A stretch of 64,000 nt of DNA, taken from positions 32,001 through 96,000 of IMG/VR virus record IMGVR_UViG_3300028045_000007. One strand, 5' to 3'. The translations under genes were made by a program, and so were the position numbers. Each line of letters opens with the position of its first letter. Within the stretch, counting starts at the first letter, position 1. Below are positions 1-64,000 of this stretch, piece after piece. The DNA is from a virus. The notes under the pieces were generated by a model. It saw only the letters and a program-made list of their open reading frames with translations. It was not told the origin of the DNA and did no database searches.

Positions 1-253
1 CTTTGCCGAATAGCGTCCACGAGATCGGTGGCTCATCAGGGCTTCCAGCCCTATGGAAGTACAGATGGTCATTGGGTGATGGCTGGTCTACCATACGCAT
101 TGTGTCTACGTCGGGACCAAGCATCAGAATGTATAGCCATCCTTCGGATGGAATGCGGCCTTCGCCTACGGTTTGAACGTCTTTATTCATTAGATTTCTG
201 TTTCCGTTTGGTGGGGCATATGGAGCTTTGCTACTGCGTCGTGGACGACGCAT
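1..253 (-). CDS. hypothetical protein, 3' end runs off the window
   Basis: Manual translation from the ATG at 253 (MRRPRRSSKAPY...) stays open to position 1; TAATG coupling with the upstream gene. Confidence 0.5.
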   Translation of the reverse strand, partial: MRRPRRSSKAPYAPPNGNRNLMNKDVQTVGEGRIPSEGWLYILMLGPDVDTMRMVDQPSPNDHLYFHRAGSPDEPPISWTLFGK

Positions 254-624
254 TATTTGTATTCGCCTGTTTCTGGATCCCACGTTTTGAAGGGGAGGTC
301 TCGTGACTTCTGTGGCTTCATCGCAGGTTGCCGCGATCGTCTCTCTTTGGGCTGCTCCGGTTGCCGCAACTCGTATTCCTGCACTTTCCTTTTCGAGTTG
401 TCCATCATGCGAACGTCATAGAAACCGTCAAAGTGCTTGTGAGCACCACACATGCAGTCGTGGTGATGATACCACCCAACAATCATGCAACGCTCGCCAG
501 TCAGTACTACTTCGGCTATGCTGCCACAAGAGAACTTGCACTGGCGTTCATTTTCGCCTTCGTAGTCGCACGGGCCACAGCTTGCTAGCAAAGCTAGCAA
601 AAGGGAGGCTAGTAGTTTCTTCAT
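253..624 (-). CDS. putative lipoprotein
   Basis: MKKLLASLLLALLASC signal peptide and lipobox; start moved to the ATG at 624. Confidence 0.6.
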   Translation of the reverse strand: MKKLLASLLLALLASCGPCDYEGENERQCKFSCGSIAEVVLTGERCMIVGWYHHHDCMCGAHKHFDGFYDVRMMDNSKRKVQEYELRQPEQPKERRSRQPAMKPQKSRDLPFKTWDPETGEYK

Positions 625-851
625 AGTCCTTGCCAAAGTCTCGGGTCATCGGTGTTTGATTTCAAGGTGGACAACAACACCGTGCGATTCCGCAAACGAT
701 TCTTGACTGGTAAAGTGGCGGTTAGCCAAGTGATCAGCTCGTCATTGGTTGCATCCTTGAGATTGATAACGTATAGCATGTCATCGATGGATCGCAGGTT
801 ATTCGCTTGCATGCGGTGTTCTACCCAGCGGTGTATTTCGTCAACCATCAT
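621..851 (-). CDS. hypothetical protein
   Basis: 76-aa ORF overlapping both neighbours in a compact operon. Confidence 0.55.
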   Translation of the reverse strand: MMVDEIHRWVEHRMQANNLRSIDDMLYVINLKDATNDELITWLTATLPVKNRLRNRTVLLSTLKSNTDDPRLWQGL

Positions 852-1434
852 TGTGCCACCCCTCTGGGTGATCGAGAAAACGCAGATCGCTAGTTAGTCT
901 GACTGGTCCGCCAAACATGTCGTAACCTACATCGTACTTGTGCGTGAAGACTTGCTTCGCTGCGTCTTCAGCACAGTATACCGTGTGTAGGTGACCATGC
1001 AAGTGAATACTGCCAGAACTTTTTCTGTGCCAATCGTCCAGTGGACGATGGCTCAGAATGAACGTGCGGTTTTCCACTTTGATTTCGAGGACTTCGCCCT
1101 CCAGTACCTCAACGTGCGGTACCTCTTGGCCCCTACGGTCCAATATGTCCACCAGACCAGGACCCCATTTCGAGGGCTCGTCGTGGTTCCCCACGACAAT
1201 CTTGATACGACCACCCAATTGTCTCAAATACCACAGGATACGTTCTTCGTCAACCCTAGGTCCCATAGCGAGGTCTCCCAGGTGAAAGATCACGTCGTCA
1301 TCGCTGGTGGCAGAGTTCCATCGTTCAATGACGGCCCTGTCCATCTTTCCGGTACTGCGAAACGGTCGTGAGCAGTACCGAATAATGTTGTGGTGCCCAA
1401 AGTGGGTGTCGCTAGTCGCGAATATTCTGCTCAT
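841..1434 (-). CDS. calcineurin-like metallophosphoesterase
   Basis: Motifs SDTHFGH, HLGD, GNHD, SH, HGHLH. Confidence 0.92.
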   Translation of the reverse strand: MSRIFATSDTHFGHHNIIRYCSRPFRSTGKMDRAVIERWNSATSDDDVIFHLGDLAMGPRVDEERILWYLRQLGGRIKIVVGNHDEPSKWGPGLVDILDRRGQEVPHVEVLEGEVLEIKVENRTFILSHRPLDDWHRKSSGSIHLHGHLHTVYCAEDAAKQVFTHKYDVGYDMFGGPVRLTSDLRFLDHPEGWHNDG

Positions 1435-1585
1435 CTTTCTTGTGCTCTAGGGGAGGTACTGTAAACTCCGCCATTTCAAGTGGCTTGAAGCACTCAGGAC
1501 ATCGCAGAAGGGGTTTGCCATCTAAACTAATGCCCGTCTGGTAAACGCCCTCTGACTTTTTACAAACGAAACAAATGGTGCTCAT
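1412..1585 (-). CDS. small zinc-ribbon protein (57 aa, not in the ORF track)
   Basis: MSTICFVCKK...LRCPECFK: two CxxC pairs; fills the gap between neighbours. Confidence 0.55.
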   Translation of the reverse strand: MSTICFVCKKSEGVYQTGISLDGKPLLRCPECFKPLEMAEFTVPPLEHKKDEQNIRD

Positions 1586-1983
1586 AGATACCCTTGGAAT
1601 TTCACGTTGTCACGATCTTTTAGTTCAAAACCGTGTCCATAGTAGCCGTTGTGACAGTTGAAGATATGGAGATACATTGTTTCCCGGCGATCGTCTTTTC
1701 GACGTAGCCGGAAAACGGCGATACCACCACTCTCCAACACGATACCCTCGGTGTTGGTATAGAAGAAGCTTGCATCAAAGACCCAATTCTCCCAATCTAG
1801 TTCTTGTAGCAGTTCTTTACTTGCGTCCCTACAGCCATCTTCGTCGGTAGGCGGACCCTCTTGGGGTTCTTCCGCCAAGAACCAATCTGCCCACTCGCAA
1901 CACGATTGGTAAGAATCGTATCCCACAAAGACATTATTCTCGTCTACCCAATTGTGCTTACCGTTTTCGTCGAAGTATCTCAT
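1582..1983 (-). CDS. hypothetical phage protein
   Basis: Start MRYFDENG at 1983 coupled to the upstream stop; QSCCE and NCHNGYYGH motifs. Confidence 0.65.
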   Translation of the reverse strand: MRYFDENGKHNWVDENNVFVGYDSYQSCCEWADWFLAEEPQEGPPTDEDGCRDASKELLQELDWENWVFDASFFYTNTEGIVLESGGIAVFRLRRKDDRRETMYLHIFNCHNGYYGHGFELKDRDNVKFQGYL

Positions 1984-2321
1984 TATGCTAGTAGGATTAA
2001 ACAGGTCATGTGAGCTAATTGATCGAGCCCGATCACTTTCCAGAAAGCGTAAAGGCGTCCTTCTCGATGGTACTTTCCAGCCAGACGGCTGGAAATCCAA
2101 TCTATGGGCCAATGGAGTATACCATTCAGTGCCGCAAAAGTCAAGGGAGATTCCACAAAACCGTCAGCGAGAAACGCTATAACTGCCGTGTAGATAAGGA
2201 CATGTAGCGTTAGAATCCAGTTCGACTTACTCTTGTTGAGGCCCATCCACGTGGTCTGACATACGAAGTCAGCCACGAAGTGAGCCGCCAACAAGTAGAT
2301 TACAAGCCAAGCTTCGATCAT
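1983..2321 (-). CDS. DUF3307-like membrane protein
   Basis: AHFVADFVCQT...HWPID...GLDQLAH pattern with hydrophobic helices. Confidence 0.8.
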   Translation of the reverse strand: MIEAWLVIYLLAAHFVADFVCQTTWMGLNKSKSNWILTLHVLIYTAVIAFLADGFVESPLTFAALNGILHWPIDWISSRLAGKYHREGRLYAFWKVIGLDQLAHMTCLILLA

Positions 2322-3001
2322 TAGTAGCCGTAGGTCACAGTGACCAAAGCCCCCGCTTTAGTGTTGCCGTTACTCAGTAGCCACATGTTCACGCCGGGCG
2401 TATAGCTGATAGATGGCAACAGAGTTGTGGTCGAGTAGAAATCCACATTCGCCCCATTGGTGAGGGCGGCCAGAACCGAAGGTTCTGTGATCACTTGTCC
2501 TATTTCTGTTTTAAGTGGATCAAGCTCAGCGTGGGTTCCACCACTCGGTCCATCACCATCAATCACGCCATCGTGCGGTGCCACAGGAATGTTACCCAGG
2601 CTATTACGGCAAACGTCTACCATCATGTTGTGAGAAACGGACCCGCCAACAGTACCATTCGGCATCACGACCGAAATATCCCAGGTGCTATCGCCATCAG
2701 TCCCCAGGTCGCTCCGACTCGGGAAGGGTTGTCCACCGTGGTTTGGAGCATACCAAGACCAGCAGACGGCAGCATGGCCTCCGGGCGGACCACTCATGAT
2801 CTCGACTCCGTATTCCCAATACACTTTCAAGGCACAATCGACACGCACCCACTGGAGTCCAGGTCCAGCCGCAGGCAACGTTAGTACTTGAGTCTGTGGA
2901 TTGTCAATACGGAAAGTAGTGACGGTAGTAGATGGCACCGTAGGTGCCGAGGCTGGCGGTGCTAGCGGAGCTAGAGCCAGTAGTGCAGCAGTTAACATCA
3001 T
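2321..3001 (-). CDS. secreted protein resembling a choice-of-anchor E domain
   Basis: Signal peptide MMLTAALLALAPLA; DGVIDGDGPSG and C-terminal AGALVTVTYGY resemble that domain from memory. Confidence 0.5.
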   Translation of the reverse strand: MMLTAALLALAPLAPPASAPTVPSTTVTTFRIDNPQTQVLTLPAAGPGLQWVRVDCALKVYWEYGVEIMSGPPGGHAAVCWSWYAPNHGGQPFPSRSDLGTDGDSTWDISVVMPNGTVGGSVSHNMMVDVCRNSLGNIPVAPHDGVIDGDGPSGGTHAELDPLKTEIGQVITEPSVLAALTNGANVDFYSTTTLLPSISYTPGVNMWLLSNGNTKAGALVTVTYGY

Positions 3002-3017
3002 GTCTTTTTCACTTCGC

Positions 3018-3323
3018 TCAAAAGAGCGGTGTAGTTTTTTTCTCACATCCACAACTGCGGTATGTCTCGGATTCCCTGTAACGGTATCCACATTTCACGC
3101 AGTAGAATTCGTTGTTGTGTTCCTTGTACATATGATCGCAGGATTCCTGGATCGCCCACAGGGCACTACTGGCATTGCGAACAAGCTCGGCCAACTGGAA
3201 GGCACTCAGTCTGAGCAGAGCATCCGGGATCATTTCTTGCGGCAGACGAGTCTCCGCAAGAGCGTGCTTGATACAGCGGCCAGCGTCATCGAAGGCCACT
3301 TCGGCATCGAATAGTTCTTTCAT
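3018..3323 (-). CDS. hypothetical protein with C-terminal Cys/His motif
   Basis: CDH...YCVKC...CGC. Confidence 0.55.
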   Translation of the reverse strand: MKELFDAEVAFDDAGRCIKHALAETRLPQEMIPDALLRLSAFQLAELVRNASSALWAIQESCDHMYKEHNNEFYCVKCGYRYRESETYRSCGCEKKTTPLF

Positions 3324-4057
3324 TGGTCCTTTTTCAGTTTGAAGGTCATCTTGTCCCAGTCAGCGATACACCAATCACCATCACCGTCTAGCCACAGACG
3401 CATGTACTTTTCCTCCTTGCAGGAAGCGTAAAACTCGAAAGTGGCTCCAGTCCAGGTGTGGGTAAACGTTACCCAGCATTCACCCTCCGACATACTGCAA
3501 CGCCAGTTGGTGTCATCAACGCTAATCCAGCAATCGCCTTCCACATCGATAGTGTGAGCGTTGTAATCGAATGTACGCCAGCTATCATCGATGACGGTGA
3601 CCTCTTTGTCCGAAGACTTCGGACAAGCCTCAGCGGGCAGCGTGGTACCGTCCGGAAGCAGAACCACGTCGCCGATAAGTTGCCCATGACACTCGTCAGT
3701 ATAGCAGTCGTCGTAGCCCTCGATATAGAGAACGTCGTCTTTCTCGCGGATAACCATTGGCCCGAAGTCGTTACACTCCCTCTCATACGTCTCTTCACAC
3801 CCACAGGTATAGGTAACGTAGACTTGACAGTAGTCAGGAAGCGTCGGAGGTCCGTCCGCTTTGCAAGTAAACTCGCCCGGCTTGTTGTAGTTCTCGACCC
3901 AACAGTCCAAGCCCATCATGGTGTCCTTGTCCCATTCGGCATACTTGAGATCGATCTTGGTGTCCTTTGAAGGCGTAACCACCTTCGAAGTGTTACTAAA
4001 GGCAGCCACCAACAAGACGGTGACTAGGCCACACAATACAGCAATTGTTTTCTTCAT
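3320..4057 (-). CDS. secreted Cys-rich acidic protein
   Basis: N-terminal MKKTIAVLCGLVTVLLVAA signal or anchor; two similar DCW..C..C..C halves. Confidence 0.65.
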   Translation of the reverse strand: MKKTIAVLCGLVTVLLVAAFSNTSKVVTPSKDTKIDLKYAEWDKDTMMGLDCWVENYNKPGEFTCKADGPPTLPDYCQVYVTYTCGCEETYERECNDFGPMVIREKDDVLYIEGYDDCYTDECHGQLIGDVVLLPDGTTLPAEACPKSSDKEVTVIDDSWRTFDYNAHTIDVEGDCWISVDDTNWRCSMSEGECWVTFTHTWTGATFEFYASCKEEKYMRLWLDGDGDWCIADWDKMTFKLKKDQ

Positions 4058-5004
4058 ATACTTCTCCGCATGTGATCTGCGACAATGTAAATAAGTAGGT
4101 CGTCACACCATTCCATGTCTACCTTGTCAGGTAGAGAAGACGCGACCATCGTTTCTTCAACTCTCGCAAGAGACCTATCAAGGAAATCTTGCACTTGTTC
4201 CAGCTTGTACTCACCCTTTTTGATGTCGAGCAACATTGATGCGTACGGCAGCGGGAAGACGATCTCGCCATTGGTCAGAATGTCTTCTAGCTCATATGAG
4301 ACACGTACGGCGTGGCTCAGTGCTTTCCAGTCTTTACCGTCCTTGACGGCAGCTTGGTTGGCACGCACGCCATAACGAGAAATAGCAATGTCAATGGCCG
4401 TTCGGACGTGGTGAGAAGAAGTAGTTTCTCCGAACCACTTGCCACCGATTTGAAGCTCACGGACACCCTGCGGATTCTCACGTTCATCGTCACGAGGCAA
4501 CAGGTCCCACCTGTCGGCAAGCGTAGTATAGTCGTCGCATCCCTCGTGTAGTACGTCTTGAAATGCCTTGAGTTGGTTTAGGCGGTCGCCCTTCAAGGAG
4601 TACTTGGCGGCTTGGCTACGAGCATAGCCCACGAACGCATGCATGTTTTTCGAGAGAAATTTGTGCCTACACTTCACAAGCTCATTCCAAATCCAGCCGT
4701 ACTGACCTGTTGTTCTAGTTAGCTCTGCTGGCGTAAACAACATGTCAATGGCGACAGTCTGGCCTTGTGAAGCCAGCCTCACAAAGTGGTGTAGCCCGAA
4801 GCATTGACGGTCAACCTCGTCGGGAGCATTTTTGCGGGTGTCATCTCCGGAACCTTCGCTAAAGGTTCTCGGAATACGCCCTAACAGGATATCTTGTGCC
4901 GCAGGCAGAAAGATACCGCAATAGTCGCGATCTGATTGCTCGGTGGCAGTACCGTATAGATGACTGCCGAAGACAGTTTCGCAGATTAGGTTCTTCGGTC
5001 TCAT
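4054..5004 (-). CDS. Pol-beta superfamily nucleotidyltransferase (RlaP/Nuc-transf-like)
   Basis: GSHLYGT...SDRD signature, FVGYA.SQ, DWKALSHAVR, LLDIKKG. Confidence 0.88.
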   Translation of the reverse strand: MRPKNLICETVFGSHLYGTATEQSDRDYCGIFLPAAQDILLGRIPRTFSEGSGDDTRKNAPDEVDRQCFGLHHFVRLASQGQTVAIDMLFTPAELTRTTGQYGWIWNELVKCRHKFLSKNMHAFVGYARSQAAKYSLKGDRLNQLKAFQDVLHEGCDDYTTLADRWDLLPRDDERENPQGVRELQIGGKWFGETTSSHHVRTAIDIAISRYGVRANQAAVKDGKDWKALSHAVRVSYELEDILTNGEIVFPLPYASMLLDIKKGEYKLEQVQDFLDRSLARVEETMVASSLPDKVDMEWCDDLLIYIVADHMRRSI

Positions 5005-5375
5005 TTTTCTAACTCTCGTAGACGAAGCTCTTCTTTGATTTCGTCTTTGTGTTCTTCGTACCATGCGTTATACAATGCCATCTTGGCCTCGTATTCGTTG
5101 AGGGCCTTTTGATAGAAGAACGTCTCGCTGTGAGTACAGAGGTCTACTGTACAGTGAGGTCTGTCGGATTCGTAGTAACAGCACTCGTAGCTCAGTTCGG
5201 ACTCAAGAAACGCTTCGGGATCTTCGGCGATTGCTTTCTGAAACATAGGCATCAGTACGTCTAAACTGACGTGATCGTCGCCCTCAGCGATTCTGTCTTT
5301 GAGGATCTTGCCCTTGGAAGCAGACTTCTTGGGCTCAACCGGCTTCTTCTTGATTCTAAATTTCTTGCGTTTCAT
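5001..5375 (-). CDS. hypothetical protein
   Basis: 124-aa ORF with ATGA overlaps at both ends. Confidence 0.65.
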   Translation of the reverse strand: MKRKKFRIKKKPVEPKKSASKGKILKDRIAEGDDHVSLDVLMPMFQKAIAEDPEAFLESELSYECCYYESDRPHCTVDLCTHSETFFYQKALNEYEAKMALYNAWYEEHKDEIKEELRLRELEK

Positions 5376-5675
5376 GATATAATCTCGAAGTATTCGTAGT
5401 CTCGATATCTTTCTTTGCCTCTACAGCCACGCTTAGAAAGGCGTATTTGAATCATGGTGCCACAATAGTACTTTGTGCCAGCCGGTCCTCGATATTCGTA
5501 ATCGTGTACAATCCTGAAACCACGCCTCGGAAGAGGTCTTGGGGATACGCCCTAACAAGATATCTTGTGCCGAAGGCAGAAAGATTCCCTTGTAGTCGCG
5601 GTCTGACTGCTCTGTGGACGTGCCGTATAGGTGGCTACCAAATACAGTCTCGCAGATTAGGTTATTCGGTCTCAT
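5372..5675 (-). pseudogene. chimeric relic: nucleotidyltransferase N-terminus fused out of frame to the C-terminal part of a 6131..6358 homologue
   Basis: First ~50 codons match 4054..5004; the +1 frame reads PRRGFRIVHDYEYRGPAGTKYYCGTMIQIRLSKRGCRGKERYRDYEYFE, matching 6131..6358. Confidence 0.85.
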
Positions 5676-5880
5676 CGGGTATCTGCTCGAAATAGAATCC
5701 GTGGATTCGTTCTAGTTCTTTGACGACTGCGATAAAGTGCGGCAACGCGGAGTTTTTACCGGCCTTGACCAAGTTGGACTCTGCTATCGCAAGATGACAT
5801 AACATAGTGCTATAGTCTGTGCGTAGTGCCCTGTCATACTTCAGCACGATTCTTAGGTGGTTGCTATCAGGGTTTTTCAC
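5662..5880 (-). CDS. hypothetical protein
   Basis: 72-aa ORF in the operon. Confidence 0.55.
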   Translation of the reverse strand: MKNPDSNHLRIVLKYDRALRTDYSTMLCHLAIAESNLVKAGKNSALPHFIAVVKELERIHGFYFEQIPDETE

Positions 5881-6134
5881 TGATTTGCCTCAACAACCTC
5901 TTGTAGCTCGTCTTCGGCAACCCACACAACGTCGTCCGGATGGGTGGCAAGAGCACTCTTGATGCAGTATTCCCAAATACCCATTGCCTCGCTGTACTGC
6001 TTGTCTACGACAACGAAGACGTGCCCGGTGTTAGTCTCGATGACGTAGTTTACGTCGTAGAGCCCATCTGCCTCTTCGGGCATGATGCAACCGGCGGCCA
6101 AAAGAAACGCAAAAGCTAGGATCATGTTTTTCAT
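5877..6134 (-). CDS. putative lipoprotein
   Basis: MKNMILAFAFLLAAGC lipobox. Confidence 0.65.
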   Translation of the reverse strand: MKNMILAFAFLLAAGCIMPEEADGLYDVNYVIETNTGHVFVVVDKQYSEAMGIWEYCIKSALATHPDDVVWVAEDELQEVVEANQ

Positions 6135-6358
6135 TGTAGTTCGAAGTATTCGTAGTCTCGGTATCTTGCCTTGCCCCGGCACCCACGCTTGAAAATACGT
6201 ATTTGGATCCAGGTTCCTAAGTAGTAGGGCTTACCCGCTTTACCCCTATATTCGATGTCGTGTGCGAGCCTAAAGCCACGCTTCGGGTGTGCTTTCTTCA
6301 GTTCGTGTAGGCGACCTAGTGCTATCGCCTGAGTGAGTCTACGCCGGGACCTTGCCAT
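6131..6358 (-). CDS. small basic hypothetical protein
   Basis: 75 aa, Arg/Lys-rich; the diverged copy at 5372-5530 keeps the reading frame, supporting real coding. Confidence 0.7.
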   Translation of the reverse strand: MARSRRRLTQAIALGRLHELKKAHPKRGFRLAHDIEYRGKAGKPYYLGTWIQIRIFKRGCRGKARYRDYEYFELQ

Positions 6359-6836
6359 TGATGATGTCCTCGGTGCTGAACTCGTTGATAATCTTCTCCC
6401 TATGAATCGCGTAATCGAGACAGTTCTTTGTGCCTCCAGGCGAGCCGTTATAGTAAGCCGCTAGTACGTCACAGTTGTCAACCATCCACTCATTTCTTAT
6501 TTGAAGTTTGCCTGGGTTGTATCCAGGCTCGCAAATATACTTCACCTCGTCGCACTTGTCAAGTAGCTTCTGATATTTTTGTCTTGAAAAGTCAGGCCAC
6601 TTGGAATCGTACCCCTCAAACGGGAGGGCTGCGAGTACTGGCAATTTGAGGTGAAGTCCAACCTCCATCCAAAACTGATCGATACCCAGGGCTCCACCCG
6701 AGATAAGAACTAGCTCACCACCTGGAGCTTGCTCCAGAAAGTCTCGCATGTGACGGCGAATCGCTTTGTGTGCCGGGTCGTTCCTGTATCCGCCCAGCTT
6801 GTCTGGTCTGTGGCCTGTTACCGCAATATATACCAT
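6339..6836 (-). CDS. SLOG-family (YspA/DUF1273-like) protein
   Basis: TGHRP, SGGALGID, RNEWMVD, GGT motifs. Confidence 0.88.
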   Translation of the reverse strand: MVYIAVTGHRPDKLGGYRNDPAHKAIRRHMRDFLEQAPGGELVLISGGALGIDQFWMEVGLHLKLPVLAALPFEGYDSKWPDFSRQKYQKLLDKCDEVKYICEPGYNPGKLQIRNEWMVDNCDVLAAYYNGSPGGTKNCLDYAIHREKIINEFSTEDIINGKVPA

Positions 6837-7304
6837 TCAGGATTCCCAGTACTCCACTTCGTAGTCAGTAGGTCCATCCAGCGGCGACAACATGATATAG
6901 AAACCATTGATGTCGGGCTCAATCAGCCATTGTAAGATGACTAGATCGCCTGCCATGGAACTGAAAAATGGGGTGTATACCGGCTCACCCTTCTCGTCGT
7001 GCGTAATGACGAACATTTGAAACGGTGCGTCAGCAACGATATCAAAATTGGCTAACAGGGGCTCTTGAACGCCAAACCAGTACGTGTCCGTATCAGTGTG
7101 CCATTCTAATTCACCACAGAAACTCTGTGGAACGAATACGAAGCCACCCATGTAGGTTGCTGTTAGAATGTCGTCGTTGGGCTCCTCGTCATAAATACAG
7201 ACCTGCGGAGGGGGCGGCGGATCTCCCGACCCACCCTCTTTGGGTTTTTCCCCACGGCTACAACCAAGTAGTAGTAAACATGCTGTAAGTGCTAGTAATT
7301 TCAT
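6837..7304 (-). CDS. lipoprotein with PPC-like beta domain
   Basis: MKLLALTACLLLLGC lipobox, poly-Pro linker, EEPND and DTDTYWF motifs. Confidence 0.6.
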   Translation of the reverse strand: MKLLALTACLLLLGCSRGEKPKEGGSGDPPPPPQVCIYDEEPNDDILTATYMGGFVFVPQSFCGELEWHTDTDTYWFGVQEPLLANFDIVADAPFQMFVITHDEKGEPVYTPFFSSMAGDLVILQWLIEPDINGFYIMLSPLDGPTDYEVEYWES

Positions 7305-7558
7305 TTCTGGTGAAACCTCCAAAACTCTTTGTCGCCTCTGGCAACAACTTCAATTCGCCAGCCAACGCTATTGTATTTGAGCATGATAGCTCTATCGACG
7401 CCCGGAATGTCAAATGTGCTTGGTTCGACATCTATGGGCGGTCCATTTGTATAATACTCCGCTACGAGTGCTTTGTCAATACGATCTTGCTCTTTCTTGA
7501 CAAATGCATTGACACGTTCGTCATTTTGCCTAGCTGCTTGTTGAGGATTGATAGCCAT
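7301..7558 (-). CDS. hypothetical protein
   Basis: Start MAINPQQ with AGGAG RBS. Confidence 0.6.
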   Translation of the reverse strand: MAINPQQAARQNDERVNAFVKKEQDRIDKALVAEYYTNGPPIDVEPSTFDIPGVDRAIMLKYNSVGWRIEVVARGDKEFWRFHQK

Positions 7559-7562
7559 TCTA

Positions 7563-9038
7563 CTACTCCTGTAAGATACCGTAATTTGCTGGCGACAGAC
7601 AATCCAGCGGATTTTCGCCAACACTACTCATTTTGGCTTTTTGGATAAAGCCAGGGATACCACCGAATTCATCAAAGTTCTCTACCGTGAACACAGAGTA
7701 CCACGGCACTCCACCACCATTCTTTTTATTGGCTTGTTCGCCAGCGTCAACGTCAACATACCATTTTGGCTGTGGCCCAATAAATGCTGCCGCTGCGTCT
7801 GCTATGTCGGTCATGCCGATGCGACGACACGCTTCTACCAGAAGCATAGATTCAAATGTCTGCGTAATACGTCCGGTCATTCCGGGTGGATCTTTACGTG
7901 CGTCGGGCAATTGCCACGACTCTGGACCGAACGCATTAAGCATACCGTTAGGCATAGCTATTTGCTTAGTGGCCGTTTGCCAATGTTCAACGTGATCGTT
8001 CATAAATGCAGCCATCATGATGACGTGGGCTTCTGTGCGACCGATCCAGCTACAGGCATTGTGATGTTCTGTATTTGCCAGCTTCCACCAAAGAGTATCG
8101 TGCCACGGCTTGTAATACGTAGAACGCGGTGCCACTCTTTTCATTGTGTATGCCATACGACAGTCGTTCTGCACCATACCGAGCCAGAACTGAGCCCAGG
8201 GATTATAGTCGTAAAGACCCATGGCGTTGGTTACGGCACGCCTGAGATGTTGGCCATCATGACTGGACCAGCCACCCTCCCAGTGTGGTGTTGTCCAGAG
8301 TTTTTCGTATCGACACCACTTCTTGGTTTCAAGATGATCGCCACCAAATCCCGGAAGCTCTATTACCGGATTGCGAGTGAGATTATATTCAATTGGCACC
8401 TCTAAAGGCAAACCAGTGTTAGGATCGAGACATGCGATTCTTGTGCGACTCGTCGTGCCATCCATCTGTCGTGCATGAAGAGCGGCACCTTGCCAAGACT
8501 TCCACCACGAACCATGATACGGTGCGATACGGAATCCACCTGGACCCGCCCCGCCCGACAAACCAAAGAACTCATACGGGCCAACAGTTTGAGTTGGCTC
8601 ATAGTGATTTAGCGTGTTCTTGCAGAGGTCGTGAGCCCATTCAGGTATTACGGGATCTTTATTGATACGTTGACGATAGAGTGATTCTTCACCAAAGCCT
8701 TTCGTCAGCGTTCCTCGCGGCGGGATAACATTAATGCCCTTAACATCCCATACCTTCCTGTCGCCGATCGTTACAGCCAATCGCTTGAAATATGCGAATC
8801 CACGATCTTGAAAGCCATTGATAAAGGCTACTCGCCACGCAACCATCCCTTGTGAAATGGTCGCGAAAATGTAGCACGCGATCCCATCGATCTTTTTGAA
8901 GTAGACTACGAAACGACCGATAGCAAGGTCACCACCATACAAGTAATCAAAGTCACTAAGGGTACATGAAAACCTCTTTGCTCTTGAAAACCTGCCGCGA
9001 TAGCCGGTGTACTCGATTTTTAAACGCCCTGTTTCCAT
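7563..9038 (-). CDS. hypothetical protein (491 aa)
   Basis: Long ORF with GGAGG RBS; Trp/His-rich, with GGAGPGG and HDGQH motifs; family not recognised. Confidence 0.75.
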   Translation of the reverse strand: METGRLKIEYTGYRGRFSRAKRFSCTLSDFDYLYGGDLAIGRFVVYFKKIDGIACYIFATISQGMVAWRVAFINGFQDRGFAYFKRLAVTIGDRKVWDVKGINVIPPRGTLTKGFGEESLYRQRINKDPVIPEWAHDLCKNTLNHYEPTQTVGPYEFFGLSGGAGPGGFRIAPYHGSWWKSWQGAALHARQMDGTTSRTRIACLDPNTGLPLEVPIEYNLTRNPVIELPGFGGDHLETKKWCRYEKLWTTPHWEGGWSSHDGQHLRRAVTNAMGLYDYNPWAQFWLGMVQNDCRMAYTMKRVAPRSTYYKPWHDTLWWKLANTEHHNACSWIGRTEAHVIMMAAFMNDHVEHWQTATKQIAMPNGMLNAFGPESWQLPDARKDPPGMTGRITQTFESMLLVEACRRIGMTDIADAAAAFIGPQPKWYVDVDAGEQANKKNGGGVPWYSVFTVENFDEFGGIPGFIQKAKMSSVGENPLDCLSPANYGILQE

Positions 9039-9039
9039 A

Positions 9040-9576
9040 TTAACCCTCCCCTATTTTACCTACCTGGATATTGGCACGGAGCAAAAGCTCGATGCCGCTG
9101 AGAACCCTATATTCCTCATCATATATTACTCTAACAATACCCGACTGGATGATCAGTTTGGCACAATCGAGACACGGTGAAGAAGTAACGTACAAGGTGC
9201 CGCCACGTACGCTTACGGTAGAGCCAGCCGCCTTGGCTATTGCGTTTGATTCAGCGTGGAGTACCTCTGGCTTGGTTACGAGTTCGACAGAGTGCAACGG
9301 GGGGCCGCTTGTTATGCCGCATGGCAACTCTGCATTGCAGTAATTGCAATACAACAATCGCGTAACTCTGTCCTCGACCCACTCATGTACACAGCTAATT
9401 CTCTCGTTTTCGCAGCAGTTATCAAAACCAGAAGGCGTACCATTAAAACCAGGGAGCATCAGTCCGTCTGGCAGTACAATTACGGCACCGACCTTCGTGC
9501 GTTGAGCCCGCGACAGCTTACTCAACGCACGAGCACAGTCCATATATGCCTTATCTAGTGATTTCTGATTTGCCAT
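9040..9576 (-). CDS. dCMP deaminase
   Basis: VGAVIV, GFNGTP, HAESNA, SPCLDC motifs. Confidence 0.93.
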   Translation of the reverse strand: MANQKSLDKAYMDCARALSKLSRAQRTKVGAVIVLPDGLMLPGFNGTPSGFDNCCENERISCVHEWVEDRVTRLLYCNYCNAELPCGITSGPPLHSVELVTKPEVLHAESNAIAKAAGSTVSVRGGTLYVTSSPCLDCAKLIIQSGIVRVIYDEEYRVLSGIELLLRANIQVGKIGEG

Positions 9577-9802
9577 CGAATGGATTTAGTAGTTGGGCGG
9601 TTTTTTCCGCTTCGAATAATCGACTCAGTTCGGAACGTAGACCACGGAGCCAGTTGGCAGCTATAGCTTGAAAAGCAACTTCCTCGTCGCCTTCTTGCGA
9701 TACGGCTAAGTCTCTCAACTCCCCCATATGCACCTGTGCAGCACGCCTACCTCGCATTCGAGCCAAGAAAAGCGTGTGTGCGAAGGTATCTTTCTTAGGC
9801 AT
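9551..9802 (-). CDS. hypothetical protein
   Basis: 83-aa ORF with TAATG coupling. Confidence 0.55.
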   Translation of the reverse strand: MPKKDTFAHTLFLARMRGRRAAQVHMGELRDLAVSQEGDEEVAFQAIAANWLRGLRSELSRLFEAEKTAQLLNPFDGKSEITR

Positions 9803-10335
9803 TATTTGTTTTCGTCGTCAGGGTCGAAGGATTGAAACGGCAATTGTAAGAATGCTTTAGCGTATTTCGACATCAGCTTGTCGTAAATGTCTTCTGGCGA
9901 ATATGACTTATCTTTTGAAATGACATGCATATCTGTTGACAGCATCGATGCTTTCACTGATATCTCATGAAACCCAATGACAATATTCTTGATGAGCTTC
10001 TCTATGCGAGCCTTACGAAGTCTGACTTCTGCATCTTGAAGCGTCTCTTTTAGTAAGTTCAAGCTTGCCCTTAGTGCGTCGCGACGCTTCTCCCAATTCA
10101 GACGTTGCAACGCGGTGACAGGGGGTTCGTCACATGACAGAATCGCGGAACTAATTTTTGAACTCTTAAACATTGCGTGAGCGTCCCGAGGATCGGCAGC
10201 GTCCACACATACTCCGCTGAAATCCATATTTACAGGATCAAACTCTTCTTCTGCAAATGCGTCAATATCCTGCACGAAGACGTTACTCTGGATCTTACCG
10301 CCCTCCCTTATGTGATAAACGTAGTATCTAGTCAT
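9802..10335 (-). CDS. hypothetical protein (first gene after a sigma70-type promoter)
   Basis: 177-aa ORF. Confidence 0.65.
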   Translation of the reverse strand: MTRYYVYHIREGGKIQSNVFVQDIDAFAEEEFDPVNMDFSGVCVDAADPRDAHAMFKSSKISSAILSCDEPPVTALQRLNWEKRRDALRASLNLLKETLQDAEVRLRKARIEKLIKNIVIGFHEISVKASMLSTDMHVISKDKSYSPEDIYDKLMSKYAKAFLQLPFQSFDPDDENK

Positions 10336-10340
10336 GATGA

Positions 10341-10369
10341 AGTCTACTATCTAGATGACACGAAGTCAA
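10341..10369 (-). promoter_or_regulatory. sigma70-type promoter, probably giving a leaderless transcript
   Basis: TTGACT-17 nt-TAGACT, ending 5 nt before the ATG at 10335. Confidence 0.7.
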
Positions 10370-10650
10370 GAAATTTTGCCCCAATTATTCAAGAGCCGCA
10401 GGAGTTCGTGAGTACGAATCTCTAGCTCCTTCTTGCGTAAGTGACTTGGGTTCGTGGCCAGTTCGCTCAATAGGTCAGCAAGCTGCTTGTCGATAACGGC
10501 TAACAGCATACTAACGGTTGGCGGCTTAGGGCCAAACAACGCTTCTGTTACGCCTAACACTAGCTCGATACCAAGAGCCACTTCGGGTGACGCCACGGCA
10601 AGTCCAGCACGTACAATAGGATCGTTAAGTATATCGGTTACTTTTTCCAC
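10366..10650 (-). CDS. hypothetical protein
   Basis: 94 aa, amphipathic/hydrophobic, GTG start with AAGGTGG RBS. Confidence 0.6.
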   Translation of the reverse strand: MEKVTDILNDPIVRAGLAVASPEVALGIELVLGVTEALFGPKPPTVSMLLAVIDKQLADLLSELATNPSHLRKKELEIRTHELLRLLNNWGKIS

Positions 10651-10676
10651 TAGATGAATCCACCTTTAGAATACAC

Positions 10677-10937
10677 TCACTTCGCATTCACTGACTGTAT
10701 TTTGAATTCAACCGTGAGGCCATTACTGGTTTCGACGTATTTACATCGAACCTGTATCGTGGAATTCGCCAATACTTCGTTATCGCCTACACGTCCCCTA
10801 AGCCAGCGATGCAGGAGCGGCTTGATGTCTTCGATAGCCTCTACCTGTTTGGGGATGGCTTTTTCAAGGCCAATTGGAGCAGAACGTAAGATTCTGCCAT
10901 TCTTGAAAGATACTTCGGTGCTAAAACGAGTCTTCAT
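10677..10937 (-). CDS. hypothetical protein
   Basis: 86-aa ORF directly after a consensus promoter. Confidence 0.6.
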   Translation of the reverse strand: MKTRFSTEVSFKNGRILRSAPIGLEKAIPKQVEAIEDIKPLLHRWLRGRVGDNEVLANSTIQVRCKYVETSNGLTVEFKIQSVNAK

Positions 10938-10946
10938 GATGACTCT

Positions 10947-10975
10947 ATTATACGGTCGCGAAGCTAGTGCGTCAA
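10947..10975 (-). promoter_or_regulatory. near-consensus sigma70 promoter
   Basis: TTGACG-17 nt-TATAAT, 9 nt before the ATG at 10937. Confidence 0.8.
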
Positions 10976-11689
10976 CCTACATCGTCTATTTTTCCGCAAC
11001 CCAGACGTATTCGTCCACCAGTGGCTAATGCTGTGCCTGGCAATATCGATCTCGACCTGAGATAGCGTCTTTTGCTCTCCGTCCTTGACGTACGTCGGAT
11101 ACATCACGCATGACATTGCATTCGTCCCAAATGGTAGAATTACTGAACCAGTTGGAGCCGTATCTGTCATACTGAATACATGGGGCACCCCAAACACGTG
11201 TCCGAGTTCGTGTAGTGCAACTGAAAAAGCCTGTGTGGGGTTATCCTCTAAACGATCTGCATCTAGTAGGATCACGCGGTCACGCGGCAACCACATACCC
11301 AGTACGTTATCCGTTATAGCATAGGGCGATGTCTGGAGATCATCGATGACGATATTGATCACACCGGCACGTTGAAGTACTTCGATCGGCGTGTCCGGAG
11401 ATCCAATATAGACCGTAACCCTGATCGGCACATGACCGATCCACTCCTCGATCGCCTTGCACAATCCTACCATTGTTTCTGGGTACTTGTCGATCTGTTC
11501 TTTGTGAACTATAAACTCAAACGAGACATAAAAGTTATGCTCACTGGTGGCAGAATCCCGTGTTACTTCTACGTCTGGTGGACTAGTGAAGCTCAGTTGA
11601 TCAGTTAGATCGTACTTGTTCTGAGTAGGCGTTACGCAACAGGACAGGATCAGTAGGTATAAGCCAATCGGGATATATCGTAGCTTCAT
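10964..11689 (-). CDS. matrixin/metzincin-like zinc metalloprotease, predicted lipoprotein
   Basis: HELGHVFGVPH (HExxHxxGxxH), Met-turn VMYP, N-terminal LLILSC lipobox. Confidence 0.85.
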   Translation of the reverse strand: MKLRYIPIGLYLLILSCCVTPTQNKYDLTDQLSFTSPPDVEVTRDSATSEHNFYVSFEFIVHKEQIDKYPETMVGLCKAIEEWIGHVPIRVTVYIGSPDTPIEVLQRAGVINIVIDDLQTSPYAITDNVLGMWLPRDRVILLDADRLEDNPTQAFSVALHELGHVFGVPHVFSMTDTAPTGSVILPFGTNAMSCVMYPTYVKDGEQKTLSQVEIDIARHSISHWWTNTSGLRKNRRCRLTH

Positions 11690-11927
11690 AGTACAATCTC
11701 ACTTCTAATGAACAGGGCCGTGCAAGGCTGGGAGCCATTCACTAATACTCTAAGTGACCGGCCCGGAAAAACTTGAAAAAAGGAAAAGGATACACGCCAC
11801 GTACTACTTACTAGGTGAGGCTGCCATTTTGGCATCCGGGTTTGACACCGCATGTTCGCTTCGCATTCTTCGTTCTGGCTTTCATGCTCTTATTTTGTCA
11901 TCAGATTCGGCTTTTGTCACCAAGTTT

Positions 11928-12188
11928 ATGGAAACAATCATCACATCCGAGCAAGATCTTAGTAGTCATGATGAACCATTACCTGATGGCGTGCTGTTGG
12001 TACATTTTAAGATCGTAGGTGTCGGACCCAACACTTTAACTGAAGCTAATCACTTAGGACCTAAGATTTGCGACATCGTTCGTCCGCAACCTGGGTTTTT
12101 TGTAATTGGTAGCACCGAGGAAGGTATACGAGCCGCAATGCATGACCTCGTAGACCGTTTCTGTGATTCTAGAGAGGAAGTAGAATGA
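11928..12188 (+). CDS. hypothetical protein
   Basis: First plus-strand gene; probable start METIITSEQ. Confidence 0.55.
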   Translation: METIITSEQDLSSHDEPLPDGVLLVHFKIVGVGPNTLTEANHLGPKICDIVRPQPGFFVIGSTEEGIRAAMHDLVDRFCDSREEVE

Positions 12189-12481
12189 ATCAACGTTCAA
12201 AGAGAGCAAGAGATCGTAAGAAGACGCAAGATATCGACGTATCAACAATCCAAACGGGTGGTTATGTGGCCCATCACGGTCGTAACCAAGATCCTAACGT
12301 TCGCGTCCCGAAGGCTACTGGTGATATGACCGAGGGCATCAGGTCCGGTCTTGCCAAGGCTTCTCCCTTTTTCAAGAAGCTGAAAGAACTAAAGCCCGAC
12401 AGTCCAGAAGAGGAAAAGAAGGCGGTGGCCGAAGCAACAGAGAAGCATACCAAAAAGAAGGGCAAAGTAAAAGAAGAGTAG
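12185..12481 (+). CDS. small basic hypothetical protein
   Basis: 98 aa, Lys-rich, ATGA overlap. Confidence 0.6.
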   Translation: MNQRSKRARDRKKTQDIDVSTIQTGGYVAHHGRNQDPNVRVPKATGDMTEGIRSGLAKASPFFKKLKELKPDSPEEEKKAVAEATEKHTKKKGKVKEE

Positions 12482-12482
12482 T

Positions 12483-13073
12483 ATGACATTCACCGTAGTG
12501 GCCAGCGGCACCCTCACCTACGATGACGTGTCAGATATAGTTGAAGCATTAACCAGGACTGAGGGGCGAAAGTATCCAATTCCTGGGATGGACTTCGAAG
12601 ACACGGCTCAAGAAATCCGTGCAGAGTGTTTGCGGGTATTGAGCTTCTACGACCAGAGCCGCATCGGACCTTCTCCGTTTAAGTTTCTTCAGACGTGTGT
12701 CCGTAACTTCTTATACAATAAACGAAGAGGGATTTGGGTTCCGAACAATCCGCCGTGTACTCGTTGCCCCATGTGGAATAAGGCAAGTAAGTTTTGTACT
12801 GCTGAAGAGGTAGATTGTCGCAAGATAGTGCAGCACCGCAAAAACATGAACACTAAAGCTGCATTAAAGCAACCGGCTTCTCTTGAGGTTGACGTGTCTG
12901 ATCCAGAGCATGAACTCGCCATCGACGCCATGCTCCTAGATGAAAGCATTCGTGAGGCCATGCCCCCTCATCTTGTTTCACAGTACGAAAAGATGTTGGC
13001 TGGCGAACATGTTACGGCACGTATTAAGCGACAGGTACGCGACATTGTATCAACCATTATCCATCATGCCTAG
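12483..13073 (+). CDS. phage sigma factor-like protein with a Cys4 insertion
   Basis: Region-2-like DFEDTAQE...YDQSR...FLQTCVRNFLYN; CTRC..C..C insert; short C-terminus. Confidence 0.7.
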   Translation: MTFTVVASGTLTYDDVSDIVEALTRTEGRKYPIPGMDFEDTAQEIRAECLRVLSFYDQSRIGPSPFKFLQTCVRNFLYNKRRGIWVPNNPPCTRCPMWNKASKFCTAEEVDCRKIVQHRKNMNTKAALKQPASLEVDVSDPEHELAIDAMLLDESIREAMPPHLVSQYEKMLAGEHVTARIKRQVRDIVSTIIHHA

Positions 13074-13875
13074 ATCATTTCCCGAAGAACAGCGACTCAT
13101 GGTTCGTGAACTTGCCGAGCAAGGTCACACCCATGTCGCAATTGTTAATGCGATGAGGGAACGTTTTCCTCAAGACTGGAAGGCGAAGAATGCTCATCGT
13201 ACCGTGAGTCGCATACTCAAAGACAACCCAGTAAAGTCCGCGATCCCCACGCCCGACATGCCTATGCCGAGTGTTAAGGTACCCTCGATGCCTAAGACGT
13301 TGGACGAGATGACGCGGGAGGAACGAGCACGTTACATCGAGGCACGCCTCCAAACGACGCCCAGATTTCGCATGGCATTCCGAAGCTTTGCCAAAGAAGA
13401 TAAGGATGTATTTGTCGATGAATACATGAGGATCATCAGGTCTACTGATACTCTCACCGAGGTAGAGGAGCAGGCGTTGTTCGCCGCCATTCTTGAACTC
13501 ATTCTTGCTTTTCAAGCACTTAATCGTAAAGAGAAGGAAGAACAGTGGCGTGACCAATCTTTAGCCGGGGAAATCGACGAGGATGATCCCCGCTATCGTC
13601 GTTTGGTAGAACCCAAGTATCAGAAAGAGTACGATGATCATATGAAGATGTATCAGCGTGGTACAGAGCAACTCAAGATGTCTCGTAGGGATCGTCTCAA
13701 GGAGGTGCGATCACAGAAACAGACGTTGATTGACTTAGCCGAAGAGTTATCGAGTAAAAATGCACAGTCAGAGGTAGCACACGAGATCGAACGCTTAGCT
13801 AAATTGCGAGACGATGAGCTTAAGCGTTTGTTGGAGCTAGGACATATCCATGGAGTGTTTGCGGACTATGAATAA
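13066..13875 (+). CDS. HTH/coiled-coil protein, candidate terminase small subunit
   Basis: N-terminal HTH-like segment, helical C-terminus, position upstream of terL. Confidence 0.45.
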   Translation: MPRSFPEEQRLMVRELAEQGHTHVAIVNAMRERFPQDWKAKNAHRTVSRILKDNPVKSAIPTPDMPMPSVKVPSMPKTLDEMTREERARYIEARLQTTPRFRMAFRSFAKEDKDVFVDEYMRIIRSTDTLTEVEEQALFAAILELILAFQALNRKEKEEQWRDQSLAGEIDEDDPRYRRLVEPKYQKEYDDHMKMYQRGTEQLKMSRRDRLKEVRSQKQTLIDLAEELSSKNAQSEVAHEIERLAKLRDDELKRLLELGHIHGVFADYE

Positions 13876-14824
13876 AGAGCAACTAAAGATAGCGATGTTG
13901 TTTGCTTCTTGGGAAGAATTTGGCGAGGGGTGGAGCACGCCCATTGGCATTAGAGAAGAGCTGAGATCTCGTGGTCACGAGGTACGCCAATATAATCTTT
14001 ATCACGATCAAGGTATATTGTTTGCGGACAATGTGCGTCACTATTCTAATCAGGGTATTAACCAACTGTATCAAGATTTCCATGCGGGCACGTTTCGTCC
14101 TGACGCAATCTTCTGTATGGATTATGGGCCGTGGGACGCGATGCAATTTGGCAAACAGTATTTTCCTGGTTCCGTTTTAGTGAAAGAAGCTGGCGACGAG
14201 CCACAGGCTCACGCACAGCACTGTAGGGCAGCTCCGAGAGTTCATGTTATCTTGTCTCCTGACCTTCAATGTGTTGAACGTTATCACACAATGGGGTTCC
14301 ACGCGGTTCATTGGACGCACCATGCTGACCGCCGTATCTTCTATCCCCGACAGGAGGTGAATATCGAGTTTGATTGTGTGACCACGTGTGGTTCACGTGG
14401 CGAGAACGGTCTCACTGACAAGATTCAGAAGGCTCTCGGGGCTCGTTTCAACAATGAACGCTATTTCTTTGGCGACGACCACGCCAAGCGTCTCTGTATG
14501 GGTAAAATGGTCTTTCAATGTTCACAGTTCAAGGAAATTACTCGTCGCATTTTTGAAGGTATGGCATGTGGTCGCATGGTCATCACGGATCGCATACCGG
14601 ACAGTACCGGACTGTCAGAAATGTTTATTGAAGGTCAAGATATAGTGTACTATGACAGTGCGGAAGACGCTATCAATAAGATTCGTTACTATGCTTCGCA
14701 TGACGTGGAACGCGAAGAGATCGCTGTAAATGGCTACAAGAAGGTAATGGCCTATCATACGGAAGTGCAGCGTTGTGATGATTTCGAAGCATGCGTGCTT
14801 GCCGCCAAGGAGACCTTGGTATGA
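13868..14824 (+). CDS. glycosyltransferase, CgeB/Glyco_trans_1_2-like (GT-B)
   Basis: RRIFEGMACG...ITD...REEIAVNGYKKV..HT. Confidence 0.88.
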   Translation: MNKEQLKIAMLFASWEEFGEGWSTPIGIREELRSRGHEVRQYNLYHDQGILFADNVRHYSNQGINQLYQDFHAGTFRPDAIFCMDYGPWDAMQFGKQYFPGSVLVKEAGDEPQAHAQHCRAAPRVHVILSPDLQCVERYHTMGFHAVHWTHHADRRIFYPRQEVNIEFDCVTTCGSRGENGLTDKIQKALGARFNNERYFFGDDHAKRLCMGKMVFQCSQFKEITRRIFEGMACGRMVITDRIPDSTGLSEMFIEGQDIVYYDSAEDAINKIRYYASHDVEREEIAVNGYKKVMAYHTEVQRCDDFEACVLAAKETLV

Positions 14825-15630
14825 CGAGTAGTGAGCGACATCTACGTCCCGATCAATCACGTTGGGACTTTAACGTACAACGATACAAAGATGATCGTGA
14901 CGTATTTTCGGAAAAAGGATTACTGTCTATTGTTGTGCTTGCACACGGTCGTCCGGAACATACTCATCTTGCCGTGTCGTCAACTATATCCTGTCTTCAA
15001 GATTATCCTGGTGAGATTGAGTGGATCTTTATTGAGAACTGCGATAGTGACGCTAACATGAAGTTCTTTAGGGGATTAGATCTAGAAAGAAAGGTTATCG
15101 TTTGTCAGAGCAACTATGGCATTAATGAGGCACTCAATCAGGGGTGGAAACTGTCTCGTGGCGAGTATGTCATGATTCATGAAAACGACTGGCAAGCGAT
15201 ATGCAACATAGATTTTGTTACGCCAGCCAAACAGATATTTGAGCAAGAGATTGATGTTGGTGTAATACAGTTACGTGACCCACACGATCCGAACGAGAAT
15301 TTTGGACGAGGTAAGCCAGAGTACAATCCCTGGTCCTGCACCGTAGAACAGGTTATGGAAGCTGGCTTTCATATATACGAGAGTCAGACTAGTGACGGAC
15401 ACTCTTATTTCGTGTCGAATCATCCTAATGGATTTAACAACAACCCAGTAATCATTCGGAAGAGTCTATATCATGCTTGTGGATCCTATCCAGAAGCACT
15501 GATGGGCTGCGATCCTCGCCATGGAGAAACAGAGTATCAAGCTCGTGTAGCTTACAAAGGCTATGAGACGGCGTACATTGGTGTGCCTATTTACCAACAC
15601 ATGGGACGAATACAGACTAAGGCGACGTAA
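14821..15630 (+). CDS. family 2-like glycosyltransferase (GT-A)
   Basis: LSIVVLAHGR, IFIEN, NYGINEALNQG..LSRGEYVMIHEND, C-terminal H.G. Confidence 0.85.
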   Translation: MTSSERHLRPDQSRWDFNVQRYKDDRDVFSEKGLLSIVVLAHGRPEHTHLAVSSTISCLQDYPGEIEWIFIENCDSDANMKFFRGLDLERKVIVCQSNYGINEALNQGWKLSRGEYVMIHENDWQAICNIDFVTPAKQIFEQEIDVGVIQLRDPHDPNENFGRGKPEYNPWSCTVEQVMEAGFHIYESQTSDGHSYFVSNHPNGFNNNPVIIRKSLYHACGSYPEALMGCDPRHGETEYQARVAYKGYETAYIGVPIYQHMGRIQTKAT

Positions 15631-15632
15631 GC

Positions 15633-16268
15633 ATGAGAACAAATAAGCTATCTAACGATACGTCAGATGCACATATTATTGGACGTGTATTGTCCATGAC
15701 AGATAACATTCCCAAGTTCATTATTGATGTTGGTGCGTCTGAGGGGCATTACAATAGCAACTCAATGCCGTTAATACTTGAGATGTCTTGGTGTGGCATT
15801 CTGCTTGAACCCATGCCGATTCAGTTTAAGCAATTGATGACAAGATATCAAGACATCGATGACATTCAATGTATCAATGCGGTGTTGTGCGATAACGACA
15901 GTATCGTTGATATGTTTATTCACCCTAATGATGGTGACGGTACCACAGCAGGCAACCATGGTTCGTCACTCATCAAAATGGCTCGTAATAAAATTGTTGT
16001 AAAGGTGCCATCTATATCATATGAGAGCTTAAATAGCTTGCGTAATCTAAGGGATGTAGGAATTTTGTCTATCGATACGGAAGGATACGATTTTGATATT
16101 TTGCGTGGCCTACTGCCTCTTGGTCTGCCAGCAGTTATCATTAGTGAGGTTATTGAGGTGGGCGAAGAAGACAAGGTGCGTTTTATAGAGTCGTTTGGCT
16201 ATCATATGATCATTGATGGGCATTCAAATAAAGCCTGGGCATTACCACATTATATACGGGAGAACTAA
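15633..16268 (+). CDS. FkbM-family methyltransferase
   Basis: IDVGASEG..SNS, GILLEP, LSIDTEGYD. Confidence 0.9.
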   Translation: MRTNKLSNDTSDAHIIGRVLSMTDNIPKFIIDVGASEGHYNSNSMPLILEMSWCGILLEPMPIQFKQLMTRYQDIDDIQCINAVLCDNDSIVDMFIHPNDGDGTTAGNHGSSLIKMARNKIVVKVPSISYESLNSLRNLRDVGILSIDTEGYDFDILRGLLPLGLPAVIISEVIEVGEEDKVRFIESFGYHMIIDGHSNKAWALPHYIREN

Positions 16269-16269
16269 T

Positions 16270-16533
16270 ATGGAAAACAATTTTACGACCGGCGTTCCAC
16301 AGGGCGAAAGTAACGGAAGTGTTTTTCCGGATCAATACGGAAGTGTTTTTCCGGATCAATCGTGCCACTACGTACAGTCAATGCCCTGGACATACGTGCC
16401 GTATCCGACCAAATCTGCTCGTGAGCAGGTACAGGACGAGATTCTTATTAAGTTAGCCGAAGCAATTGAAGGCAATGACTTAAAGAAGGCAAGACAATTA
16501 ATTGAACTGGCAAAAACCCTAAAGGAACTGTAG
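16270..16533 (+). CDS. hypothetical protein
   Basis: GGAG RBS; contains duplicated GSVFPDQ. Confidence 0.6.
   Translation: MENNFTTGVPQGESNGSVFPDQYGSVFPDQSCHYVQSMPWTYVPYPTKSAREQVQDEILIKLAEAIEGNDLKKARQLIELAKTLKEL
16313..16360 (+). repeat. perfect 24-bp tandem duplication
   Basis: ACGGAAGTGTTTTTCCGGATCAAT x2, in frame. Confidence 0.95.
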
Positions 16534-16546
16534 AAGGAGATTAGAT

Positions 16547-16756
16547 ATGCCCAAACAAAATGACAAGGTATTGATTGATGGCGTGAAGGCACGCATTGAA
16601 ACATTCTGGGGACAAGGCAAGCACACTGTGTATAAGCTTGACGATGGTCGGGTAGTTTTTGATATTAGTGACGATGCTATTGTAGCAGATGAGCCAGTGA
16701 TCAAGAGAGGTCCCGCCCCGAAACACCCATACAAGAAGCCTAGCTTGGATGACTAA
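16547..16756 (+). CDS. hypothetical protein
   Basis: AAGGAG RBS, 69 aa. Confidence 0.65.
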   Translation: MPKQNDKVLIDGVKARIETFWGQGKHTVYKLDDGRVVFDISDDAIVADEPVIKRGPAPKHPYKKPSLDD

Positions 16757-17234
16757 GATTAAGCCAACTATTATTGTTGACACTCGGGAGAAGCTCCCTT
16801 GGGACTGGGAAGACGACGACGCTTTTGCGTCAGTAATCTATCGTAAACTTGACGCGGGTGACTATAGCATCGAGGGTCTCGAAGATGTCATTTTCATAGA
16901 ACGCAAGGCGTCTGTGGACGAGTTGTATAACAACTTTACCACGGGGAAGAAGCGTCTTGCGGCTGAGTTCGACAGGGTGACCGATCATAGGGTCAAGATC
17001 TTCATTATTGAAGAGACGTGCGAGGACATTCTCAATCCTCGTAAATACTACGTCAATAAAAAGAAGATCAATCGCAAGAGTCCAAAGATGCCTCCTGCTG
17101 TTGTAGCCTCTAGTCTTACTAATTTAGTGTTAGAGCAAAACGTACACGTGATCTTTGGTGGAAGTCGAGCACAGTCAATGGTTCGTGGTATCCTTTTGCG
17201 TGCCTGGGAGCTATATCAAAAAGGTCAACTATGA
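16749..17234 (+). CDS. ERCC4/XPF-type nuclease
   Basis: VDTRE, LDAGDY, IERKASVDEL motifs. Confidence 0.9.
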   Translation: MTKIKPTIIVDTREKLPWDWEDDDAFASVIYRKLDAGDYSIEGLEDVIFIERKASVDELYNNFTTGKKRLAAEFDRVTDHRVKIFIIEETCEDILNPRKYYVNKKKINRKSPKMPPAVVASSLTNLVLEQNVHVIFGGSRAQSMVRGILLRAWELYQKGQL

Positions 17235-19255
17235 AGGCTTCGAACATTAGAAGGCTACGTGGTGCCCCCTGGAGTCACATATGGACAAAGGACGATATTA
17301 AGACAGTCTTCGATGAGTGTGGTCCATTTCATAGTATCTACCATGCGTCAACGTTCAATCTGTCATGGTTTGTCGAGAAGACATTCAATAACCAACAGGG
17401 GAAGCCGCTTAAACTAGAAGACTTCCAGCAGATTATGCTGGATATGCTATGGCACAAGAAGTTCCCATTGGTTCTAGCCACACGTGGTGCCGGCAAGACC
17501 TTCATATTAGCATTGTATGCATTACTCAAGGCACTCCTGGTGCCCGGCTCGAAGATCGTGATCGTGGGGGCGGGCTTTCGTCAGGCAAAGCTTGTCTTCA
17601 AATATATTGAACAACTGTATGAGTCTAGCCCATTAATCAAGGAGGCCGTCTCCCATTGGGGCGGCCCTAAGTATGGATCTGATGCGGCAACACTTCGTGT
17701 TGGCTTATCGCACATTCAGGCTATCCCGATTGGTGATGGCGAGAAGATTCGTGGTTTGCGTGCTACGGTTCTGATCGCTGATGAGTTTTCATCTATTCCT
17801 GAAGACATCTTTGATATTGTTATTGAGCCGTTCACCGCCGTTCATATGAACCCGGCAGAACGTGCGGCACAAAAGAGATTCACGAGACGATTAGAAAAGC
17901 TTGGTGCGGACGACGGTCTCATTAAGGCCATTGAGAGTACTCAGGGGTTTGGTAACCAAATTGTACTCTCTGGCACCCCAAGCTATAAGCACAATCATTT
18001 TTACAAGAGATGGGCCGTCTATATGGCCTTTATCAAGTCGCGTGGCGACCCTAAGAAATTGAAGCGTGCCCTTGAAGAGCGGCAGCTACAGTCAACGGGT
18101 CGCTGGCAAGAGGTGGACGAGGATGATGTTGCCCATGCCGAAACATCTTGGCACCATTATGCTGTTTTCCAGTTACCCTATACGGCTTTGCCTGAGGGGT
18201 TTATGGAAGAGGACATTATCCGTAAAGCGAAGGCAACATATCCCGCCCACCGTTTTGCTATGGAGTACATGTCACAGTTTCCGGATGATACCGATGGTTT
18301 CATTCGACGATCCTGGATTGACAGAGCTACTCCGCGAGGACCAGACGATATTCCAGTTACAATAGAACTATATGGTGATCCGCGTGCAACATATGTGATG
18401 GGGGTTGACCCCGCTCGATTTAATGACAACCTGGGCGTAGTCGTTTTCAAGATCACTGACCGTGGCAAGGAATTCGTTTATTGTCAAGCCTGGGACAGCA
18501 CTCAGTTTGGCGTATCAGCACAGAAGATCCGAGAGATTGTGAAACGATTCAATGTCTCCTATATCGTAATGGATAAAGGGGGTGGCGGCGAGGCTATTCG
18601 AGAATGGCTATGTAAGAAGACCGATGGTGTTGATCCGGCAGATTTCATTTGGGTCATTCCTGACCAGATGGAGAAGTTTACCGGCAACAAGATGGGTATG
18701 TCGGCTCCAGGTCAGAAGATCTTGGAGATGGTGGACTTCACGCCATCATGGATTTCTCAGGCTGCCCATGCGGTTTCTGCCAACATCGAACAGGCCAATG
18801 TTTTGTTTGCAGACCGTGGCTATGCTGAAGCGGTGTACGACCAATACTTGCGTCACTTTTCCAAGCAAACAATCAACGAAAGCGAAAAGGTGTTCCTACA
18901 GCGTGACTTATGGGGTATGGACGAGTGGGAAGCCGAACAGGTGGGACCTGGGATTAAACCTACTTTTGGAGTACAGCAAAACATAGATGAGTGCATTAAT
19001 GAAACGTGTGCTATTATGCGTATGGTTAGTCCCAAAGGTACCGAAAGTTTTGAACTGCCGAAATTGGCCGAACAGCCCGAAGGGTTAGATATGCGTCGTC
19101 GAGACCGTTGGTCTGCTCTGATGCTCGCTAACTATGCCGCTAAAGTATACATGGGTACTGGCCACAAGACTAGTAATTCACCCGGCCTCGCCACTGGTAC
19201 AGGCCGCAACTATACAAACCGTGGAGTCCGTCGTAGAGGGTCCGTCTCTTATTAG
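17231..19255 (+). CDS. terL: terminase large subunit
   Basis: Walker A RGAGKT, Walker B LIADE, motif III SGT, RNase H-like GVDPA and terminal DRWSA. Confidence 0.92.
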   Translation: MKASNIRRLRGAPWSHIWTKDDIKTVFDECGPFHSIYHASTFNLSWFVEKTFNNQQGKPLKLEDFQQIMLDMLWHKKFPLVLATRGAGKTFILALYALLKALLVPGSKIVIVGAGFRQAKLVFKYIEQLYESSPLIKEAVSHWGGPKYGSDAATLRVGLSHIQAIPIGDGEKIRGLRATVLIADEFSSIPEDIFDIVIEPFTAVHMNPAERAAQKRFTRRLEKLGADDGLIKAIESTQGFGNQIVLSGTPSYKHNHFYKRWAVYMAFIKSRGDPKKLKRALEERQLQSTGRWQEVDEDDVAHAETSWHHYAVFQLPYTALPEGFMEEDIIRKAKATYPAHRFAMEYMSQFPDDTDGFIRRSWIDRATPRGPDDIPVTIELYGDPRATYVMGVDPARFNDNLGVVVFKITDRGKEFVYCQAWDSTQFGVSAQKIREIVKRFNVSYIVMDKGGGGEAIREWLCKKTDGVDPADFIWVIPDQMEKFTGNKMGMSAPGQKILEMVDFTPSWISQAAHAVSANIEQANVLFADRGYAEAVYDQYLRHFSKQTINESEKVFLQRDLWGMDEWEAEQVGPGIKPTFGVQQNIDECINETCAIMRMVSPKGTESFELPKLAEQPEGLDMRRRDRWSALMLANYAAKVYMGTGHKTSNSPGLATGTGRNYTNRGVRRRGSVSY

Positions 19256-19262
19256 TGTACTA
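19252..19262 (+). promoter_or_regulatory. putative late promoter (TTAGTGTA)
   Basis: TTAGTGTACTA upstream of the portal gene; the motif recurs at operon starts. Confidence 0.65.
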
Positions 19263-19310
19263 GAGACATGAGCAATTATATCGCAATCTAATTACCCTGG
19301 AGCCCCTTCC

Positions 19311-21734
19311 ATGACTAAGAAACGCACTAATGCCGTCGAGAAAGCTCGCGAAGCCGTAATGTCACGTGCCGCTTCCCCTAACACTATGCTGTCGGCAACG
19401 AGCCGTACCAACGGCATGGATCGCACTAAGGGTTATTTTTACGGTAACATGGGTGACAGCGTTGAGCGTCGTGCCGATGGTGACGGGATGCTTGGTGGGG
19501 GCTCAGACATGTTTGGAGGCGGAGGTTCATCCTGGCAGGCTCAGGGTCCTGGCAACTACTTTGGATCTGGCCTCATTAGTGGCTTTGGTCGTATGCATGG
19601 CGGCGGCTATGGAAATGCTGGAGGATTTACATATCTCCGTCGTTTTTCGTCAAACGCATCCTTTAACCACGATATCATCTCGCGATGCATGATGGCGTAT
19701 CTGGGTTACGGAGTAGTGCGTAATATCATCGATCTTTATGCCGACTTCGCTACCGAAGGTATTGAGATTGATCACCCAGACGAGAGTGTTCGTAACTTCT
19801 ACAGGGCGTGGGCGACCAAGGTTGACTTACGTGACCGCATCCATAATTTCTTTTTGAATCTATTCGTTTCAGGGAACGTATTTGTACATCGTCGCTGGGC
19901 TGAACTGACCCCTCAAGAAAAGCGTGCGATGAGACGTTCTAAGGCGACAGAAAAGCTTGGTGATTCTCTGATCGTACGGGGTGCATCGAAAGACACTACG
20001 GTAGAGGGGCGTGAACACGGATTTATTGATTGGTACCTGAGTCAAAAAGGTGAGATCAATCTCGGTGACGACTCTAAGAATGGCGATAAGACAACTGCCG
20101 CACCGAAGACTCCGCAAGAAGAGAACATGCCAGAGAATCTAGAAAAGCGTATTCCTTGGGGATACACTTTTCTGAATCCACTTCAAATGGAAATGAGAGG
20201 TCGCAAGTTGCGTGGCGACCACTATTGGATCATGGCAATCGACAAACGCGACACGTTAGATTTGGCTCGCGGTTTAGGAATGCGAAGTACGCAAGAACTG
20301 GGTACGACCGAAGTTAACTTGCCGCGTGAGTTCCTGAGTCGCATCAAGGCTTATAGCGGCCCCGGAGCCGGTTACTCCGCAGAGGTCAAGCTAAACAATG
20401 AAGAGCTGTCTGTCGTGCAGGCACCGGGCAAATGGGACTGGTTTGATTGGGCGGTGCCGTTCTGCTTCCCGGCACTACGGGCATTGACATTCAAGGACTG
20501 TCTACGCAACATGGAAATGAAGGCTTGCCAGTCTGTCATTAACTCCATATTCCTTTTCAAGCTGGGTAACATTAAGGAAGGCTTACCCGCTGAGGACGAA
20601 CACTTCGAGCGTTTGGCAGACATGCTTCAAATGCCTGGACAGGCTTTGAATATCCTATGGAACGAGGCCATTGAGGCCGAAGTCATCCAGGCTGATGTCA
20701 AGGGTATTTTCGACATTGGCAAGCATGACTCTGCCGACAAGGATATCTTGACTGCACTTGGCATCCCCGAGGTATTGATTGGTGGCAAGGGCGGCAATTT
20801 CTCCAACTCATTTATAGCCGTATCAACAGTCCTAGAGCGTCTTGAGTCGTACCGTAATAAGGTACATACTTGGCTCATGAGCGAGATGAAAGTGATCGCT
20901 GACGCGATGGGCTTTCAGAAGCTTCCTACGATCAAGTTTGGTCGTACCAGTCTCAAGGATGAAAAATCACATCAGGCGTTCCTGACTGGTCTATATGATC
21001 GTGGAATCCTGTCTGGCGATACATTGCTCAGAGAGGCCGATACTGATGCCGAGATTGAAGCTTCCAAGATGAAGGAAGAGAAGAAGAAGTACAAAGAGAA
21101 GGATATCTTCGAGCCTAAAGGGCCTTTTGTTAAAGATCCCAAGCCAGCTCCCGGCACTCCTGGTGCGAAGCCGCCTGGAGGTGCTGCACCAAAGGCTAAA
21201 CCCAAGACTCCAAATGGCCGTCCACAAAATAGTGGTACTGGCCCCACTGGCGAACAGAGTAATCCGCGTGGTCCAAAAGGACAGAACGTTGCCGTCATCC
21301 TGGAGGCACAAGAACTTATTGGTCGTCGCGGACGTGCCATGCTTGAGCGTGTCGAGTCCTTCATTAGTGAACGTGTCATACGTGCTAAGGCCAGAGAGAA
21401 TCCTAACCTTAAGCACGTGAAAAATCTACGTGCCGAAGAACGCGACCGCCTTGAGTGGTTGATCTACAATGTTTTCAGTCACATGCCACTACCAGAAGAA
21501 CAGGACAAGCCGATTGAAGATGAATTCATCATCAATATGCTTCGCTCCGATGCTTGTGAGCGAATCAAGGTAGAGGTATTTAATATGTATACCGACAAGG
21601 TAGCCGAGTACAGTAAAACATACGGTAAGACGCCAACACGTGAGATGCGTCGTCAATTTATGGTATCTGCTTGGACCCAAACGGCCATCATGGAACATAT
21701 TGAACAAAAACCTGAGCCACTTTTAGGGTATTAG
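19311..21734 (+). CDS. portal protein
   Basis: Follows terL; VRNIIDLYADFA, LFVSGNVF, ILTALGIPEVLIGG; Gly-rich N-terminal and Pro/Lys-rich C-terminal extensions. Confidence 0.8.
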   Translation: MTKKRTNAVEKAREAVMSRAASPNTMLSATSRTNGMDRTKGYFYGNMGDSVERRADGDGMLGGGSDMFGGGGSSWQAQGPGNYFGSGLISGFGRMHGGGYGNAGGFTYLRRFSSNASFNHDIISRCMMAYLGYGVVRNIIDLYADFATEGIEIDHPDESVRNFYRAWATKVDLRDRIHNFFLNLFVSGNVFVHRRWAELTPQEKRAMRRSKATEKLGDSLIVRGASKDTTVEGREHGFIDWYLSQKGEINLGDDSKNGDKTTAAPKTPQEENMPENLEKRIPWGYTFLNPLQMEMRGRKLRGDHYWIMAIDKRDTLDLARGLGMRSTQELGTTEVNLPREFLSRIKAYSGPGAGYSAEVKLNNEELSVVQAPGKWDWFDWAVPFCFPALRALTFKDCLRNMEMKACQSVINSIFLFKLGNIKEGLPAEDEHFERLADMLQMPGQALNILWNEAIEAEVIQADVKGIFDIGKHDSADKDILTALGIPEVLIGGKGGNFSNSFIAVSTVLERLESYRNKVHTWLMSEMKVIADAMGFQKLPTIKFGRTSLKDEKSHQAFLTGLYDRGILSGDTLLREADTDAEIEASKMKEEKKKYKEKDIFEPKGPFVKDPKPAPGTPGAKPPGGAAPKAKPKTPNGRPQNSGTGPTGEQSNPRGPKGQNVAVILEAQELIGRRGRAMLERVESFISERVIRAKARENPNLKHVKNLRAEERDRLEWLIYNVFSHMPLPEEQDKPIEDEFIINMLRSDACERIKVEVFNMYTDKVAEYSKTYGKTPTREMRRQFMVSAWTQTAIMEHIEQKPEPLLGY

Positions 21735-21752
21735 TCATATGAGGGATCTCGT

Positions 21753-22670
21753 ATGGACAAGACTGTAGCCATTATCCGTAAAGTCGGAGACAAATATTGT
21801 GTTTTCTCCGAAAGCGGCAAGAACTTAGGGTGTTCTACAACTCGTCAGGGTGCAGAAAAGCGATTACAGCAGGTTGAACACTTCAAGAATAAAGGGTCAT
21901 CAAACATGAATTACGACAACGCATTTGATAATTTTACCAAGGCACTTCACGACATTGATCCGACTGAGGTTGGCAAAGCTCCTGAAGCGTCTCCTCGTGA
22001 GATTGATGTAGAGTCTGAGACTCTGACGGTATCTGATACTTTGCAGGTTGGCAGCATTGCTAGTCGCCAGTCAGATCGACTGTTAGATACTAAGGACCAT
22101 TTCCCAGTCTTCTCTCAGGTACAAGCTCAGTCTAGTATGGCTCGCGTGATGCAACTCAACGAGTCGCCCTCTTGGTATAATGGCTCCATTGCCGAGCTTC
22201 GCCAAGAAGTCTACAACGGCATCATGAATTTGCACCCAGAGATTGAGTTGAATATTAGGGTGCCAGTTGAGCAGACTACCGCTCTATCCGATGGCGAAGA
22301 GGCTTCCAAGACCACTCAGCAGTCCATTGAAGATCCGATGAACACCTTGAAAAAGGATAATGTTCCTCAGGTGGGCCGCCCGACCCTGACGAGTGCCCAG
22401 GTAGTTCAGGCTCTTGAGGACGAAGAGACTCGCAAGGCCATTAGTGGTCGTTTAATGGAAATGGTCGATAAGCAGATCGACCACTTGAAAACAGCTAAGA
22501 AGGTAGCGACCCGTCTCCTAAAGAGCGGCCTGAAGGCTGAAGAATTTGATCAGATGAGCACGTACGTTCAAGAGGATATCTTGCGTGAATTAGTTTCGCG
22601 TGGTGTGAATGCTACCGCTACTGATCGTCGCCGTGAGTTGCTTGACCGTTTAAGTCGTAAGGAGGACTGA
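21753..22670 (+). CDS. head morphogenesis-associated protein
   Basis: N-terminal IRKVGDKYCVFSESGKNLGC..TRQGAEKRLQQVEHFK mini-domain, which I recall from phage head regions. Confidence 0.6.
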   Translation: MDKTVAIIRKVGDKYCVFSESGKNLGCSTTRQGAEKRLQQVEHFKNKGSSNMNYDNAFDNFTKALHDIDPTEVGKAPEASPREIDVESETLTVSDTLQVGSIASRQSDRLLDTKDHFPVFSQVQAQSSMARVMQLNESPSWYNGSIAELRQEVYNGIMNLHPEIELNIRVPVEQTTALSDGEEASKTTQQSIEDPMNTLKKDNVPQVGRPTLTSAQVVQALEDEETRKAISGRLMEMVDKQIDHLKTAKKVATRLLKSGLKAEEFDQMSTYVQEDILRELVSRGVNATATDRRRELLDRLSRKED

Positions 22671-22672
22671 TC

Positions 22673-22981
22673 ATGCCTACTGATCTGAACGCAGGATATA
22701 CAAATAACGTAAACGTCATTCAGTCTCGCGTGGACGGTGCCCATTCGGTTCGTTATACGGATCGTCCCATTGACTATAATGGAGACGGGGCAAAGTCAAA
22801 AGTGACCATTACGTTTGTTAGTGGTGATGCCACGGGCACTCCCGCTGCTCCGGGTGGCAAAATGAGACAGACCGTTACGAAGCCCACTGGTATCGCTCGC
22901 AGTATCGTGGACGAAGTTACCGAAACTGACGGCGGTGTTCATAGCGATAGCGATGTAGACCAATTCACAGAGGGGAGTTGA
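22673..22981 (+). CDS. small putative virion protein
   Basis: AAGGAGG RBS, position in the head module. Confidence 0.65.
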   Translation: MPTDLNAGYTNNVNVIQSRVDGAHSVRYTDRPIDYNGDGAKSKVTITFVSGDATGTPAAPGGKMRQTVTKPTGIARSIVDEVTETDGGVHSDSDVDQFTEGS

Positions 22982-22983
22982 TC

Positions 22984-23148
22984 ATGGCAGATATTAAATC
23001 TAACGATAAGATGTTTGGACGAGGCGATTGGGATCGTAATCGTGGCATGCAGCACGATACTTTCAGTGAAGCTTTGGAGCGTGCTCATGCTGAGCAAGAA
23101 CCAAAAGAAAAGCCCAAAATCGTCCCCTTGAAGATTTTCGAGCAGTAG
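22984..23148 (+). CDS. small hypothetical protein (54 aa, not in the ORF track)
   Basis: GGGGAG RBS; MADIKSNDKMFGRGDW...KIFEQ*. Confidence 0.55.
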   Translation: MADIKSNDKMFGRGDWDRNRGMQHDTFSEALERAHAEQEPKEKPKIVPLKIFEQ

Positions 23149-23177
23149 TTTCGCCGTTTAGTTTATTGTCAATTGAC

Positions 23178-25034
23178 ATGAAATATCGCACTACATTCAC
23201 TACAAAGGCCGAGGTTGTTCATCCTCAGTCCAAAGAGTTTAAGGCAATTGCCAGTACTCTTCAGGAGAGTTACGGGTTTGATCTTAAGCCGCAGATGGAT
23301 CTCCTCTACGCTCGTTCGTGTCTGGTTTCTGCCGGCACCTCTGTTGGTGTAAATGATAACGACGATATCTTTACACGCGAGGAAGCCTGGGCAGCCCGTC
23401 ACACGCCTGTCCTCAAGCCATTCAATTGGCAACACCAAGACAAAGATATTCTTGGTGTAATGTATACAGTTCAAGCCTGCGATCTAGACGGCAACGTCCT
23501 TGACATTTCGGACGACACGCCTCCTGATTGTGACTTTGACTTATGGGTAGAAGCCGCCATTTTCCGCTTGATTCATGAAAGTCGTGCCGCCGAGATCGAA
23601 GCTCGTTCGAAAGCAGGCACGCTTTTCGTATCTATGGAAGCTTGGTTTGATGATTACAGTTATGGTTTATGTGACCCCGATACTGGTGATCTAGGCAAAA
23701 TTGTAGCCCGTCAACAAAATACCACGTTCCTGGATCGGCACTTACGTGCCGGTGGTGGCACGGGGGTATATCGTGATCCTGAGTCAGATCAGGACATGCG
23801 GATCGGTCGCGTCCTAAGGGCAATTACCTTTGGAGGTTGCGGCTTCGTGGACCGTCCCGCAAATAAGCGTTCCAAGATTGATACTGTTGAGTCTATGAAC
23901 TCTTCAGCGGAACGAGACACCGAATCGCAAATTGAAATCTTACTCCAAAAAGTGGAAGTGCTTGAGGCACAACATACACAACAACAAGCGGAGGAATTGG
24001 TAATGAACCATACTCAAGGTAACCAGGGGTCTGACCCCGAAGTCATTGGAGCGGCTATTGGTGCTGAACTCGACAAGCGAGACAAAGCAGAAGCCGTAGA
24101 ACGTGAGCGTACCGACTTGGTAGCTCGTGCAGAAGCAGCGGAAACCGCAAAAGACGAACTTCAGGCAAAGGTTGACGAACTTAGTCAAGCTCAGGACGCC
24201 AAGGACGTTGAGGTTGAGGCTCTTCAGAACCAACTTAAGGAATACGACGATGCGGTTGAGGGGCTCGTGCAAGAGCAGTCTACTGCTAGTGCTCCTGCTG
24301 AAATCGCTGCTATCGATGGTGTCACTGATGGTGACTCCGCTTGGAATGCCAAGATTGCTTGGATTCAGAAGTCGATGGCGTCTTTGCGTGATCGTGCGGC
24401 TCGTGCCGATGAGCTTGAAGCAGAGCTTGCCAAGGCCGAGGCTGTTGTACGTGAACAAGAAGTACGTAGCCTGTTTGGCGATCTGATGTCGGATGAGGCC
24501 GTTGAGACATTCGTGTCGCACGCCTCTTCTCTCGACGAAGACGAATATTCTCGCTGGCGTGACGAGAAGGAGCTAATGCTTCTTGAGCTATCGCAAGCGA
24601 AAAAGGAACTGCCCGAAGCTTTTAAGAAGAAGGGCAAAGATGACGACGACAAGGACGACAAGAAGGATAAGGGCAAAGCCAATATCTTTGAAGGTCTCCT
24701 AAGAGATCGTCGTGCGGAGGCGTACCCAGAGACGCCGACCGACATGGGCGACATGATCAACCCCCCTGGCGGCGAAGGCGTCGAGAGTGGTGTGAGTGCC
24801 GACCAATTAAGAACACCTCGTAACAAGATTGCTGGTAGCACTGCCGGGAACGATCCTGTCGAAGAGCTTGAGAACGCTCAAGCCGAAGACGGCATCCAGC
24901 TTGCCGGTGCCCAAGCGAGTGACGATGGTGAGGGTGAGAACCCGTTCCGCACCCTTGCGGGACTGGTGACTAACACCCATGAGGAAGAAGATGATGAAGT
25001 TCAGGATCGTCCTGGCTTTGACCCAGTTCAGTAA
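23178..25034 (+). CDS. prohead protease fused to a scaffold
   Basis: Catalytic-like NWQH and VSME, FGGCGFVDRPAN; long acidic coiled-coil C-terminus; two genes upstream of the capsid gene. Confidence 0.78.
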   Translation: MKYRTTFTTKAEVVHPQSKEFKAIASTLQESYGFDLKPQMDLLYARSCLVSAGTSVGVNDNDDIFTREEAWAARHTPVLKPFNWQHQDKDILGVMYTVQACDLDGNVLDISDDTPPDCDFDLWVEAAIFRLIHESRAAEIEARSKAGTLFVSMEAWFDDYSYGLCDPDTGDLGKIVARQQNTTFLDRHLRAGGGTGVYRDPESDQDMRIGRVLRAITFGGCGFVDRPANKRSKIDTVESMNSSAERDTESQIEILLQKVEVLEAQHTQQQAEELVMNHTQGNQGSDPEVIGAAIGAELDKRDKAEAVERERTDLVARAEAAETAKDELQAKVDELSQAQDAKDVEVEALQNQLKEYDDAVEGLVQEQSTASAPAEIAAIDGVTDGDSAWNAKIAWIQKSMASLRDRAARADELEAELAKAEAVVREQEVRSLFGDLMSDEAVETFVSHASSLDEDEYSRWRDEKELMLLELSQAKKELPEAFKKKGKDDDDKDDKKDKGKANIFEGLLRDRRAEAYPETPTDMGDMINPPGGEGVESGVSADQLRTPRNKIAGSTAGNDPVEELENAQAEDGIQLAGAQASDDGEGENPFRTLAGLVTNTHEEEDDEVQDRPGFDPVQ

Positions 25035-25049
25035 AAGGAGGCTATAATT

Positions 25050-25517
25050 ATGGCTCTAAAAGGAACCCGACAAACCTGGCAGACGAACATCGATCTGACA
25101 GTATCCGGTGTCGCTGAGCGTGGTGGTATTCTTTCGTTCGTTCCCGGCGTAGTAGGTCTTGCAGAGTACGGCAACGCTGCCGCAGTCTCAGGAGCACTTT
25201 CGAAGCCTGCTGGCTTACTTTTAGATGATGTAGAAGCGATGAACTTCTATAATCACGGAGAGTATCGTCAGCGTAACGTAGTCCCGCAAGGTAGTGTCAT
25301 TGGCATTGCTACAGAAGGTGAATTCTGGACGGACTTCGTTGAAACGGCTACTGCGGATGGGTTCAGCGTAGGTACTTACGCTCCCGGTGACACTTTGTAT
25401 CTTGGTGACGATGGAGAGGTAAGTCGTCAGCAAATTCACGCCCTTCGTGTCCAAGTTGGTGTGTGCCTCAGTGCAGCCACCGCTGACGGTTTCATCAAGA
25501 TCCGTCTTGAACTATAA
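25050..25517 (+). CDS. capsid decoration/cement protein
   Basis: Between scaffold and major capsid genes; PGDTLYLGDDG...VGVCL pattern. Confidence 0.7.
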   Translation: MALKGTRQTWQTNIDLTVSGVAERGGILSFVPGVVGLAEYGNAAAVSGALSKPAGLLLDDVEAMNFYNHGEYRQRNVVPQGSVIGIATEGEFWTDFVETATADGFSVGTYAPGDTLYLGDDGEVSRQQIHALRVQVGVCLSAATADGFIKIRLEL

Positions 25518-25529
25518 GGAGGACTGAAT

Positions 25530-26570
25530 ATGAATTACGTACAACGTTATCCACAAAAAGCCATTGAGGCTCTACGTGCAACGGCGAGTCCGGACAGTGA
25601 TGTTCGTTGCCGTGCTCAAAAGACCCTTGCGGCTGAATTGAATGGCCCTCTTCGTCAGGGCGTATTCGATCGTGACAACCTGGGTGGGATTTACGAGAAG
25701 CAAGTTCTCGCCCCCGGTGCCCAGGCTAACTACCCGCTTGACTTCGTAAGGCCCGGTGAAGAAGATGATTACATGGCCTTCACCCTGCCGAAGCAAGGGC
25801 GTGTACCCGAGCGTCACGTTGAAGGCGACGAGCTATGGGTTCCGACGTTCAACGTTGGAAACGCCATTGACTGGTCGTTGAAGTACGCGAAAGAAGCACG
25901 TTTCGACGTGATCATGCGTGCTATTCGTGTTTACGAAGCTGGTTTTGTTCGCAAGATCAACAGTGACGGCTGGCGTACCATCCTTGGTGCTGCTGATGGT
26001 CGTGGCACTGTTGTGACAGCTAATGGTGCCGCTCCGTTTACTGGCTCGACGCTTGTTCCGACTGCGGCTGCTGGACAGTTCACCAAAGAACTGATCAGTC
26101 GCATGAAGACAGCGATGACTCGTGGTGCTGGTGGCAATGGTAACTCCGGTCGTCTGACCGACGTTTACCTGTCGCTTGAGGCCATGGAAGACATCCGTGC
26201 CTGGGACGTGGACGAGATTGACGAGTTTACTCGTCGCGAGATCTTTGTCAGTAAGGAATACGGCCTTGCCCAGATCTACGGGATCGTTCTTCACGAGATG
26301 ACTGAGTTTGGCGAAGGCCAAGAGTACGAAGAGTTCCTCGAAGTAACTCTTGCTCGTGCCCACTCGACTGCCGGGTCCGTAACCGCCAGAGAGTACTGCA
26401 TCGGTCTTGACCTGTCCACGATGGACAGCTTCGTGATGCCGATTCGCGAAGAACTGCAAACTTACGAAGACCCCGCTCTCTACCGTGAGCAGCGTGCCGG
26501 TATCTTCGGATGGATGGAGCACGGCTTCGCCGTTCTTGATCCGCGTCGTGTTCTCATCGGAGAATTCTAA
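25530..26570 (+). CDS. major capsid protein (HK97 fold inferred)
   Basis: 346 aa, strong RBS, biased codons, C-terminal GWMEHGFAVLDPRRV, followed by a terminator. Confidence 0.85.
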   Translation: MNYVQRYPQKAIEALRATASPDSDVRCRAQKTLAAELNGPLRQGVFDRDNLGGIYEKQVLAPGAQANYPLDFVRPGEEDDYMAFTLPKQGRVPERHVEGDELWVPTFNVGNAIDWSLKYAKEARFDVIMRAIRVYEAGFVRKINSDGWRTILGAADGRGTVVTANGAAPFTGSTLVPTAAAGQFTKELISRMKTAMTRGAGGNGNSGRLTDVYLSLEAMEDIRAWDVDEIDEFTRREIFVSKEYGLAQIYGIVLHEMTEFGEGQEYEEFLEVTLARAHSTAGSVTAREYCIGLDLSTMDSFVMPIREELQTYEDPALYREQRAGIFGWMEHGFAVLDPRRVLIGEF

Positions 26571-26588
26571 GCCGACGTTTAACTGTAA

Positions 26589-26637
26589 TAAGGGGGCAGC
26601 GAGTTTTTGGCTCGCTGCCCCCTTAGTGTATTTATAT
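26589..26637 (+). terminator. 15-bp hairpin terminator overlapping a late promoter motif
   Basis: TAAGGGGGCAGCGAG / CTCGCTGCCCCCTTA, with TTAGTGTATTTATAT at 26623. Confidence 0.8.
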
Positions 26638-26651
26638 TTAGGGGTGTAGAC

Positions 26652-27521
26652 ATGAGTGAAACAAAAGTACTAACTGTTGGTCAAGCGGCATCTGCCCTGG
26701 ATATCTATCTGTCCGCCAGTAGCGTTGCCGTTAGTGGTAAATACGTTGGATTCGAGCTTTTTGACGCAGCGGGTGTATCTGCCGCGAGCGGAGTAGCTCT
26801 TAATCCAGCTCTTGGTAGCTACACTGGCGACGGCACGATTCCCGCTGGCTATCAATTGGGCGATTGGCGTGTTGACTGGACCATTATTACGGTAGCGGAC
26901 AGTTTGGCCACGGCAACAGAACCATTTACAGTACAGGACGTACTGATTTCTATAGGTTTTGTGCCGTCCACCGACGTTACCAGTCAAATTTACGAAGCCG
27001 TTCGATTAGACATTGGTGACCCCGATGGAACTACATTTGACGACGACTTCTTAAAACGTATTCTACAGAAGGCCGTGCGTAGACTTAATCATCGCCTTGG
27101 CTTGTCAGTAGTGTCTAGACCACAGGGCATTCCTGGCGGATTTGGCGGTCCACGCATTCAGGTAACGCCTATTGCGGCAGACGTTGAGGCTGGCACAGTA
27201 ACGCCCAGCAATGATGAGATACACGACCTTGTTATTATGCAAATGGAGCTGATCATCCTTGAAAGCGAAGTAAGTGCTCTCAAAAGAATGGCAGCCTCCA
27301 ACAACATTGGACCATACAGTGCTTCGGTTTCCGCTGCCGCGAATGATGGAGTATCGGTGACTAATGCCGATGGCGTGTCTATCTCAATCTCCCCATCACG
27401 TCTCAAGATACGTGCTGAGCTTCATAAGTTTGATGTTAAGCAACGCCGCGAGGAGCTAGAGGCTGCCGTGCGTGCTTTCTTAAGTCGTATGACTGGAAAC
27501 TTTGGAAAACTCATATACTGA
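26652..27521 (+). CDS. putative head-tail connector with an N-terminal Ig-like domain
   Basis: Position after the capsid gene; VRLDIGD..FDDDFL adaptor-like motif. Confidence 0.6.
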   Translation: MSETKVLTVGQAASALDIYLSASSVAVSGKYVGFELFDAAGVSAASGVALNPALGSYTGDGTIPAGYQLGDWRVDWTIITVADSLATATEPFTVQDVLISIGFVPSTDVTSQIYEAVRLDIGDPDGTTFDDDFLKRILQKAVRRLNHRLGLSVVSRPQGIPGGFGGPRIQVTPIAADVEAGTVTPSNDEIHDLVIMQMELIILESEVSALKRMAASNNIGPYSASVSAAANDGVSVTNADGVSISISPSRLKIRAELHKFDVKQRREELEAAVRAFLSRMTGNFGKLIY

Positions 27522-27865
27522 TGCTGGTGCATGCCAAAATCCCCCGTGGCGTCCTACATCTGGAAGGATTCAGAATTTATGGCCGCGAAACAAAGCAGCC
27601 ACCCCGTGACATACCCTTTACACTCTACGCTCATTTCAAGGACAGTTTGACAGACGGCACATACCGCGAAGGTTACCTACAACAGCTATTCGGCCACGTT
27701 TTTCCGGAGATAGCTTTTACATATCGAGAACTTCGTTGGTTGCCAGATGATACATTAGATGCCATAGGCCCACTAATGGTTCAGGATTACGACATTAAGT
27801 GGTCACACAAAAAGAAAGTAGACCAGATCAAGATAGCCCTTCGAGCTAAATCGCCATGTCAATAA
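27521..27865 (+). CDS. hypothetical protein
   Basis: 114-aa coupled ORF. Confidence 0.6.
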   Translation: MLVHAKIPRGVLHLEGFRIYGRETKQPPRDIPFTLYAHFKDSLTDGTYREGYLQQLFGHVFPEIAFTYRELRWLPDDTLDAIGPLMVQDYDIKWSHKKKVDQIKIALRAKSPCQ

Positions 27866-28422
27866 AGCCACTCAGACAAACACAACAAGTCAACGTAGAC
27901 TTTATTTGTCCCTGGACACAGGAGAGTGGCGGCTGCCTAACGCTTGCCACCGCGTCTGGCGTTACGTTTGCACAATATGCATACGATCCTACGGATGCCG
28001 CCCCACTAGGCATGCAGCTCCACGATATTGAGTGGATGAATACGACCCTGCATTACAATAGGACATATCGCGGCATCACAACCGATGTGCCCTATGGCAC
28101 GGTTGGTATCGGGGTGCGGGGTGAATTTAGTACAGATTGGGTTTATCCTGTTGGTACGATATCACCCGGTGATACCGTATACGTTGGCCCCAGTGGTATG
28201 TTTACTAATTCTGATAGTTTTGGTGGCATGCAGATTGGCAGGTTCATCGGGGCACTGCAAACAGACCCTCATACAGTGACTTTTCGAGGAATGGGTTTTA
28301 GTCGTCAATACATGGACACCGTGACAAAACAAATTGTATGGGAAAACAACCCTGCTGACGCTACTGAGTTGGCAACTCCTGGATACATCAAGATTGCCGT
28401 AGACATGGGGGCTAGACTATGA
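27856..28422 (+). CDS. second decoration-like protein, paralogue of 25050..25517
   Basis: Shared K..RQT..N.D, E.GG, GEF.TD.V, PGDT.Y.G..G and G.IKI. Confidence 0.7.
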   Translation: MSIKPLRQTQQVNVDFICPWTQESGGCLTLATASGVTFAQYAYDPTDAAPLGMQLHDIEWMNTTLHYNRTYRGITTDVPYGTVGIGVRGEFSTDWVYPVGTISPGDTVYVGPSGMFTNSDSFGGMQIGRFIGALQTDPHTVTFRGMGFSRQYMDTVTKQIVWENNPADATELATPGYIKIAVDMGARL

Positions 28423-28961
28423 CACTACTACCTAGTAATCAAGATCTTACGGCAGCCAGCGGTTTAGTCAATATACCGTTCCTGGAGGGTATTTATCATT
28501 CTATGATGGATGAGGCGATGCTTGATATGGGGCGTGTGGTGACATTTCATTTGCCAGCTATTAGACAACAAGATACGACCACACAAAGCAAGGCTGCTCC
28601 ACAACAGTTTAATCCTTTCTTTGGTGGAGTTGCTGTACCGCAACATACCACTAGGCAGCCGGGGGTGCAGGTTACGCATCGCGATGTCAATTACAATGCT
28701 CAGATTGTGCTTGGACCGCAAAAAGTTGATAATGATGCCCAGGGCATCGGCGAATTGCTTGATGGCGAAGCAATGATTACTGTTGTTATTGAGGCATTAG
28801 AACACGTTGAAGAGGCTCATAGCGTCAGCATCGAGGGTCGTCGCTATGCTGTTCAGCATCCTACTCGCCCGGTTGGCTTTAGCCAAAGACGTTATCTAAT
28901 GGTAAAGCTTAGAGAGATTCAAGAGCTTGAGCCAGGAACCCCCGACAATACGGTTGGCTAA
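28419..28961 (+). CDS. putative head closure/neck protein
   Basis: Position, size and beta-rich IEGRRY..P.G pattern. Confidence 0.5.
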   Translation: MTLLPSNQDLTAASGLVNIPFLEGIYHSMMDEAMLDMGRVVTFHLPAIRQQDTTTQSKAAPQQFNPFFGGVAVPQHTTRQPGVQVTHRDVNYNAQIVLGPQKVDNDAQGIGELLDGEAMITVVIEALEHVEEAHSVSIEGRRYAVQHPTRPVGFSQRRYLMVKLREIQELEPGTPDNTVG

Positions 28962-28963
28962 TC

Positions 28964-29989
28964 ATGGGACTTGAATATAAACTACGCAGCTTGCTAAAGT
29001 TGAACTATAAGTTCTTCATTGACATGCATATGTTACGTGAAGGGGCTTTCACTACGATAGCATCTGGAGCAACATTCTATGATGGTAGCGACATGAGTGT
29101 TCTACTGCCAGATGCTCATGCAGATGATACGTTATATGGCGTTGCAGACGGACAAGTGTGGCAATCTCCTTTTCGACAATGGGTATACGAGTCTGGTGTT
29201 CCTCTCGATGGCACCAACGTTCCGTCGCCGCCTCTAGTTGCTTCGGGCGTTTACATTGAGGGTGCCTTCAGGGCTACAAATGATGCTGTCTTCCCGCACA
29301 CCATCGATTACATTAATGGTAGAGTAATCTTTGACACCCCTCAATCATTGGATTTACAGGTACACGGAGAATTCTCGACGCGAGAGGTTCGTGTAGGGTT
29401 TGAGCATGAGTTCAACCGACAGTTTAATACGGGGTTTTTGAATAGTAAGTATACTACAAACCCACTCACGTCCATGCAGTTGGTTTATCCTTCTGGTGCA
29501 GCACAACCATTCCCAGCCGTTTTTATTGAAGTAGATCGTCGAGACTTTAGTGCTTTCGAACTAGGAAACCGCAGTGCAATCATCGAAGACGAAATTAAGC
29601 TACATGTTTGGGCCGTCAATGACATTCAGCGTGACAACATTGTGGATATCTTAACTGGACAATGGCGTAAAGCATTGCCCATGATAGACTTCAATATTGC
29701 ACCATTGCCGCTTTCTGGCATATACAATACCTTGTCTCCTGAATATGTTGCATATCAGACTATGCTGAGAAATACAACTCTAGTGACCACAATTGGCTCT
29801 GGAGTGCCGATTCGATACATCTCTCACATCGATGAAGCGTATGCTCAAAATCTTCCCGCTGCGGAGGAATATGAGAGGGCGTTGGTGACGTATGTAGTCA
29901 AAGTATATCTTAACGCTCCAACTACGCCGCTAGGACAGGTTTTCGGTCCCATCACTACATTGCCGACTATACAGGACCCCGGTATTTAG
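28964..29989 (+). CDS. putative tail terminator/neck protein
   Basis: IDYINGRVIFD and PFPAVFIE...LHVWA...RDNIVDIL, directly before the tail tube gene. Confidence 0.55.
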   Translation: MGLEYKLRSLLKLNYKFFIDMHMLREGAFTTIASGATFYDGSDMSVLLPDAHADDTLYGVADGQVWQSPFRQWVYESGVPLDGTNVPSPPLVASGVYIEGAFRATNDAVFPHTIDYINGRVIFDTPQSLDLQVHGEFSTREVRVGFEHEFNRQFNTGFLNSKYTTNPLTSMQLVYPSGAAQPFPAVFIEVDRRDFSAFELGNRSAIIEDEIKLHVWAVNDIQRDNIVDILTGQWRKALPMIDFNIAPLPLSGIYNTLSPEYVAYQTMLRNTTLVTTIGSGVPIRYISHIDEAYAQNLPAAEEYERALVTYVVKVYLNAPTTPLGQVFGPITTLPTIQDPGI

Positions 29990-29996
29990 TGTACTA
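29986..29996 (+). promoter_or_regulatory. putative late promoter (TTAGTGTA)
   Basis: TTAGTGTACTA upstream of the tail tube gene. Confidence 0.65.
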
Positions 29997-30068
29997 TCGT
30001 TTAGCGGCAATGGTACCACGCTGTGAGATTTTGAGTTCATGAACTGCCCCGATTAGGGAGGAAACAAT

Positions 30069-31487
30069 ATGGCTAACAACAACCGTGTCTTCTGGGCGAT
30101 CGAGCAAGTCGCCATTAAAGATAACGCAGCTCCTCCGACTGGGGCTGTGGCACCTGTAAACTCACGAGAGTTTAGTACAGGCGTCCTTGCTTCTGGTATT
30201 GACGAGATTGGGGGTATCTGGGAGGTACCTCGTGGTCTTCAAAGTATTGGTATGTCCACGACGTTTAATCTTGAGCAAGTTTTCCAACTTGGACAAGTAG
30301 AGCTTTACGAGTATTCTGAGCGTCAACCAGATATTGAAGTCACCATGTCAAAGATTATCGACGGTACCAAGCCGTTGTTCTTGATGGTGACCGATCCGGC
30401 TGGTGCTAATGACATTGTGGCTCGTACTACCAGTTATCGAGTCGATGTTGCTCTCCAGATCTATCCTGATTCACAATTCCGTGCCACCGGCAGACCGCAG
30501 TCTATTGTTACTGCTTCCGGCATGTACTTGTCCAACGTCTCGTACGTTTTCCCGATTGATGGTGCGGTCACCGAAGACGTAACGTTAGTTGGTAACGACA
30601 AGATTTGGGGTTCGATCGTGGCGGTTAGTGGTCAAACTGCTGGTCATGATGGCGGTCAAGGTGGCGGCGAGCCGCTGGTTCCGTGGCCCGATGCTCAAGA
30701 TGGTGAGACTCCTATGGCTCCGGAAGGTACACCATCTGGTGTATTTGGTCACGATGGCCTGACTTCGGCTCTTGTCGAAGGTGGTGCGTCAGAATTGGCT
30801 GGCGGCACAGATCGTTTTGGTGTTATCATCGTAGGTTCTGGCGTACAGCGTCGCGAAGAGATTGACATCCGTCGCTCTATTCTACCGCGAGATATTCCTG
30901 GTGTCATTAGTCCTGTTGTGTCTGGTATTGATGCGGCCTATGTAAACGGCGGCGGTGGTGCTGAGGGTCCTGGTACCCTGCTTGGCACCGACGTGTTGAT
31001 TGGTAATGCCAACACTGACTATATTGCAGAGCACGTTCAGTCAATCACTTTGTCCTTCGCGATTGCACGTGAAGACATCTTTGAACTTGGTTCGAAGCGT
31101 CCATACGTCAAGGTGCCTGATTATCCGCTAGAGGCGACGACTGCTGTTGAGGTTATCACGGCTCAGGGTGACTTGGTTGATGCCACTTCTACTCCTGATT
31201 ATGGTGGTGACAACACATCGTCCTCTAACACGGTTATCATCCGTACTTGCGATGGTCTCCAGGTTGACCTTGGTGACACCAACCGTCTGACGGGCGTTGA
31301 TATGGGTGGCGGAGATGCTGGCGGTGACAATATGACTGTTACCTACAACTACTCTAGCTTTAACGTATTCAACGTTTCTCATGACTTCTTCCAGCCCAAC
31401 CACCGTGTTTTAGTATTCGAAACCGGGAACAGTCGCTTCAACGTTGGGGCTCCTTCGTTCCTGCGTTCTGATTTGGGTATCTTCTAG
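30069..31487 (+). CDS. major tail tube protein
   Basis: GLQSIGM.T.FNLEQVFQLG and QSITLS...REDIFELG (duplicated tube-domain motif); strong RBS, own promoter and terminator. Confidence 0.72.
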   Translation: MANNNRVFWAIEQVAIKDNAAPPTGAVAPVNSREFSTGVLASGIDEIGGIWEVPRGLQSIGMSTTFNLEQVFQLGQVELYEYSERQPDIEVTMSKIIDGTKPLFLMVTDPAGANDIVARTTSYRVDVALQIYPDSQFRATGRPQSIVTASGMYLSNVSYVFPIDGAVTEDVTLVGNDKIWGSIVAVSGQTAGHDGGQGGGEPLVPWPDAQDGETPMAPEGTPSGVFGHDGLTSALVEGGASELAGGTDRFGVIIVGSGVQRREEIDIRRSILPRDIPGVISPVVSGIDAAYVNGGGGAEGPGTLLGTDVLIGNANTDYIAEHVQSITLSFAIAREDIFELGSKRPYVKVPDYPLEATTAVEVITAQGDLVDATSTPDYGGDNTSSSNTVIIRTCDGLQVDLGDTNRLTGVDMGGGDAGGDNMTVTYNYSSFNVFNVSHDFFQPNHRVLVFETGNSRFNVGAPSFLRSDLGIF

Positions 31488-31492
31488 TAAGG

Positions 31493-31579
31493 TACTGTTC
31501 GGCGGCGAGGTCTCGGGGGTGATCTCGCCGCTCTTTCTACCCCCAGGTGCAAGGTACAATTCGTTTTGCGTACACAGTA
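31493..31579 (+). ncRNA. candidate structured RNA with a pseudoknot
   Basis: 12-bp stem 31501-12/31521-32; loop GGGGGT pairs with ACCCCC at 31539-44; closing TACTGT/ACAGTA. Confidence 0.35.
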
Positions 31580-31603
31580 GGGGCACCATCGTGCCCCTTT
31601 TTT
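31579..31603 (+). terminator. intrinsic terminator
   Basis: AGGGGCAC-CATC-GTGCCCCT-TTTTT. Confidence 0.85.
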
Positions 31604-31606
31604 AGT

Positions 31607-32794
31607 ATGACGGTACAGGATAAAATCAATAAGCTTTTGTGGGATCGTAGATGTGTCGTGTTTCCTAGCGACATGGAGATCCCAGATGGTCTAGAATATG
31701 TTATGTTGTTGGACCTGACGTTAGAAGACCGCAATCGCTATATCATGGTACGCGATTTAGAGGAACGCAAGAATCGTGCTATGGGAGTCCCTACCGAGGG
31801 TGAGCTACTTGACAATGCTCGTGCGGGGGGATATTGGGGCGACGTAGAGACAGAGATCGAAAGTCATGCCGACGAACACTTGGCTTTTCTTGAGGCAGAA
31901 TTTAACGCAAAGAAGAAGTTTAAATCTCGTCAAAATATCATCAAGAAACAGATTGAAGATACGATTGCCAAGCAAGAGTGGGTAAAGCGTAAACGCAATG
32001 ACTTTCGCATGAATAGTGCGGGTTATTTAGCACACGAAGTCGCGTCGTTTAGCATGTTGAGACGGGTTGCGATGAAGTCAGATGAGACTCCATTATTTCC
32101 AGACGATCAGACATTCCTGCGATACAAGAAAGAGTACCCTGAATTAGTATACTTCCTACTTAATGAAGTTATCACGGAGGGTCCACTCGAAACGCACGTC
32201 CTAAGACAGATAGCACGCTCTCCCGAATGGAGGCTTGTATGGACCCTCAGTAGAGAGAACCTATCTTCGGTCTTTGGTCGTCCCTCTGGTGATCTCACGC
32301 TAAATCAACGTATGGTCACATACTGGAGCCGCGTTTATGACTCTGCGTTTGAGAGTCACGAACCGCCCGAGCATGGCACTATTGATGATGACGATCTTTT
32401 CGATCAATGGCTCGCGAATCGTGATCTTGGCGAGACAGAAAGTGCAAAGAGAGACAATGCGATCAACTGTCATGAACGCGGACAGGTGTTAGATGGCGAG
32501 TACGTAGAGCAATGCACGTGCGGTGCCAAGATGAGAAACAAAGGTAAGTATCTGGGAGAAAGAGAACGACATGCTCCAGATTGTTTACATGGTACTTGGC
32601 ATCGGTATACCCCCGAAGAAAAAGCCGTACACTCACAAAGAATTTATGGTCGCAACTCGAATCATGTGCGTAACCTGATAGACAAAGAACAGGAACAAGT
32701 TTTAAACCAGGGCGTAGTAGAAGAGCAGGATCTACGTGGCAAGAACACTAGACAGTTGCTCGGTATGAAATCAAACGTCATTCCTATTAAATAA
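31607..32794 (+). CDS. putative tail assembly chaperone (long form)
   Basis: Between tube and tape measure genes; shares G.W and MNSA..A motifs with 33345..34130. Confidence 0.55.
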   Translation: MTVQDKINKLLWDRRCVVFPSDMEIPDGLEYVMLLDLTLEDRNRYIMVRDLEERKNRAMGVPTEGELLDNARAGGYWGDVETEIESHADEHLAFLEAEFNAKKKFKSRQNIIKKQIEDTIAKQEWVKRKRNDFRMNSAGYLAHEVASFSMLRRVAMKSDETPLFPDDQTFLRYKKEYPELVYFLLNEVITEGPLETHVLRQIARSPEWRLVWTLSRENLSSVFGRPSGDLTLNQRMVTYWSRVYDSAFESHEPPEHGTIDDDDLFDQWLANRDLGETESAKRDNAINCHERGQVLDGEYVEQCTCGAKMRNKGKYLGERERHAPDCLHGTWHRYTPEEKAVHSQRIYGRNSNHVRNLIDKEQEQVLNQGVVEEQDLRGKNTRQLLGMKSNVIPIK

Positions 32795-33342
32795 TGAAAA
32801 GAAATAATCCATCCAGAGATCAATTATCCAAGAGTTTGGATCGCAGAGTGCGACATCTCATGATTCAGACGCTTGAGCAGTTTGAGGATATGTTCCCAGA
32901 CATAGACTCTACAAAGCAGGGACACATTTTCAAGGGCGGTATTCGCAACGCTTTTAATGACGTGATACGTGCTCAACGAGACGAGCTACTGGATTACGAG
33001 GTCGATTTTCGTCCGTTACGCATGACCAATGACAATGTTCTTGCGATGACCCAGACGTTCATGCAGACAGTTCAGCATGTTGAAATGGACATATATGCTG
33101 ACGTGCCGAGACTTAGAATTTATGGCGACAAAAACCGAGCCAAGGTTTTAGACTCTGTACGACTTGAGTTTGGCACAGGAGTGATATATCAAGAGGACGA
33201 CCGACTTGTTCTTGAAATTGTTGGTACGCAAAGTTGTGTCGATTGTGTATTATCTATTATGGACCGCTATCGCTTACATGCCAATGTGCATGGTAAGTAC
33301 CAAGAATGGCGGAGCGAGGTTGTTAGACTATATAGGAGTTAG
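32794..33342 (+). CDS. hypothetical protein
   Basis: 182-aa coupled ORF. Confidence 0.65.
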   Translation: MKRNNPSRDQLSKSLDRRVRHLMIQTLEQFEDMFPDIDSTKQGHIFKGGIRNAFNDVIRAQRDELLDYEVDFRPLRMTNDNVLAMTQTFMQTVQHVEMDIYADVPRLRIYGDKNRAKVLDSVRLEFGTGVIYQEDDRLVLEIVGTQSCVDCVLSIMDRYRLHANVHGKYQEWRSEVVRLYRS

Positions 33343-33344
33343 GA

Positions 33345-34130
33345 ATGGTAGAGCGTAAATTTAAGGCAGCAGATCGTAATGGTACGGTGTGCGATTTTGA
33401 GCTAAAGCCGCCCGGCTTGGCCGAGGAAAACGAAGGCGAACGCCAGTATCGTATAGCCTACAGCAAATCCCTTGTTGAAGGCATCTTCCCTCGTGAAAAG
33501 CTTAGAGAAGTGATGCGAGACCATGGGATGTGGACCGAGGAAGACGACGCCGAACTCAAGAAAGCCGTAGGCAATATTGCTGTGCATCAAATTGAGCTTC
33601 GTAACGCCGAGACCGAAGGTGACGACAAGACATGCGAGAGTGCAGCACAGACAATTGCCGAAGCACGACGTAGAATGTGGGAGCTTTTTCTAGTACAACA
33701 AAGCGTTTACATGAATTCGGCAGAGGGCGTCGCCGAGATGATTAAGACAGAGGCCATTATGGCAACTTGCACGCACGTCCAAGCCACTGGCAAGCCTTAC
33801 TGGAAGGACTATGCCGAGTACGTGCGTGAACGTGACTTAAACCCAAAGTCCACCGTCTATGCTCACGTCATTGAGATTCAGTCTAAGATTCTAGACTCTG
33901 CTCGTGAAGGACTAATGGAGGACTATCCAGAGTACTCGTATCTCAAGAGTGCAGAAGAACGTGTACTGGATCGCGAGGTCGAGGAAGAGGTAGTGAAGGA
34001 GCTTCGCTCGCGTGCCGACAAGGCTATCGCGAAAGACAAGAAGCCAGTTAAAAAGAAGAAGGTAAGTCGCAAGAAGAAGGTGGGGAAACGTGAAAAAGGG
34101 GTGGAAACTAAAACTGATACGACCGGCTGA
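33345..34130 (+). CDS. putative tail assembly chaperone (short form)
   Basis: Helical; paralogous motifs with 31607..32794. Confidence 0.55.
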   Translation: MVERKFKAADRNGTVCDFELKPPGLAEENEGERQYRIAYSKSLVEGIFPREKLREVMRDHGMWTEEDDAELKKAVGNIAVHQIELRNAETEGDDKTCESAAQTIAEARRRMWELFLVQQSVYMNSAEGVAEMIKTEAIMATCTHVQATGKPYWKDYAEYVRERDLNPKSTVYAHVIEIQSKILDSAREGLMEDYPEYSYLKSAEERVLDREVEEEVVKELRSRADKAIAKDKKPVKKKKVSRKKKVGKREKGVETKTDTTG

Positions 34131-34737
34131 GGCTGTTCGTGTAGCAGTAGACAAAGCTTGGAGTTTAGCTCTCAAGGATCTATCGTCGTGGGCGGAGACA
34201 AGTCTCGTCGATGCGATGGTTGATGGGGGGTTGGGCGTCGAAGGTATTGCACAGACAGAGTTTTACCGTTTTGTTTCTAGCCCAGAGGGTCTCGGTCAAC
34301 TTGGTATTGAGCGAACAGAGCCACCCAAACTACTAGCCGCCTATCGCAGATCGTTCAAGGTGTCAAGCACCAACAGACTTTTACTTTTGAGGTTTGGCGA
34401 TATGGCACAACTGAAGATGGGCACACCTCACCCTGCTGCTGGCACGGGCCACCTACAGATTGAGTCTTGGCTGGAGTGGATTGTGGACGGCGACACCGTA
34501 CAGAGTGGTTATGTCCCCAGAGAGCGTTTGCCGGTGAGTGCTCAGAAACGCATTCGTATTGATTCTGCCCCTGGCGGTCTCATGTTGCCCCGTGGTGCCT
34601 TTGGCAGTCTCGGGTCGTGGGCATTTCCAGCCAGCCTACGTGGCTATGAACGCAAGTGGTTCAAGGACAACGTCAAGAAGATTGAGAAAGCAATCACTCG
34701 AAAGATGGTTGTGTTTCTAACCAGGAGGCTAGGTTAA
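34090..34737 (+). CDS. putative tail completion/neck protein
   Basis: 215 aa with a WLEWI motif, directly before the tape measure gene. Confidence 0.5.
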   Translation: MKKGWKLKLIRPAEAVRVAVDKAWSLALKDLSSWAETSLVDAMVDGGLGVEGIAQTEFYRFVSSPEGLGQLGIERTEPPKLLAAYRRSFKVSSTNRLLLLRFGDMAQLKMGTPHPAAGTGHLQIESWLEWIVDGDTVQSGYVPRERLPVSAQKRIRIDSAPGGLMLPRGAFGSLGSWAFPASLRGYERKWFKDNVKKIEKAITRKMVVFLTRRLG

Positions 34738-37700
34738 ATGGGTAAAGTACAACTAGAAGCCGTCCTGAAGCTCGTTGACGTTCAGATCAACCCGCAGGTA
34801 TTCCAGAAGATCAGCCAGTCTGTGGCCGGTATGCCGCCAGCCCTGGGTAAGTCCAGCGATGCACTCAAGAAAACCGGCGTACATGCCGACACGCTCAACA
34901 AGAAGCTCAGGGGCACAAAAGAAGTAATCAACGCAAACGAGCGTGCAGCACGCCTGTTCTTGCGTCGTATGGCCCAGTTTGCCATCCTGCTCCCCACGTT
35001 CGCAACGCTGAACCGTGCTATCCAGGGCGGCGTGAAGTTCCTGTTTGATTTCGACAGTGCCCTGAGGGACATTGTACGTATTGACATTGGTAATTTGAAG
35101 GACCGTATGGAAGAGGTGGGCGATGCCGCCTTGGCAACCGCTGTCAAATATGGAGTGACAGGCACAGAGGTTTTGCGTGCAACCCGTATCTTCAAGCAGG
35201 CTGGTTTTACAATCGAGGAGTCTCAAGCGAAGGCAGAGGCGGCCATTCTTGCCACGCAGATCTCTACGTTGACTTCTGCTCAGGCGACCGAAGTGTTCAT
35301 TGCTGCCCAGAAGCAGTTTGGAGCAGAGGGTCAGAACTCTATTTCAGTTCTAGATAAACTCGCTAAGGTTGAAGACCTTGCTGCCGTAAACGCTTCCGAT
35401 GTTGCCGATGCCTTCCGTACTGGTGGTAACGCTCTTGCTGAATTCTCGAAAAGCATTGATGATTCTGTTGGTATCATTGCTGCCCTTAGAGAGCAGAGTC
35501 GTAAGTCCGGTCGTGAAATTGGTACGTTCCTGAAGACCATTCAAACTCGTATGTTTGCTGCCGGTGAAGCTCGTAGCTCTCTTGAGTCGCTTGGTGTCAC
35601 GGTAGAGAATTTAGATGGCTCGTTGCGTCCAACGCTTAGTGTATTAGACGATCTTAAAGATAAATTCGATGGTCTAACGCAAGCACAGAGGACAAATGCC
35701 GCTAAGTCCATCGCTGGTATTCGTCAGTTCGAATCGCTGTTGGCTGTCTTGAACTCATTAGAACGTGCAAACGAGTTATCGGCGGCATCTAGCAGGGCTG
35801 CCGGTACCGCCGATGAGAAACGTGTTATTACTGATGCTAAACTAGAACGTCAGGTTGGTAAGCTTATTGCTCAAGGACAAGCGTTTGCAGAAGCTATGGG
35901 TGATGCTGGATTAGAAGATACGTTAGCGTCTGCATTAAAAATGGCTGAAAGGCTTCTTTTAGTATTTACTTCTTTCTCTAATGTTCTTAGTGATATTGGC
36001 GGAAGTATTGTTCCATTATTAGCACTTAGCGGCATTACCCTTGGTCGTAGCGTATTCGGCCTTGGCGGTGGAGGTAAGCCAGGAGGCAAACCAGGAGATG
36101 CCACAAAGGGTAATGTTCAAAAGCCAGGACTTGACAAGAACTTTATTGGCCCGTTAAACAAAACACAATCTCAAATTGCTTCTTTCGGTACACAAATGAA
36201 GCGTGCTGGTTCTATTGTGGCCGATAGTACCAAAATTACCGCCATGAGAGTTGCTCAGGGTAGACAATTGGTTACTATTGGTTCTACAGAGATCACTGGT
36301 GTTAAAGCAAGGGCAGCAGCACATAAACAACTTACTGCTGCTATTAAGCAAAATATATCCGCCATCAAGGCTTCTAGTGCTGCACGCACAGCTCAAGGTG
36401 GTGGGTTAAAAGGAGCCCTGGGTGGAGCCGCCGGAACCGCACTCTTTACTCTTGGTGGTGCAACTATTCCTGCGTTGTTTGAAAGTATAGCCAAGAGGTT
36501 ACGTTCTTTTGATAATAACATTGCCAATCTCGGTGCAGAGACTCTAGACGCGAGTAGTAGTACTCTATCGATGGCCGCTCAGTTTGCTGTACTTGGAGGT
36601 AAGGCTTCTGCGATAGCGGGGGCCGTTGGTGCCGTATCAAACGCTATGCCCAAGATCTTAAATGCAATTGATGACGAGTTTGTTGCTCGCAAAGAACTTA
36701 AAAATACGATCAAAAATCAGCAGAAGGAAGAGGGCATTGCTGCCAAGCTTGGGTCTAGAAGTCAAGCCGGAACGGCTGTTGCTAGTAAGCTGTTTGGTTC
36801 TTTTAGTGCGGCAGCAGAACGTGCTGGCACTGAAGGCGGACAAGCTCTTCATAGGGAATTACAAGCTGCCTTCGAGGAAATAGGCAAGGACTTTGGCACT
36901 ACCGGGCAAGATTTTGCAAAGACGTTTCTAACTCCAGTTACAAACGAATTGGGCGGAATTGTTGATAGTAATGCTATTGGTATCGACACACTAAAACAGC
37001 TTAAAACAGAAATTTCTGATGCTTCTGGTTTAACCGGTATCGATATTGCCATTGTTGCACACAAAGAACTCCTCAAATCAATTGCCGAAGAAAATGGTAC
37101 TCTGAAGGAATATGATCGTCTTATCAAGGGCGTCTCTGATGGCACCTTACGTTCCAATGAATCACTTAGTAGTATGTTGGACGTTCTCGGCAAGGGCACC
37201 ATTAAGTTCAATGAATTTACTCTTGGGGCAACGTCTGTCAATAAGTCCTTAAGTGAATTAGGAAAAATAAGTAAGCTTCAGGGTGCTATCGATAGTTTCC
37301 GTACATTAGGACTAGAATTAGATCTTGCTAAACTTGGTCCGGAAGCTTTGGCTGACTCTGTTGTTAGAATGCAGCAAGAATTACTACTGTCAGAACGAGA
37401 GTTTGGTAATACGAGCAAAAGACTAGGAAAAGATATCGATGATCTTACTGGGCACATCAGTGAACTTGGTATCTTTAGTAAAGGTGCAGAGCTTTTTCAA
37501 GCCGCTCAGGAAGGTTTGGATTCTATGGATTCAAGCGAAATCGCAGCGTTCAATCAATTTATGAAGGAACAGCCACCAGCGGTGCGTGAGACCATAGCAG
37601 AACTTTTGAAATTACGCGAACAACAACGTCAAGCCGAACTTGATTTTCAGAATCAGCAAAATGCATTACAGGGTGAAATGATCGCTCGTCGCAAGGCAAT

Positions 37701-39921
37701 GTTTGAGACTGAAGCACAGGCGGCACAAAACGCTTTTGAGTCTACACGTAGGTTTTCTGCTGAGCTAGAAAAGTTTGGTGACGCCGTTACAACCGACGTG
37801 TTGTCCCAGTTCCAGAACATTGGACTTGGTGACGTTGAGGATGTTCTTGCCGGTACTTCAGACCTTAGTGGTGCTCTTCAACAAATGATCATAAATGCGT
37901 TTGATCCTATCTCGCAGGCCGAGCAGGATCTAGCCAACGTGACAGCTACCACCCAAGCCGAACTTGATATTTTAGCAAAGCGGTTAGGTATTGTTACTCA
38001 AAAGTTGTCCGACGAAGCAAACGCGGCAAACGCCGCATCGTTGACTGCCCAAAAACATGCCATCACGCTTGATATAGAGAAAACTATTCAATCTGGTGCA
38101 ATCAGTGCCACAGAAGCCAAGATCAAAATATTAGAATCCGAGAAGGACGCAGCAGAAGATGCCGCCGAAGCCGAGAAAAAGCGTTTTGAGTTACTCGAAA
38201 AGCTAGCGGAAGCCTCTCGCGATTTCGAAAACGAGCTACGAGATGTACGCGATGGGTTTGAAGAATTTAGTAAAGACAAGATCGCAGATCTACTCAAAAA
38301 AGAGACAGATGTTCGCAGCGAATTAAAGGACGCTCAAAAAGATGTTTTAAGTAGTACTACTGAACTTGCCGATGCGTACAATGCCCTTGGCAAAGCTCAA
38401 TTGGAGTTCAATGGGGCCATTGCTGAGGCACAGCTAAAGAGCAATCTACTAGCACGCGACATTGCTACACTGACTGGTGGTCTTGTAACATTTCAAAGCA
38501 AGCTATCTTCACTCAACAACGCTTATCGTGACGTACTAGGTAACTCTAACATCACGCTACAGAAGCGTATTGAGCTTGAGCGTCAACTTGCCGACGAGAC
38601 CTTGGCGTTCTTGCAGCAGGCAAGTAGTGAAATTACTCAAGCTGGTATTGGTATCTTTGGTCAGTCCAGTCAAGAGAACCAAGCACTCGGCCAGGGAATT
38701 GCTGGATTACAACATGTTGCCGACCAGTTAGGTGGTTCGTTCGAAGGGTTCTTGAATATGTCATCTGGAGACTTCTCTGCTGTTAGCGAAACGTTACTGG
38801 GGCTACCGACAGAATTCCGTCAGCAAATGCTTAGTGCGTTATCATCTCTGCCAAGCACCATGAATATTGGAGGATTCAATGTTGATCAATTGACACAGGC
38901 TCTCGGTCAGGTTGGTGCCGGTGTTGCACCTGACGCTGGCTTGCCGTCCATCGAAGAATTGAATGGACAGCAGGTTGAGCAGTTGACCAAGCTTCAAGAG
39001 CTTGCTTTGCAAGATGCTCAACTACAGTTTAGTCAAGTGATTGCTGCCCAACAACAAGTTGCTGCCGCACAAGAGGCCGCCGATGCTGCTCAGATTCTAC
39101 AAGAGCGTGCCAAAGAAAATCTTGTTGCGGTTCGTGATGCTGTACTAGAAGAGAAGGCAGTCCTTGATTTTGCTAATGAACAGCGTAATGAGCTACTTAA
39201 TGCCGTGATTGCTGCCGACGACAAGAACACGCTCCTCATGATTGAGAGAGAGGCTCAGGCGTTTGCGGATCAAAATGCCGCCTTTAGTAAAATCGGAGAC
39301 AATATTGTTACGGGTATTGCTAGTGCCATTGGTTCTAGATTGGCTGTTCTAAATGTTGCCGCACAGTCGAAGGGATATATCCCCAACTTCAGTAGTGGCA
39401 ACTTGAGTCCTGGCGAAGCAGCCGGTGTGCTTCGTGCAGCTTCTCGTGAGAAGCGAGCTATGCCCCCCGGAGCCGGTCTTGCGGTAGCTAATACTAGTGA
39501 AGCCATTATCCCCATGCGTAGCACTGGTTTTATTCCCAACTTCCAAAAAGGTAATGTCTCTGGCGACAGCAATACATCCGAGCTATTGGCCGAAGTCGTC
39601 CGTCAATTAAACGAACTCAACGATACGTCTGATGTGATCAGTTCTAGTAATACTCAAATTCAAAGCAACACTACGGGTGATGCTAAGGATGGAGCCGCTG
39701 GTGGTTCTCAGGATGTTACTATCACCTTACAGACAAACCAGAACAATACCGTTTCTATTACGGGACTTGAGTCGTTACGTGAAGAGATTGCTACAGTTGT
39801 GAGGGGAGCCGCAACCGAACAAGTGGATAAACAACTGGAAGCACTACTGGAAGAGCTAGATAGTGTTATCGTTGCTCTACAAGAGCGTGGTCTATTGAGT
39901 TCGTTTGGTCAACCGAGGTAA
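34738..39921 (+). CDS. tape measure protein
   Basis: 1727 aa, Ala/Leu-rich helical; TP901-type core (SGREIGTFLKTI..R, LESLGVTV..DGSLR, IAGIRQ). Confidence 0.92.
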   Translation: MGKVQLEAVLKLVDVQINPQVFQKISQSVAGMPPALGKSSDALKKTGVHADTLNKKLRGTKEVINANERAARLFLRRMAQFAILLPTFATLNRAIQGGVKFLFDFDSALRDIVRIDIGNLKDRMEEVGDAALATAVKYGVTGTEVLRATRIFKQAGFTIEESQAKAEAAILATQISTLTSAQATEVFIAAQKQFGAEGQNSISVLDKLAKVEDLAAVNASDVADAFRTGGNALAEFSKSIDDSVGIIAALREQSRKSGREIGTFLKTIQTRMFAAGEARSSLESLGVTVENLDGSLRPTLSVLDDLKDKFDGLTQAQRTNAAKSIAGIRQFESLLAVLNSLERANELSAASSRAAGTADEKRVITDAKLERQVGKLIAQGQAFAEAMGDAGLEDTLASALKMAERLLLVFTSFSNVLSDIGGSIVPLLALSGITLGRSVFGLGGGGKPGGKPGDATKGNVQKPGLDKNFIGPLNKTQSQIASFGTQMKRAGSIVADSTKITAMRVAQGRQLVTIGSTEITGVKARAAAHKQLTAAIKQNISAIKASSAARTAQGGGLKGALGGAAGTALFTLGGATIPALFESIAKRLRSFDNNIANLGAETLDASSSTLSMAAQFAVLGGKASAIAGAVGAVSNAMPKILNAIDDEFVARKELKNTIKNQQKEEGIAAKLGSRSQAGTAVASKLFGSFSAAAERAGTEGGQALHRELQAAFEEIGKDFGTTGQDFAKTFLTPVTNELGGIVDSNAIGIDTLKQLKTEISDASGLTGIDIAIVAHKELLKSIAEENGTLKEYDRLIKGVSDGTLRSNESLSSMLDVLGKGTIKFNEFTLGATSVNKSLSELGKISKLQGAIDSFRTLGLELDLAKLGPEALADSVVRMQQELLLSEREFGNTSKRLGKDIDDLTGHISELGIFSKGAELFQAAQEGLDSMDSSEIAAFNQFMKEQPPAVRETIAELLKLREQQRQAELDFQNQQNALQGEMIARRKAMFETEAQAAQNAFESTRRFSAELEKFGDAVTTDVLSQFQNIGLGDVEDVLAGTSDLSGALQQMIINAFDPISQAEQDLANVTATTQAELDILAKRLGIVTQKLSDEANAANAASLTAQKHAITLDIEKTIQSGAISATEAKIKILESEKDAAEDAAEAEKKRFELLEKLAEASRDFENELRDVRDGFEEFSKDKIADLLKKETDVRSELKDAQKDVLSSTTELADAYNALGKAQLEFNGAIAEAQLKSNLLARDIATLTGGLVTFQSKLSSLNNAYRDVLGNSNITLQKRIELERQLADETLAFLQQASSEITQAGIGIFGQSSQENQALGQGIAGLQHVADQLGGSFEGFLNMSSGDFSAVSETLLGLPTEFRQQMLSALSSLPSTMNIGGFNVDQLTQALGQVGAGVAPDAGLPSIEELNGQQVEQLTKLQELALQDAQLQFSQVIAAQQQVAAAQEAADAAQILQERAKENLVAVRDAVLEEKAVLDFANEQRNELLNAVIAADDKNTLLMIEREAQAFADQNAAFSKIGDNIVTGIASAIGSRLAVLNVAAQSKGYIPNFSSGNLSPGEAAGVLRAASREKRAMPPGAGLAVANTSEAIIPMRSTGFIPNFQKGNVSGDSNTSELLAEVVRQLNELNDTSDVISSSNTQIQSNTTGDAKDGAAGGSQDVTITLQTNQNNTVSITGLESLREEIATVVRGAATEQVDKQLEALLEELDSVIVALQERGLLSSFGQPR

Positions 39922-39924
39922 GCC

Positions 39925-41433
39925 ATGAGTGACGTACTATCAGAAGTTCCGGATCCGCCGCTGGCAACCGTTGAAGTATATTATAACGGTTATAAGCTGA
40001 CGCCAGCACCGCTTATCGACTGGACTGTAGAATCACAGTTTGATGATGGAGGTGTACGAACAGCGGACCTCAACCGAATTGTCTTAACGGGCACTGTTCT
40101 TATTACTCCTACTGGCAGCTACGAACAAATGTTTGAGAAGCAAACAGAGCTTCGTAATTTGTTTGCTACAGACAATGGAGACTTCGCAGTTCTTGCCGGT
40201 CCTGGCAATGCGACCCTCGGTGAAGGCGTTGTGATTTGCTCTGGTTTACAGCCAAGAGTAACGAGCGTCAATGTTCCTGCTGACACACAGTTTACACGTA
40301 TCGATTACACTGTCGAGCTTGAGGATGCTGTCGCTGCCAGTGGCGTGAGTGGCGTTATTTCAAGCCTGAGTGATCAATGGTCATTCCGTGAGGATGCCGA
40401 GACTTGTACCGTCCAGGTAACGCACCAAGTGAATGCTGCTGGTATCGACAGCGAAGCAGACAAATTCGATCAGGCGTTTCGTGCGGTACGAGATCGTTTA
40501 GGTATTCATAAACTACCTATTCAAATTCCATACTTTGTTCAACCGAATGCCTCTGGTCTATTTGGCATTACTCATCCATCAAATCCTGCCGGTGGACCAA
40601 TATATGAGGTATCAGTTAGACGAGAAGAGGTGGCAGATGTACCAAATGGCACGTATCAAGCTACAGAGATTTTCGTTCTTGTTAGCGGTGTGCCATACTA
40701 CTTCACGCAGCGTACCGAAGCATATTCAGAGGACGCCAATGGTATAGCCACGGTGACGTTAGCGGGCTCTGTACAGGGGTTAGGTAGAACGATTACGATT
40801 GATGAAGCCCGTGGGGGCGATGGCTTTAGTCGTGCTTCTACCGGCTTTGTAGATACCATTAAACCTCAACTGCCGTGGGACGCTTCTGGCGTATATCAAA
40901 AATTCAAGGATGGTGCTGTTTCTAGTGGCCTTGCGATCTTTGCTCCAACATCGTTCTCGCTCACAGAGAATAGGTGTCAAGGAGTCATTGATTTTTCAGT
41001 TACGTATACGGACGATCCAACCTCACATCTGCCGAGCGGTATTGCCACTAGTTCTTGTGGCGTCTCGATAGTCAATGGCATTCGTCTGTACGCTAGCCAC
41101 GTGATTCCATTGAGGCGTATCGGCAATATTGTACAAGACGTTGGCACAACAACAGAGGGTACGGTTTCAATCCAGTGTCAAGCACAGGCAAAGAACACTG
41201 GTAGTTCTAGCGTTGACACCAATCGTGTCATTCAGTACGTACAAGACGAGATCAACCGACTAAAGGGTATCTATGCCAATTCTGTAAACTACTTGGATCT
41301 ACGTATTTCGAACTTTACGGAACAGTTTAGCGAGAGAGACCGTACCAGCCAAGCCTCCCTTGAATACACGTTCGTGACAGACTTGGCAAGCGTACCAAGC
41401 GTGGATTCTGACATCGCACTGAGGACGCTATAA
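39925..41433 (+). CDS. putative distal tail/baseplate protein
   Basis: First gene after the tape measure, beta-rich. Confidence 0.55.
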   Translation: MSDVLSEVPDPPLATVEVYYNGYKLTPAPLIDWTVESQFDDGGVRTADLNRIVLTGTVLITPTGSYEQMFEKQTELRNLFATDNGDFAVLAGPGNATLGEGVVICSGLQPRVTSVNVPADTQFTRIDYTVELEDAVAASGVSGVISSLSDQWSFREDAETCTVQVTHQVNAAGIDSEADKFDQAFRAVRDRLGIHKLPIQIPYFVQPNASGLFGITHPSNPAGGPIYEVSVRREEVADVPNGTYQATEIFVLVSGVPYYFTQRTEAYSEDANGIATVTLAGSVQGLGRTITIDEARGGDGFSRASTGFVDTIKPQLPWDASGVYQKFKDGAVSSGLAIFAPTSFSLTENRCQGVIDFSVTYTDDPTSHLPSGIATSSCGVSIVNGIRLYASHVIPLRRIGNIVQDVGTTTEGTVSIQCQAQAKNTGSSSVDTNRVIQYVQDEINRLKGIYANSVNYLDLRISNFTEQFSERDRTSQASLEYTFVTDLASVPSVDSDIALRTL

Positions 41434-41993
41434 TGGTTCAGTTCCCTGAAATACAGTGGATTCAGCAAGATCCAACAATCGACCCATCTGGGTTCCGTGA
41501 TGCGGCCAGCGTACCCGCTGGTTTCTTGAAGGTGCTAAGTACCAGTGCCGGTGGCGTGCTCGACTATGGTCAGCTCAACACAACCGGCTCCGGTGCCATC
41601 ACTACAACCTATCTAGCGTATGCTCGTATCAGCGACATTGCAGATGCCAGCGGCGTATTCAATATGCGTTTGTTCCTAACCAACACTGATGCCTGGGGTG
41701 CTGGCACCTTCCGTTTCCTAGAACAGAAACAATTGCACTTTGTTCCTAGTGTTTCTCTTGACTCCTCGGCAGCAAACACACCAACGGTAGTGCCTGTGTC
41801 TACTAACTTCCTGGGTACGATTAGCGAGCCAGCTTGGCCAGATGGCCAGCCGTGGATGAGTGGTATCCTAGACAACGACGCTAGTCAGTACGTGTACTGT
41901 GCTATTGAGGTTGGCGTTGATGTGCCAGTTGGTACATACGGAGGAGCCGGTGCTGGCACATTCCGATACAGACTACTATACGACTTCTCATGA
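41433..41993 (+). CDS. putative minor tail protein
   Basis: Paralogous to 42794..43477. Confidence 0.6.
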   Translation: MVQFPEIQWIQQDPTIDPSGFRDAASVPAGFLKVLSTSAGGVLDYGQLNTTGSGAITTTYLAYARISDIADASGVFNMRLFLTNTDAWGAGTFRFLEQKQLHFVPSVSLDSSAANTPTVVPVSTNFLGTISEPAWPDGQPWMSGILDNDASQYVYCAIEVGVDVPVGTYGGAGAGTFRYRLLYDFS

Positions 41994-42619
41994 GCGATCT
42001 CGGTCCCCAGTATAACGAGAGGTCGATTCTCGCTAAGTTTTTCAACCATCAAAGACATGGCTTTTTGATAGAGGTGGGTGCCGCTGATGGTATCACACAT
42101 TCGCATACCGCGTTTATGTTTGACGAGTGGGAATGGCGTGGCGTGTTGATTGAACCACATCCAGAATTTTTCTCTGCACTACAGGCACGTTACGAAAACA
42201 ATCCAGATGTACTAACGCTCAACGGAGGCATTCGTGAAGTTCCGGGCAAGCACAGATTCTACATGAATGGGCAAATCTCTCGTTTTCTAGATGATCAAAA
42301 GATAGGTGAGGGATTTAGTAAGGTCCCCGGGTACGAGGGCCGTATAGATGTAGAGTGTACTACACTGACAGACGTGTGTGAATCATTAGGAGTACCTCGG
42401 GAGTTTGATTTCCTTACTGTAGATGCTGAGGAGACAGACATAGAGGTCTTGAGCACGCTAGACTGGGAGCGTTGGCAACCACGCTTGGTATGTATTGAGC
42501 ACAGCATGCCATTACCTGTCATGAATGGATTTTTCAGTGAAAGGTCGTATGTGCAGCTTGAAAGAAACACCGGCAACACATTCTTTCATCGTATTGAAGC
42601 GAAGGTGGAAGACTTATGA
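41990..42619 (+). CDS. FkbM-family methyltransferase (second copy)
   Basis: IEVGAADG..SHT, WRGVLIEP, DFLTVDAEETD, PRLVCIEH. Confidence 0.9.
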   Translation: MSDLGPQYNERSILAKFFNHQRHGFLIEVGAADGITHSHTAFMFDEWEWRGVLIEPHPEFFSALQARYENNPDVLTLNGGIREVPGKHRFYMNGQISRFLDDQKIGEGFSKVPGYEGRIDVECTTLTDVCESLGVPREFDFLTVDAEETDIEVLSTLDWERWQPRLVCIEHSMPLPVMNGFFSERSYVQLERNTGNTFFHRIEAKVEDL

Positions 42620-42804
42620 ATACTGACCACGAAAACATTGAGCTACGCAAGATCGGCGAGCCCGAGCCTGACTCTCTACCCAGGGGTATCAAGCTCATAA
42701 TAGTAGATAGGCACACGGTCTTTGTACGTCGTGTTCTTGGACGTTTCATACCGGTAACAGAATCAGAACAGGAGGAGCTTCACAGGAAGCATATTGTATC
42801 ATGA
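42616..42804 (+). CDS. hypothetical protein
   Basis: 62-aa coupled ORF. Confidence 0.5.
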   Translation: MNTDHENIELRKIGEPEPDSLPRGIKLIIVDRHTVFVRRVLGRFIPVTESEQEELHRKHIVS

Positions 42805-43477
42805 ATCAACTGGAGCTATTACAATGCCTGCTGGCGACTTCCCCATAGTACGTATCTTTGAGTGGGATACAACAGAGGTAGCGTCCCCGGTCGGTGACCG
42901 TACGACGCCCGGGGGAACGTTTGCCTTCAAACAAATGGTATCGCTGGGCTGTGCGAGTGCTGACCCTCTTGACCCGGCAACATCCGGAACGCTGGTATTC
43001 CCTGGTACGCAGTTTGACCACACGTCATCGCCCTATGCTTCAGAGTTAGCGTCAACGCCCGTAGCCATCACATTCAATATCGCAGTGAGCGGTACGGCTA
43101 TTTCTGACATTAAACTATATCTCATAGATGATTCTGCTTTTCAAGCGAGTGTAGACGAGGGGCTCGATAGAGCCTTCATGCAGTATGCTCCTAGCGGATC
43201 AATTTGGAAATCGAACTTCACACTACCGTCTGGGTCTATAGAGCGTATTCCCACTACAGTACCAAGCGTACAAAACATCAGGCGTCAAGATGGTTCTAAC
43301 GCACTCGTTGGTACTGATGACACCAATTCGTCCGAATTCGTATATCTGAATATTGTGGTGCCTCTTGGGGCACCCCTGGGGACATTTGGAGTGTGTGGTT
43401 CTGGGTTATTGAGGCTTGGATTAGTTTTTAATTTTTGGAACAACGATTTTATTCTGGAGTTTGGAGATGTCGGATAA
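42794..43477 (+). CDS. putative minor tail protein
   Basis: FP...PT.VP..N...D...S..VY..I.V....P.GT.G..G.G shared with 41433..41993; start may be the ATG at 42824. Confidence 0.6.
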   Translation: MYHESTGAITMPAGDFPIVRIFEWDTTEVASPVGDRTTPGGTFAFKQMVSLGCASADPLDPATSGTLVFPGTQFDHTSSPYASELASTPVAITFNIAVSGTAISDIKLYLIDDSAFQASVDEGLDRAFMQYAPSGSIWKSNFTLPSGSIERIPTTVPSVQNIRRQDGSNALVGTDDTNSSEFVYLNIVVPLGAPLGTFGVCGSGLLRLGLVFNFWNNDFILEFGDVG

Positions 43478-44000
43478 AACCTGTACTAAGTGTCAAACCT
43501 CTAAAATATATGACGACTTCCACAGGGATCGCACCCGTAAAGATGGATACTTTCCCCAATGTAAGACATGCACGAGGCTTTATCGTCAAAGTGAACACGG
43601 GGCAAGGTTACACCGAGAAGGAAACCTACGTTTTCAACAAACACCAAAAGGTAAAGCGTGTCTTCGTAGGGCACAAAGCAAGTATCAACAGTCACCTAAA
43701 GGCAGACTGATGTATCAACAGGCGGCCAGACGACGATTAGCACGTATTGCTGATGCTGACATGTCGCTTACCGATGATGACATACGCCGTGTTCACGAGA
43801 AGTTTAATCATAAATGCTTCAATTGCGGCAATACAGAACGTCTAGAGATTGATCACCATTATCCTTTGTCTATGGGATTTGGCCTTACTGAAGACAACGC
43901 AGTGCTGTTGTGTAGGTCTTGCAATGCGTCCAAAGGAAACAGGATGCCAGAGGATTTTTACCCCGAAGAGAAACTTAGAGTGCTGGTTAGTGTAATATAA
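43467..44000 (+). CDS. HNH endonuclease (free-standing, homing-type)
   Basis: N-terminal CTKC..CKTC zinc finger; CFNC...IDHHYP..G...N...LCRSCNASK. Confidence 0.9.
   Translation: MSDKTCTKCQTSKIYDDFHRDRTRKDGYFPQCKTCTRLYRQSEHGARLHREGNLRFQQTPKGKACLRRAQSKYQQSPKGRLMYQQAARRRLARIADADMSLTDDDIRRVHEKFNHKCFNCGNTERLEIDHHYPLSMGFGLTEDNAVLLCRSCNASKGNRMPEDFYPEEKLRVLVSVI
43987..43997 (+). promoter_or_regulatory. putative late promoter (TTAGTGTA)
   Basis: TTAGTGTAATATAACGT; nearly identical to the copy at 55158. Confidence 0.65.
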
Positions 44001-44052
44001 CGTGAGACCTATTAGGTCTTTCGAACGTTCGATAACCGTTAGGAGGTAAGCT

Positions 44053-44238
44053 ATGGCAACTTTCAATGCAGCTAGTAGCACCAATAACGCCAACTCTGTC
44101 CTGTACAGCTACAGCACCCGCATGGTATGGCACACTGACCGCAAGGTTTCAGGTGCGGCCCGTGGAGCTGAAGTTCAGTCTGTTGACAACCTGGGCGTAG
44201 GTGTTGCAACTGGTGATCCGTTCACCAACATGACCTAA
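44053..44238 (+). CDS. small protein in its own transcription unit, putative virion protein
   Basis: AGGAGGT RBS, own promoter motif and downstream hairpin. Confidence 0.7.
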   Translation: MATFNAASSTNNANSVLYSYSTRMVWHTDRKVSGAARGAEVQSVDNLGVGVATGDPFTNMT

Positions 44239-44259
44239 GTAAAACTAGGTTGATAATCC

Positions 44260-44305
44260 AAGGCCGGGGGTTCCTATGGAACCCCCGGCCTTAGTGTATT
44301 TATAT
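44260..44305 (+). terminator. 15-bp hairpin terminator overlapping a late promoter motif
   Basis: AAGGCCGGGGGTTCC-TAT-GGAACCCCCGGCCTT, with TTAGTGTATTTATAT at 44291. Confidence 0.8.
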
Positions 44306-44807
44306 GCGAGGCGTAGCCGAGTGGTTTAGTCTCCGGAGCAAGGATATGGTTAAAGCTACCTTTGAACACGAGGGCAATTCTGGCCTTCTAGCGATCGTTA
44401 CACACTTCGGTCGCACAGTCGAGATCCAATGCGAGAAGCAAACGGACGAGAGTTTTCGTATGGGTGGAACGGCTGTCAACGAAGTTGTTGTATATGAGGG
44501 ACTCATCATGAAGTTCCCCACGCAGTTCCGAGCTTTCCGTACTCCAGACGACTATTTCGAGGAAACCGGCATCCTGTCAGACGAAGAATGGACAGAGGCC
44601 AACCGTCATTGCTATGTCACTGAGTACTACTCAATCGACATGGAAGGTAAGAGACCTGGCTGGTTCATCAGTCACGAGCCCATCAAAGACGCGAACTACT
44701 TGTTTGTGAATCTGGACGTGTTAGATGGCGGTGGTAACGTTATCAAGAGATATCGTGTCTCTCCTTTTACGGGCGAGTATAGAGTAATGGAGTACATAAA
44801 TGGCTGA
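44304..44807 (+). CDS. hypothetical protein
   Basis: 167 aa; alternative start at 44346 with AAGGA RBS. Confidence 0.65.
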   Translation: MRGVAEWFSLRSKDMVKATFEHEGNSGLLAIVTHFGRTVEIQCEKQTDESFRMGGTAVNEVVVYEGLIMKFPTQFRAFRTPDDYFEETGILSDEEWTEANRHCYVTEYYSIDMEGKRPGWFISHEPIKDANYLFVNLDVLDGGGNVIKRYRVSPFTGEYRVMEYING

Positions 44808-47800
44808 CTTGATCAATGATGGTTCGTTGGTAGGTTTCTGGCCCCTACTAGAGCCAAGTGGAGCGTTTGTTTACAAGAATTACTCACCCGCGTATGGTAA
44901 GCACCCGAGTGGTATTTCGTTTGATATGCACGTTGCCGTTGCAGACCTTCAATACGATGAAGAGCATAGTTCATATTGGCCCGGTGGTACAGAATTTACC
45001 AATATTTCGTCTGGCAACTTGATACGCGGGTATTGCGTCCAGGGACACTGGAAACTAAAAAGCACTGGATCTCCGCCACTGTCTAAATATTTGACGCTTG
45101 GGTGTGGGGGTAAAACACAAGTACAGCAATGTCTGGCTCCCGCAGTTGCCCAGAGCGGCTTTACTGTTGGTGCTTGGCTGTACCCAAACTCTCAGGGATT
45201 TTTGGAGGCATATACTGAGTCTGCCAGCATTGGCAGTGCGGCTAATGATTGGAATACAATGAACGCTCGTGCCCACACTATGTTGGGGCAGTTCAGAGCA
45301 TATACCGGCAATTCCGGTTGGCTGATGGGTATTTCTGGTAATCCAGCTCGTAGCACTCAGTTCAATTTTGAACCCGAAGCTGGCGATACTTTGCAGGCGT
45401 TTGTTTCTATGGAGAAGGCAAATGCTGCGGTGAGTACTGGGTTTTTGGAGACCCCCATTGAATCCGGTTGCTATACGCATATTGCTTTTAGTTATCGCTA
45501 TGTAGATGGCACCAACAATGAGATCGTACTATATAAAAATGGTCGTGTCACCGCCAGTGGAACCACCACTGACGATTTGACGTTGGATAATACCAATCTA
45601 ACGGGTGCTAGCAATCATCGCCCCTTTGCTATTGGTGCCACCGATTCAGAAACCGCAACGAACTACACTCCGTATTATTACAGGACTGGTGGATGGGGCA
45701 ATCTCATGTCTGGTGTCTACTATTTCCGTCGCGTGTTGCATGAAGGGGAGCTGCAAGAAATGCATGAACGTGGCGGACTTGTCGCCCATGATTCTGCTCT
45801 TGCACCCTCACAAGAAGTACTTCTCTCCGATCCAGACCTAGTAGCGTACCACACATTTACAGAGCCGGGCTTCGGTGACATTTCTAACAATCATAGTCCA
45901 CTCGTAGGCGTTCATGATATGGGCTATAGGGGGGCAGGAAAGCTACAAGTACCCGGTCCATATGGCGAAGGTATGACATATGGCGATGGAGCAAGTACCT
46001 ATGGATATTTGGCCGCTTCTAGTGGCACATGTCTTGATGCACTAAGTCAAGGTAGTTGGACCATTAGTTTTCTTGTAGCTCCACCTCACGCAGCCAGTCG
46101 CAGCAATAACATATTTTGTTCATGGGGCTCTGTTACAACCTCAACGTCGGCGACCGCCATGCCAGCGGCTACACCTCTCACGAATCCAACTGCTGGACTT
46201 TGTTTCAGTGTTAGTGGTGTTGCCACTAGGCAGGTTTGCATCATTGAAGTTTATTCGACTGGCGATGTTGAAGATACGGACAATATTTTAGTCTTTAGTT
46301 TAGATAGCACATTGGACTATTTCCATGGTGCCTGTACACATATTGCTCTTGCTTATGACGACAGCACCAAGGGCATTGCCGCGTATGCTGATGGCGTACA
46401 GTGCGGAAGTGGTACCTTTACGAACTCCCTCACCGATCAACTATTGTCAGTGACCAGCAAGGGCTTTCCACTTATGTGGACCAATGGCATAAAAGACGAT
46501 TTGACCACCAGCTATCGCGGCGTACATGCGACCAGTTTTCAAGACGGTGACTTGGGGTCGATTGTTGTTTGTAAGCGAGCACTGTTGCCAGCGGAGATAC
46601 GCGGCATTGCACTTAGCGGCATCAATTACACAAGTCTATATCGCACACGCCATGATCCTCGCATAGTTGGGTATTGGCCAGCAAGCGACTTTAATATTGA
46701 TGATATTTTAGTAGAAGACGAAGCACGTTGTTGGGGTGAACTAGACGGTCACTTGGTACGTGGTGACAGTGATCCCCGTAACGATCAATGGTATTTGTTC
46801 AATCGTCAAAATGATGGTACCGTGCGATACAATCAGTTTGGTAGCCGTGATTTGCCGCCCGAACTAGCAAGCTACGGTAATCTTGGTATAACGTCTGGTA
46901 CATTTTCTCCACGCGGTGCCGGGGGAGGCACAGTAAATCTTGCTGACGCCGTAGACAATCGATCATCTATTACTAACTTGACTTCAAGATATAAGCCATA
47001 TTTTGAAGAAAGCGATGACATGCCACAAAATGTTGGTGCTGATTATTTGTTGTCATACGAAGTCACTCCGAGTGGAGATATTCCCAAGACACTTGGTGCT
47101 TATGCTAGTACTCTTACTGCACCAATGCATAACTCTCTCTTGCATGAGTATGCTTATGATGGTAACAAAGATCAACGTTCATTCTTAACAACCGAGCTTG
47201 CAGAGCAGGGGTCTGGCGTAACATTGGTGTGGGTTGGATATTCGGACGTGCCGCTAGTATCTGGCAATCTCGCATATGGAGTACCCAGTCGTGTAGTACT
47301 CCATACACGATTCACATTACCTCAAAACGTTGATGGATTTTCTGCTGGTACCACACCTCTCGATATCAGTTTATGGATCAATGGCGAACTGATACAGCGT
47401 CGCCCCTCAACTTCAATCGATGCTAAGATATGGAGCGACCAAGCCCCTGATGGTTCTGCCGATGCAGACATATTGCATTTTGGTGGCATTGCTGGCAAAC
47501 CATCCTATATTTCTTTGTATACCACGTCTGATTCTGGACTAGGAGAAATCTATCTTCGTAACATGTTCATTATGAAGGGGATCTTCTTAAGCGGCGAGGT
47601 TGAAGCTTTAGCAGCTAGTGGCATTCAATCCCCCGCGATTGGTGGATTTACAGATTCTCAGTCAAAAACCCAAGTAACAATTGCTGACTCGAATTTAGTC
47701 GGATACTATAGATTCAATGGATTCGCGGGTGGTGGATCTGGCACGACAGACTTAAGTTCCAATGGTAATCATTTGTTTGGAGCCCAACAAAGCCTCGTTG

Positions 47801-49749
47801 AAAACGGTGAAGGAACATTGAGTCGGGGTGCATTCGATTTACATGTCTTCCCTGGGCCTCGCGAGTCGTCCGATCTTGGGGTGCAGTGCAGTGGTTTTAC
47901 ATATGCAAGCCAAGAGCCGCCCGCTACTGCTGGTGGTCTCATGCCTCCCTTTATGATGTCTGGTGTTCGTTTCGAAAAACCACGAGAAGATTTTTCTATT
48001 GGTTTCTTGTATATCAAAAAGAATGCGACCGCTACTGAATTTGATACTATTATTGCTTATGGCATGGTCCCGGCTGCCATAACTGACGAAACCAACGACA
48101 ATGATAGAGGTTGGGCGATTGGTATGGACTCCAGTGACAACATGCGACTAGTGATGTCGCTTGCACATACAGATGATGGTACCGGCGAAGGTAGTATGTA
48201 TCTCAATACTACTAGTAGACCGATATGTTCCGGCCAAACACTCTGTGGTATGTTCGAAGCTGCCCAATGGTATGATGACGAACGCGATTTTGATCGATAT
48301 CGCCATGGTACACAACGTGTACCGAGACCAGATTTTTGGAGTCATTATTGCTGGACGTATAGTGCGGCCGCAAAAAAACTATCGTGTTATGTGAATGGGG
48401 CTTTGGTTGATCAGAAAGTGCTGAGTTATGGCATATATCCACAAACTCCCAATGATCCAAAAGCTAGGTATCTCACAATGTACCAACACACGCGAGACCC
48501 TTGGGTACAGGGTGATGATATAACTAATGATCACGAAGGCTCCATGACCGATCTTTGTTATTTCGACAAGACACTAACACAAGAAGAGATTAGATACATC
48601 GCATTGAACGGCATCGACAGTGCCGTTGGCACCCCCGTGAGCGGACTAACTGGCGGCTATGTTCGCGGACAAGATACTGGTTCTGGCCTTATGGGTGGTA
48701 TGTCACGAGGAGTTGGACCTGTTTCCGGATTGTTTGGTGGATATATGCCGGGCGGTGCAGTGGCAAGCGGTTTGTTCGGTGGCTTTGTATCTGGCGTTGT
48801 CTTTGGTGATGGCACCATCGGTGGCTTCGTGCGTGGCCTAGACACCGTTTCTGGTATTGTTGCCGGTTATATTCGTGGCGTTGATGTTGGCTCCGGAATG
48901 ATCGCTGGCTACATTCGTGGCCAGGAAGTTGGTTCCGGACTATTTGGTGGCCTTGTTCTCGGTGCCCAACCCGTCAGTGGCCTGTTTGGTGGCTTTATTA
49001 GGGCGGCAGACGTAGGTAGCGGACTACTCGGCGGGTTTATGCTTGGTGGTCTAGCTGGTAACATGCATTTTGATGCTGGATTTAATCTTAGTGTATTGGC
49101 TGCGGAAGATTTTGATGCACGGCTTGAGGTTGCCAAAACAATGTCAGCCGACTTTGATGCCAAGCTTATTATCTTCCAAAATGAGCAGCCTCCCCTTGTA
49201 GAGATTCTGATTCCTGGCACGACCGTGACGGGCTTGTCAGGACCATTCAATCAGTATTTGATTGGTAGTGCGTCCGGACAACAGGGCAAGGCTATCACAC
49301 AAACCAAGTGGCATTTTGGAGATTTCTCGCCACCCGAAAGCGTTAGCGTTAGTGGCATTAGTTACTATCCGATACAGCATAATTTCGTTAACGATGGCTA
49401 TTATATTGTGCGATTTGAAGCCATAGATTCTGATGGGCTGCACGCTTCAGCGACAAGGATTTTAAACGCTACAAATGGTGCTGACCCAGTAGTCATTAGT
49501 ATGTCTGGCGTACCACGTTCTGGTAATGCGGGATTAGAGGTGGACTTTGTTACTAACGTCGATATTCTACCACCGAGCGTTACTATTTTGTCACAACTGT
49601 TGCATTTTGACGACGGACAAACTACAATGGCTTTCCATCCAACGCACGTGTACACCGAACCAGGAACATACAAACCGATTTGGTGTGTACGGGATTCACG
49701 AGGTATGATTTGGTGCGATAGCCTTGAGGCGGGCAGTGATGTCCTTTAG
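44800..49749 (+). CDS. large tail fibre/adhesin: four LamG-like domains, 14-aa repeat shaft, two PKD-like domains
   Basis: Domain starts LVGFWPL, LVAYHTF, IVGYWPA, LVGYYRF and ends such as RALLPAEI and KTLTQEEI; WHFGD and HVYTEPGTY. Confidence 0.8.
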   Translation: MADLINDGSLVGFWPLLEPSGAFVYKNYSPAYGKHPSGISFDMHVAVADLQYDEEHSSYWPGGTEFTNISSGNLIRGYCVQGHWKLKSTGSPPLSKYLTLGCGGKTQVQQCLAPAVAQSGFTVGAWLYPNSQGFLEAYTESASIGSAANDWNTMNARAHTMLGQFRAYTGNSGWLMGISGNPARSTQFNFEPEAGDTLQAFVSMEKANAAVSTGFLETPIESGCYTHIAFSYRYVDGTNNEIVLYKNGRVTASGTTTDDLTLDNTNLTGASNHRPFAIGATDSETATNYTPYYYRTGGWGNLMSGVYYFRRVLHEGELQEMHERGGLVAHDSALAPSQEVLLSDPDLVAYHTFTEPGFGDISNNHSPLVGVHDMGYRGAGKLQVPGPYGEGMTYGDGASTYGYLAASSGTCLDALSQGSWTISFLVAPPHAASRSNNIFCSWGSVTTSTSATAMPAATPLTNPTAGLCFSVSGVATRQVCIIEVYSTGDVEDTDNILVFSLDSTLDYFHGACTHIALAYDDSTKGIAAYADGVQCGSGTFTNSLTDQLLSVTSKGFPLMWTNGIKDDLTTSYRGVHATSFQDGDLGSIVVCKRALLPAEIRGIALSGINYTSLYRTRHDPRIVGYWPASDFNIDDILVEDEARCWGELDGHLVRGDSDPRNDQWYLFNRQNDGTVRYNQFGSRDLPPELASYGNLGITSGTFSPRGAGGGTVNLADAVDNRSSITNLTSRYKPYFEESDDMPQNVGADYLLSYEVTPSGDIPKTLGAYASTLTAPMHNSLLHEYAYDGNKDQRSFLTTELAEQGSGVTLVWVGYSDVPLVSGNLAYGVPSRVVLHTRFTLPQNVDGFSAGTTPLDISLWINGELIQRRPSTSIDAKIWSDQAPDGSADADILHFGGIAGKPSYISLYTTSDSGLGEIYLRNMFIMKGIFLSGEVEALAASGIQSPAIGGFTDSQSKTQVTIADSNLVGYYRFNGFAGGGSGTTDLSSNGNHLFGAQQSLVENGEGTLSRGAFDLHVFPGPRESSDLGVQCSGFTYASQEPPATAGGLMPPFMMSGVRFEKPREDFSIGFLYIKKNATATEFDTIIAYGMVPAAITDETNDNDRGWAIGMDSSDNMRLVMSLAHTDDGTGEGSMYLNTTSRPICSGQTLCGMFEAAQWYDDERDFDRYRHGTQRVPRPDFWSHYCWTYSAAAKKLSCYVNGALVDQKVLSYGIYPQTPNDPKARYLTMYQHTRDPWVQGDDITNDHEGSMTDLCYFDKTLTQEEIRYIALNGIDSAVGTPVSGLTGGYVRGQDTGSGLMGGMSRGVGPVSGLFGGYMPGGAVASGLFGGFVSGVVFGDGTIGGFVRGLDTVSGIVAGYIRGVDVGSGMIAGYIRGQEVGSGLFGGLVLGAQPVSGLFGGFIRAADVGSGLLGGFMLGGLAGNMHFDAGFNLSVLAAEDFDARLEVAKTMSADFDAKLIIFQNEQPPLVEILIPGTTVTGLSGPFNQYLIGSASGQQGKAITQTKWHFGDFSPPESVSVSGISYYPIQHNFVNDGYYIVRFEAIDSDGLHASATRILNATNGADPVVISMSGVPRSGNAGLEVDFVTNVDILPPSVTILSQLLHFDDGQTTMAFHPTHVYTEPGTYKPIWCVRDSRGMIWCDSLEAGSDVL
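48637..49056 (+). repeat. ten degenerate 42-nt (14-aa) coding repeats
   Basis: Consensus [VG]SGL[FI]GG[FY][VI]RGxx[VPT]. Confidence 0.9.
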
Positions 49750-49758
49750 GAGTAAGTC

Positions 49759-52700
49759 ATGAGTATCATTGTATCAGACGGCATTGTTGTTAGTGGCGTA
49801 GGAGTACCTCTAAATGGTATTCCGTGGCCATCAGGTCAGTTTGACTACAGGGAACCGGGCTCACAACTGAGTGCGTTCTTGTCGTCGGTCAATGCAACGT
49901 TTGGGTTTGGCATGACGCCACACTCATGTCAGACCGAATGGGTGCCATATGGTAATGCCGGTGACTTTCACGGGGCCTCTGGTCAGTTAGCCAATATTGG
50001 AAGCCCCCTTGAAATATTTGTTGGGGATTTCTTCTTTCGTGGAAAAATTACGCATTCAGACTATACTAGTAGTGCTGGCGGCACAGTGGTCAGCGTTACC
50101 ATCGAAGACGACAGACGAACGCTCCGTAAAGCGAAGATCCACACCGAAGACCTTGGCGAAGACGCACCTAGCGGCGTGATTTCTGTAGCACGTGCATATC
50201 GTCTACTGAATGGACTACTAGATGTTGATGGCGACCCGAATGATGTCAATATTAAGGAGTATAGACGCATCCTTCAGTACGGTGGTACATACAGTCAAAT
50301 CCTTGCAGCCATTGATTATCATTTCATCGAGGGGCTGTGTGCCGTATCAGTATATGAGTTGCCGACCGTTGAGCAGCTTGAAACCAATATTGGGGGCACA
50401 ATTGAGTCGATCCGTTTTCAGTTCAATCTAACCAATCTTGATGAGGCACTGTCTCGCATCCTACTAGACACTGGCTATGACTGGTACTGGAATATGGATG
50501 CCCAACACGTTAATCTCATCAATAAGAAAGCCACGTTTGACATTACTGAGGCGGCCATCCTTGATCTTGTGTCCGAGTTTGGCAGTGCTAGTGGACTCAA
50601 CGAGACTAAGCAATTAGGGTACGGACAGGACGTTGTTCCGGACCCCACACGATTCCGAGTTCTCGGCGGACACCAAGAGGGGTTTGTCAACTCTCATATT
50701 TTAAGTCCCATTGATGGTATTGACACATTTGGTTTAGATGGATACGCTAGTAGGACTGTCAAAGATTCTGATGTACAAATTGTATTCACGCCCGCATGGT
50801 CTAATTTAACTGTTGGCTTTTTTGACAACGGCGGCTATTATCGTACGTATATCCCCACAGAGAAGGAACTTCAATTAGCGTTAGCCGGTATTGAACAGTG
50901 GACTTATTTTAAGGTCTATCAAACCTCGTCTCTCGGTGCTGATCCTGCTGGATATGGCTTACCAAGCGACGCGGGACACGTTGCAGCACAGCATGCTACA
51001 TTCCAGAGTCGTCTTGATCCGGTTATGCCCCTGGCTGCTATGGGGGCCGGTAGCGAGTCTTCTGGTATTCGCATTATTAGCAACCGTCGCGACGAAGACC
51101 AGAACTGGGTGCTTAACTTCTACAGTCGTATTCGTGATCATGCAACACGTCACTATGGTCGTTCATACGTGGCGGAAAACCTACTGTTTACTGAGGCGTC
51201 TGGCCTCTTTAGACTTGTTAGTGCTGCGTGGGCCAACATCGAGAATCAAGTTGATGGGCACGCCCTGTCGGCATCTGGCGTCTCTGGTTCTGGCGTTTAC
51301 ATTGACGACTATACGATTAATCGAGATCTTGGACCTATCAGTCCATTTATTTCGGATGACTTTCGTGTTCAAGCCCACTGTCGTATGCCAGCCGGTACGG
51401 TGTATGGCCCACAGGGAGACAGTAATCCAGCGAGCTTTGGCAATTGGACCGAAGATGCTCCTCCATTCAACCCAACGGGCGATGGCGATCATTATATTCC
51501 GGTGCAACTTACCATTGTTGGTAATCGTGTTATCAACCCCCGCAGTAACGAATTATACTCTTTTGAGGCATATCCCGAGGGAACCATCTGGTGTCAGCTA
51601 CCTATTAATGCTGGACCATCTGACGGCATGGTAAATGATAATGTCATCTCTCAACTGTCAACTTTGGTTTCTACTAATATCAAGCTGGATTCCGAGGGTC
51701 TAACAGATATCATTAATCCGGCCAGAGTATTGAATGTTTACAATTCGCTGTCTGGCGTAGCTATTCCCGTTGAGGCACGTAGTCGTTATGGACAGTCATA
51801 TCCGAATCAGTGGGTGCTTGGAGACATGCACTATGAACGGGACGAGGACATTCAGTTAGACGACCAGTTTGTACCGTGGGCATTCTCTCCGGTTGGCAAC
51901 CAGTCATCTCTACAGATTATGGCCGACAGGGCCGTGCGTCGCGTTGAGGGTAAAATTGTCCCGAAAAGCTCGTCGCGATATGCAGACTTCCAGCAAGTTG
52001 GTTTGCCTCTACTGTCATTTGATGCGTTTGCACAACAGGACATTGGTCCGTCTGGTCTTTATGGTGAGATCAGTCATGGTGTTAGTGAACTGAATATTTC
52101 ATTTGGTGCCGAAGGCTTTACTAGTCGCTATAAGATTCAATCTTACTTCCCCAAGTTTGGTCGCGAAGCACCGCTTGGTGAGCGTGTGCGTGCTGTCGTG
52201 AATGGAATCTTGAATCCAATTGACTTCACTGATCTTTCGCTTTTGGATCCTAATCCTGGTGGTCCAACCAATCCAATGTTGCCTGGAGATCCCTATGTAC
52301 CGCCGCTGTTCTTCGATAGCGAAGAGCGAGCGGTACGTGTTACGATCACAGAGACTAACAATGTGTTTACACTCGATAGTACGCCGGGCGACGAAGAGGA
52401 CGAACGATACCGAGGCATAGATAGACATGGCTATACAAAGCCACCCCGTTATTTTGGTTCGACTAAGCCAGATTTTGCTGATGGTGCAATCTGTATTGAT
52501 GGTTTCTTAAACATCACCGACGAAGCCATGTATCATACGGATGAGTTCCGTCTTCCTGGTGGCAATACTGTTTTAAGATACTTTACTGAAGGGCGTCCTT
52601 TTGGCAATGGTACTATTGTAGAGGTTGAGCGTGCGAACGTGGCCGATCCCACAACATATGATGTCACTATTGTTGATCCAACGGCACTGGCGGGTGGTAC

Positions 52701-53124
52701 CGAACGTGCCGTATTTGGCGTTGAAGTACTCAATGGTTCTGTGACCCTGGGTGACAAGACGACATTGGCGGTTCAGGGAGACGCACCCGTATCTCCCGGT
52801 GCAAATGATGGGACTATTTTTATTAATGGCACCATTAATGATACTGCCGGTGTAATTCCGGTTGAAATTATCAACGTAGGGTTGCTAGGAACGGAAGATG
52901 CCGTTGCTACGTGCAGACTACTTGATTATGCTGGAAATATTTTACCAGACGCTTCCGGCGTTCATTACCACAGTGTTGTACCGCTCCCCTTTAGGCAATT
53001 TGCTGCTCCTGGTGATCGTGGATATCTTGCTACGTTAGCGGTGCCGAGTGGTGAATATGGACAAACCGCAATGGTTAGCTTTATAGAGATTGTGAAGCCT
53101 GCACTCTTCAGATATAACGGATAA
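49759..53124 (+). CDS. putative tail tip/baseplate hub protein
   Basis: 1121 aa; FFFRGKI..VSVTIEDDR and GYDWYW hub-like N-terminus. Confidence 0.6.
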   Translation: MSIIVSDGIVVSGVGVPLNGIPWPSGQFDYREPGSQLSAFLSSVNATFGFGMTPHSCQTEWVPYGNAGDFHGASGQLANIGSPLEIFVGDFFFRGKITHSDYTSSAGGTVVSVTIEDDRRTLRKAKIHTEDLGEDAPSGVISVARAYRLLNGLLDVDGDPNDVNIKEYRRILQYGGTYSQILAAIDYHFIEGLCAVSVYELPTVEQLETNIGGTIESIRFQFNLTNLDEALSRILLDTGYDWYWNMDAQHVNLINKKATFDITEAAILDLVSEFGSASGLNETKQLGYGQDVVPDPTRFRVLGGHQEGFVNSHILSPIDGIDTFGLDGYASRTVKDSDVQIVFTPAWSNLTVGFFDNGGYYRTYIPTEKELQLALAGIEQWTYFKVYQTSSLGADPAGYGLPSDAGHVAAQHATFQSRLDPVMPLAAMGAGSESSGIRIISNRRDEDQNWVLNFYSRIRDHATRHYGRSYVAENLLFTEASGLFRLVSAAWANIENQVDGHALSASGVSGSGVYIDDYTINRDLGPISPFISDDFRVQAHCRMPAGTVYGPQGDSNPASFGNWTEDAPPFNPTGDGDHYIPVQLTIVGNRVINPRSNELYSFEAYPEGTIWCQLPINAGPSDGMVNDNVISQLSTLVSTNIKLDSEGLTDIINPARVLNVYNSLSGVAIPVEARSRYGQSYPNQWVLGDMHYERDEDIQLDDQFVPWAFSPVGNQSSLQIMADRAVRRVEGKIVPKSSSRYADFQQVGLPLLSFDAFAQQDIGPSGLYGEISHGVSELNISFGAEGFTSRYKIQSYFPKFGREAPLGERVRAVVNGILNPIDFTDLSLLDPNPGGPTNPMLPGDPYVPPLFFDSEERAVRVTITETNNVFTLDSTPGDEEDERYRGIDRHGYTKPPRYFGSTKPDFADGAICIDGFLNITDEAMYHTDEFRLPGGNTVLRYFTEGRPFGNGTIVEVERANVADPTTYDVTIVDPTALAGGTERAVFGVEVLNGSVTLGDKTTLAVQGDAPVSPGANDGTIFINGTINDTAGVIPVEIINVGLLGTEDAVATCRLLDYAGNILPDASGVHYHSVVPLPFRQFAAPGDRGYLATLAVPSGEYGQTAMVSFIEIVKPALFRYNG

Positions 53125-53127
53125 AAT

Positions 53128-55161
53128 ATGGTAATGCAATCTGGTATTCCGCCCTTCGATTATGCATATGGCAATGGCCCCTTTAGCGTCGCGGACGCTT
53201 ATGGTGGTGGAGGTTGTGTACTTGGTCCATCTGGTGCATTATTAGAACAGGCACAGTTTGCACTGATCGCCGAGCGTCGTAGGTGGACGGGTGAAAACAC
53301 TTATGTGCGTCCTTATTTATATCCGTTTCATCTATATACACATATGGATATTACGCCCTCTGGTCCGTACGAACCGAAGGCAGATGGGTCAACACTAGGT
53401 AACTCTTTAAACCCCGGTGCTTTTATATTTGTTGATTACTTTTATGAACTTCGTGGTGCCATGGACGAGTTGTTTGGTGATATGGCAGACGATTCTGACT
53501 ACCCTTCAGAAACGTTGCGGGCGTCGTGGTTACAGGCGTTGTATCCGCATAGTCCAAGTGGATTTTATGACGCACCAGAGGGTGGAGGCGATTATGGCAA
53601 TTATCTTCATCGTATCCCATCAGAGGGTGGCGAGATAGCAATGTCGCCAGATGTCCTTGGTTCATCCGGTGTACTCTATGACATTGACTTTGGCGAGGTA
53701 ATGTTTAATCCATACCCACAAATTGGGCACTACATCAATACTTCGGCACATGGGCCGGGCGATGGTGCAAATGCAGCATTTTACATTACGGCTTCGCCGT
53801 TTTTTCCAGCGTTTCAAAAAACGAATGGCGATTTAGTTGATGTCACTGCCAATGATCCCGTAGCTGTAACATCACTGTGTGATACGACACAGACGGCTCT
53901 TGGGCGTGTGCGTCTAGATGGTTATATGCTTACTAGTGACTCGGAATACTATCTAGGCAAGAAGAGTCAAGTACATGATCGTGTACAGGATTTTACTTAC
54001 CATAGTGCTGGTATTCGACAAATTGGTAGTTCAATTGAAGACATGCCGTTTAGTCGTGTGTTTTTAACGCCCACCGCACAGGCATCTGGCGTGTATACTA
54101 TTGCCGTACGTAACCCACATGGTGTCGTTGCAAACACCACGATTGAATCTGGCATTGTGAGTAACTGGCCACCCGAACGACTAGCGTGGCCCGCACATAA
54201 TTATGAAAACGATTCCACACTTGCATTCAATGCTGGTTACGAAGTTTTTAATGATGCAATCTGGATGACAGATCAGTCACCCGAATGTTCGTCATGGCCA
54301 CACTCGGCAACATATGCTTCTGGTTTAGCTATTATGTCACCATATACTGGTCATAAGATGTGGGTGCGTCACGCCGAACTTGTTAATGATCATAAAGGTC
54401 ACAATTGGCCGACACAGATAGGTTTAGAAAGAATCAGTAATGACAATATCATTCGTGTTTCTCCCGAACGAGAAGCATTGGGCACTGGCGATTGGGACAT
54501 TAAAGTACATTTTTTACAGTATGATGACCAATTGAATTTTCTTTCTGAAATATCTTCGGATGCATTTGGATCTTTTACCACGCACAATATTACGTTTGTA
54601 GACATGTTTTATGATGGCTCTTACTTATATTGTACTAATAGCCTTTCTCAAGGTGCCGATATTTATAAGTTTGACGACACTACATTTACCTATGTTGACA
54701 AATATTCTGTTTCTGTTGACGATGTTCTAGGATTAACGGATTTACGTGGTTGTCACACCACTGTCGGTAACTATTTTTATTCTGGAACCTCTGGCGTATC
54801 AACACCAATGTCACAGAGTGGTATTTACCCTTGGTGGATCGATAGTCACAGTGCTGATCCGTCAGCTCAGGAACACGGCGTTATTGGCATTGGTGCCATG
54901 AAGAACATTGACGGTTCCTCCATTGTAGGTTATAAAAAATACGCAAACATCAAAGATATGTTTGAAGTAACGGGGGGTACACATATACAAAATGGTATAT
55001 ATGTATTCATGCAATGGAACAATAGCACAACCGACGTAAAACTTTATCTATTACGTATTGTAGAAAAAACTGATTACTGGGAGGTAGTGGCGACGTATTA
55101 TATCGACAATGATCTCAATACGTACTATCTTCAGTATGAAGGACTGCATATGGACATTTAG
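53128..55161 (+). CDS. putative receptor-binding/tail protein
   Basis: 677 aa, Tyr/Ser/Thr-rich, AT-richer 3' half. Confidence 0.55.
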   Translation: MVMQSGIPPFDYAYGNGPFSVADAYGGGGCVLGPSGALLEQAQFALIAERRRWTGENTYVRPYLYPFHLYTHMDITPSGPYEPKADGSTLGNSLNPGAFIFVDYFYELRGAMDELFGDMADDSDYPSETLRASWLQALYPHSPSGFYDAPEGGGDYGNYLHRIPSEGGEIAMSPDVLGSSGVLYDIDFGEVMFNPYPQIGHYINTSAHGPGDGANAAFYITASPFFPAFQKTNGDLVDVTANDPVAVTSLCDTTQTALGRVRLDGYMLTSDSEYYLGKKSQVHDRVQDFTYHSAGIRQIGSSIEDMPFSRVFLTPTAQASGVYTIAVRNPHGVVANTTIESGIVSNWPPERLAWPAHNYENDSTLAFNAGYEVFNDAIWMTDQSPECSSWPHSATYASGLAIMSPYTGHKMWVRHAELVNDHKGHNWPTQIGLERISNDNIIRVSPEREALGTGDWDIKVHFLQYDDQLNFLSEISSDAFGSFTTHNITFVDMFYDGSYLYCTNSLSQGADIYKFDDTTFTYVDKYSVSVDDVLGLTDLRGCHTTVGNYFYSGTSGVSTPMSQSGIYPWWIDSHSADPSAQEHGVIGIGAMKNIDGSSIVGYKKYANIKDMFEVTGGTHIQNGIYVFMQWNNSTTDVKLYLLRIVEKTDYWEVVATYYIDNDLNTYYLQYEGLHMDI

Positions 55162-55168
55162 TGTAATT
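55158..55168 (+). promoter_or_regulatory. putative late promoter (TTAGTGTA)
   Basis: TTAGTGTAATTTAACGT upstream of 55254. Confidence 0.65.
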
Positions 55169-55253
55169 TAACGTAGACATTGGTATATATCATAGTTAAG
55201 TCTTAAGGCGTATTCTTGCGGGATAGCGACTTTTCGATTCAGGAGTTACAATA

Positions 55254-55931
55254 ATGGTATCAGGAATTAGATTTTTAGCTTGCTCTGGAGCATTAGGCAA
55301 CACTGTTGCGTCTTTGTATGGCAACGGGATGTCGTCTATCGGCCTGGAGATATTTGCTTTGGAGGTTGGTGCTGATGGCTCGCCAAACCGCATGGGCTTT
55401 TTCGGTGCTGCCGGTGCCCCAAACAGTGCCGTAATTGTTGGACAACACCAAGATCGTACGCATTGCACCAATGCTGCGGGTGCAGATCTCGGCCAGATGA
55501 TTAATGCGAAATACACTGGTGCTTCCACTGTAGAGCATTCTGGCGTACCGTTTACTGCTGGCTTTGCTGCAATTCCCAGAGAGTCTGGTACGCTATTATG
55601 TCGCTTTAAGGATCCAAATGATGGGGCGGTGATTACACAGTCGGCTTCATTCCGTGCCGTTAACTTTACCGCTGCGTCGGGCGTGCCCGACATTAGTGAT
55701 CTTGCAACTGACATTACTGTCTATGCCGTCCAGTTGCAGGATACAAGCGGTAACGCAGCCGATAGTACGTGGACCGAGATTTCAAGCGGAGGTTCGGCAC
55801 CAGGACTTAGCCTTGCTGATCAGTCGCTTGAGTCAAACATTCACGATTTCCACCTATTGGTTAGTGGTGCCCCTGCTATTGCTGGTCGTAAAACTAACTT
55901 CGGCTACTGGATACAACTAGAGTTCCTGTAA
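55254..55931 (+). CDS. putative structural protein in its own transcription unit
   Basis: Own promoter, AGGAG RBS and terminator; Ala/Gly/Ser-rich. Confidence 0.65.
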   Translation: MVSGIRFLACSGALGNTVASLYGNGMSSIGLEIFALEVGADGSPNRMGFFGAAGAPNSAVIVGQHQDRTHCTNAAGADLGQMINAKYTGASTVEHSGVPFTAGFAAIPRESGTLLCRFKDPNDGAVITQSASFRAVNFTAASGVPDISDLATDITVYAVQLQDTSGNAADSTWTEISSGGSAPGLSLADQSLESNIHDFHLLVSGAPAIAGRKTNFGYWIQLEFL

Positions 55932-55955
55932 CATCTATCGCAAATAGTTACGCAC

Positions 55956-55990
55956 AAAGGGCATCTCTTGCATAGAGATGCTCTTTTTCT
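55956..55990 (+). terminator. intrinsic terminator ending the structural block
   Basis: AAAGGGCATCTCT-TGCAT-AGAGATGCTCTTT-TTCT. Confidence 0.85.
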
Positions 55991-56002
55991 GTTGACGATT
56001 GA

Positions 56003-56031
56003 TTGTGCCACTGACACTATACTGGTACCAT
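56003..56031 (+). promoter_or_regulatory. possible sigma70-type promoter for the replication operon
   Basis: TTGTGC-17 nt-(TGn)TACCAT; TTGACG and TATACT hexamers also lie nearby. Confidence 0.4.
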
Positions 56032-56073
56032 CCGTGCGTTGGAATAGTCCACGTACGGTTCTGGAGACAAACA

Positions 56074-56526
56074 ATGCTGGCATTTAGCTCAAGACACCCA
56101 CACGTCCCGAATCCCAAAAATGATCCGAGCGTAAGCCGTTGGATAGCGTCGCTTTCTGACGGTTCTACCGTTTTTGAAGATACCACTCCTCATGAACGAA
56201 CTGCTTGGGCACGACTTAGGGACTATGTAGATATACACAAACTAAAGGTTACTGGGTTACGATTAGAGGTGTACGGTCGTCGTATTTTGTTGGTGCCCTA
56301 CAAGGACGACGAAGGAAGACCGCAACTCAATGGGTACTTTCAAAGTAAACGTATTAGTGCTCTAATGGGCGTCGGCGGTGTGTTCGAAACTCAAGATAGC
56401 GGGATCGGCTACCTGAAGGGCAAACATGTCACAATTTCGTGGGTGCATCCTGATGGTTCTGTGAGTCAAGAAATTAGACCATACAAAGAAGGTGATCTGG
56501 CCGTGATCGTCAATGATTGCCCATGA
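56074..56526 (+). CDS. hypothetical phage protein
   Basis: GGAG RBS before MLAFSS; WIASLSDG...AWARL motif. Confidence 0.65.
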   Translation: MLAFSSRHPHVPNPKNDPSVSRWIASLSDGSTVFEDTTPHERTAWARLRDYVDIHKLKVTGLRLEVYGRRILLVPYKDDEGRPQLNGYFQSKRISALMGVGGVFETQDSGIGYLKGKHVTISWVHPDGSVSQEIRPYKEGDLAVIVNDCP

Positions 56527-56957
56527 ACTATCCGTCGATCACAACACCTGATATTGAGCACGACGCTGCCAACATGTTGGCGGAGTTCATTTGGCTGAAT
56601 CGCGACATTCATGCTGACATTTTCCCGTGGAGGGGACAGAATGGTAAGGAGTGGGGCAGGATTGTCGCAGCACTCAAAAAACTAATGCAGGAGCCGTACG
56701 GGCTGTCTGCTGGACAGCTTGCGTTCTACATTTGGAGCTGCAAGCCGCGTCGCATTCACCCACAGGAGTTTGCCAAGATGGTAGCGGTCGCTCGTCGCCA
56801 CTTCAAGCACTTCGCTCTCGACCAAGTTGCCCAACTGTATCAAGATAGACAACGGGAACTTGCCTCATCCGGCCTTGAGGCAGTACCGCATAAACAAGAG
56901 AAACCCAAGAACCTATTGACATTCCTCAGGGAGTTGGAACGTGGCGAAACGACGTAA
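56523..56957 (+). CDS. hypothetical protein
   Basis: Coupled ORF upstream of recA. Confidence 0.65.
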   Translation: MNYPSITTPDIEHDAANMLAEFIWLNRDIHADIFPWRGQNGKEWGRIVAALKKLMQEPYGLSAGQLAFYIWSCKPRRIHPQEFAKMVAVARRHFKHFALDQVAQLYQDRQRELASSGLEAVPHKQEKPKNLLTFLRELERGETT

Positions 56958-58104
56958 GAAAACAGTAGAACCCGTGGATCAGGGAGATATCTCCTTTGAT
57001 TTTTTCAAGCAAGAGGTAGATGGTGACGGTGTACGGGTTATGACGCCACTTGAAGTTGGTGACCCTACAGCTAATCGAAGTGGCTCGTACAACCTAGACT
57101 ACGATCTTCACATTCCATTCCCGGCAGGACGCATCACTGAGGTGTTCGGCGAGGAGGGGACGTGTAAAACCACTCTAATACTTGAGGTGCTCGGTAGGGC
57201 AATTCAGGCGGGCAAGGTTGCTCTCTATGTCAATATGGAGAAAAACCTAAACCTATCATTGATGCGTACGGTGCGAACACTGCGTCCTTATCTTGATGAG
57301 GCCGTTACACAAATGGAAGAGGGCGTCACCGGCAAGTGTCCCCTATGGATTATAAACGCTACCAGTGGAGAGCAGGCGTTGGAGGCCATGAAGAAGTTTG
57401 CTTCTATGGTTCCCAATAGCGTTGCAGCCCTTGACTCTATTGATGCAGCACAACCATCGTCTGTGCTGTCGGGTGAGATTGGAGAGCGTAAAGTTGGCGA
57501 TCTCGCCAGACTGATGTCGGATGCTATGCGTAAACTTATCGGTGTAGCTGAACAGAATGACGTTGCGTTAGTGTTTGTCAATCAGGTTCGTGACAAGATT
57601 ACGATGTATGGTGATCCATCTACTACTCCTGGCGGCAGGGCAGTTAAGTTCTACTCCTCCCAACGTATCCGTCTCAAGCGACCGACCGCAAAGCAGATCA
57701 TCACAGATGTTGAGGGTAATCGTATTGGCGTGATCATCCCGTACAAGGTTGTTAAGAACAAAGTAGCCCCAGACGGTGAAGAGGGTACATTTCCCATCCT
57801 TTTCAAGAATGGCATCTTCCGTGAACAAGAACTAATCACTCGATGCTGTAACTTTGCCGTACTACGCATGGGCGGTAAAGGAGGTAAGCAGGTTTTCTTG
57901 CCGAAAGTTGATCGTGAGACTGGTGAATTCATTATGGAGAAAGGTGAGCGTGTTGAGTCTTGTATGACCCAATTCAATGCTGCTCGTCGTCTTCTTATGG
58001 ATAGCACGTTAGCCAGTAAGCTAGACAAGGAACTACAACAAGCACTACAGTCCGGTGGGCACGATCCGGTCGATGATCTACTAGATGAAATTCAAGACGA
58101 TTAG
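56941..58104 (+). CDS. recA: RecA-like recombinase
   Basis: P.GRITEVFGEEGTCKTT, LDSI, ARLMSDAMRKL, FVNQVR, TPGGRAVKFYSS.R, KNKVAP. Confidence 0.92.
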   Translation: MAKRRKKTVEPVDQGDISFDFFKQEVDGDGVRVMTPLEVGDPTANRSGSYNLDYDLHIPFPAGRITEVFGEEGTCKTTLILEVLGRAIQAGKVALYVNMEKNLNLSLMRTVRTLRPYLDEAVTQMEEGVTGKCPLWIINATSGEQALEAMKKFASMVPNSVAALDSIDAAQPSSVLSGEIGERKVGDLARLMSDAMRKLIGVAEQNDVALVFVNQVRDKITMYGDPSTTPGGRAVKFYSSQRIRLKRPTAKQIITDVEGNRIGVIIPYKVVKNKVAPDGEEGTFPILFKNGIFREQELITRCCNFAVLRMGGKGGKQVFLPKVDRETGEFIMEKGERVESCMTQFNAARRLLMDSTLASKLDKELQQALQSGGHDPVDDLLDEIQDD

Positions 58105-58504
58105 TGGACGCGAGGTTCGTATGGACATCTTGCCCGAACGCTACCCAATGCGTTCGCGAGACCAGTGTAAGTCTAATGGACAGTACTTACTTGGTCGCGT
58201 CTTGCGTAGTATCTATGGTCAACAAGCAATGATTCTAGAAGAGTTTCCGGTTGTTGGCGAGCGTCTATGGTTAGATTTTTTACTTCTACATCACAATCTT
58301 GCATTTGAGTATCAGGGTGCCCAACACGATAAGTTTAGTAAGTTTTTTCATGGCGACAAAAAGGGTTTTCAAAAATCCAAAATACGTGATGAACGCAAAC
58401 GACAGTGGTGCGAGATCAACGGTCTTGTTTTGGTAGAGGTGCGTGGCAATCCTACGGTCGCAGACGTACAACGCATGATTCAGGAGGCAAGGGCAGATGA
58501 CTAA
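58085..58504 (+). CDS. PD-(D/E)XK / DUF559-like endonuclease
   Basis: LDF...AFEYQGAQH...RDERKRQWCEING. Confidence 0.8.
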   Translation: MKFKTISGREVRMDILPERYPMRSRDQCKSNGQYLLGRVLRSIYGQQAMILEEFPVVGERLWLDFLLLHHNLAFEYQGAQHDKFSKFFHGDKKGFQKSKIRDERKRQWCEINGLVLVEVRGNPTVADVQRMIQEARADD

Positions 58505-59948
58505 TATTGCTGCCGAGAAGGTTTTCCTGGCTGGCGTTGTGCGTCATCCTACTAAGTTGTTTGAGTATATCGAATACTTAGATGAAGACGACTTTCATCA
58601 TACTGCTACATGTATGACATTTGAGGCTCTCCGCTCCCTTGTCGTCGATAAGGAGGCCGAGAAAGTTACTAAGGCTAAGCTTGTTGCTGAGGCCAAAGCA
58701 CTAGGACACCAGAACTTCTTGTCGGCCACGAAAAATGGAGAGTGGTTAGACGAACTCATTGCCGAAGAAGTAACTACCAATGAGCTTGACGCACACTTCA
58801 TGGAAGTTAAGCGTCAATCTCTTAAGTCTAAGTATCTCGATTCATTTTCTGAGCTACGCGACTATCTTTCGACTACTGACGACCCCTTGTCCATCATGAT
58901 TGGCAAGGTTGAGAATGACGTTGTTAGTAAAGTGAACATTCTGGATAAAGGCGAGCATGCCATCCAGGATATGCGTGAAGGATTTCAAGAATTCTTGGAG
59001 AGCCTTGCTGAAGATCCTGGACACATGGGTCTTGATATTGGCTATCCATTATGGCAAGAGAGGATTGGACAGATTCGTAACGGCACCATTACGTTTATTG
59101 TCGGTACGACGGGTAGCGGCAAATCTCAGTTTGGTATGAAGGCTGCTGTCATTGCTGCACGCAAGGGCATTCCTGTATTGTATCTTGATAGTGAGCTTAG
59201 CAAGCATGACCAGTGGGTACGTATGGCTGCCATGCTTGCCAAGGTTCCGTCTGAGTATGTTGAGACCGGGTTTGTATATCTGAACGAGTCGCAGTTGCGA
59301 GATAATGGAGTAACTGACCAAACTAAGATCGACGAGATTATTGCCTATGGTCGTCGCCTTCGTGATCCACGTCTTTGGGAAGCCGTGCAGAAGATGCCTA
59401 TCTTCTATCAGTCTATTAGCGGTCTGACTGTGCCGGATGTCATTCCGCATATGCGTCGTTGGCTTTTGACTCATGTGAAGCCAGACCGTGAGACGCGAGC
59501 GGCACAATGTCTCATCGTTTACGATTACATTAAGCTATCTATGACCACCGAGATCAGTCGTGGAGTATTGGCTGAGTGGCAGCAACATGGACTTCATGTA
59601 TCTCACCTTCATGACTTTGCTAACAGATACAATATTCCGATCATTGGATTTGGCCAGACCAACAACGAGCTAGACGAAGGGATTAGGTGTGTTGCTGGCG
59701 GTAAGCGGATCAGCGAGAACGTGGATTCCGTTAGTTACTTCAAACGCAAAACCGATGCAGAGCGTGCCAATGATAGCAGCGGTACACATATGGCCAAAAT
59801 CTTTAAGTCGCGTTATGGGCGTGGCCTATGGGGCGGTTACATCAACTTCAATGCCGACCTCAGGTTTGGTGAATTTACAGAACTAGACCTTGGTAGCGTA
59901 AGACCACCCGAGACAGACGAGGAAGAAGACGATGACGATGATAACTAA
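58497..59948 (+). CDS. dnaB: DnaB-like replicative helicase
   Basis: GTTGSGKS, YLDSE, VYDYIK, GQTN, KSRYG. Confidence 0.9.
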   Translation: MTNIAAEKVFLAGVVRHPTKLFEYIEYLDEDDFHHTATCMTFEALRSLVVDKEAEKVTKAKLVAEAKALGHQNFLSATKNGEWLDELIAEEVTTNELDAHFMEVKRQSLKSKYLDSFSELRDYLSTTDDPLSIMIGKVENDVVSKVNILDKGEHAIQDMREGFQEFLESLAEDPGHMGLDIGYPLWQERIGQIRNGTITFIVGTTGSGKSQFGMKAAVIAARKGIPVLYLDSELSKHDQWVRMAAMLAKVPSEYVETGFVYLNESQLRDNGVTDQTKIDEIIAYGRRLRDPRLWEAVQKMPIFYQSISGLTVPDVIPHMRRWLLTHVKPDRETRAAQCLIVYDYIKLSMTTEISRGVLAEWQQHGLHVSHLHDFANRYNIPIIGFGQTNNELDEGIRCVAGGKRISENVDSVSYFKRKTDAERANDSSGTHMAKIFKSRYGRGLWGGYINFNADLRFGEFTELDLGSVRPPETDEEEDDDDDN

Positions 59949-61008
59949 AGACCAGAAGCGTATCATACGCAATCACGCCAATCGTAATGTTACGCATCTC
60001 CTAGATAAGCTAGGTGTGCCATACTACGATCGAGGTGATGGTTTGATTCAGGCGTGCTGCCCATGTCAACAACATGGCGGAGACGGAGACAACGAGACGG
60101 CCTTTAGCTGGAGGCTTGATCTAGGCAAATGGGTTTGCTGGTCACATCACTGCGAGCAAGATCGCGGCAATGACATCTTTGGTTTAGTTAGCTGTATCTT
60201 GGGAGGAGACTTTATGGTCACTCTCAACTGGATCATTGAGACGCTAGAGGAGCGTCAAGTGGATCTGGACGAAGAGGTTGCAGATCCCGAGAATCTTCAT
60301 CGTGGTGTTAAACTTCATATTCATGAGCCACTCTCTGAAGACAACCTTCAATTTCTACAGGCCGACCCTCAATATCTTTTGAATCGCGGATTTGACATTG
60401 ATGTACTGCGTCAGTACGAAGTAGGACTTTGGAATCGTCCAGGCACATATATGGATGGTCGCGTCGTCTTTCCTGTTCGTGACCACGAAGGACATCTCGT
60501 TGGATATACTGGTCGCACAATCTATTCACCTGAGCATTTTGAGAAGCGAAGCCTAACGTTTAAGAAGTGGGTTCATGGCCGTCATTACAATCGGTGGCCC
60601 AAACGTGGAGACATCTTTACTGGCTCCATTTTATTCAATCTCTGTCGTGCGAAGAAGTACCTAGAGCCCAATCGACGTTTGATTTTGGTAGAGGGGCCAC
60701 TGGACGGCATAAAGCTAGAGGAGGCCGGGATTCATAATTGGGTTGGCACTCTTGGCACGAACTTTTGCCATGCTCACCGCACCTTGCTAGTGAAGTATGG
60801 AGTGAGTGATCTTTATGTAGCGTATGACAATGATGATCCTACCAAGTACAAGGACGGCTGTAGTCCTGGCGAAAAGGGATGGGAACGCATGGAGCGTGTC
60901 GTCGGCGACCTTTTCAATATGCACCGCATCGTCCTGCCGCCCGGCAAAGACTGTGGCGATCTAAGCACACAACTACTTCAAGACATTTTTCAAGGGATCG
61001 CATGTTAA
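59932..61008 (+). CDS. dnaG: DnaG-type DNA primase
   Basis: Zn finger (CP..H...CWSHHC), GRVVFP..D..G.LVGYTGR, TOPRIM VEGPLD and YDND. Confidence 0.9.
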   Translation: MTMITKDQKRIIRNHANRNVTHLLDKLGVPYYDRGDGLIQACCPCQQHGGDGDNETAFSWRLDLGKWVCWSHHCEQDRGNDIFGLVSCILGGDFMVTLNWIIETLEERQVDLDEEVADPENLHRGVKLHIHEPLSEDNLQFLQADPQYLLNRGFDIDVLRQYEVGLWNRPGTYMDGRVVFPVRDHEGHLVGYTGRTIYSPEHFEKRSLTFKKWVHGRHYNRWPKRGDIFTGSILFNLCRAKKYLEPNRRLILVEGPLDGIKLEEAGIHNWVGTLGTNFCHAHRTLLVKYGVSDLYVAYDNDDPTKYKDGCSPGEKGWERMERVVGDLFNMHRIVLPPGKDCGDLSTQLLQDIFQGIAC

Positions 61009-61979
61009 AACTCAAAAGCATTTCGCCGTCACGTATCAAGACGTTTGATATGTGTCGATTTAAGTACTGGTTGACGTATAACTGTCCAGACATTACCCTG
61101 AAATCAAATTGGGGTGCTTGTCATGGTTCTCTAGTTCACGACGTATTAGAGAATCTTTCGACGGGAGATGATCCCGATTGGGTTGCACGACTATATCGTG
61201 GGTATGGCGGCACTCTAGAAACTCTTGATCGGTATCAAAAGCCAGAGGTAATGGAGACTCCTTTGGTTTGGGCGAAGCCAAAAGACTACGCCGACAAGAA
61301 GCCTCACTGCGACACTTGTCCATACGCGGCTGATGGCGAATGTAGCATCTCGCGTGAGCCTTTGGATAAATTACCCGGCTGTCCTCGCTCGCTATTCGAT
61401 GGCTCTATTGCAATGATCGAGCGTGTGATAGAAAGGTATCAAGACACATGGCCGAATATCCTACGTGATCCAGAAGGAAAGTCTGTTGGCTGCGAGTACT
61501 TCTTTAAGATCAATATCCCCAAAACAGATGTTCCTATTTTGGGATATATGGACCTTGTGATTGAGAGAGACTCAGAGACGATTGAGGTTATTGACTACAA
61601 GAGTGGCACCTGGACACAAGATTACGACGAGTGTCGCAAGGATATTCAGGTTCGTATGTATTCACTCGCTGCTCGTCGTGAATTCATCGATGACATTAGT
61701 GGGCACGGATACAAATACAAGAACGTCATTATGACATTCGACTATTTTACCAAGAGCCCTATCACTGTAGCTTTTACCGCAGACGAAGATGCCAAGACCG
61801 AGCGTGACGTACTCTGTAAGATTCGAGAGATAGAAGCGACAGCATGGATTGATCGTGTCGTGAGGTCTAGCAAAGAGTTTAGCGAAAGACGAGCATGGAA
61901 GTGTAACTACTTGTGTGACTCTGGCGTTTGTGCCAACCAATGGAGTGGGAGGTTCAAGACTGATGAAGGGCAAAATTAG
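61002..61979 (+). CDS. RecB/Cas4-like PD-(D/E)XK exonuclease
   Basis: SPSRI..FDMC, GSLVHDVLE, GYMDL, IDYKSG, Q.RMY, C-terminal Cys cluster. Confidence 0.85.
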   Translation: MLKLKSISPSRIKTFDMCRFKYWLTYNCPDITLKSNWGACHGSLVHDVLENLSTGDDPDWVARLYRGYGGTLETLDRYQKPEVMETPLVWAKPKDYADKKPHCDTCPYAADGECSISREPLDKLPGCPRSLFDGSIAMIERVIERYQDTWPNILRDPEGKSVGCEYFFKINIPKTDVPILGYMDLVIERDSETIEVIDYKSGTWTQDYDECRKDIQVRMYSLAARREFIDDISGHGYKYKNVIMTFDYFTKSPITVAFTADEDAKTERDVLCKIREIEATAWIDRVVRSSKEFSERRAWKCNYLCDSGVCANQWSGRFKTDEGQN

Positions 61980-62571
61980 TAAGGACTGGATCGATGCCTA
62001 TTTTGAGTATGGCGTAGACGTTAATAACCGTAAGGTGTTTTTGTTTACTGGCGTAGACGAGGTAAGTATCGGTTATGTTATTAAGGGATTGTATTTAATG
62101 GAAGCCGAAATCACAACGGCTCAAAGAAACGCTGGTGACATTCCACCTATTGAACTTTTTATTGGTTCGTTTGGAGGTGATGAATACGAAATGTGGGCGT
62201 TATATGATGTCATGCGTACCCTTGAATCGCCCGTGCGTACAATTGCTATAGGTAAATGCATGAGTGCAGCCCCCCTTTTGGTTGCCTGTGGCCAACAGGG
62301 ACATCGTTATGCTACGCCAAACACATGGTTCATGGTACATCAGGGATGGGGCGAATATGGCGAGCAGCGTTACGACGAACTTAAAAAGAATATGAAACAC
62401 CAGGATGCCATGGATAAACGCTGGTATGAACTGATGGAGGCACACACTAATAAGCCAGCGTCATTTTGGAAGAGACACTGCGATCAGCCCGGCGACAAGT
62501 ACTTTAGTGCATATCAAGCACAAGAGTGGGGATTGATCGATCACGTTTGGGACGAGAAGGGAGGGGAGTAA
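61963..62571 (+). CDS. clpP: ClpP-family protease subunit
   Basis: IGSFGG, CMSAA (Ser), MVHQ (His), DKYFSAYQAQEWGLID (Asp). Confidence 0.88.
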   Translation: MKGKISKDWIDAYFEYGVDVNNRKVFLFTGVDEVSIGYVIKGLYLMEAEITTAQRNAGDIPPIELFIGSFGGDEYEMWALYDVMRTLESPVRTIAIGKCMSAAPLLVACGQQGHRYATPNTWFMVHQGWGEYGEQRYDELKKNMKHQDAMDKRWYELMEAHTNKPASFWKRHCDQPGDKYFSAYQAQEWGLIDHVWDEKGGE

Positions 62572-63257
62572 TGGCTAAACATACGGTTATAGTTTGTTGT
62601 TGGGAACATGGTCACGAGACTGAGCTTGTTATGACGAGACGCCAAGAGGAACGATTGGCCGAACAACTCAAAAAACTCAAGGCCGTGTGTCCCGTTTGTC
62701 GTAATGCCGAAAATGGCAATCAGCCAATCTTTATTAAGGAGGGCGAGACGCTGTTCAACCCCTCTAAGATTTACCGCTGTCGTCACGGGCATATCACCAC
62801 GATTGGTGCGTTTCAGAATGGTCACTTACACGTTAGATATGGCAATGGGCCGGAAGAATTCGTGAATATCGAGTGTACTCTCGAAGAACTCCCAGATCTT
62901 GTTGACACGAAGGACGTTTCGTGCCATCATATAGGAGACGCTGACAAGGAATGCGACTGTAAACTCAAAGAAGTTGACGATTTCGAGTTATCTGTCCCAA
63001 GAGCGGCTGGTATCAAGACGATCACACGTGTTGGCGACCTATGGGATAAGGCGGGCATCGAGCCCGTTCGTGATGGCAAGTATGATGGTGACGGCAATTA
63101 TCGTGCAACACGCACCGAGAAGGCAAATCGTCACAGGCTCGCCGCTAAACGTAAGCGTCTCATGGACGAAGATAAGCATCCTGGCAAACGGATGACCAAG
63201 ACATCGAAGAAAAAGTATACCCGTCGTCGCAAGAGCGACCTGGACATGGGATCATGA
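62571..63257 (+). CDS. Cys/His-rich hypothetical protein with a basic tail
   Basis: CWEHGH, CPVC, CRHGH, CHH, CDC. Confidence 0.65.
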   Translation: MAKHTVIVCCWEHGHETELVMTRRQEERLAEQLKKLKAVCPVCRNAENGNQPIFIKEGETLFNPSKIYRCRHGHITTIGAFQNGHLHVRYGNGPEEFVNIECTLEELPDLVDTKDVSCHHIGDADKECDCKLKEVDDFELSVPRAAGIKTITRVGDLWDKAGIEPVRDGKYDGDGNYRATRTEKANRHRLAAKRKRLMDEDKHPGKRMTKTSKKKYTRRRKSDLDMGS

Positions 63258-64000
63258 CATTTGCACACCTGAACGTACACTCGAAAGCCTCGATGCTGTA
63301 TGGGTCTGCCGACATTAAAGACCTAATCAAGCGAGCCAAGGAGTTAGGACAGCCAGCTATCGCACTGACGGACTACAGTAACATGTATAACGCAGTCACG
63401 TTCTATCGTGAAGCGGACAGGGCTGGGATCAAGCCGATCATTGGTATTGATCTTTACTTTTGCGAGGACGCTGAACAGCTTAGGATTCAACGTGTACGTC
63501 AGGTTTCTCACGTTGTGCTTTTGGCCGAGAACGAGGAGGGCATGAAAAACATTGCTAGACTGGTTTCATCGGCCCACGACAAAGAGCACTTCTACTACAA
63601 CCCACGTATTGATTTTAAGCTCCTAGAACAATATAACGAAGGGATTATCTGTTTGACGGGTAGTAGTTTGGACGGCGTAATTGCCTCCAAGCTATTTGAT
63701 AAGGTTGCACCCGATGGTGAGGTCATGGAGCCCGCCGCTCTATTTAGGGCAGAGGGTCTTGTTCGTCGTTTCCTTAAGATCTTTGATACTAACCACTTCT
63801 TTTTAGAGGTGCAAGATACAGGACTTGCAGAGCAGGAAGTAATCAATACTCGTCTTCGTAATATTGCCATGAAGTATGGCCTCAAGACTGTTGCTACAAA
63901 CAATGTACATTATGTTGAGCAACATGCAGCCGAGGCACACAAGACGCTGCTTGAGACTGGTACCAGCAAGTTTAGTCGTGCTACTTACACCGACTTTACT
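63254..64000 (+). CDS. dnaE: DNA polymerase III alpha subunit, N-terminal PHP domain (truncated by the window)
   Basis: Manual translation MTFAHLNVHSKASMLYG...AIALTD...GIKPIIG...HVVLLAEN...PRID...VATNNVHY. Confidence 0.93.
   Translation, partial: MTFAHLNVHSKASMLYGSADIKDLIKRAKELGQPAIALTDYSNMYNAVTFYREADRAGIKPIIGIDLYFCEDAEQLRIQRVRQVSHVVLLAENEEGMKNIARLVSSAHDKEHFYYNPRIDFKLLEQYNEGIICLTGSSLDGVIASKLFDKVAPDGEVMEPAALFRAEGLVRRFLKIFDTNHFFLEVQDTGLAEQEVINTRLRNIAMKYGLKTVATNNVHYVEQHAAEAHKTLLETGTSKFSRATYTDFT

Follow-up and report, generated by a model that had tools for sequence, protein, structure and literature searches.

Tail proteins of an uncultured phage with a 154-kb genome carry a short serine-glycine tag, [APV]-S-G-[VIL], that is serine-specific and confined to tail proteins, and strong purifying selection holds SG positions in place throughout the clade to which this phage belongs. 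The tagged proteins lie in the window, the stretch of 64,000 nucleotides analysed here. The best-supported reading, to which we assign a probability of roughly 40%, is that the serine of the tag would accept an O-linked sugar in the cytoplasm, transferred by soluble glycosyltransferases that the phage itself encodes.

Ser-Gly excess in neck, tail and fibre proteins

An initial annotation of the window, based on hand counts, had proposed that SG dipeptides are concentrated in the outer structural proteins. Every count was reproduced exactly, both for the proteins beginning at 28964, 30069, 39925, 44800, 49759, 53128 and 55254 and the two minor tail paralogues (Table 1), and for the comparison proteins, whose identities were taken from Pfam (one SG each in capsid and terminase, eight in the tape measure, four in RecA and none in primase). 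After the suggested correction for composition, carried out by shuffling residues inside each protein, neck, tail and fibre proteins held 105 SG against 49 expected, with GS at expectation (ratio 1.0), and SG ranked first among the 400 dipeptides in these proteins (z 7.7, against 4.1 for the runner-up). The distal tail set accounted for 89 SG vs 42.1 expected (z 7.9), with 42 GS vs 42.3 and 23 TG vs 35.7 expected, and the neck and proximal tail set for 17 SG vs 8.5. Corresponding values were 15 vs 12.8 in the head set, 8 vs 11.5 in the tape measure, and 188 vs 180 in the remaining genome, so the excess is confined to neck, tail and fibre, as had been claimed.

The flanking context first described, [AVPSG]-S-G-[VILAT], was also correct and can be narrowed to [APV]-S-G-[VIL]. 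This strict pattern occurs 34 times in the tail proteins of the genome studied (G000) against 2.0 expected, an enrichment of about 17-fold (z about 21), and the looser SG[VIL] occurs 60 times against 10.1 expected. Enrichment of the strict pattern over composition is a property of the tail proteins only, with 2 occurrences vs 0.6 expected in head proteins, 1 vs 0.5 in the tape measure, and a ratio of 1.6 in the remaining genome. The emphasis on serine was well placed, as TG[VIL] is depleted in the same tail proteins (3 vs 9.2 expected, 0.3-fold), and AG[VIL], NG[VIL] and DG[VIL] stand at 0.6-, 1.4- and 0.7-fold. Three further motifs, SGS, GSP and S[AG]xT, show no enrichment here (0.7-, 1.1- and 1.7-fold). 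Each tail protein set carries roughly 35 strict sites and about 100 loose SG sites.

Several trivial origins of this excess were considered. Serine codons at SG sites come from both the TCN and AGY families and are embedded in many different hexamers, which places the signal at the protein level and rules out a DNA-level motif. Chance, composition, repeats or paralogous domains could in principle inflate the counts: about 10 of the 39 SG in the fibre lie in diverged copies of one 14-residue repeat and are therefore not independent, the region yielding no tandem repeat at the DNA level, and the two small tail proteins are paralogues. This explanation is already refuted by the shuffles, with z-scores of 8-22, and by comparison genomes, since the pattern returns in 21 related loci as well as three distant genomes. 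Repeats and paralogy are likewise ruled out, as 95 sites are left once the repeat is removed and BLAST-paralogous segments hold just 5 of 107 SG, the tagged proteins being otherwise not detectable as paralogues. The four-residue pattern recurs in at least ten proteins without detectable homology to one another, with domain types as different as tube-like, LamG, PKD and fibre repeats, which points to one shared reader acting in trans.

Table 1. Tagged proteins, internal controls and candidate modifying enzymes in the window (positions are those of the window)
Feature	Position	Strand	Observations
GT-B glycosyltransferase, CgeB-like, PF13524	13850..14824	+	Late operon head
GT-A glycosyltransferase, PF00535	14791..15630	+	Pfam; 51% identical in G002
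FkbM-family methyltransferase, accessory	15633..16268	+	PF05050; absent from G002
Major capsid protein, negative internal control	25530..26570	+	1 SG vs 1.2 expected
Neck/proximal tail protein, 188 aa	27856..28422	+	3 SG; 2/3 common to G002
Neck/tail protein, 341 aa	28964..29989	+	6 SG vs 1.3 expected
Putative major tail tube protein, 472 aa	30069..31487	+	6 SG; 6/6 common to G002
Tape measure, negative internal control	34738..39921	+	8 SG vs 11.6 expected; 1/7 conserved
Tail-tip/hub-like protein of tube-like domains, 502 aa	39925..41433	+	8 SG, each followed by V/I/L
Minor tail protein, 186 aa	41433..41993	+	4 SG; paralogue of 42794
FkbM-family methyltransferase, accessory, inserted between tail paralogues	41990..42619	+	PF05050; absent at that position in G002
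Minor tail protein, 227 aa	42794..43477	+	5 SG; 5/5 common to G002 (48% identity)
Fibre with LamG and PKD domains, 1649 aa	44800..49749	+	39 SG vs 18.3 expected
About ten diverged 14-residue protein repeats, each with SG-[LIMV]	48640..49060	+	Seen in translation
Distal tail/fibre protein, 1121 aa	49759..53124	+	14 SG vs 8.4 expected; 12/14 common to G002
Distal tail protein, 677 aa	53128..55161	+	11 SG vs 5.4 expected
Distal tail protein, 225 aa	55254..55931	+	8 SG vs 2.8 expected; 2 GS

Relatives and control phages

Searches for cultured relatives by megablast, and by tblastn with three proteins, returned none, and bacterial genomes gave a single match, an entire phage contig that was assigned, probably through a binning error, to a 'Hydrogenophaga' metagenome-assembled genome. 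Among uncultured relatives, tail proteins contain the strict pattern 35 times vs 2.1 expected in G002, 26 vs 2.3 in G021 and 19 vs 1.8 in G017, and all 21 related tail loci show it at 10- to 16-fold. It recurs in three distant genomes that differ in GC content; three of four single-protein scans for distant relatives found nothing. G024 has a weak tag (3.2-fold), with TG[VIL] not depleted.

The proposed comparison with tails of other phages, made with lambda and T4 as the only two controls, indicates that the tag is not general to phage tails. The strict pattern is at expectation in both, which lack such a system (1 vs 1.0 expected in lambda and 1 vs 1.1 in T4). SG as such has a ratio of 1.0 in the T4 tail and 1.4-1.5 in the lambda tail, where it shows no special conservation.

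Conservation of SG positions

Between G000 and G002, which share 55% identity, 85 of 104 tail SG (82%) are held in common, the corresponding figures being 42% for the remaining serines and 40% for all non-serine X-Gly pairs (NG 50%, DG 38%, TG 28%). Non-tail proteins of the same two genomes share 8 of 26 SG, and Fisher P values for SG sharing are 2e-15 and 1e-6. At the greater distance of G017 (36% identity), 16 of 35 SG are shared vs 14% for other X-Gly. Among control tails, 9 of 17 are shared in lambda L, I and J and 6 of 27 in T4. Individual proteins range from the 341-aa neck/tail protein, with all six SG common to G002 (69% identity) and three of four to G017 (39%), through the fibre, with 33 of 38 common to G002 at 48% identity, to the fast-evolving 677-aa distal tail protein, with 4 of 11 at 32% identity.

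The 502-aa protein was followed through 120 homologues, in which its motif serines are 99% conserved, within a range of 96-100%. Ten SG columns are fixed, compared with zero to two for any other dipeptide tested, and these ten ancient columns make up the whole SG excess; SG that arise sporadically show no such excess and are not followed by the hydrophobic residue. Several fixed columns stay SG or turn into TG, AG, NG or DG in homologues out to E about 1e-13, and the SG excess falls smoothly with homologue distance (3.0, 2.6, 1.7), SG being still the top dipeptide at the last of these values. An AlphaFold2 model (pLDDT 79), considered for secondary structure only, assigns seven of nine sites to loops or strand-loop boundaries, one to the interior of a strand and one to a helix, and Foldseek gave weak matches to tube, Dit and baseplate proteins.

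These properties give weight to a serious rival, in which the tag is purely structural: a turn or beta-bulge particular to the clade, such as a type II turn that has serine at i+1 and glycine at i+2 and runs into a strand, retained for the backbone cap that the serine hydroxyl provides. The phage glycosyltransferases would then have some other target, for instance the host envelope (reached via lipid carriers of the host), DNA or small molecules. An excess that comes from fixed columns only, with no sporadic gain, is as expected of a structural motif and unlike a shifting glycan shield. The predicted placement of sites, mainly at hairpins and strand-loop boundaries, the persistence of some SG columns into very distant homologues, and the mild SG excess in the lambda tail, where no glycosylation genes are involved, fit a structural role as well. 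Against this, the same proteins show neither enrichment nor special conservation of NG and DG, the classical turn pairs, threonine is excluded, the pattern is the same across unrelated proteins of differing domain types, and T4 and lambda tails do without it. The control tails and the NG, DG and TG comparisons rule out generic beta-turn or tail-protein bias as the whole explanation, and we consider a purely structural tag a real possibility that nonetheless falls short of probable.

Candidate glycosyltransferases

The initial annotation had linked the SG sites to a GT-B and a GT-A glycosyltransferase and two FkbM methyltransferases in the window, which were proposed to add a short, O-methylated glycan. 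All four genes are real, but their link to the tag is not supported. Orthologues of the GT-B are present in 14 of 15 core-lineage records and absent from G021, G024 and G017, the GT-A is absent from G021 and G024, and the FkbM family occurs in only 2-3 of 12 relatives. The complete genome G021 lacks all four genes and keeps the tag at 11-fold, while the 108-kb record G017 lacks the GT-B/GT-A/FkbM block upstream of terminase and keeps it at 10.5-fold. These tagged genomes and the patchy FkbM distribution rule out the window enzymes as necessary readers of the tag, and the failure of the four to track it counts in favour of a structural motif. 'Short' and 'O-methylated' are not properties of the lineage either, since the FkbM genes are accessory and the block is missing from G021 and G017, and a glycan island of 20 kb suggests a complex rather than a short glycan. 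The proposal thus stands as regards a genuine, serine-specific excess limited to neck, tail and fibre, and not as regards these enzymes or this glycan. PDB sequence searches with the GT-B and GT-A gave no informative match.

The glycosyltransferase most consistently present among tagged genomes is a 603-aa GT4 enzyme encoded at 99,823-101,634 of the genome, about 3.8 kb beyond the end of the window. It heads the 20-kb glycan island, which encodes GDP-deoxyhexose synthesis, and was found in 13 of 13 records; among further records of 80 kb or more, only two, both incomplete, are without it. Every tagged genome carries it, as does the weakly tagged G024, and no relative lacking both GT4 and tag was found among the genomes tested. 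The protein has a PF00534 match, an EX7E motif whose E368 and E376 do not vary among 13 orthologues, a four-cysteine insertion and a C-terminal DUF4214 domain. Its AlphaFold2 model has a GT-B fold of two Rossmann domains (pTM 0.80), and Foldseek relates it to GT4 structures such as MshA, PimB' and BshA at E about 1e-15, the top PDB neighbour being a chlorovirus NY2A glycosyltransferase (3oy2, E 1e-15). The gene adjoins that for DnaE, so another substrate for the GT4 is possible.

The suggestion that the phage has glycan enzymes of its own is borne out by a heavy investment in soluble ones, with at least 12 soluble glycosyltransferases in the genome (PF13524, PF00535, PF00534/PF13692) and a GDP-mannose 4,6-dehydratase, present in 12 of 12 relatives, together with an epimerase/reductase. 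A Kyte-Doolittle scan of the whole genome, which is a crude method, detected no protein having more than one hydrophobic segment. Having no polytopic membrane protein, the phage would have no flippase, polymerase or oligosaccharyltransferase, and polysaccharide export by the phage itself was rejected for this reason. A thymidylate-synthase-type hydroxymethylase (PF00303) is absent, which removes this route to glycosylated bases in DNA and weakens the case for DNA as the target of glycosylation.

Under the O-glycosylation reading, the tag would be read by a glycosyltransferase, most plausibly with the 603-aa GT4 as the initiating enzyme, and soluble phage-encoded enzymes would add sugar residue by residue before or during tail assembly. 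Island enzymes may lengthen the glycan with 6-deoxyhexose, and the GT-B, GT-A and FkbM enzymes of the window would only elaborate it, in some lineages. A reader of another kind is also conceivable, with the serine phosphorylated, acylated or ADP-ribosylated, or the tag recognised by a host enzyme or an assembly chaperone. Conserved positions on many unrelated tail proteins point to a reader in trans without specifying its chemistry, and the connection from tag to sugar is drawn from sequence. The proteins scanned, however, included neither a kinase nor an acyltransferase or ADP-ribosyltransferase, no other enzyme class of the genome comes near the glycosyltransferases in number, and we know of no precedent for a chaperone requiring about 100 sites per protein set. 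Such a reader is improbable.

Comparison with known glycosylation systems

To our knowledge, a few mycobacteriophages are the only phages with demonstrated virion glycosylation, and no acceptor sequon for it was described in the literature searched. In those phages, glycosyltransferases of the phage decorate virion proteins, with glycans reported at the C-termini of capsid and tail-tube subunits (Freeman et al. 2023, Cell Host Microbe 31:1216, as cited in PMC12619734). The likeness lies in cytoplasmic glycosyltransferases of the phage's own that are proposed to act on virion structural proteins. The C-terminal location (PMC12619734) differs from the situation here, where the capsid is untagged and the six SG of the tube protein fall at residues 42-285 of 472; this protein has no Pfam or PHROG match, and its role is assigned from gene position. 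The present phage further differs in its roughly 100 dispersed, position-conserved candidate sites in neck, tube, tip and fibre, and in a much larger enzyme set, as read from the genome sequence, of at least 12 glycosyltransferases plus GDP-deoxyhexose synthesis.

Aah and TibC carry out cytoplasmic O-glycosylation of many serines on the beta-rich surface proteins AIDA-I, TibA and Ag43, recognising a strand-loop-strand arrangement with the acceptor at the loop start, and Aah has no sequence consensus (PMC3835316). The proposed system would resemble them in acting on numerous serines of beta-rich proteins within the cytoplasm without a flippase or oligosaccharyltransferase, the latter judged here by the crude hydrophobicity scan. 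The two are set apart by family assignment, Aah and TibC being heptosyltransferases, and by sequence, Aah working without a consensus, whereas here a sharp four-residue pattern accompanies candidate enzymes of the GT4 (EX7E), GT2 and CgeB-like types.

Chloroviruses of the PBCV-1 type, which are eukaryotic viruses, encode their own soluble glycosyltransferases and a GDP-mannose 4,6-dehydratase and epimerase/reductase pathway, and their glycans are N-linked to the capsid protein at non-canonical sequons. Virus-encoded soluble glycosyltransferases, the dehydratase pathway, a non-canonical sequon (here a candidate one) and the GT4 fold neighbour 3oy2 are points of likeness, although the match to 3oy2 is no better than many matches to cellular GT4 enzymes and is no sign of shared function. 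Short sequons are also known from general O-glycosylation in Bacteroidota, D-(S/T)-(A/I/L/V/M/T), and from the Ser-Gly site of eukaryotic xylosyltransferase. Both act on exported proteins, the former in the periplasm with a lipid-linked glycan and the latter in the Golgi with a need for acidic flanks. They resemble the tag in placing a small or hydrophobic residue (Bacteroidota) or glycine (proteoglycans) after the serine, and differ from the present case, in which there is no membrane machinery, threonine is excluded, and the Ser-Gly pair is preceded by A/P/V and followed by V/I/L.

Implications

Taken at its widest, and only tentatively, the evidence suggests that a large clade of uncultured aquatic phages, with genomes of 150-180 kb, at least three sublineages and GC contents from 33 to 48%, may run an autonomous cytoplasmic O-glycosylation system. 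In such a system, a GT4 bearing a Zn-ribbon would read the strict sequon [APV]-S-G-[VIL], the 20-kb island would add 6-deoxyhexose, and glycan on about 100 fixed serines would cover the tail in its entirety and spare the head.

If the tag is structural instead, it nonetheless amounts to a Ser-Gly building rule for tail proteins that is clade-specific and unusually sharp. If it is a sequon, it would be the first one defined for phage virion glycosylation, glycosylated phage tails would become predictable from sequence, and the compact, soluble, sequon-directed O-glycosylation system behind it may be of use in glycoengineering. It would also help explain the big glycosyltransferase islands found in many large aquatic phages, and a glycan coat on the tails would matter for host recognition, for protection against proteases and grazers, and for how sticky the particles are in water.

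Genome setting and late operon

The source is a single 154,408-bp virus record with an estimated completeness of 99%, of which the window covers bases 32,001-96,000, and no cultured relative was found by megablast or by tblastn with three of its proteins. The late operon starts about 12.5 kb into the window on the plus strand and is followed by genes for recombination and replication and by the phage's own ClpP.

Gene order and coordinates of the features discussed (window positions unless marked as genome positions)
Feature	Position	Strand	Domain or placement
311-aa protein, no assigned role		+	First in late operon
GT-B glycosyltransferase	13850-14824	+	PF13524
GT-A glycosyltransferase	14791-15630	+	PF00535
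FkbM methyltransferase, first copy	15633-16268	+	PF05050
ERCC4-like nuclease	16749-17234	+	Directly 5′ of large terminase
Large terminase, portal, several head-region ORFs		+	Between ERCC4-like nuclease and capsid gene
Capsid protein	25530-26570	+	
Neck and tail genes, including 1727-aa tape measure		+	After capsid gene
502-aa tube-like tail-tip protein	39925-41433	+	After capsid gene
Two small tail paralogues		+	Second FkbM between them, HNH endonuclease after
FkbM, second copy	41990-42619	+	
HNH endonuclease	43461-44000	+	
1649-aa LamG/PKD fibre	44800-49749	+	Before three more distal proteins
Fibre repeat segment	48640-49060	+	Within fibre
Three more distal proteins		+	End of late operon
RecA, DnaB, primase, PD-(D/E)XK nuclease, ClpP, DnaE			After late operon
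ClpP protease	61915-62571		
DnaE-type DNA polymerase III alpha subunit, full-length	63254-64000		Continues to genome 98,562
603-aa GT4 glycosyltransferase	genome 99,823-101,634		L042:3823-5634
Glycan island	genome 99.8-120 kb		L042, L043

The ERCC4-domain nuclease keeps its place in the 182-kb relative G002 and in the more distant genomes G017, G021, and G024, and because no recognisable small terminase was seen it may have a role in packaging. The second FkbM gene and the HNH endonuclease sit inserted among the tail genes and, being absent from G002, look like mobile cassettes and not like part of the core tail gene set. The large terminase homologue of G017 (1021 aa; G017:C1:43740-46805, locus L050) matches in two halves about 400 residues apart, and the intervening stretch may represent an intein or some other inserted element. 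A 157,945-bp sequence filed in a Hydrogenophaga sp. metagenome-assembled genome (NZ_JAILWB010000012.1, L056) resembles a whole phage genome of this clade; with a phage GC of about 48%, a binning error is likely, and no host is assigned from it.

A Ser-Gly tag in neck, tail, and fibre proteins

Every Ser-Gly (SG) count reported in the initial annotation, which had proposed SG sequons in the outer structural proteins, was reproduced. Against expectations from residue shuffling within each protein, the seven distal tail proteins hold 89 SG dipeptides where 42.1 are expected (z 7.9), whereas the reverse dipeptide GS is at expectation (42 vs 42.3) and TG falls below it (23 vs 35.7). Five neck and proximal-tail proteins show a similar ratio (17 vs 8.5), and counts elsewhere stay near expectation, with 15 vs 12.8 in the head set, 8 vs 11.5 in the tape measure, and 188 vs 180 in all other proteins. 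SG deviates more than any other of the 400 dipeptides (z 7.7; runner-up z 4.1), and its codons come from both serine families and form many different hexamers, so that selection acts at the protein level.

The flanks were analyzed at the 95 SG sites outside the fibre's internal repeat. The residue before the serine is A, P, or V and the one after the glycine (position +1) V, I, or L (61% hydrophobic vs 33% background), with V, T, P, or I frequent at -3 and Y, F, or L frequent at +2; the +1 preference is unique to SG among X-Gly pairs. SG[VIL] accordingly occurs 60 times against 10.1 expected and the four-residue motif [APV]SG[VIL] 34 times against 2.0 (z ~21), whereas the non-serine counterparts TG[VIL] (3 vs 9.2), AG[VIL] (6 vs 9.5), and DG[VIL] (6 vs 8.7) are not in excess. 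Other patterns in the same genome reach 4.9x (VSG), 2.4x (T.SG), 0.7x (SGS), 1.1x (GSP), and 1.7x (S[AG]xT).

Duplication was ruled out as the origin of the excess, since just 5 of 107 SG dipeptides lie in paralogous segments identified by BLAST; apart from the fibre repeats and one small paralogue pair, the tagged proteins share no BLAST similarity. The fibre repeat segment comprises about ten 14-residue units that have diverged from one another, all containing SG-[LIMV] and following the type SG-L-F-G-G-Y/F-x-R-G-x-D-x-G, and they may form a beta-solenoid. Tandem Repeats Finder reported no DNA-level repeat there, because the units have diverged at the DNA level.

Equal enrichment in other phage tails, which the initial annotation had listed as refuting its proposal, was not seen in T4 or lambda, so the tag is not general to phage tails. 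In the baseplate, sheath, tube, and neck proteins of T4, SG stands at 1.01 times expectation, with one four-residue motif against 1.1 expected, and lambda tail proteins show a mild SG excess (32 vs 22) with one motif against 1.0.

Conservation of the tagged positions

The same proteins carry the same SG excess in G002, at 40-82% protein identity. When twelve tail proteins are aligned pairwise (overall identity 55%), SG occupies the same column in 85 of 104 cases, where about 30% would be expected if both residues varied independently, since conservation is 42% for other serines and 71% for other glycines. All non-serine X-Gly pairs in these proteins are conserved at 40% (NG 50%, DG 38%, TG 28%, AG 32%; Fisher p 2e-15 for SG against them), and eleven non-tail proteins retain just 8 of 26 SG dipeptides. 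Between lambda L, I, and J and a 69-76% identical relative, 9 of 17 SG are conserved, with other serines at 53%, compared with 33 of 37 SG in tail proteins of this phage at similar divergence; between T4 and a 49% identical relative, the figure is 6 of 27.

The best-sampled case is the 502-aa protein. Across 120 homologues at 53-72% identity, each of its eight motif serines is kept in 96-100% of sequences (mean 0.99, vs 0.49 for other serines), the +1 residue remains V, I, or L, and 10 columns of the family are fixed as SG, compared with 0-2 for each other dipeptide tested. An AlphaFold2 model (pLDDT 79) is built of repeating sheet-helix modules, and Foldseek matches it weakly to tail tube, Dit, and baseplate-hub proteins; of nine family-wide SG positions, the model places seven in loops or at strand-loop boundaries, one in a strand, and one in a helix.

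Distribution among relatives

All 21 related IMG/VR tail loci share the tag, with SG at about 2.0-2.4x and the motif at 10-16x. A capsid-protein profile search of IMG/VR returned 271 relatives in three tiers: the core lineage, whose capsid proteins are at least 77% identical, a second at ~60%, and a third at 44-49%. In genes 3′ of the capsid gene the motif stands at 8-14x, 5-8x, and a variable 0-15x, respectively; in genes 5′ of the capsid gene it is at about 1x. Tail proteins of the complete genome G021 (GC 47%) have 134 SG vs 52.9 expected and 26 motifs vs 2.3, and those of G017 (108 kb, GC 33%) 122 vs 57.8 and 19 vs 1.8, with 16 of 35 SG sites shared with the present genome at 36% identity. 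The complete genome G024 (GC 36%) is weaker (SG 87 vs 50, motif 5 vs 1.6), and its TG[VIL] depletion is gone. SG continues to rank first of the dipeptides in 127 distant members of the 502-aa family (887 vs 520), where some fixed columns remain SG while others read TG, AG, NG, or DG.

The SG excess thus weakens gradually with distance, as would suit a clade-specific structural motif, a reading that we regard as a serious possibility, though less likely than not. It also fits the 502-aa family, where newly arisen SG sites are not in surplus and the whole excess lies in ancient fixed columns. Fold alone nevertheless poorly explains a near-invariant four-residue pattern that recurs in at least 10 unrelated tail proteins, excludes Thr, and is absent from T4 and lambda, and these properties suggest a common reader.

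An unrelated 25.6-kb contig (Logan SRR22674481, L054) encodes a distant homologue of the 502-aa protein and several SG-rich tail proteins (17 vs 5.1; 15 vs 3.7) without the [APV]SG[VIL] flanks, and has a PF13524 gene close to them. The flanking preference may differ between clades.

Candidate glycosylation enzymes

The initial annotation had assigned the tag to the GT-B, GT-A, and two FkbM enzymes of the window. The genes are real, but their presence does not track the tag. Both FkbM genes are absent from G002 and the family occurs in only 2-3 of 12 relatives, and GT-B is a core gene in the closest lineage alone (14 of 15 records). BLAST found no real homologue of the four in G021, G024, or G017, the sole match being 40 residues (E 4e-4) in G017; in G017 and G021 little separates the 311-aa homologue from the nuclease and terminase genes downstream. 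As these two genomes are tagged, the four enzymes were rejected as necessary readers.

Beyond the window lies a 20-kb glycan island in which Pfam identifies four GT4-type, four to five GT2-type, and two CgeB-like glycosyltransferases, together with SAM methyltransferases, a GDP-mannose 4,6-dehydratase (E 8e-104; present in 12 of 12 relatives), an epimerase/reductase, and an IMPDH/GMP-reductase-like enzyme. A Kyte-Doolittle scan of the whole genome showed at most one strongly hydrophobic segment per protein, and the glycan machinery is therefore soluble, without flippase, polymerase, or oligosaccharyltransferase. The genome encodes no thymidylate-synthase-type hydroxymethylase.

The first gene of the island, 3.8 kb past the window end, encodes the 603-aa GT4. 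Orthologues occur in 13 of 13 records, one of them G017, at 38-78% identity, and in seven further records including G021 and G024, or 20 of 27 related records searched. No relative without it was established among these 27, the seven records without a match all being incomplete (two of 92-112 kb, 45-67% complete) or fragments (five of 19-34 kb). Its conservation (55-78%) exceeds that of most structural proteins, and in the present genome, G017, and G021 it directly follows DnaE and two or three small ORFs. The enzyme has invariant E368 and E376 (EX7E), an inserted element with four invariant cysteines (CxxC...CxxC), and a C-terminal DUF4214 domain; its model adopts a GT-B fold (pLDDT 81, pTM 0.80), with GT4 enzymes as nearest PDB chains, headed by a chlorovirus NY2A glycosyltransferase. 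Like the G017 terminase, the GT4 of two relatives (G011 and G020) is split, within a 958-1014-aa open frame.

Interpretation

A common reader could be something other than a glycosyltransferase, which we consider improbable; given the enzyme content of the genome, the most parsimonious candidate is a glycosyltransferase acting in the cytoplasm. Aah/TibC provide a precedent, since such enzymes are able to modify numerous serines positioned where loops begin in beta-rich proteins (PMC3835316). Our tentative reading, at a probability of about 40%, is that the tag is a glycosylation sequon: a cytoplasmic glycosyltransferase would recognise it in the neck, tail, and fibre proteins and modify its serines.
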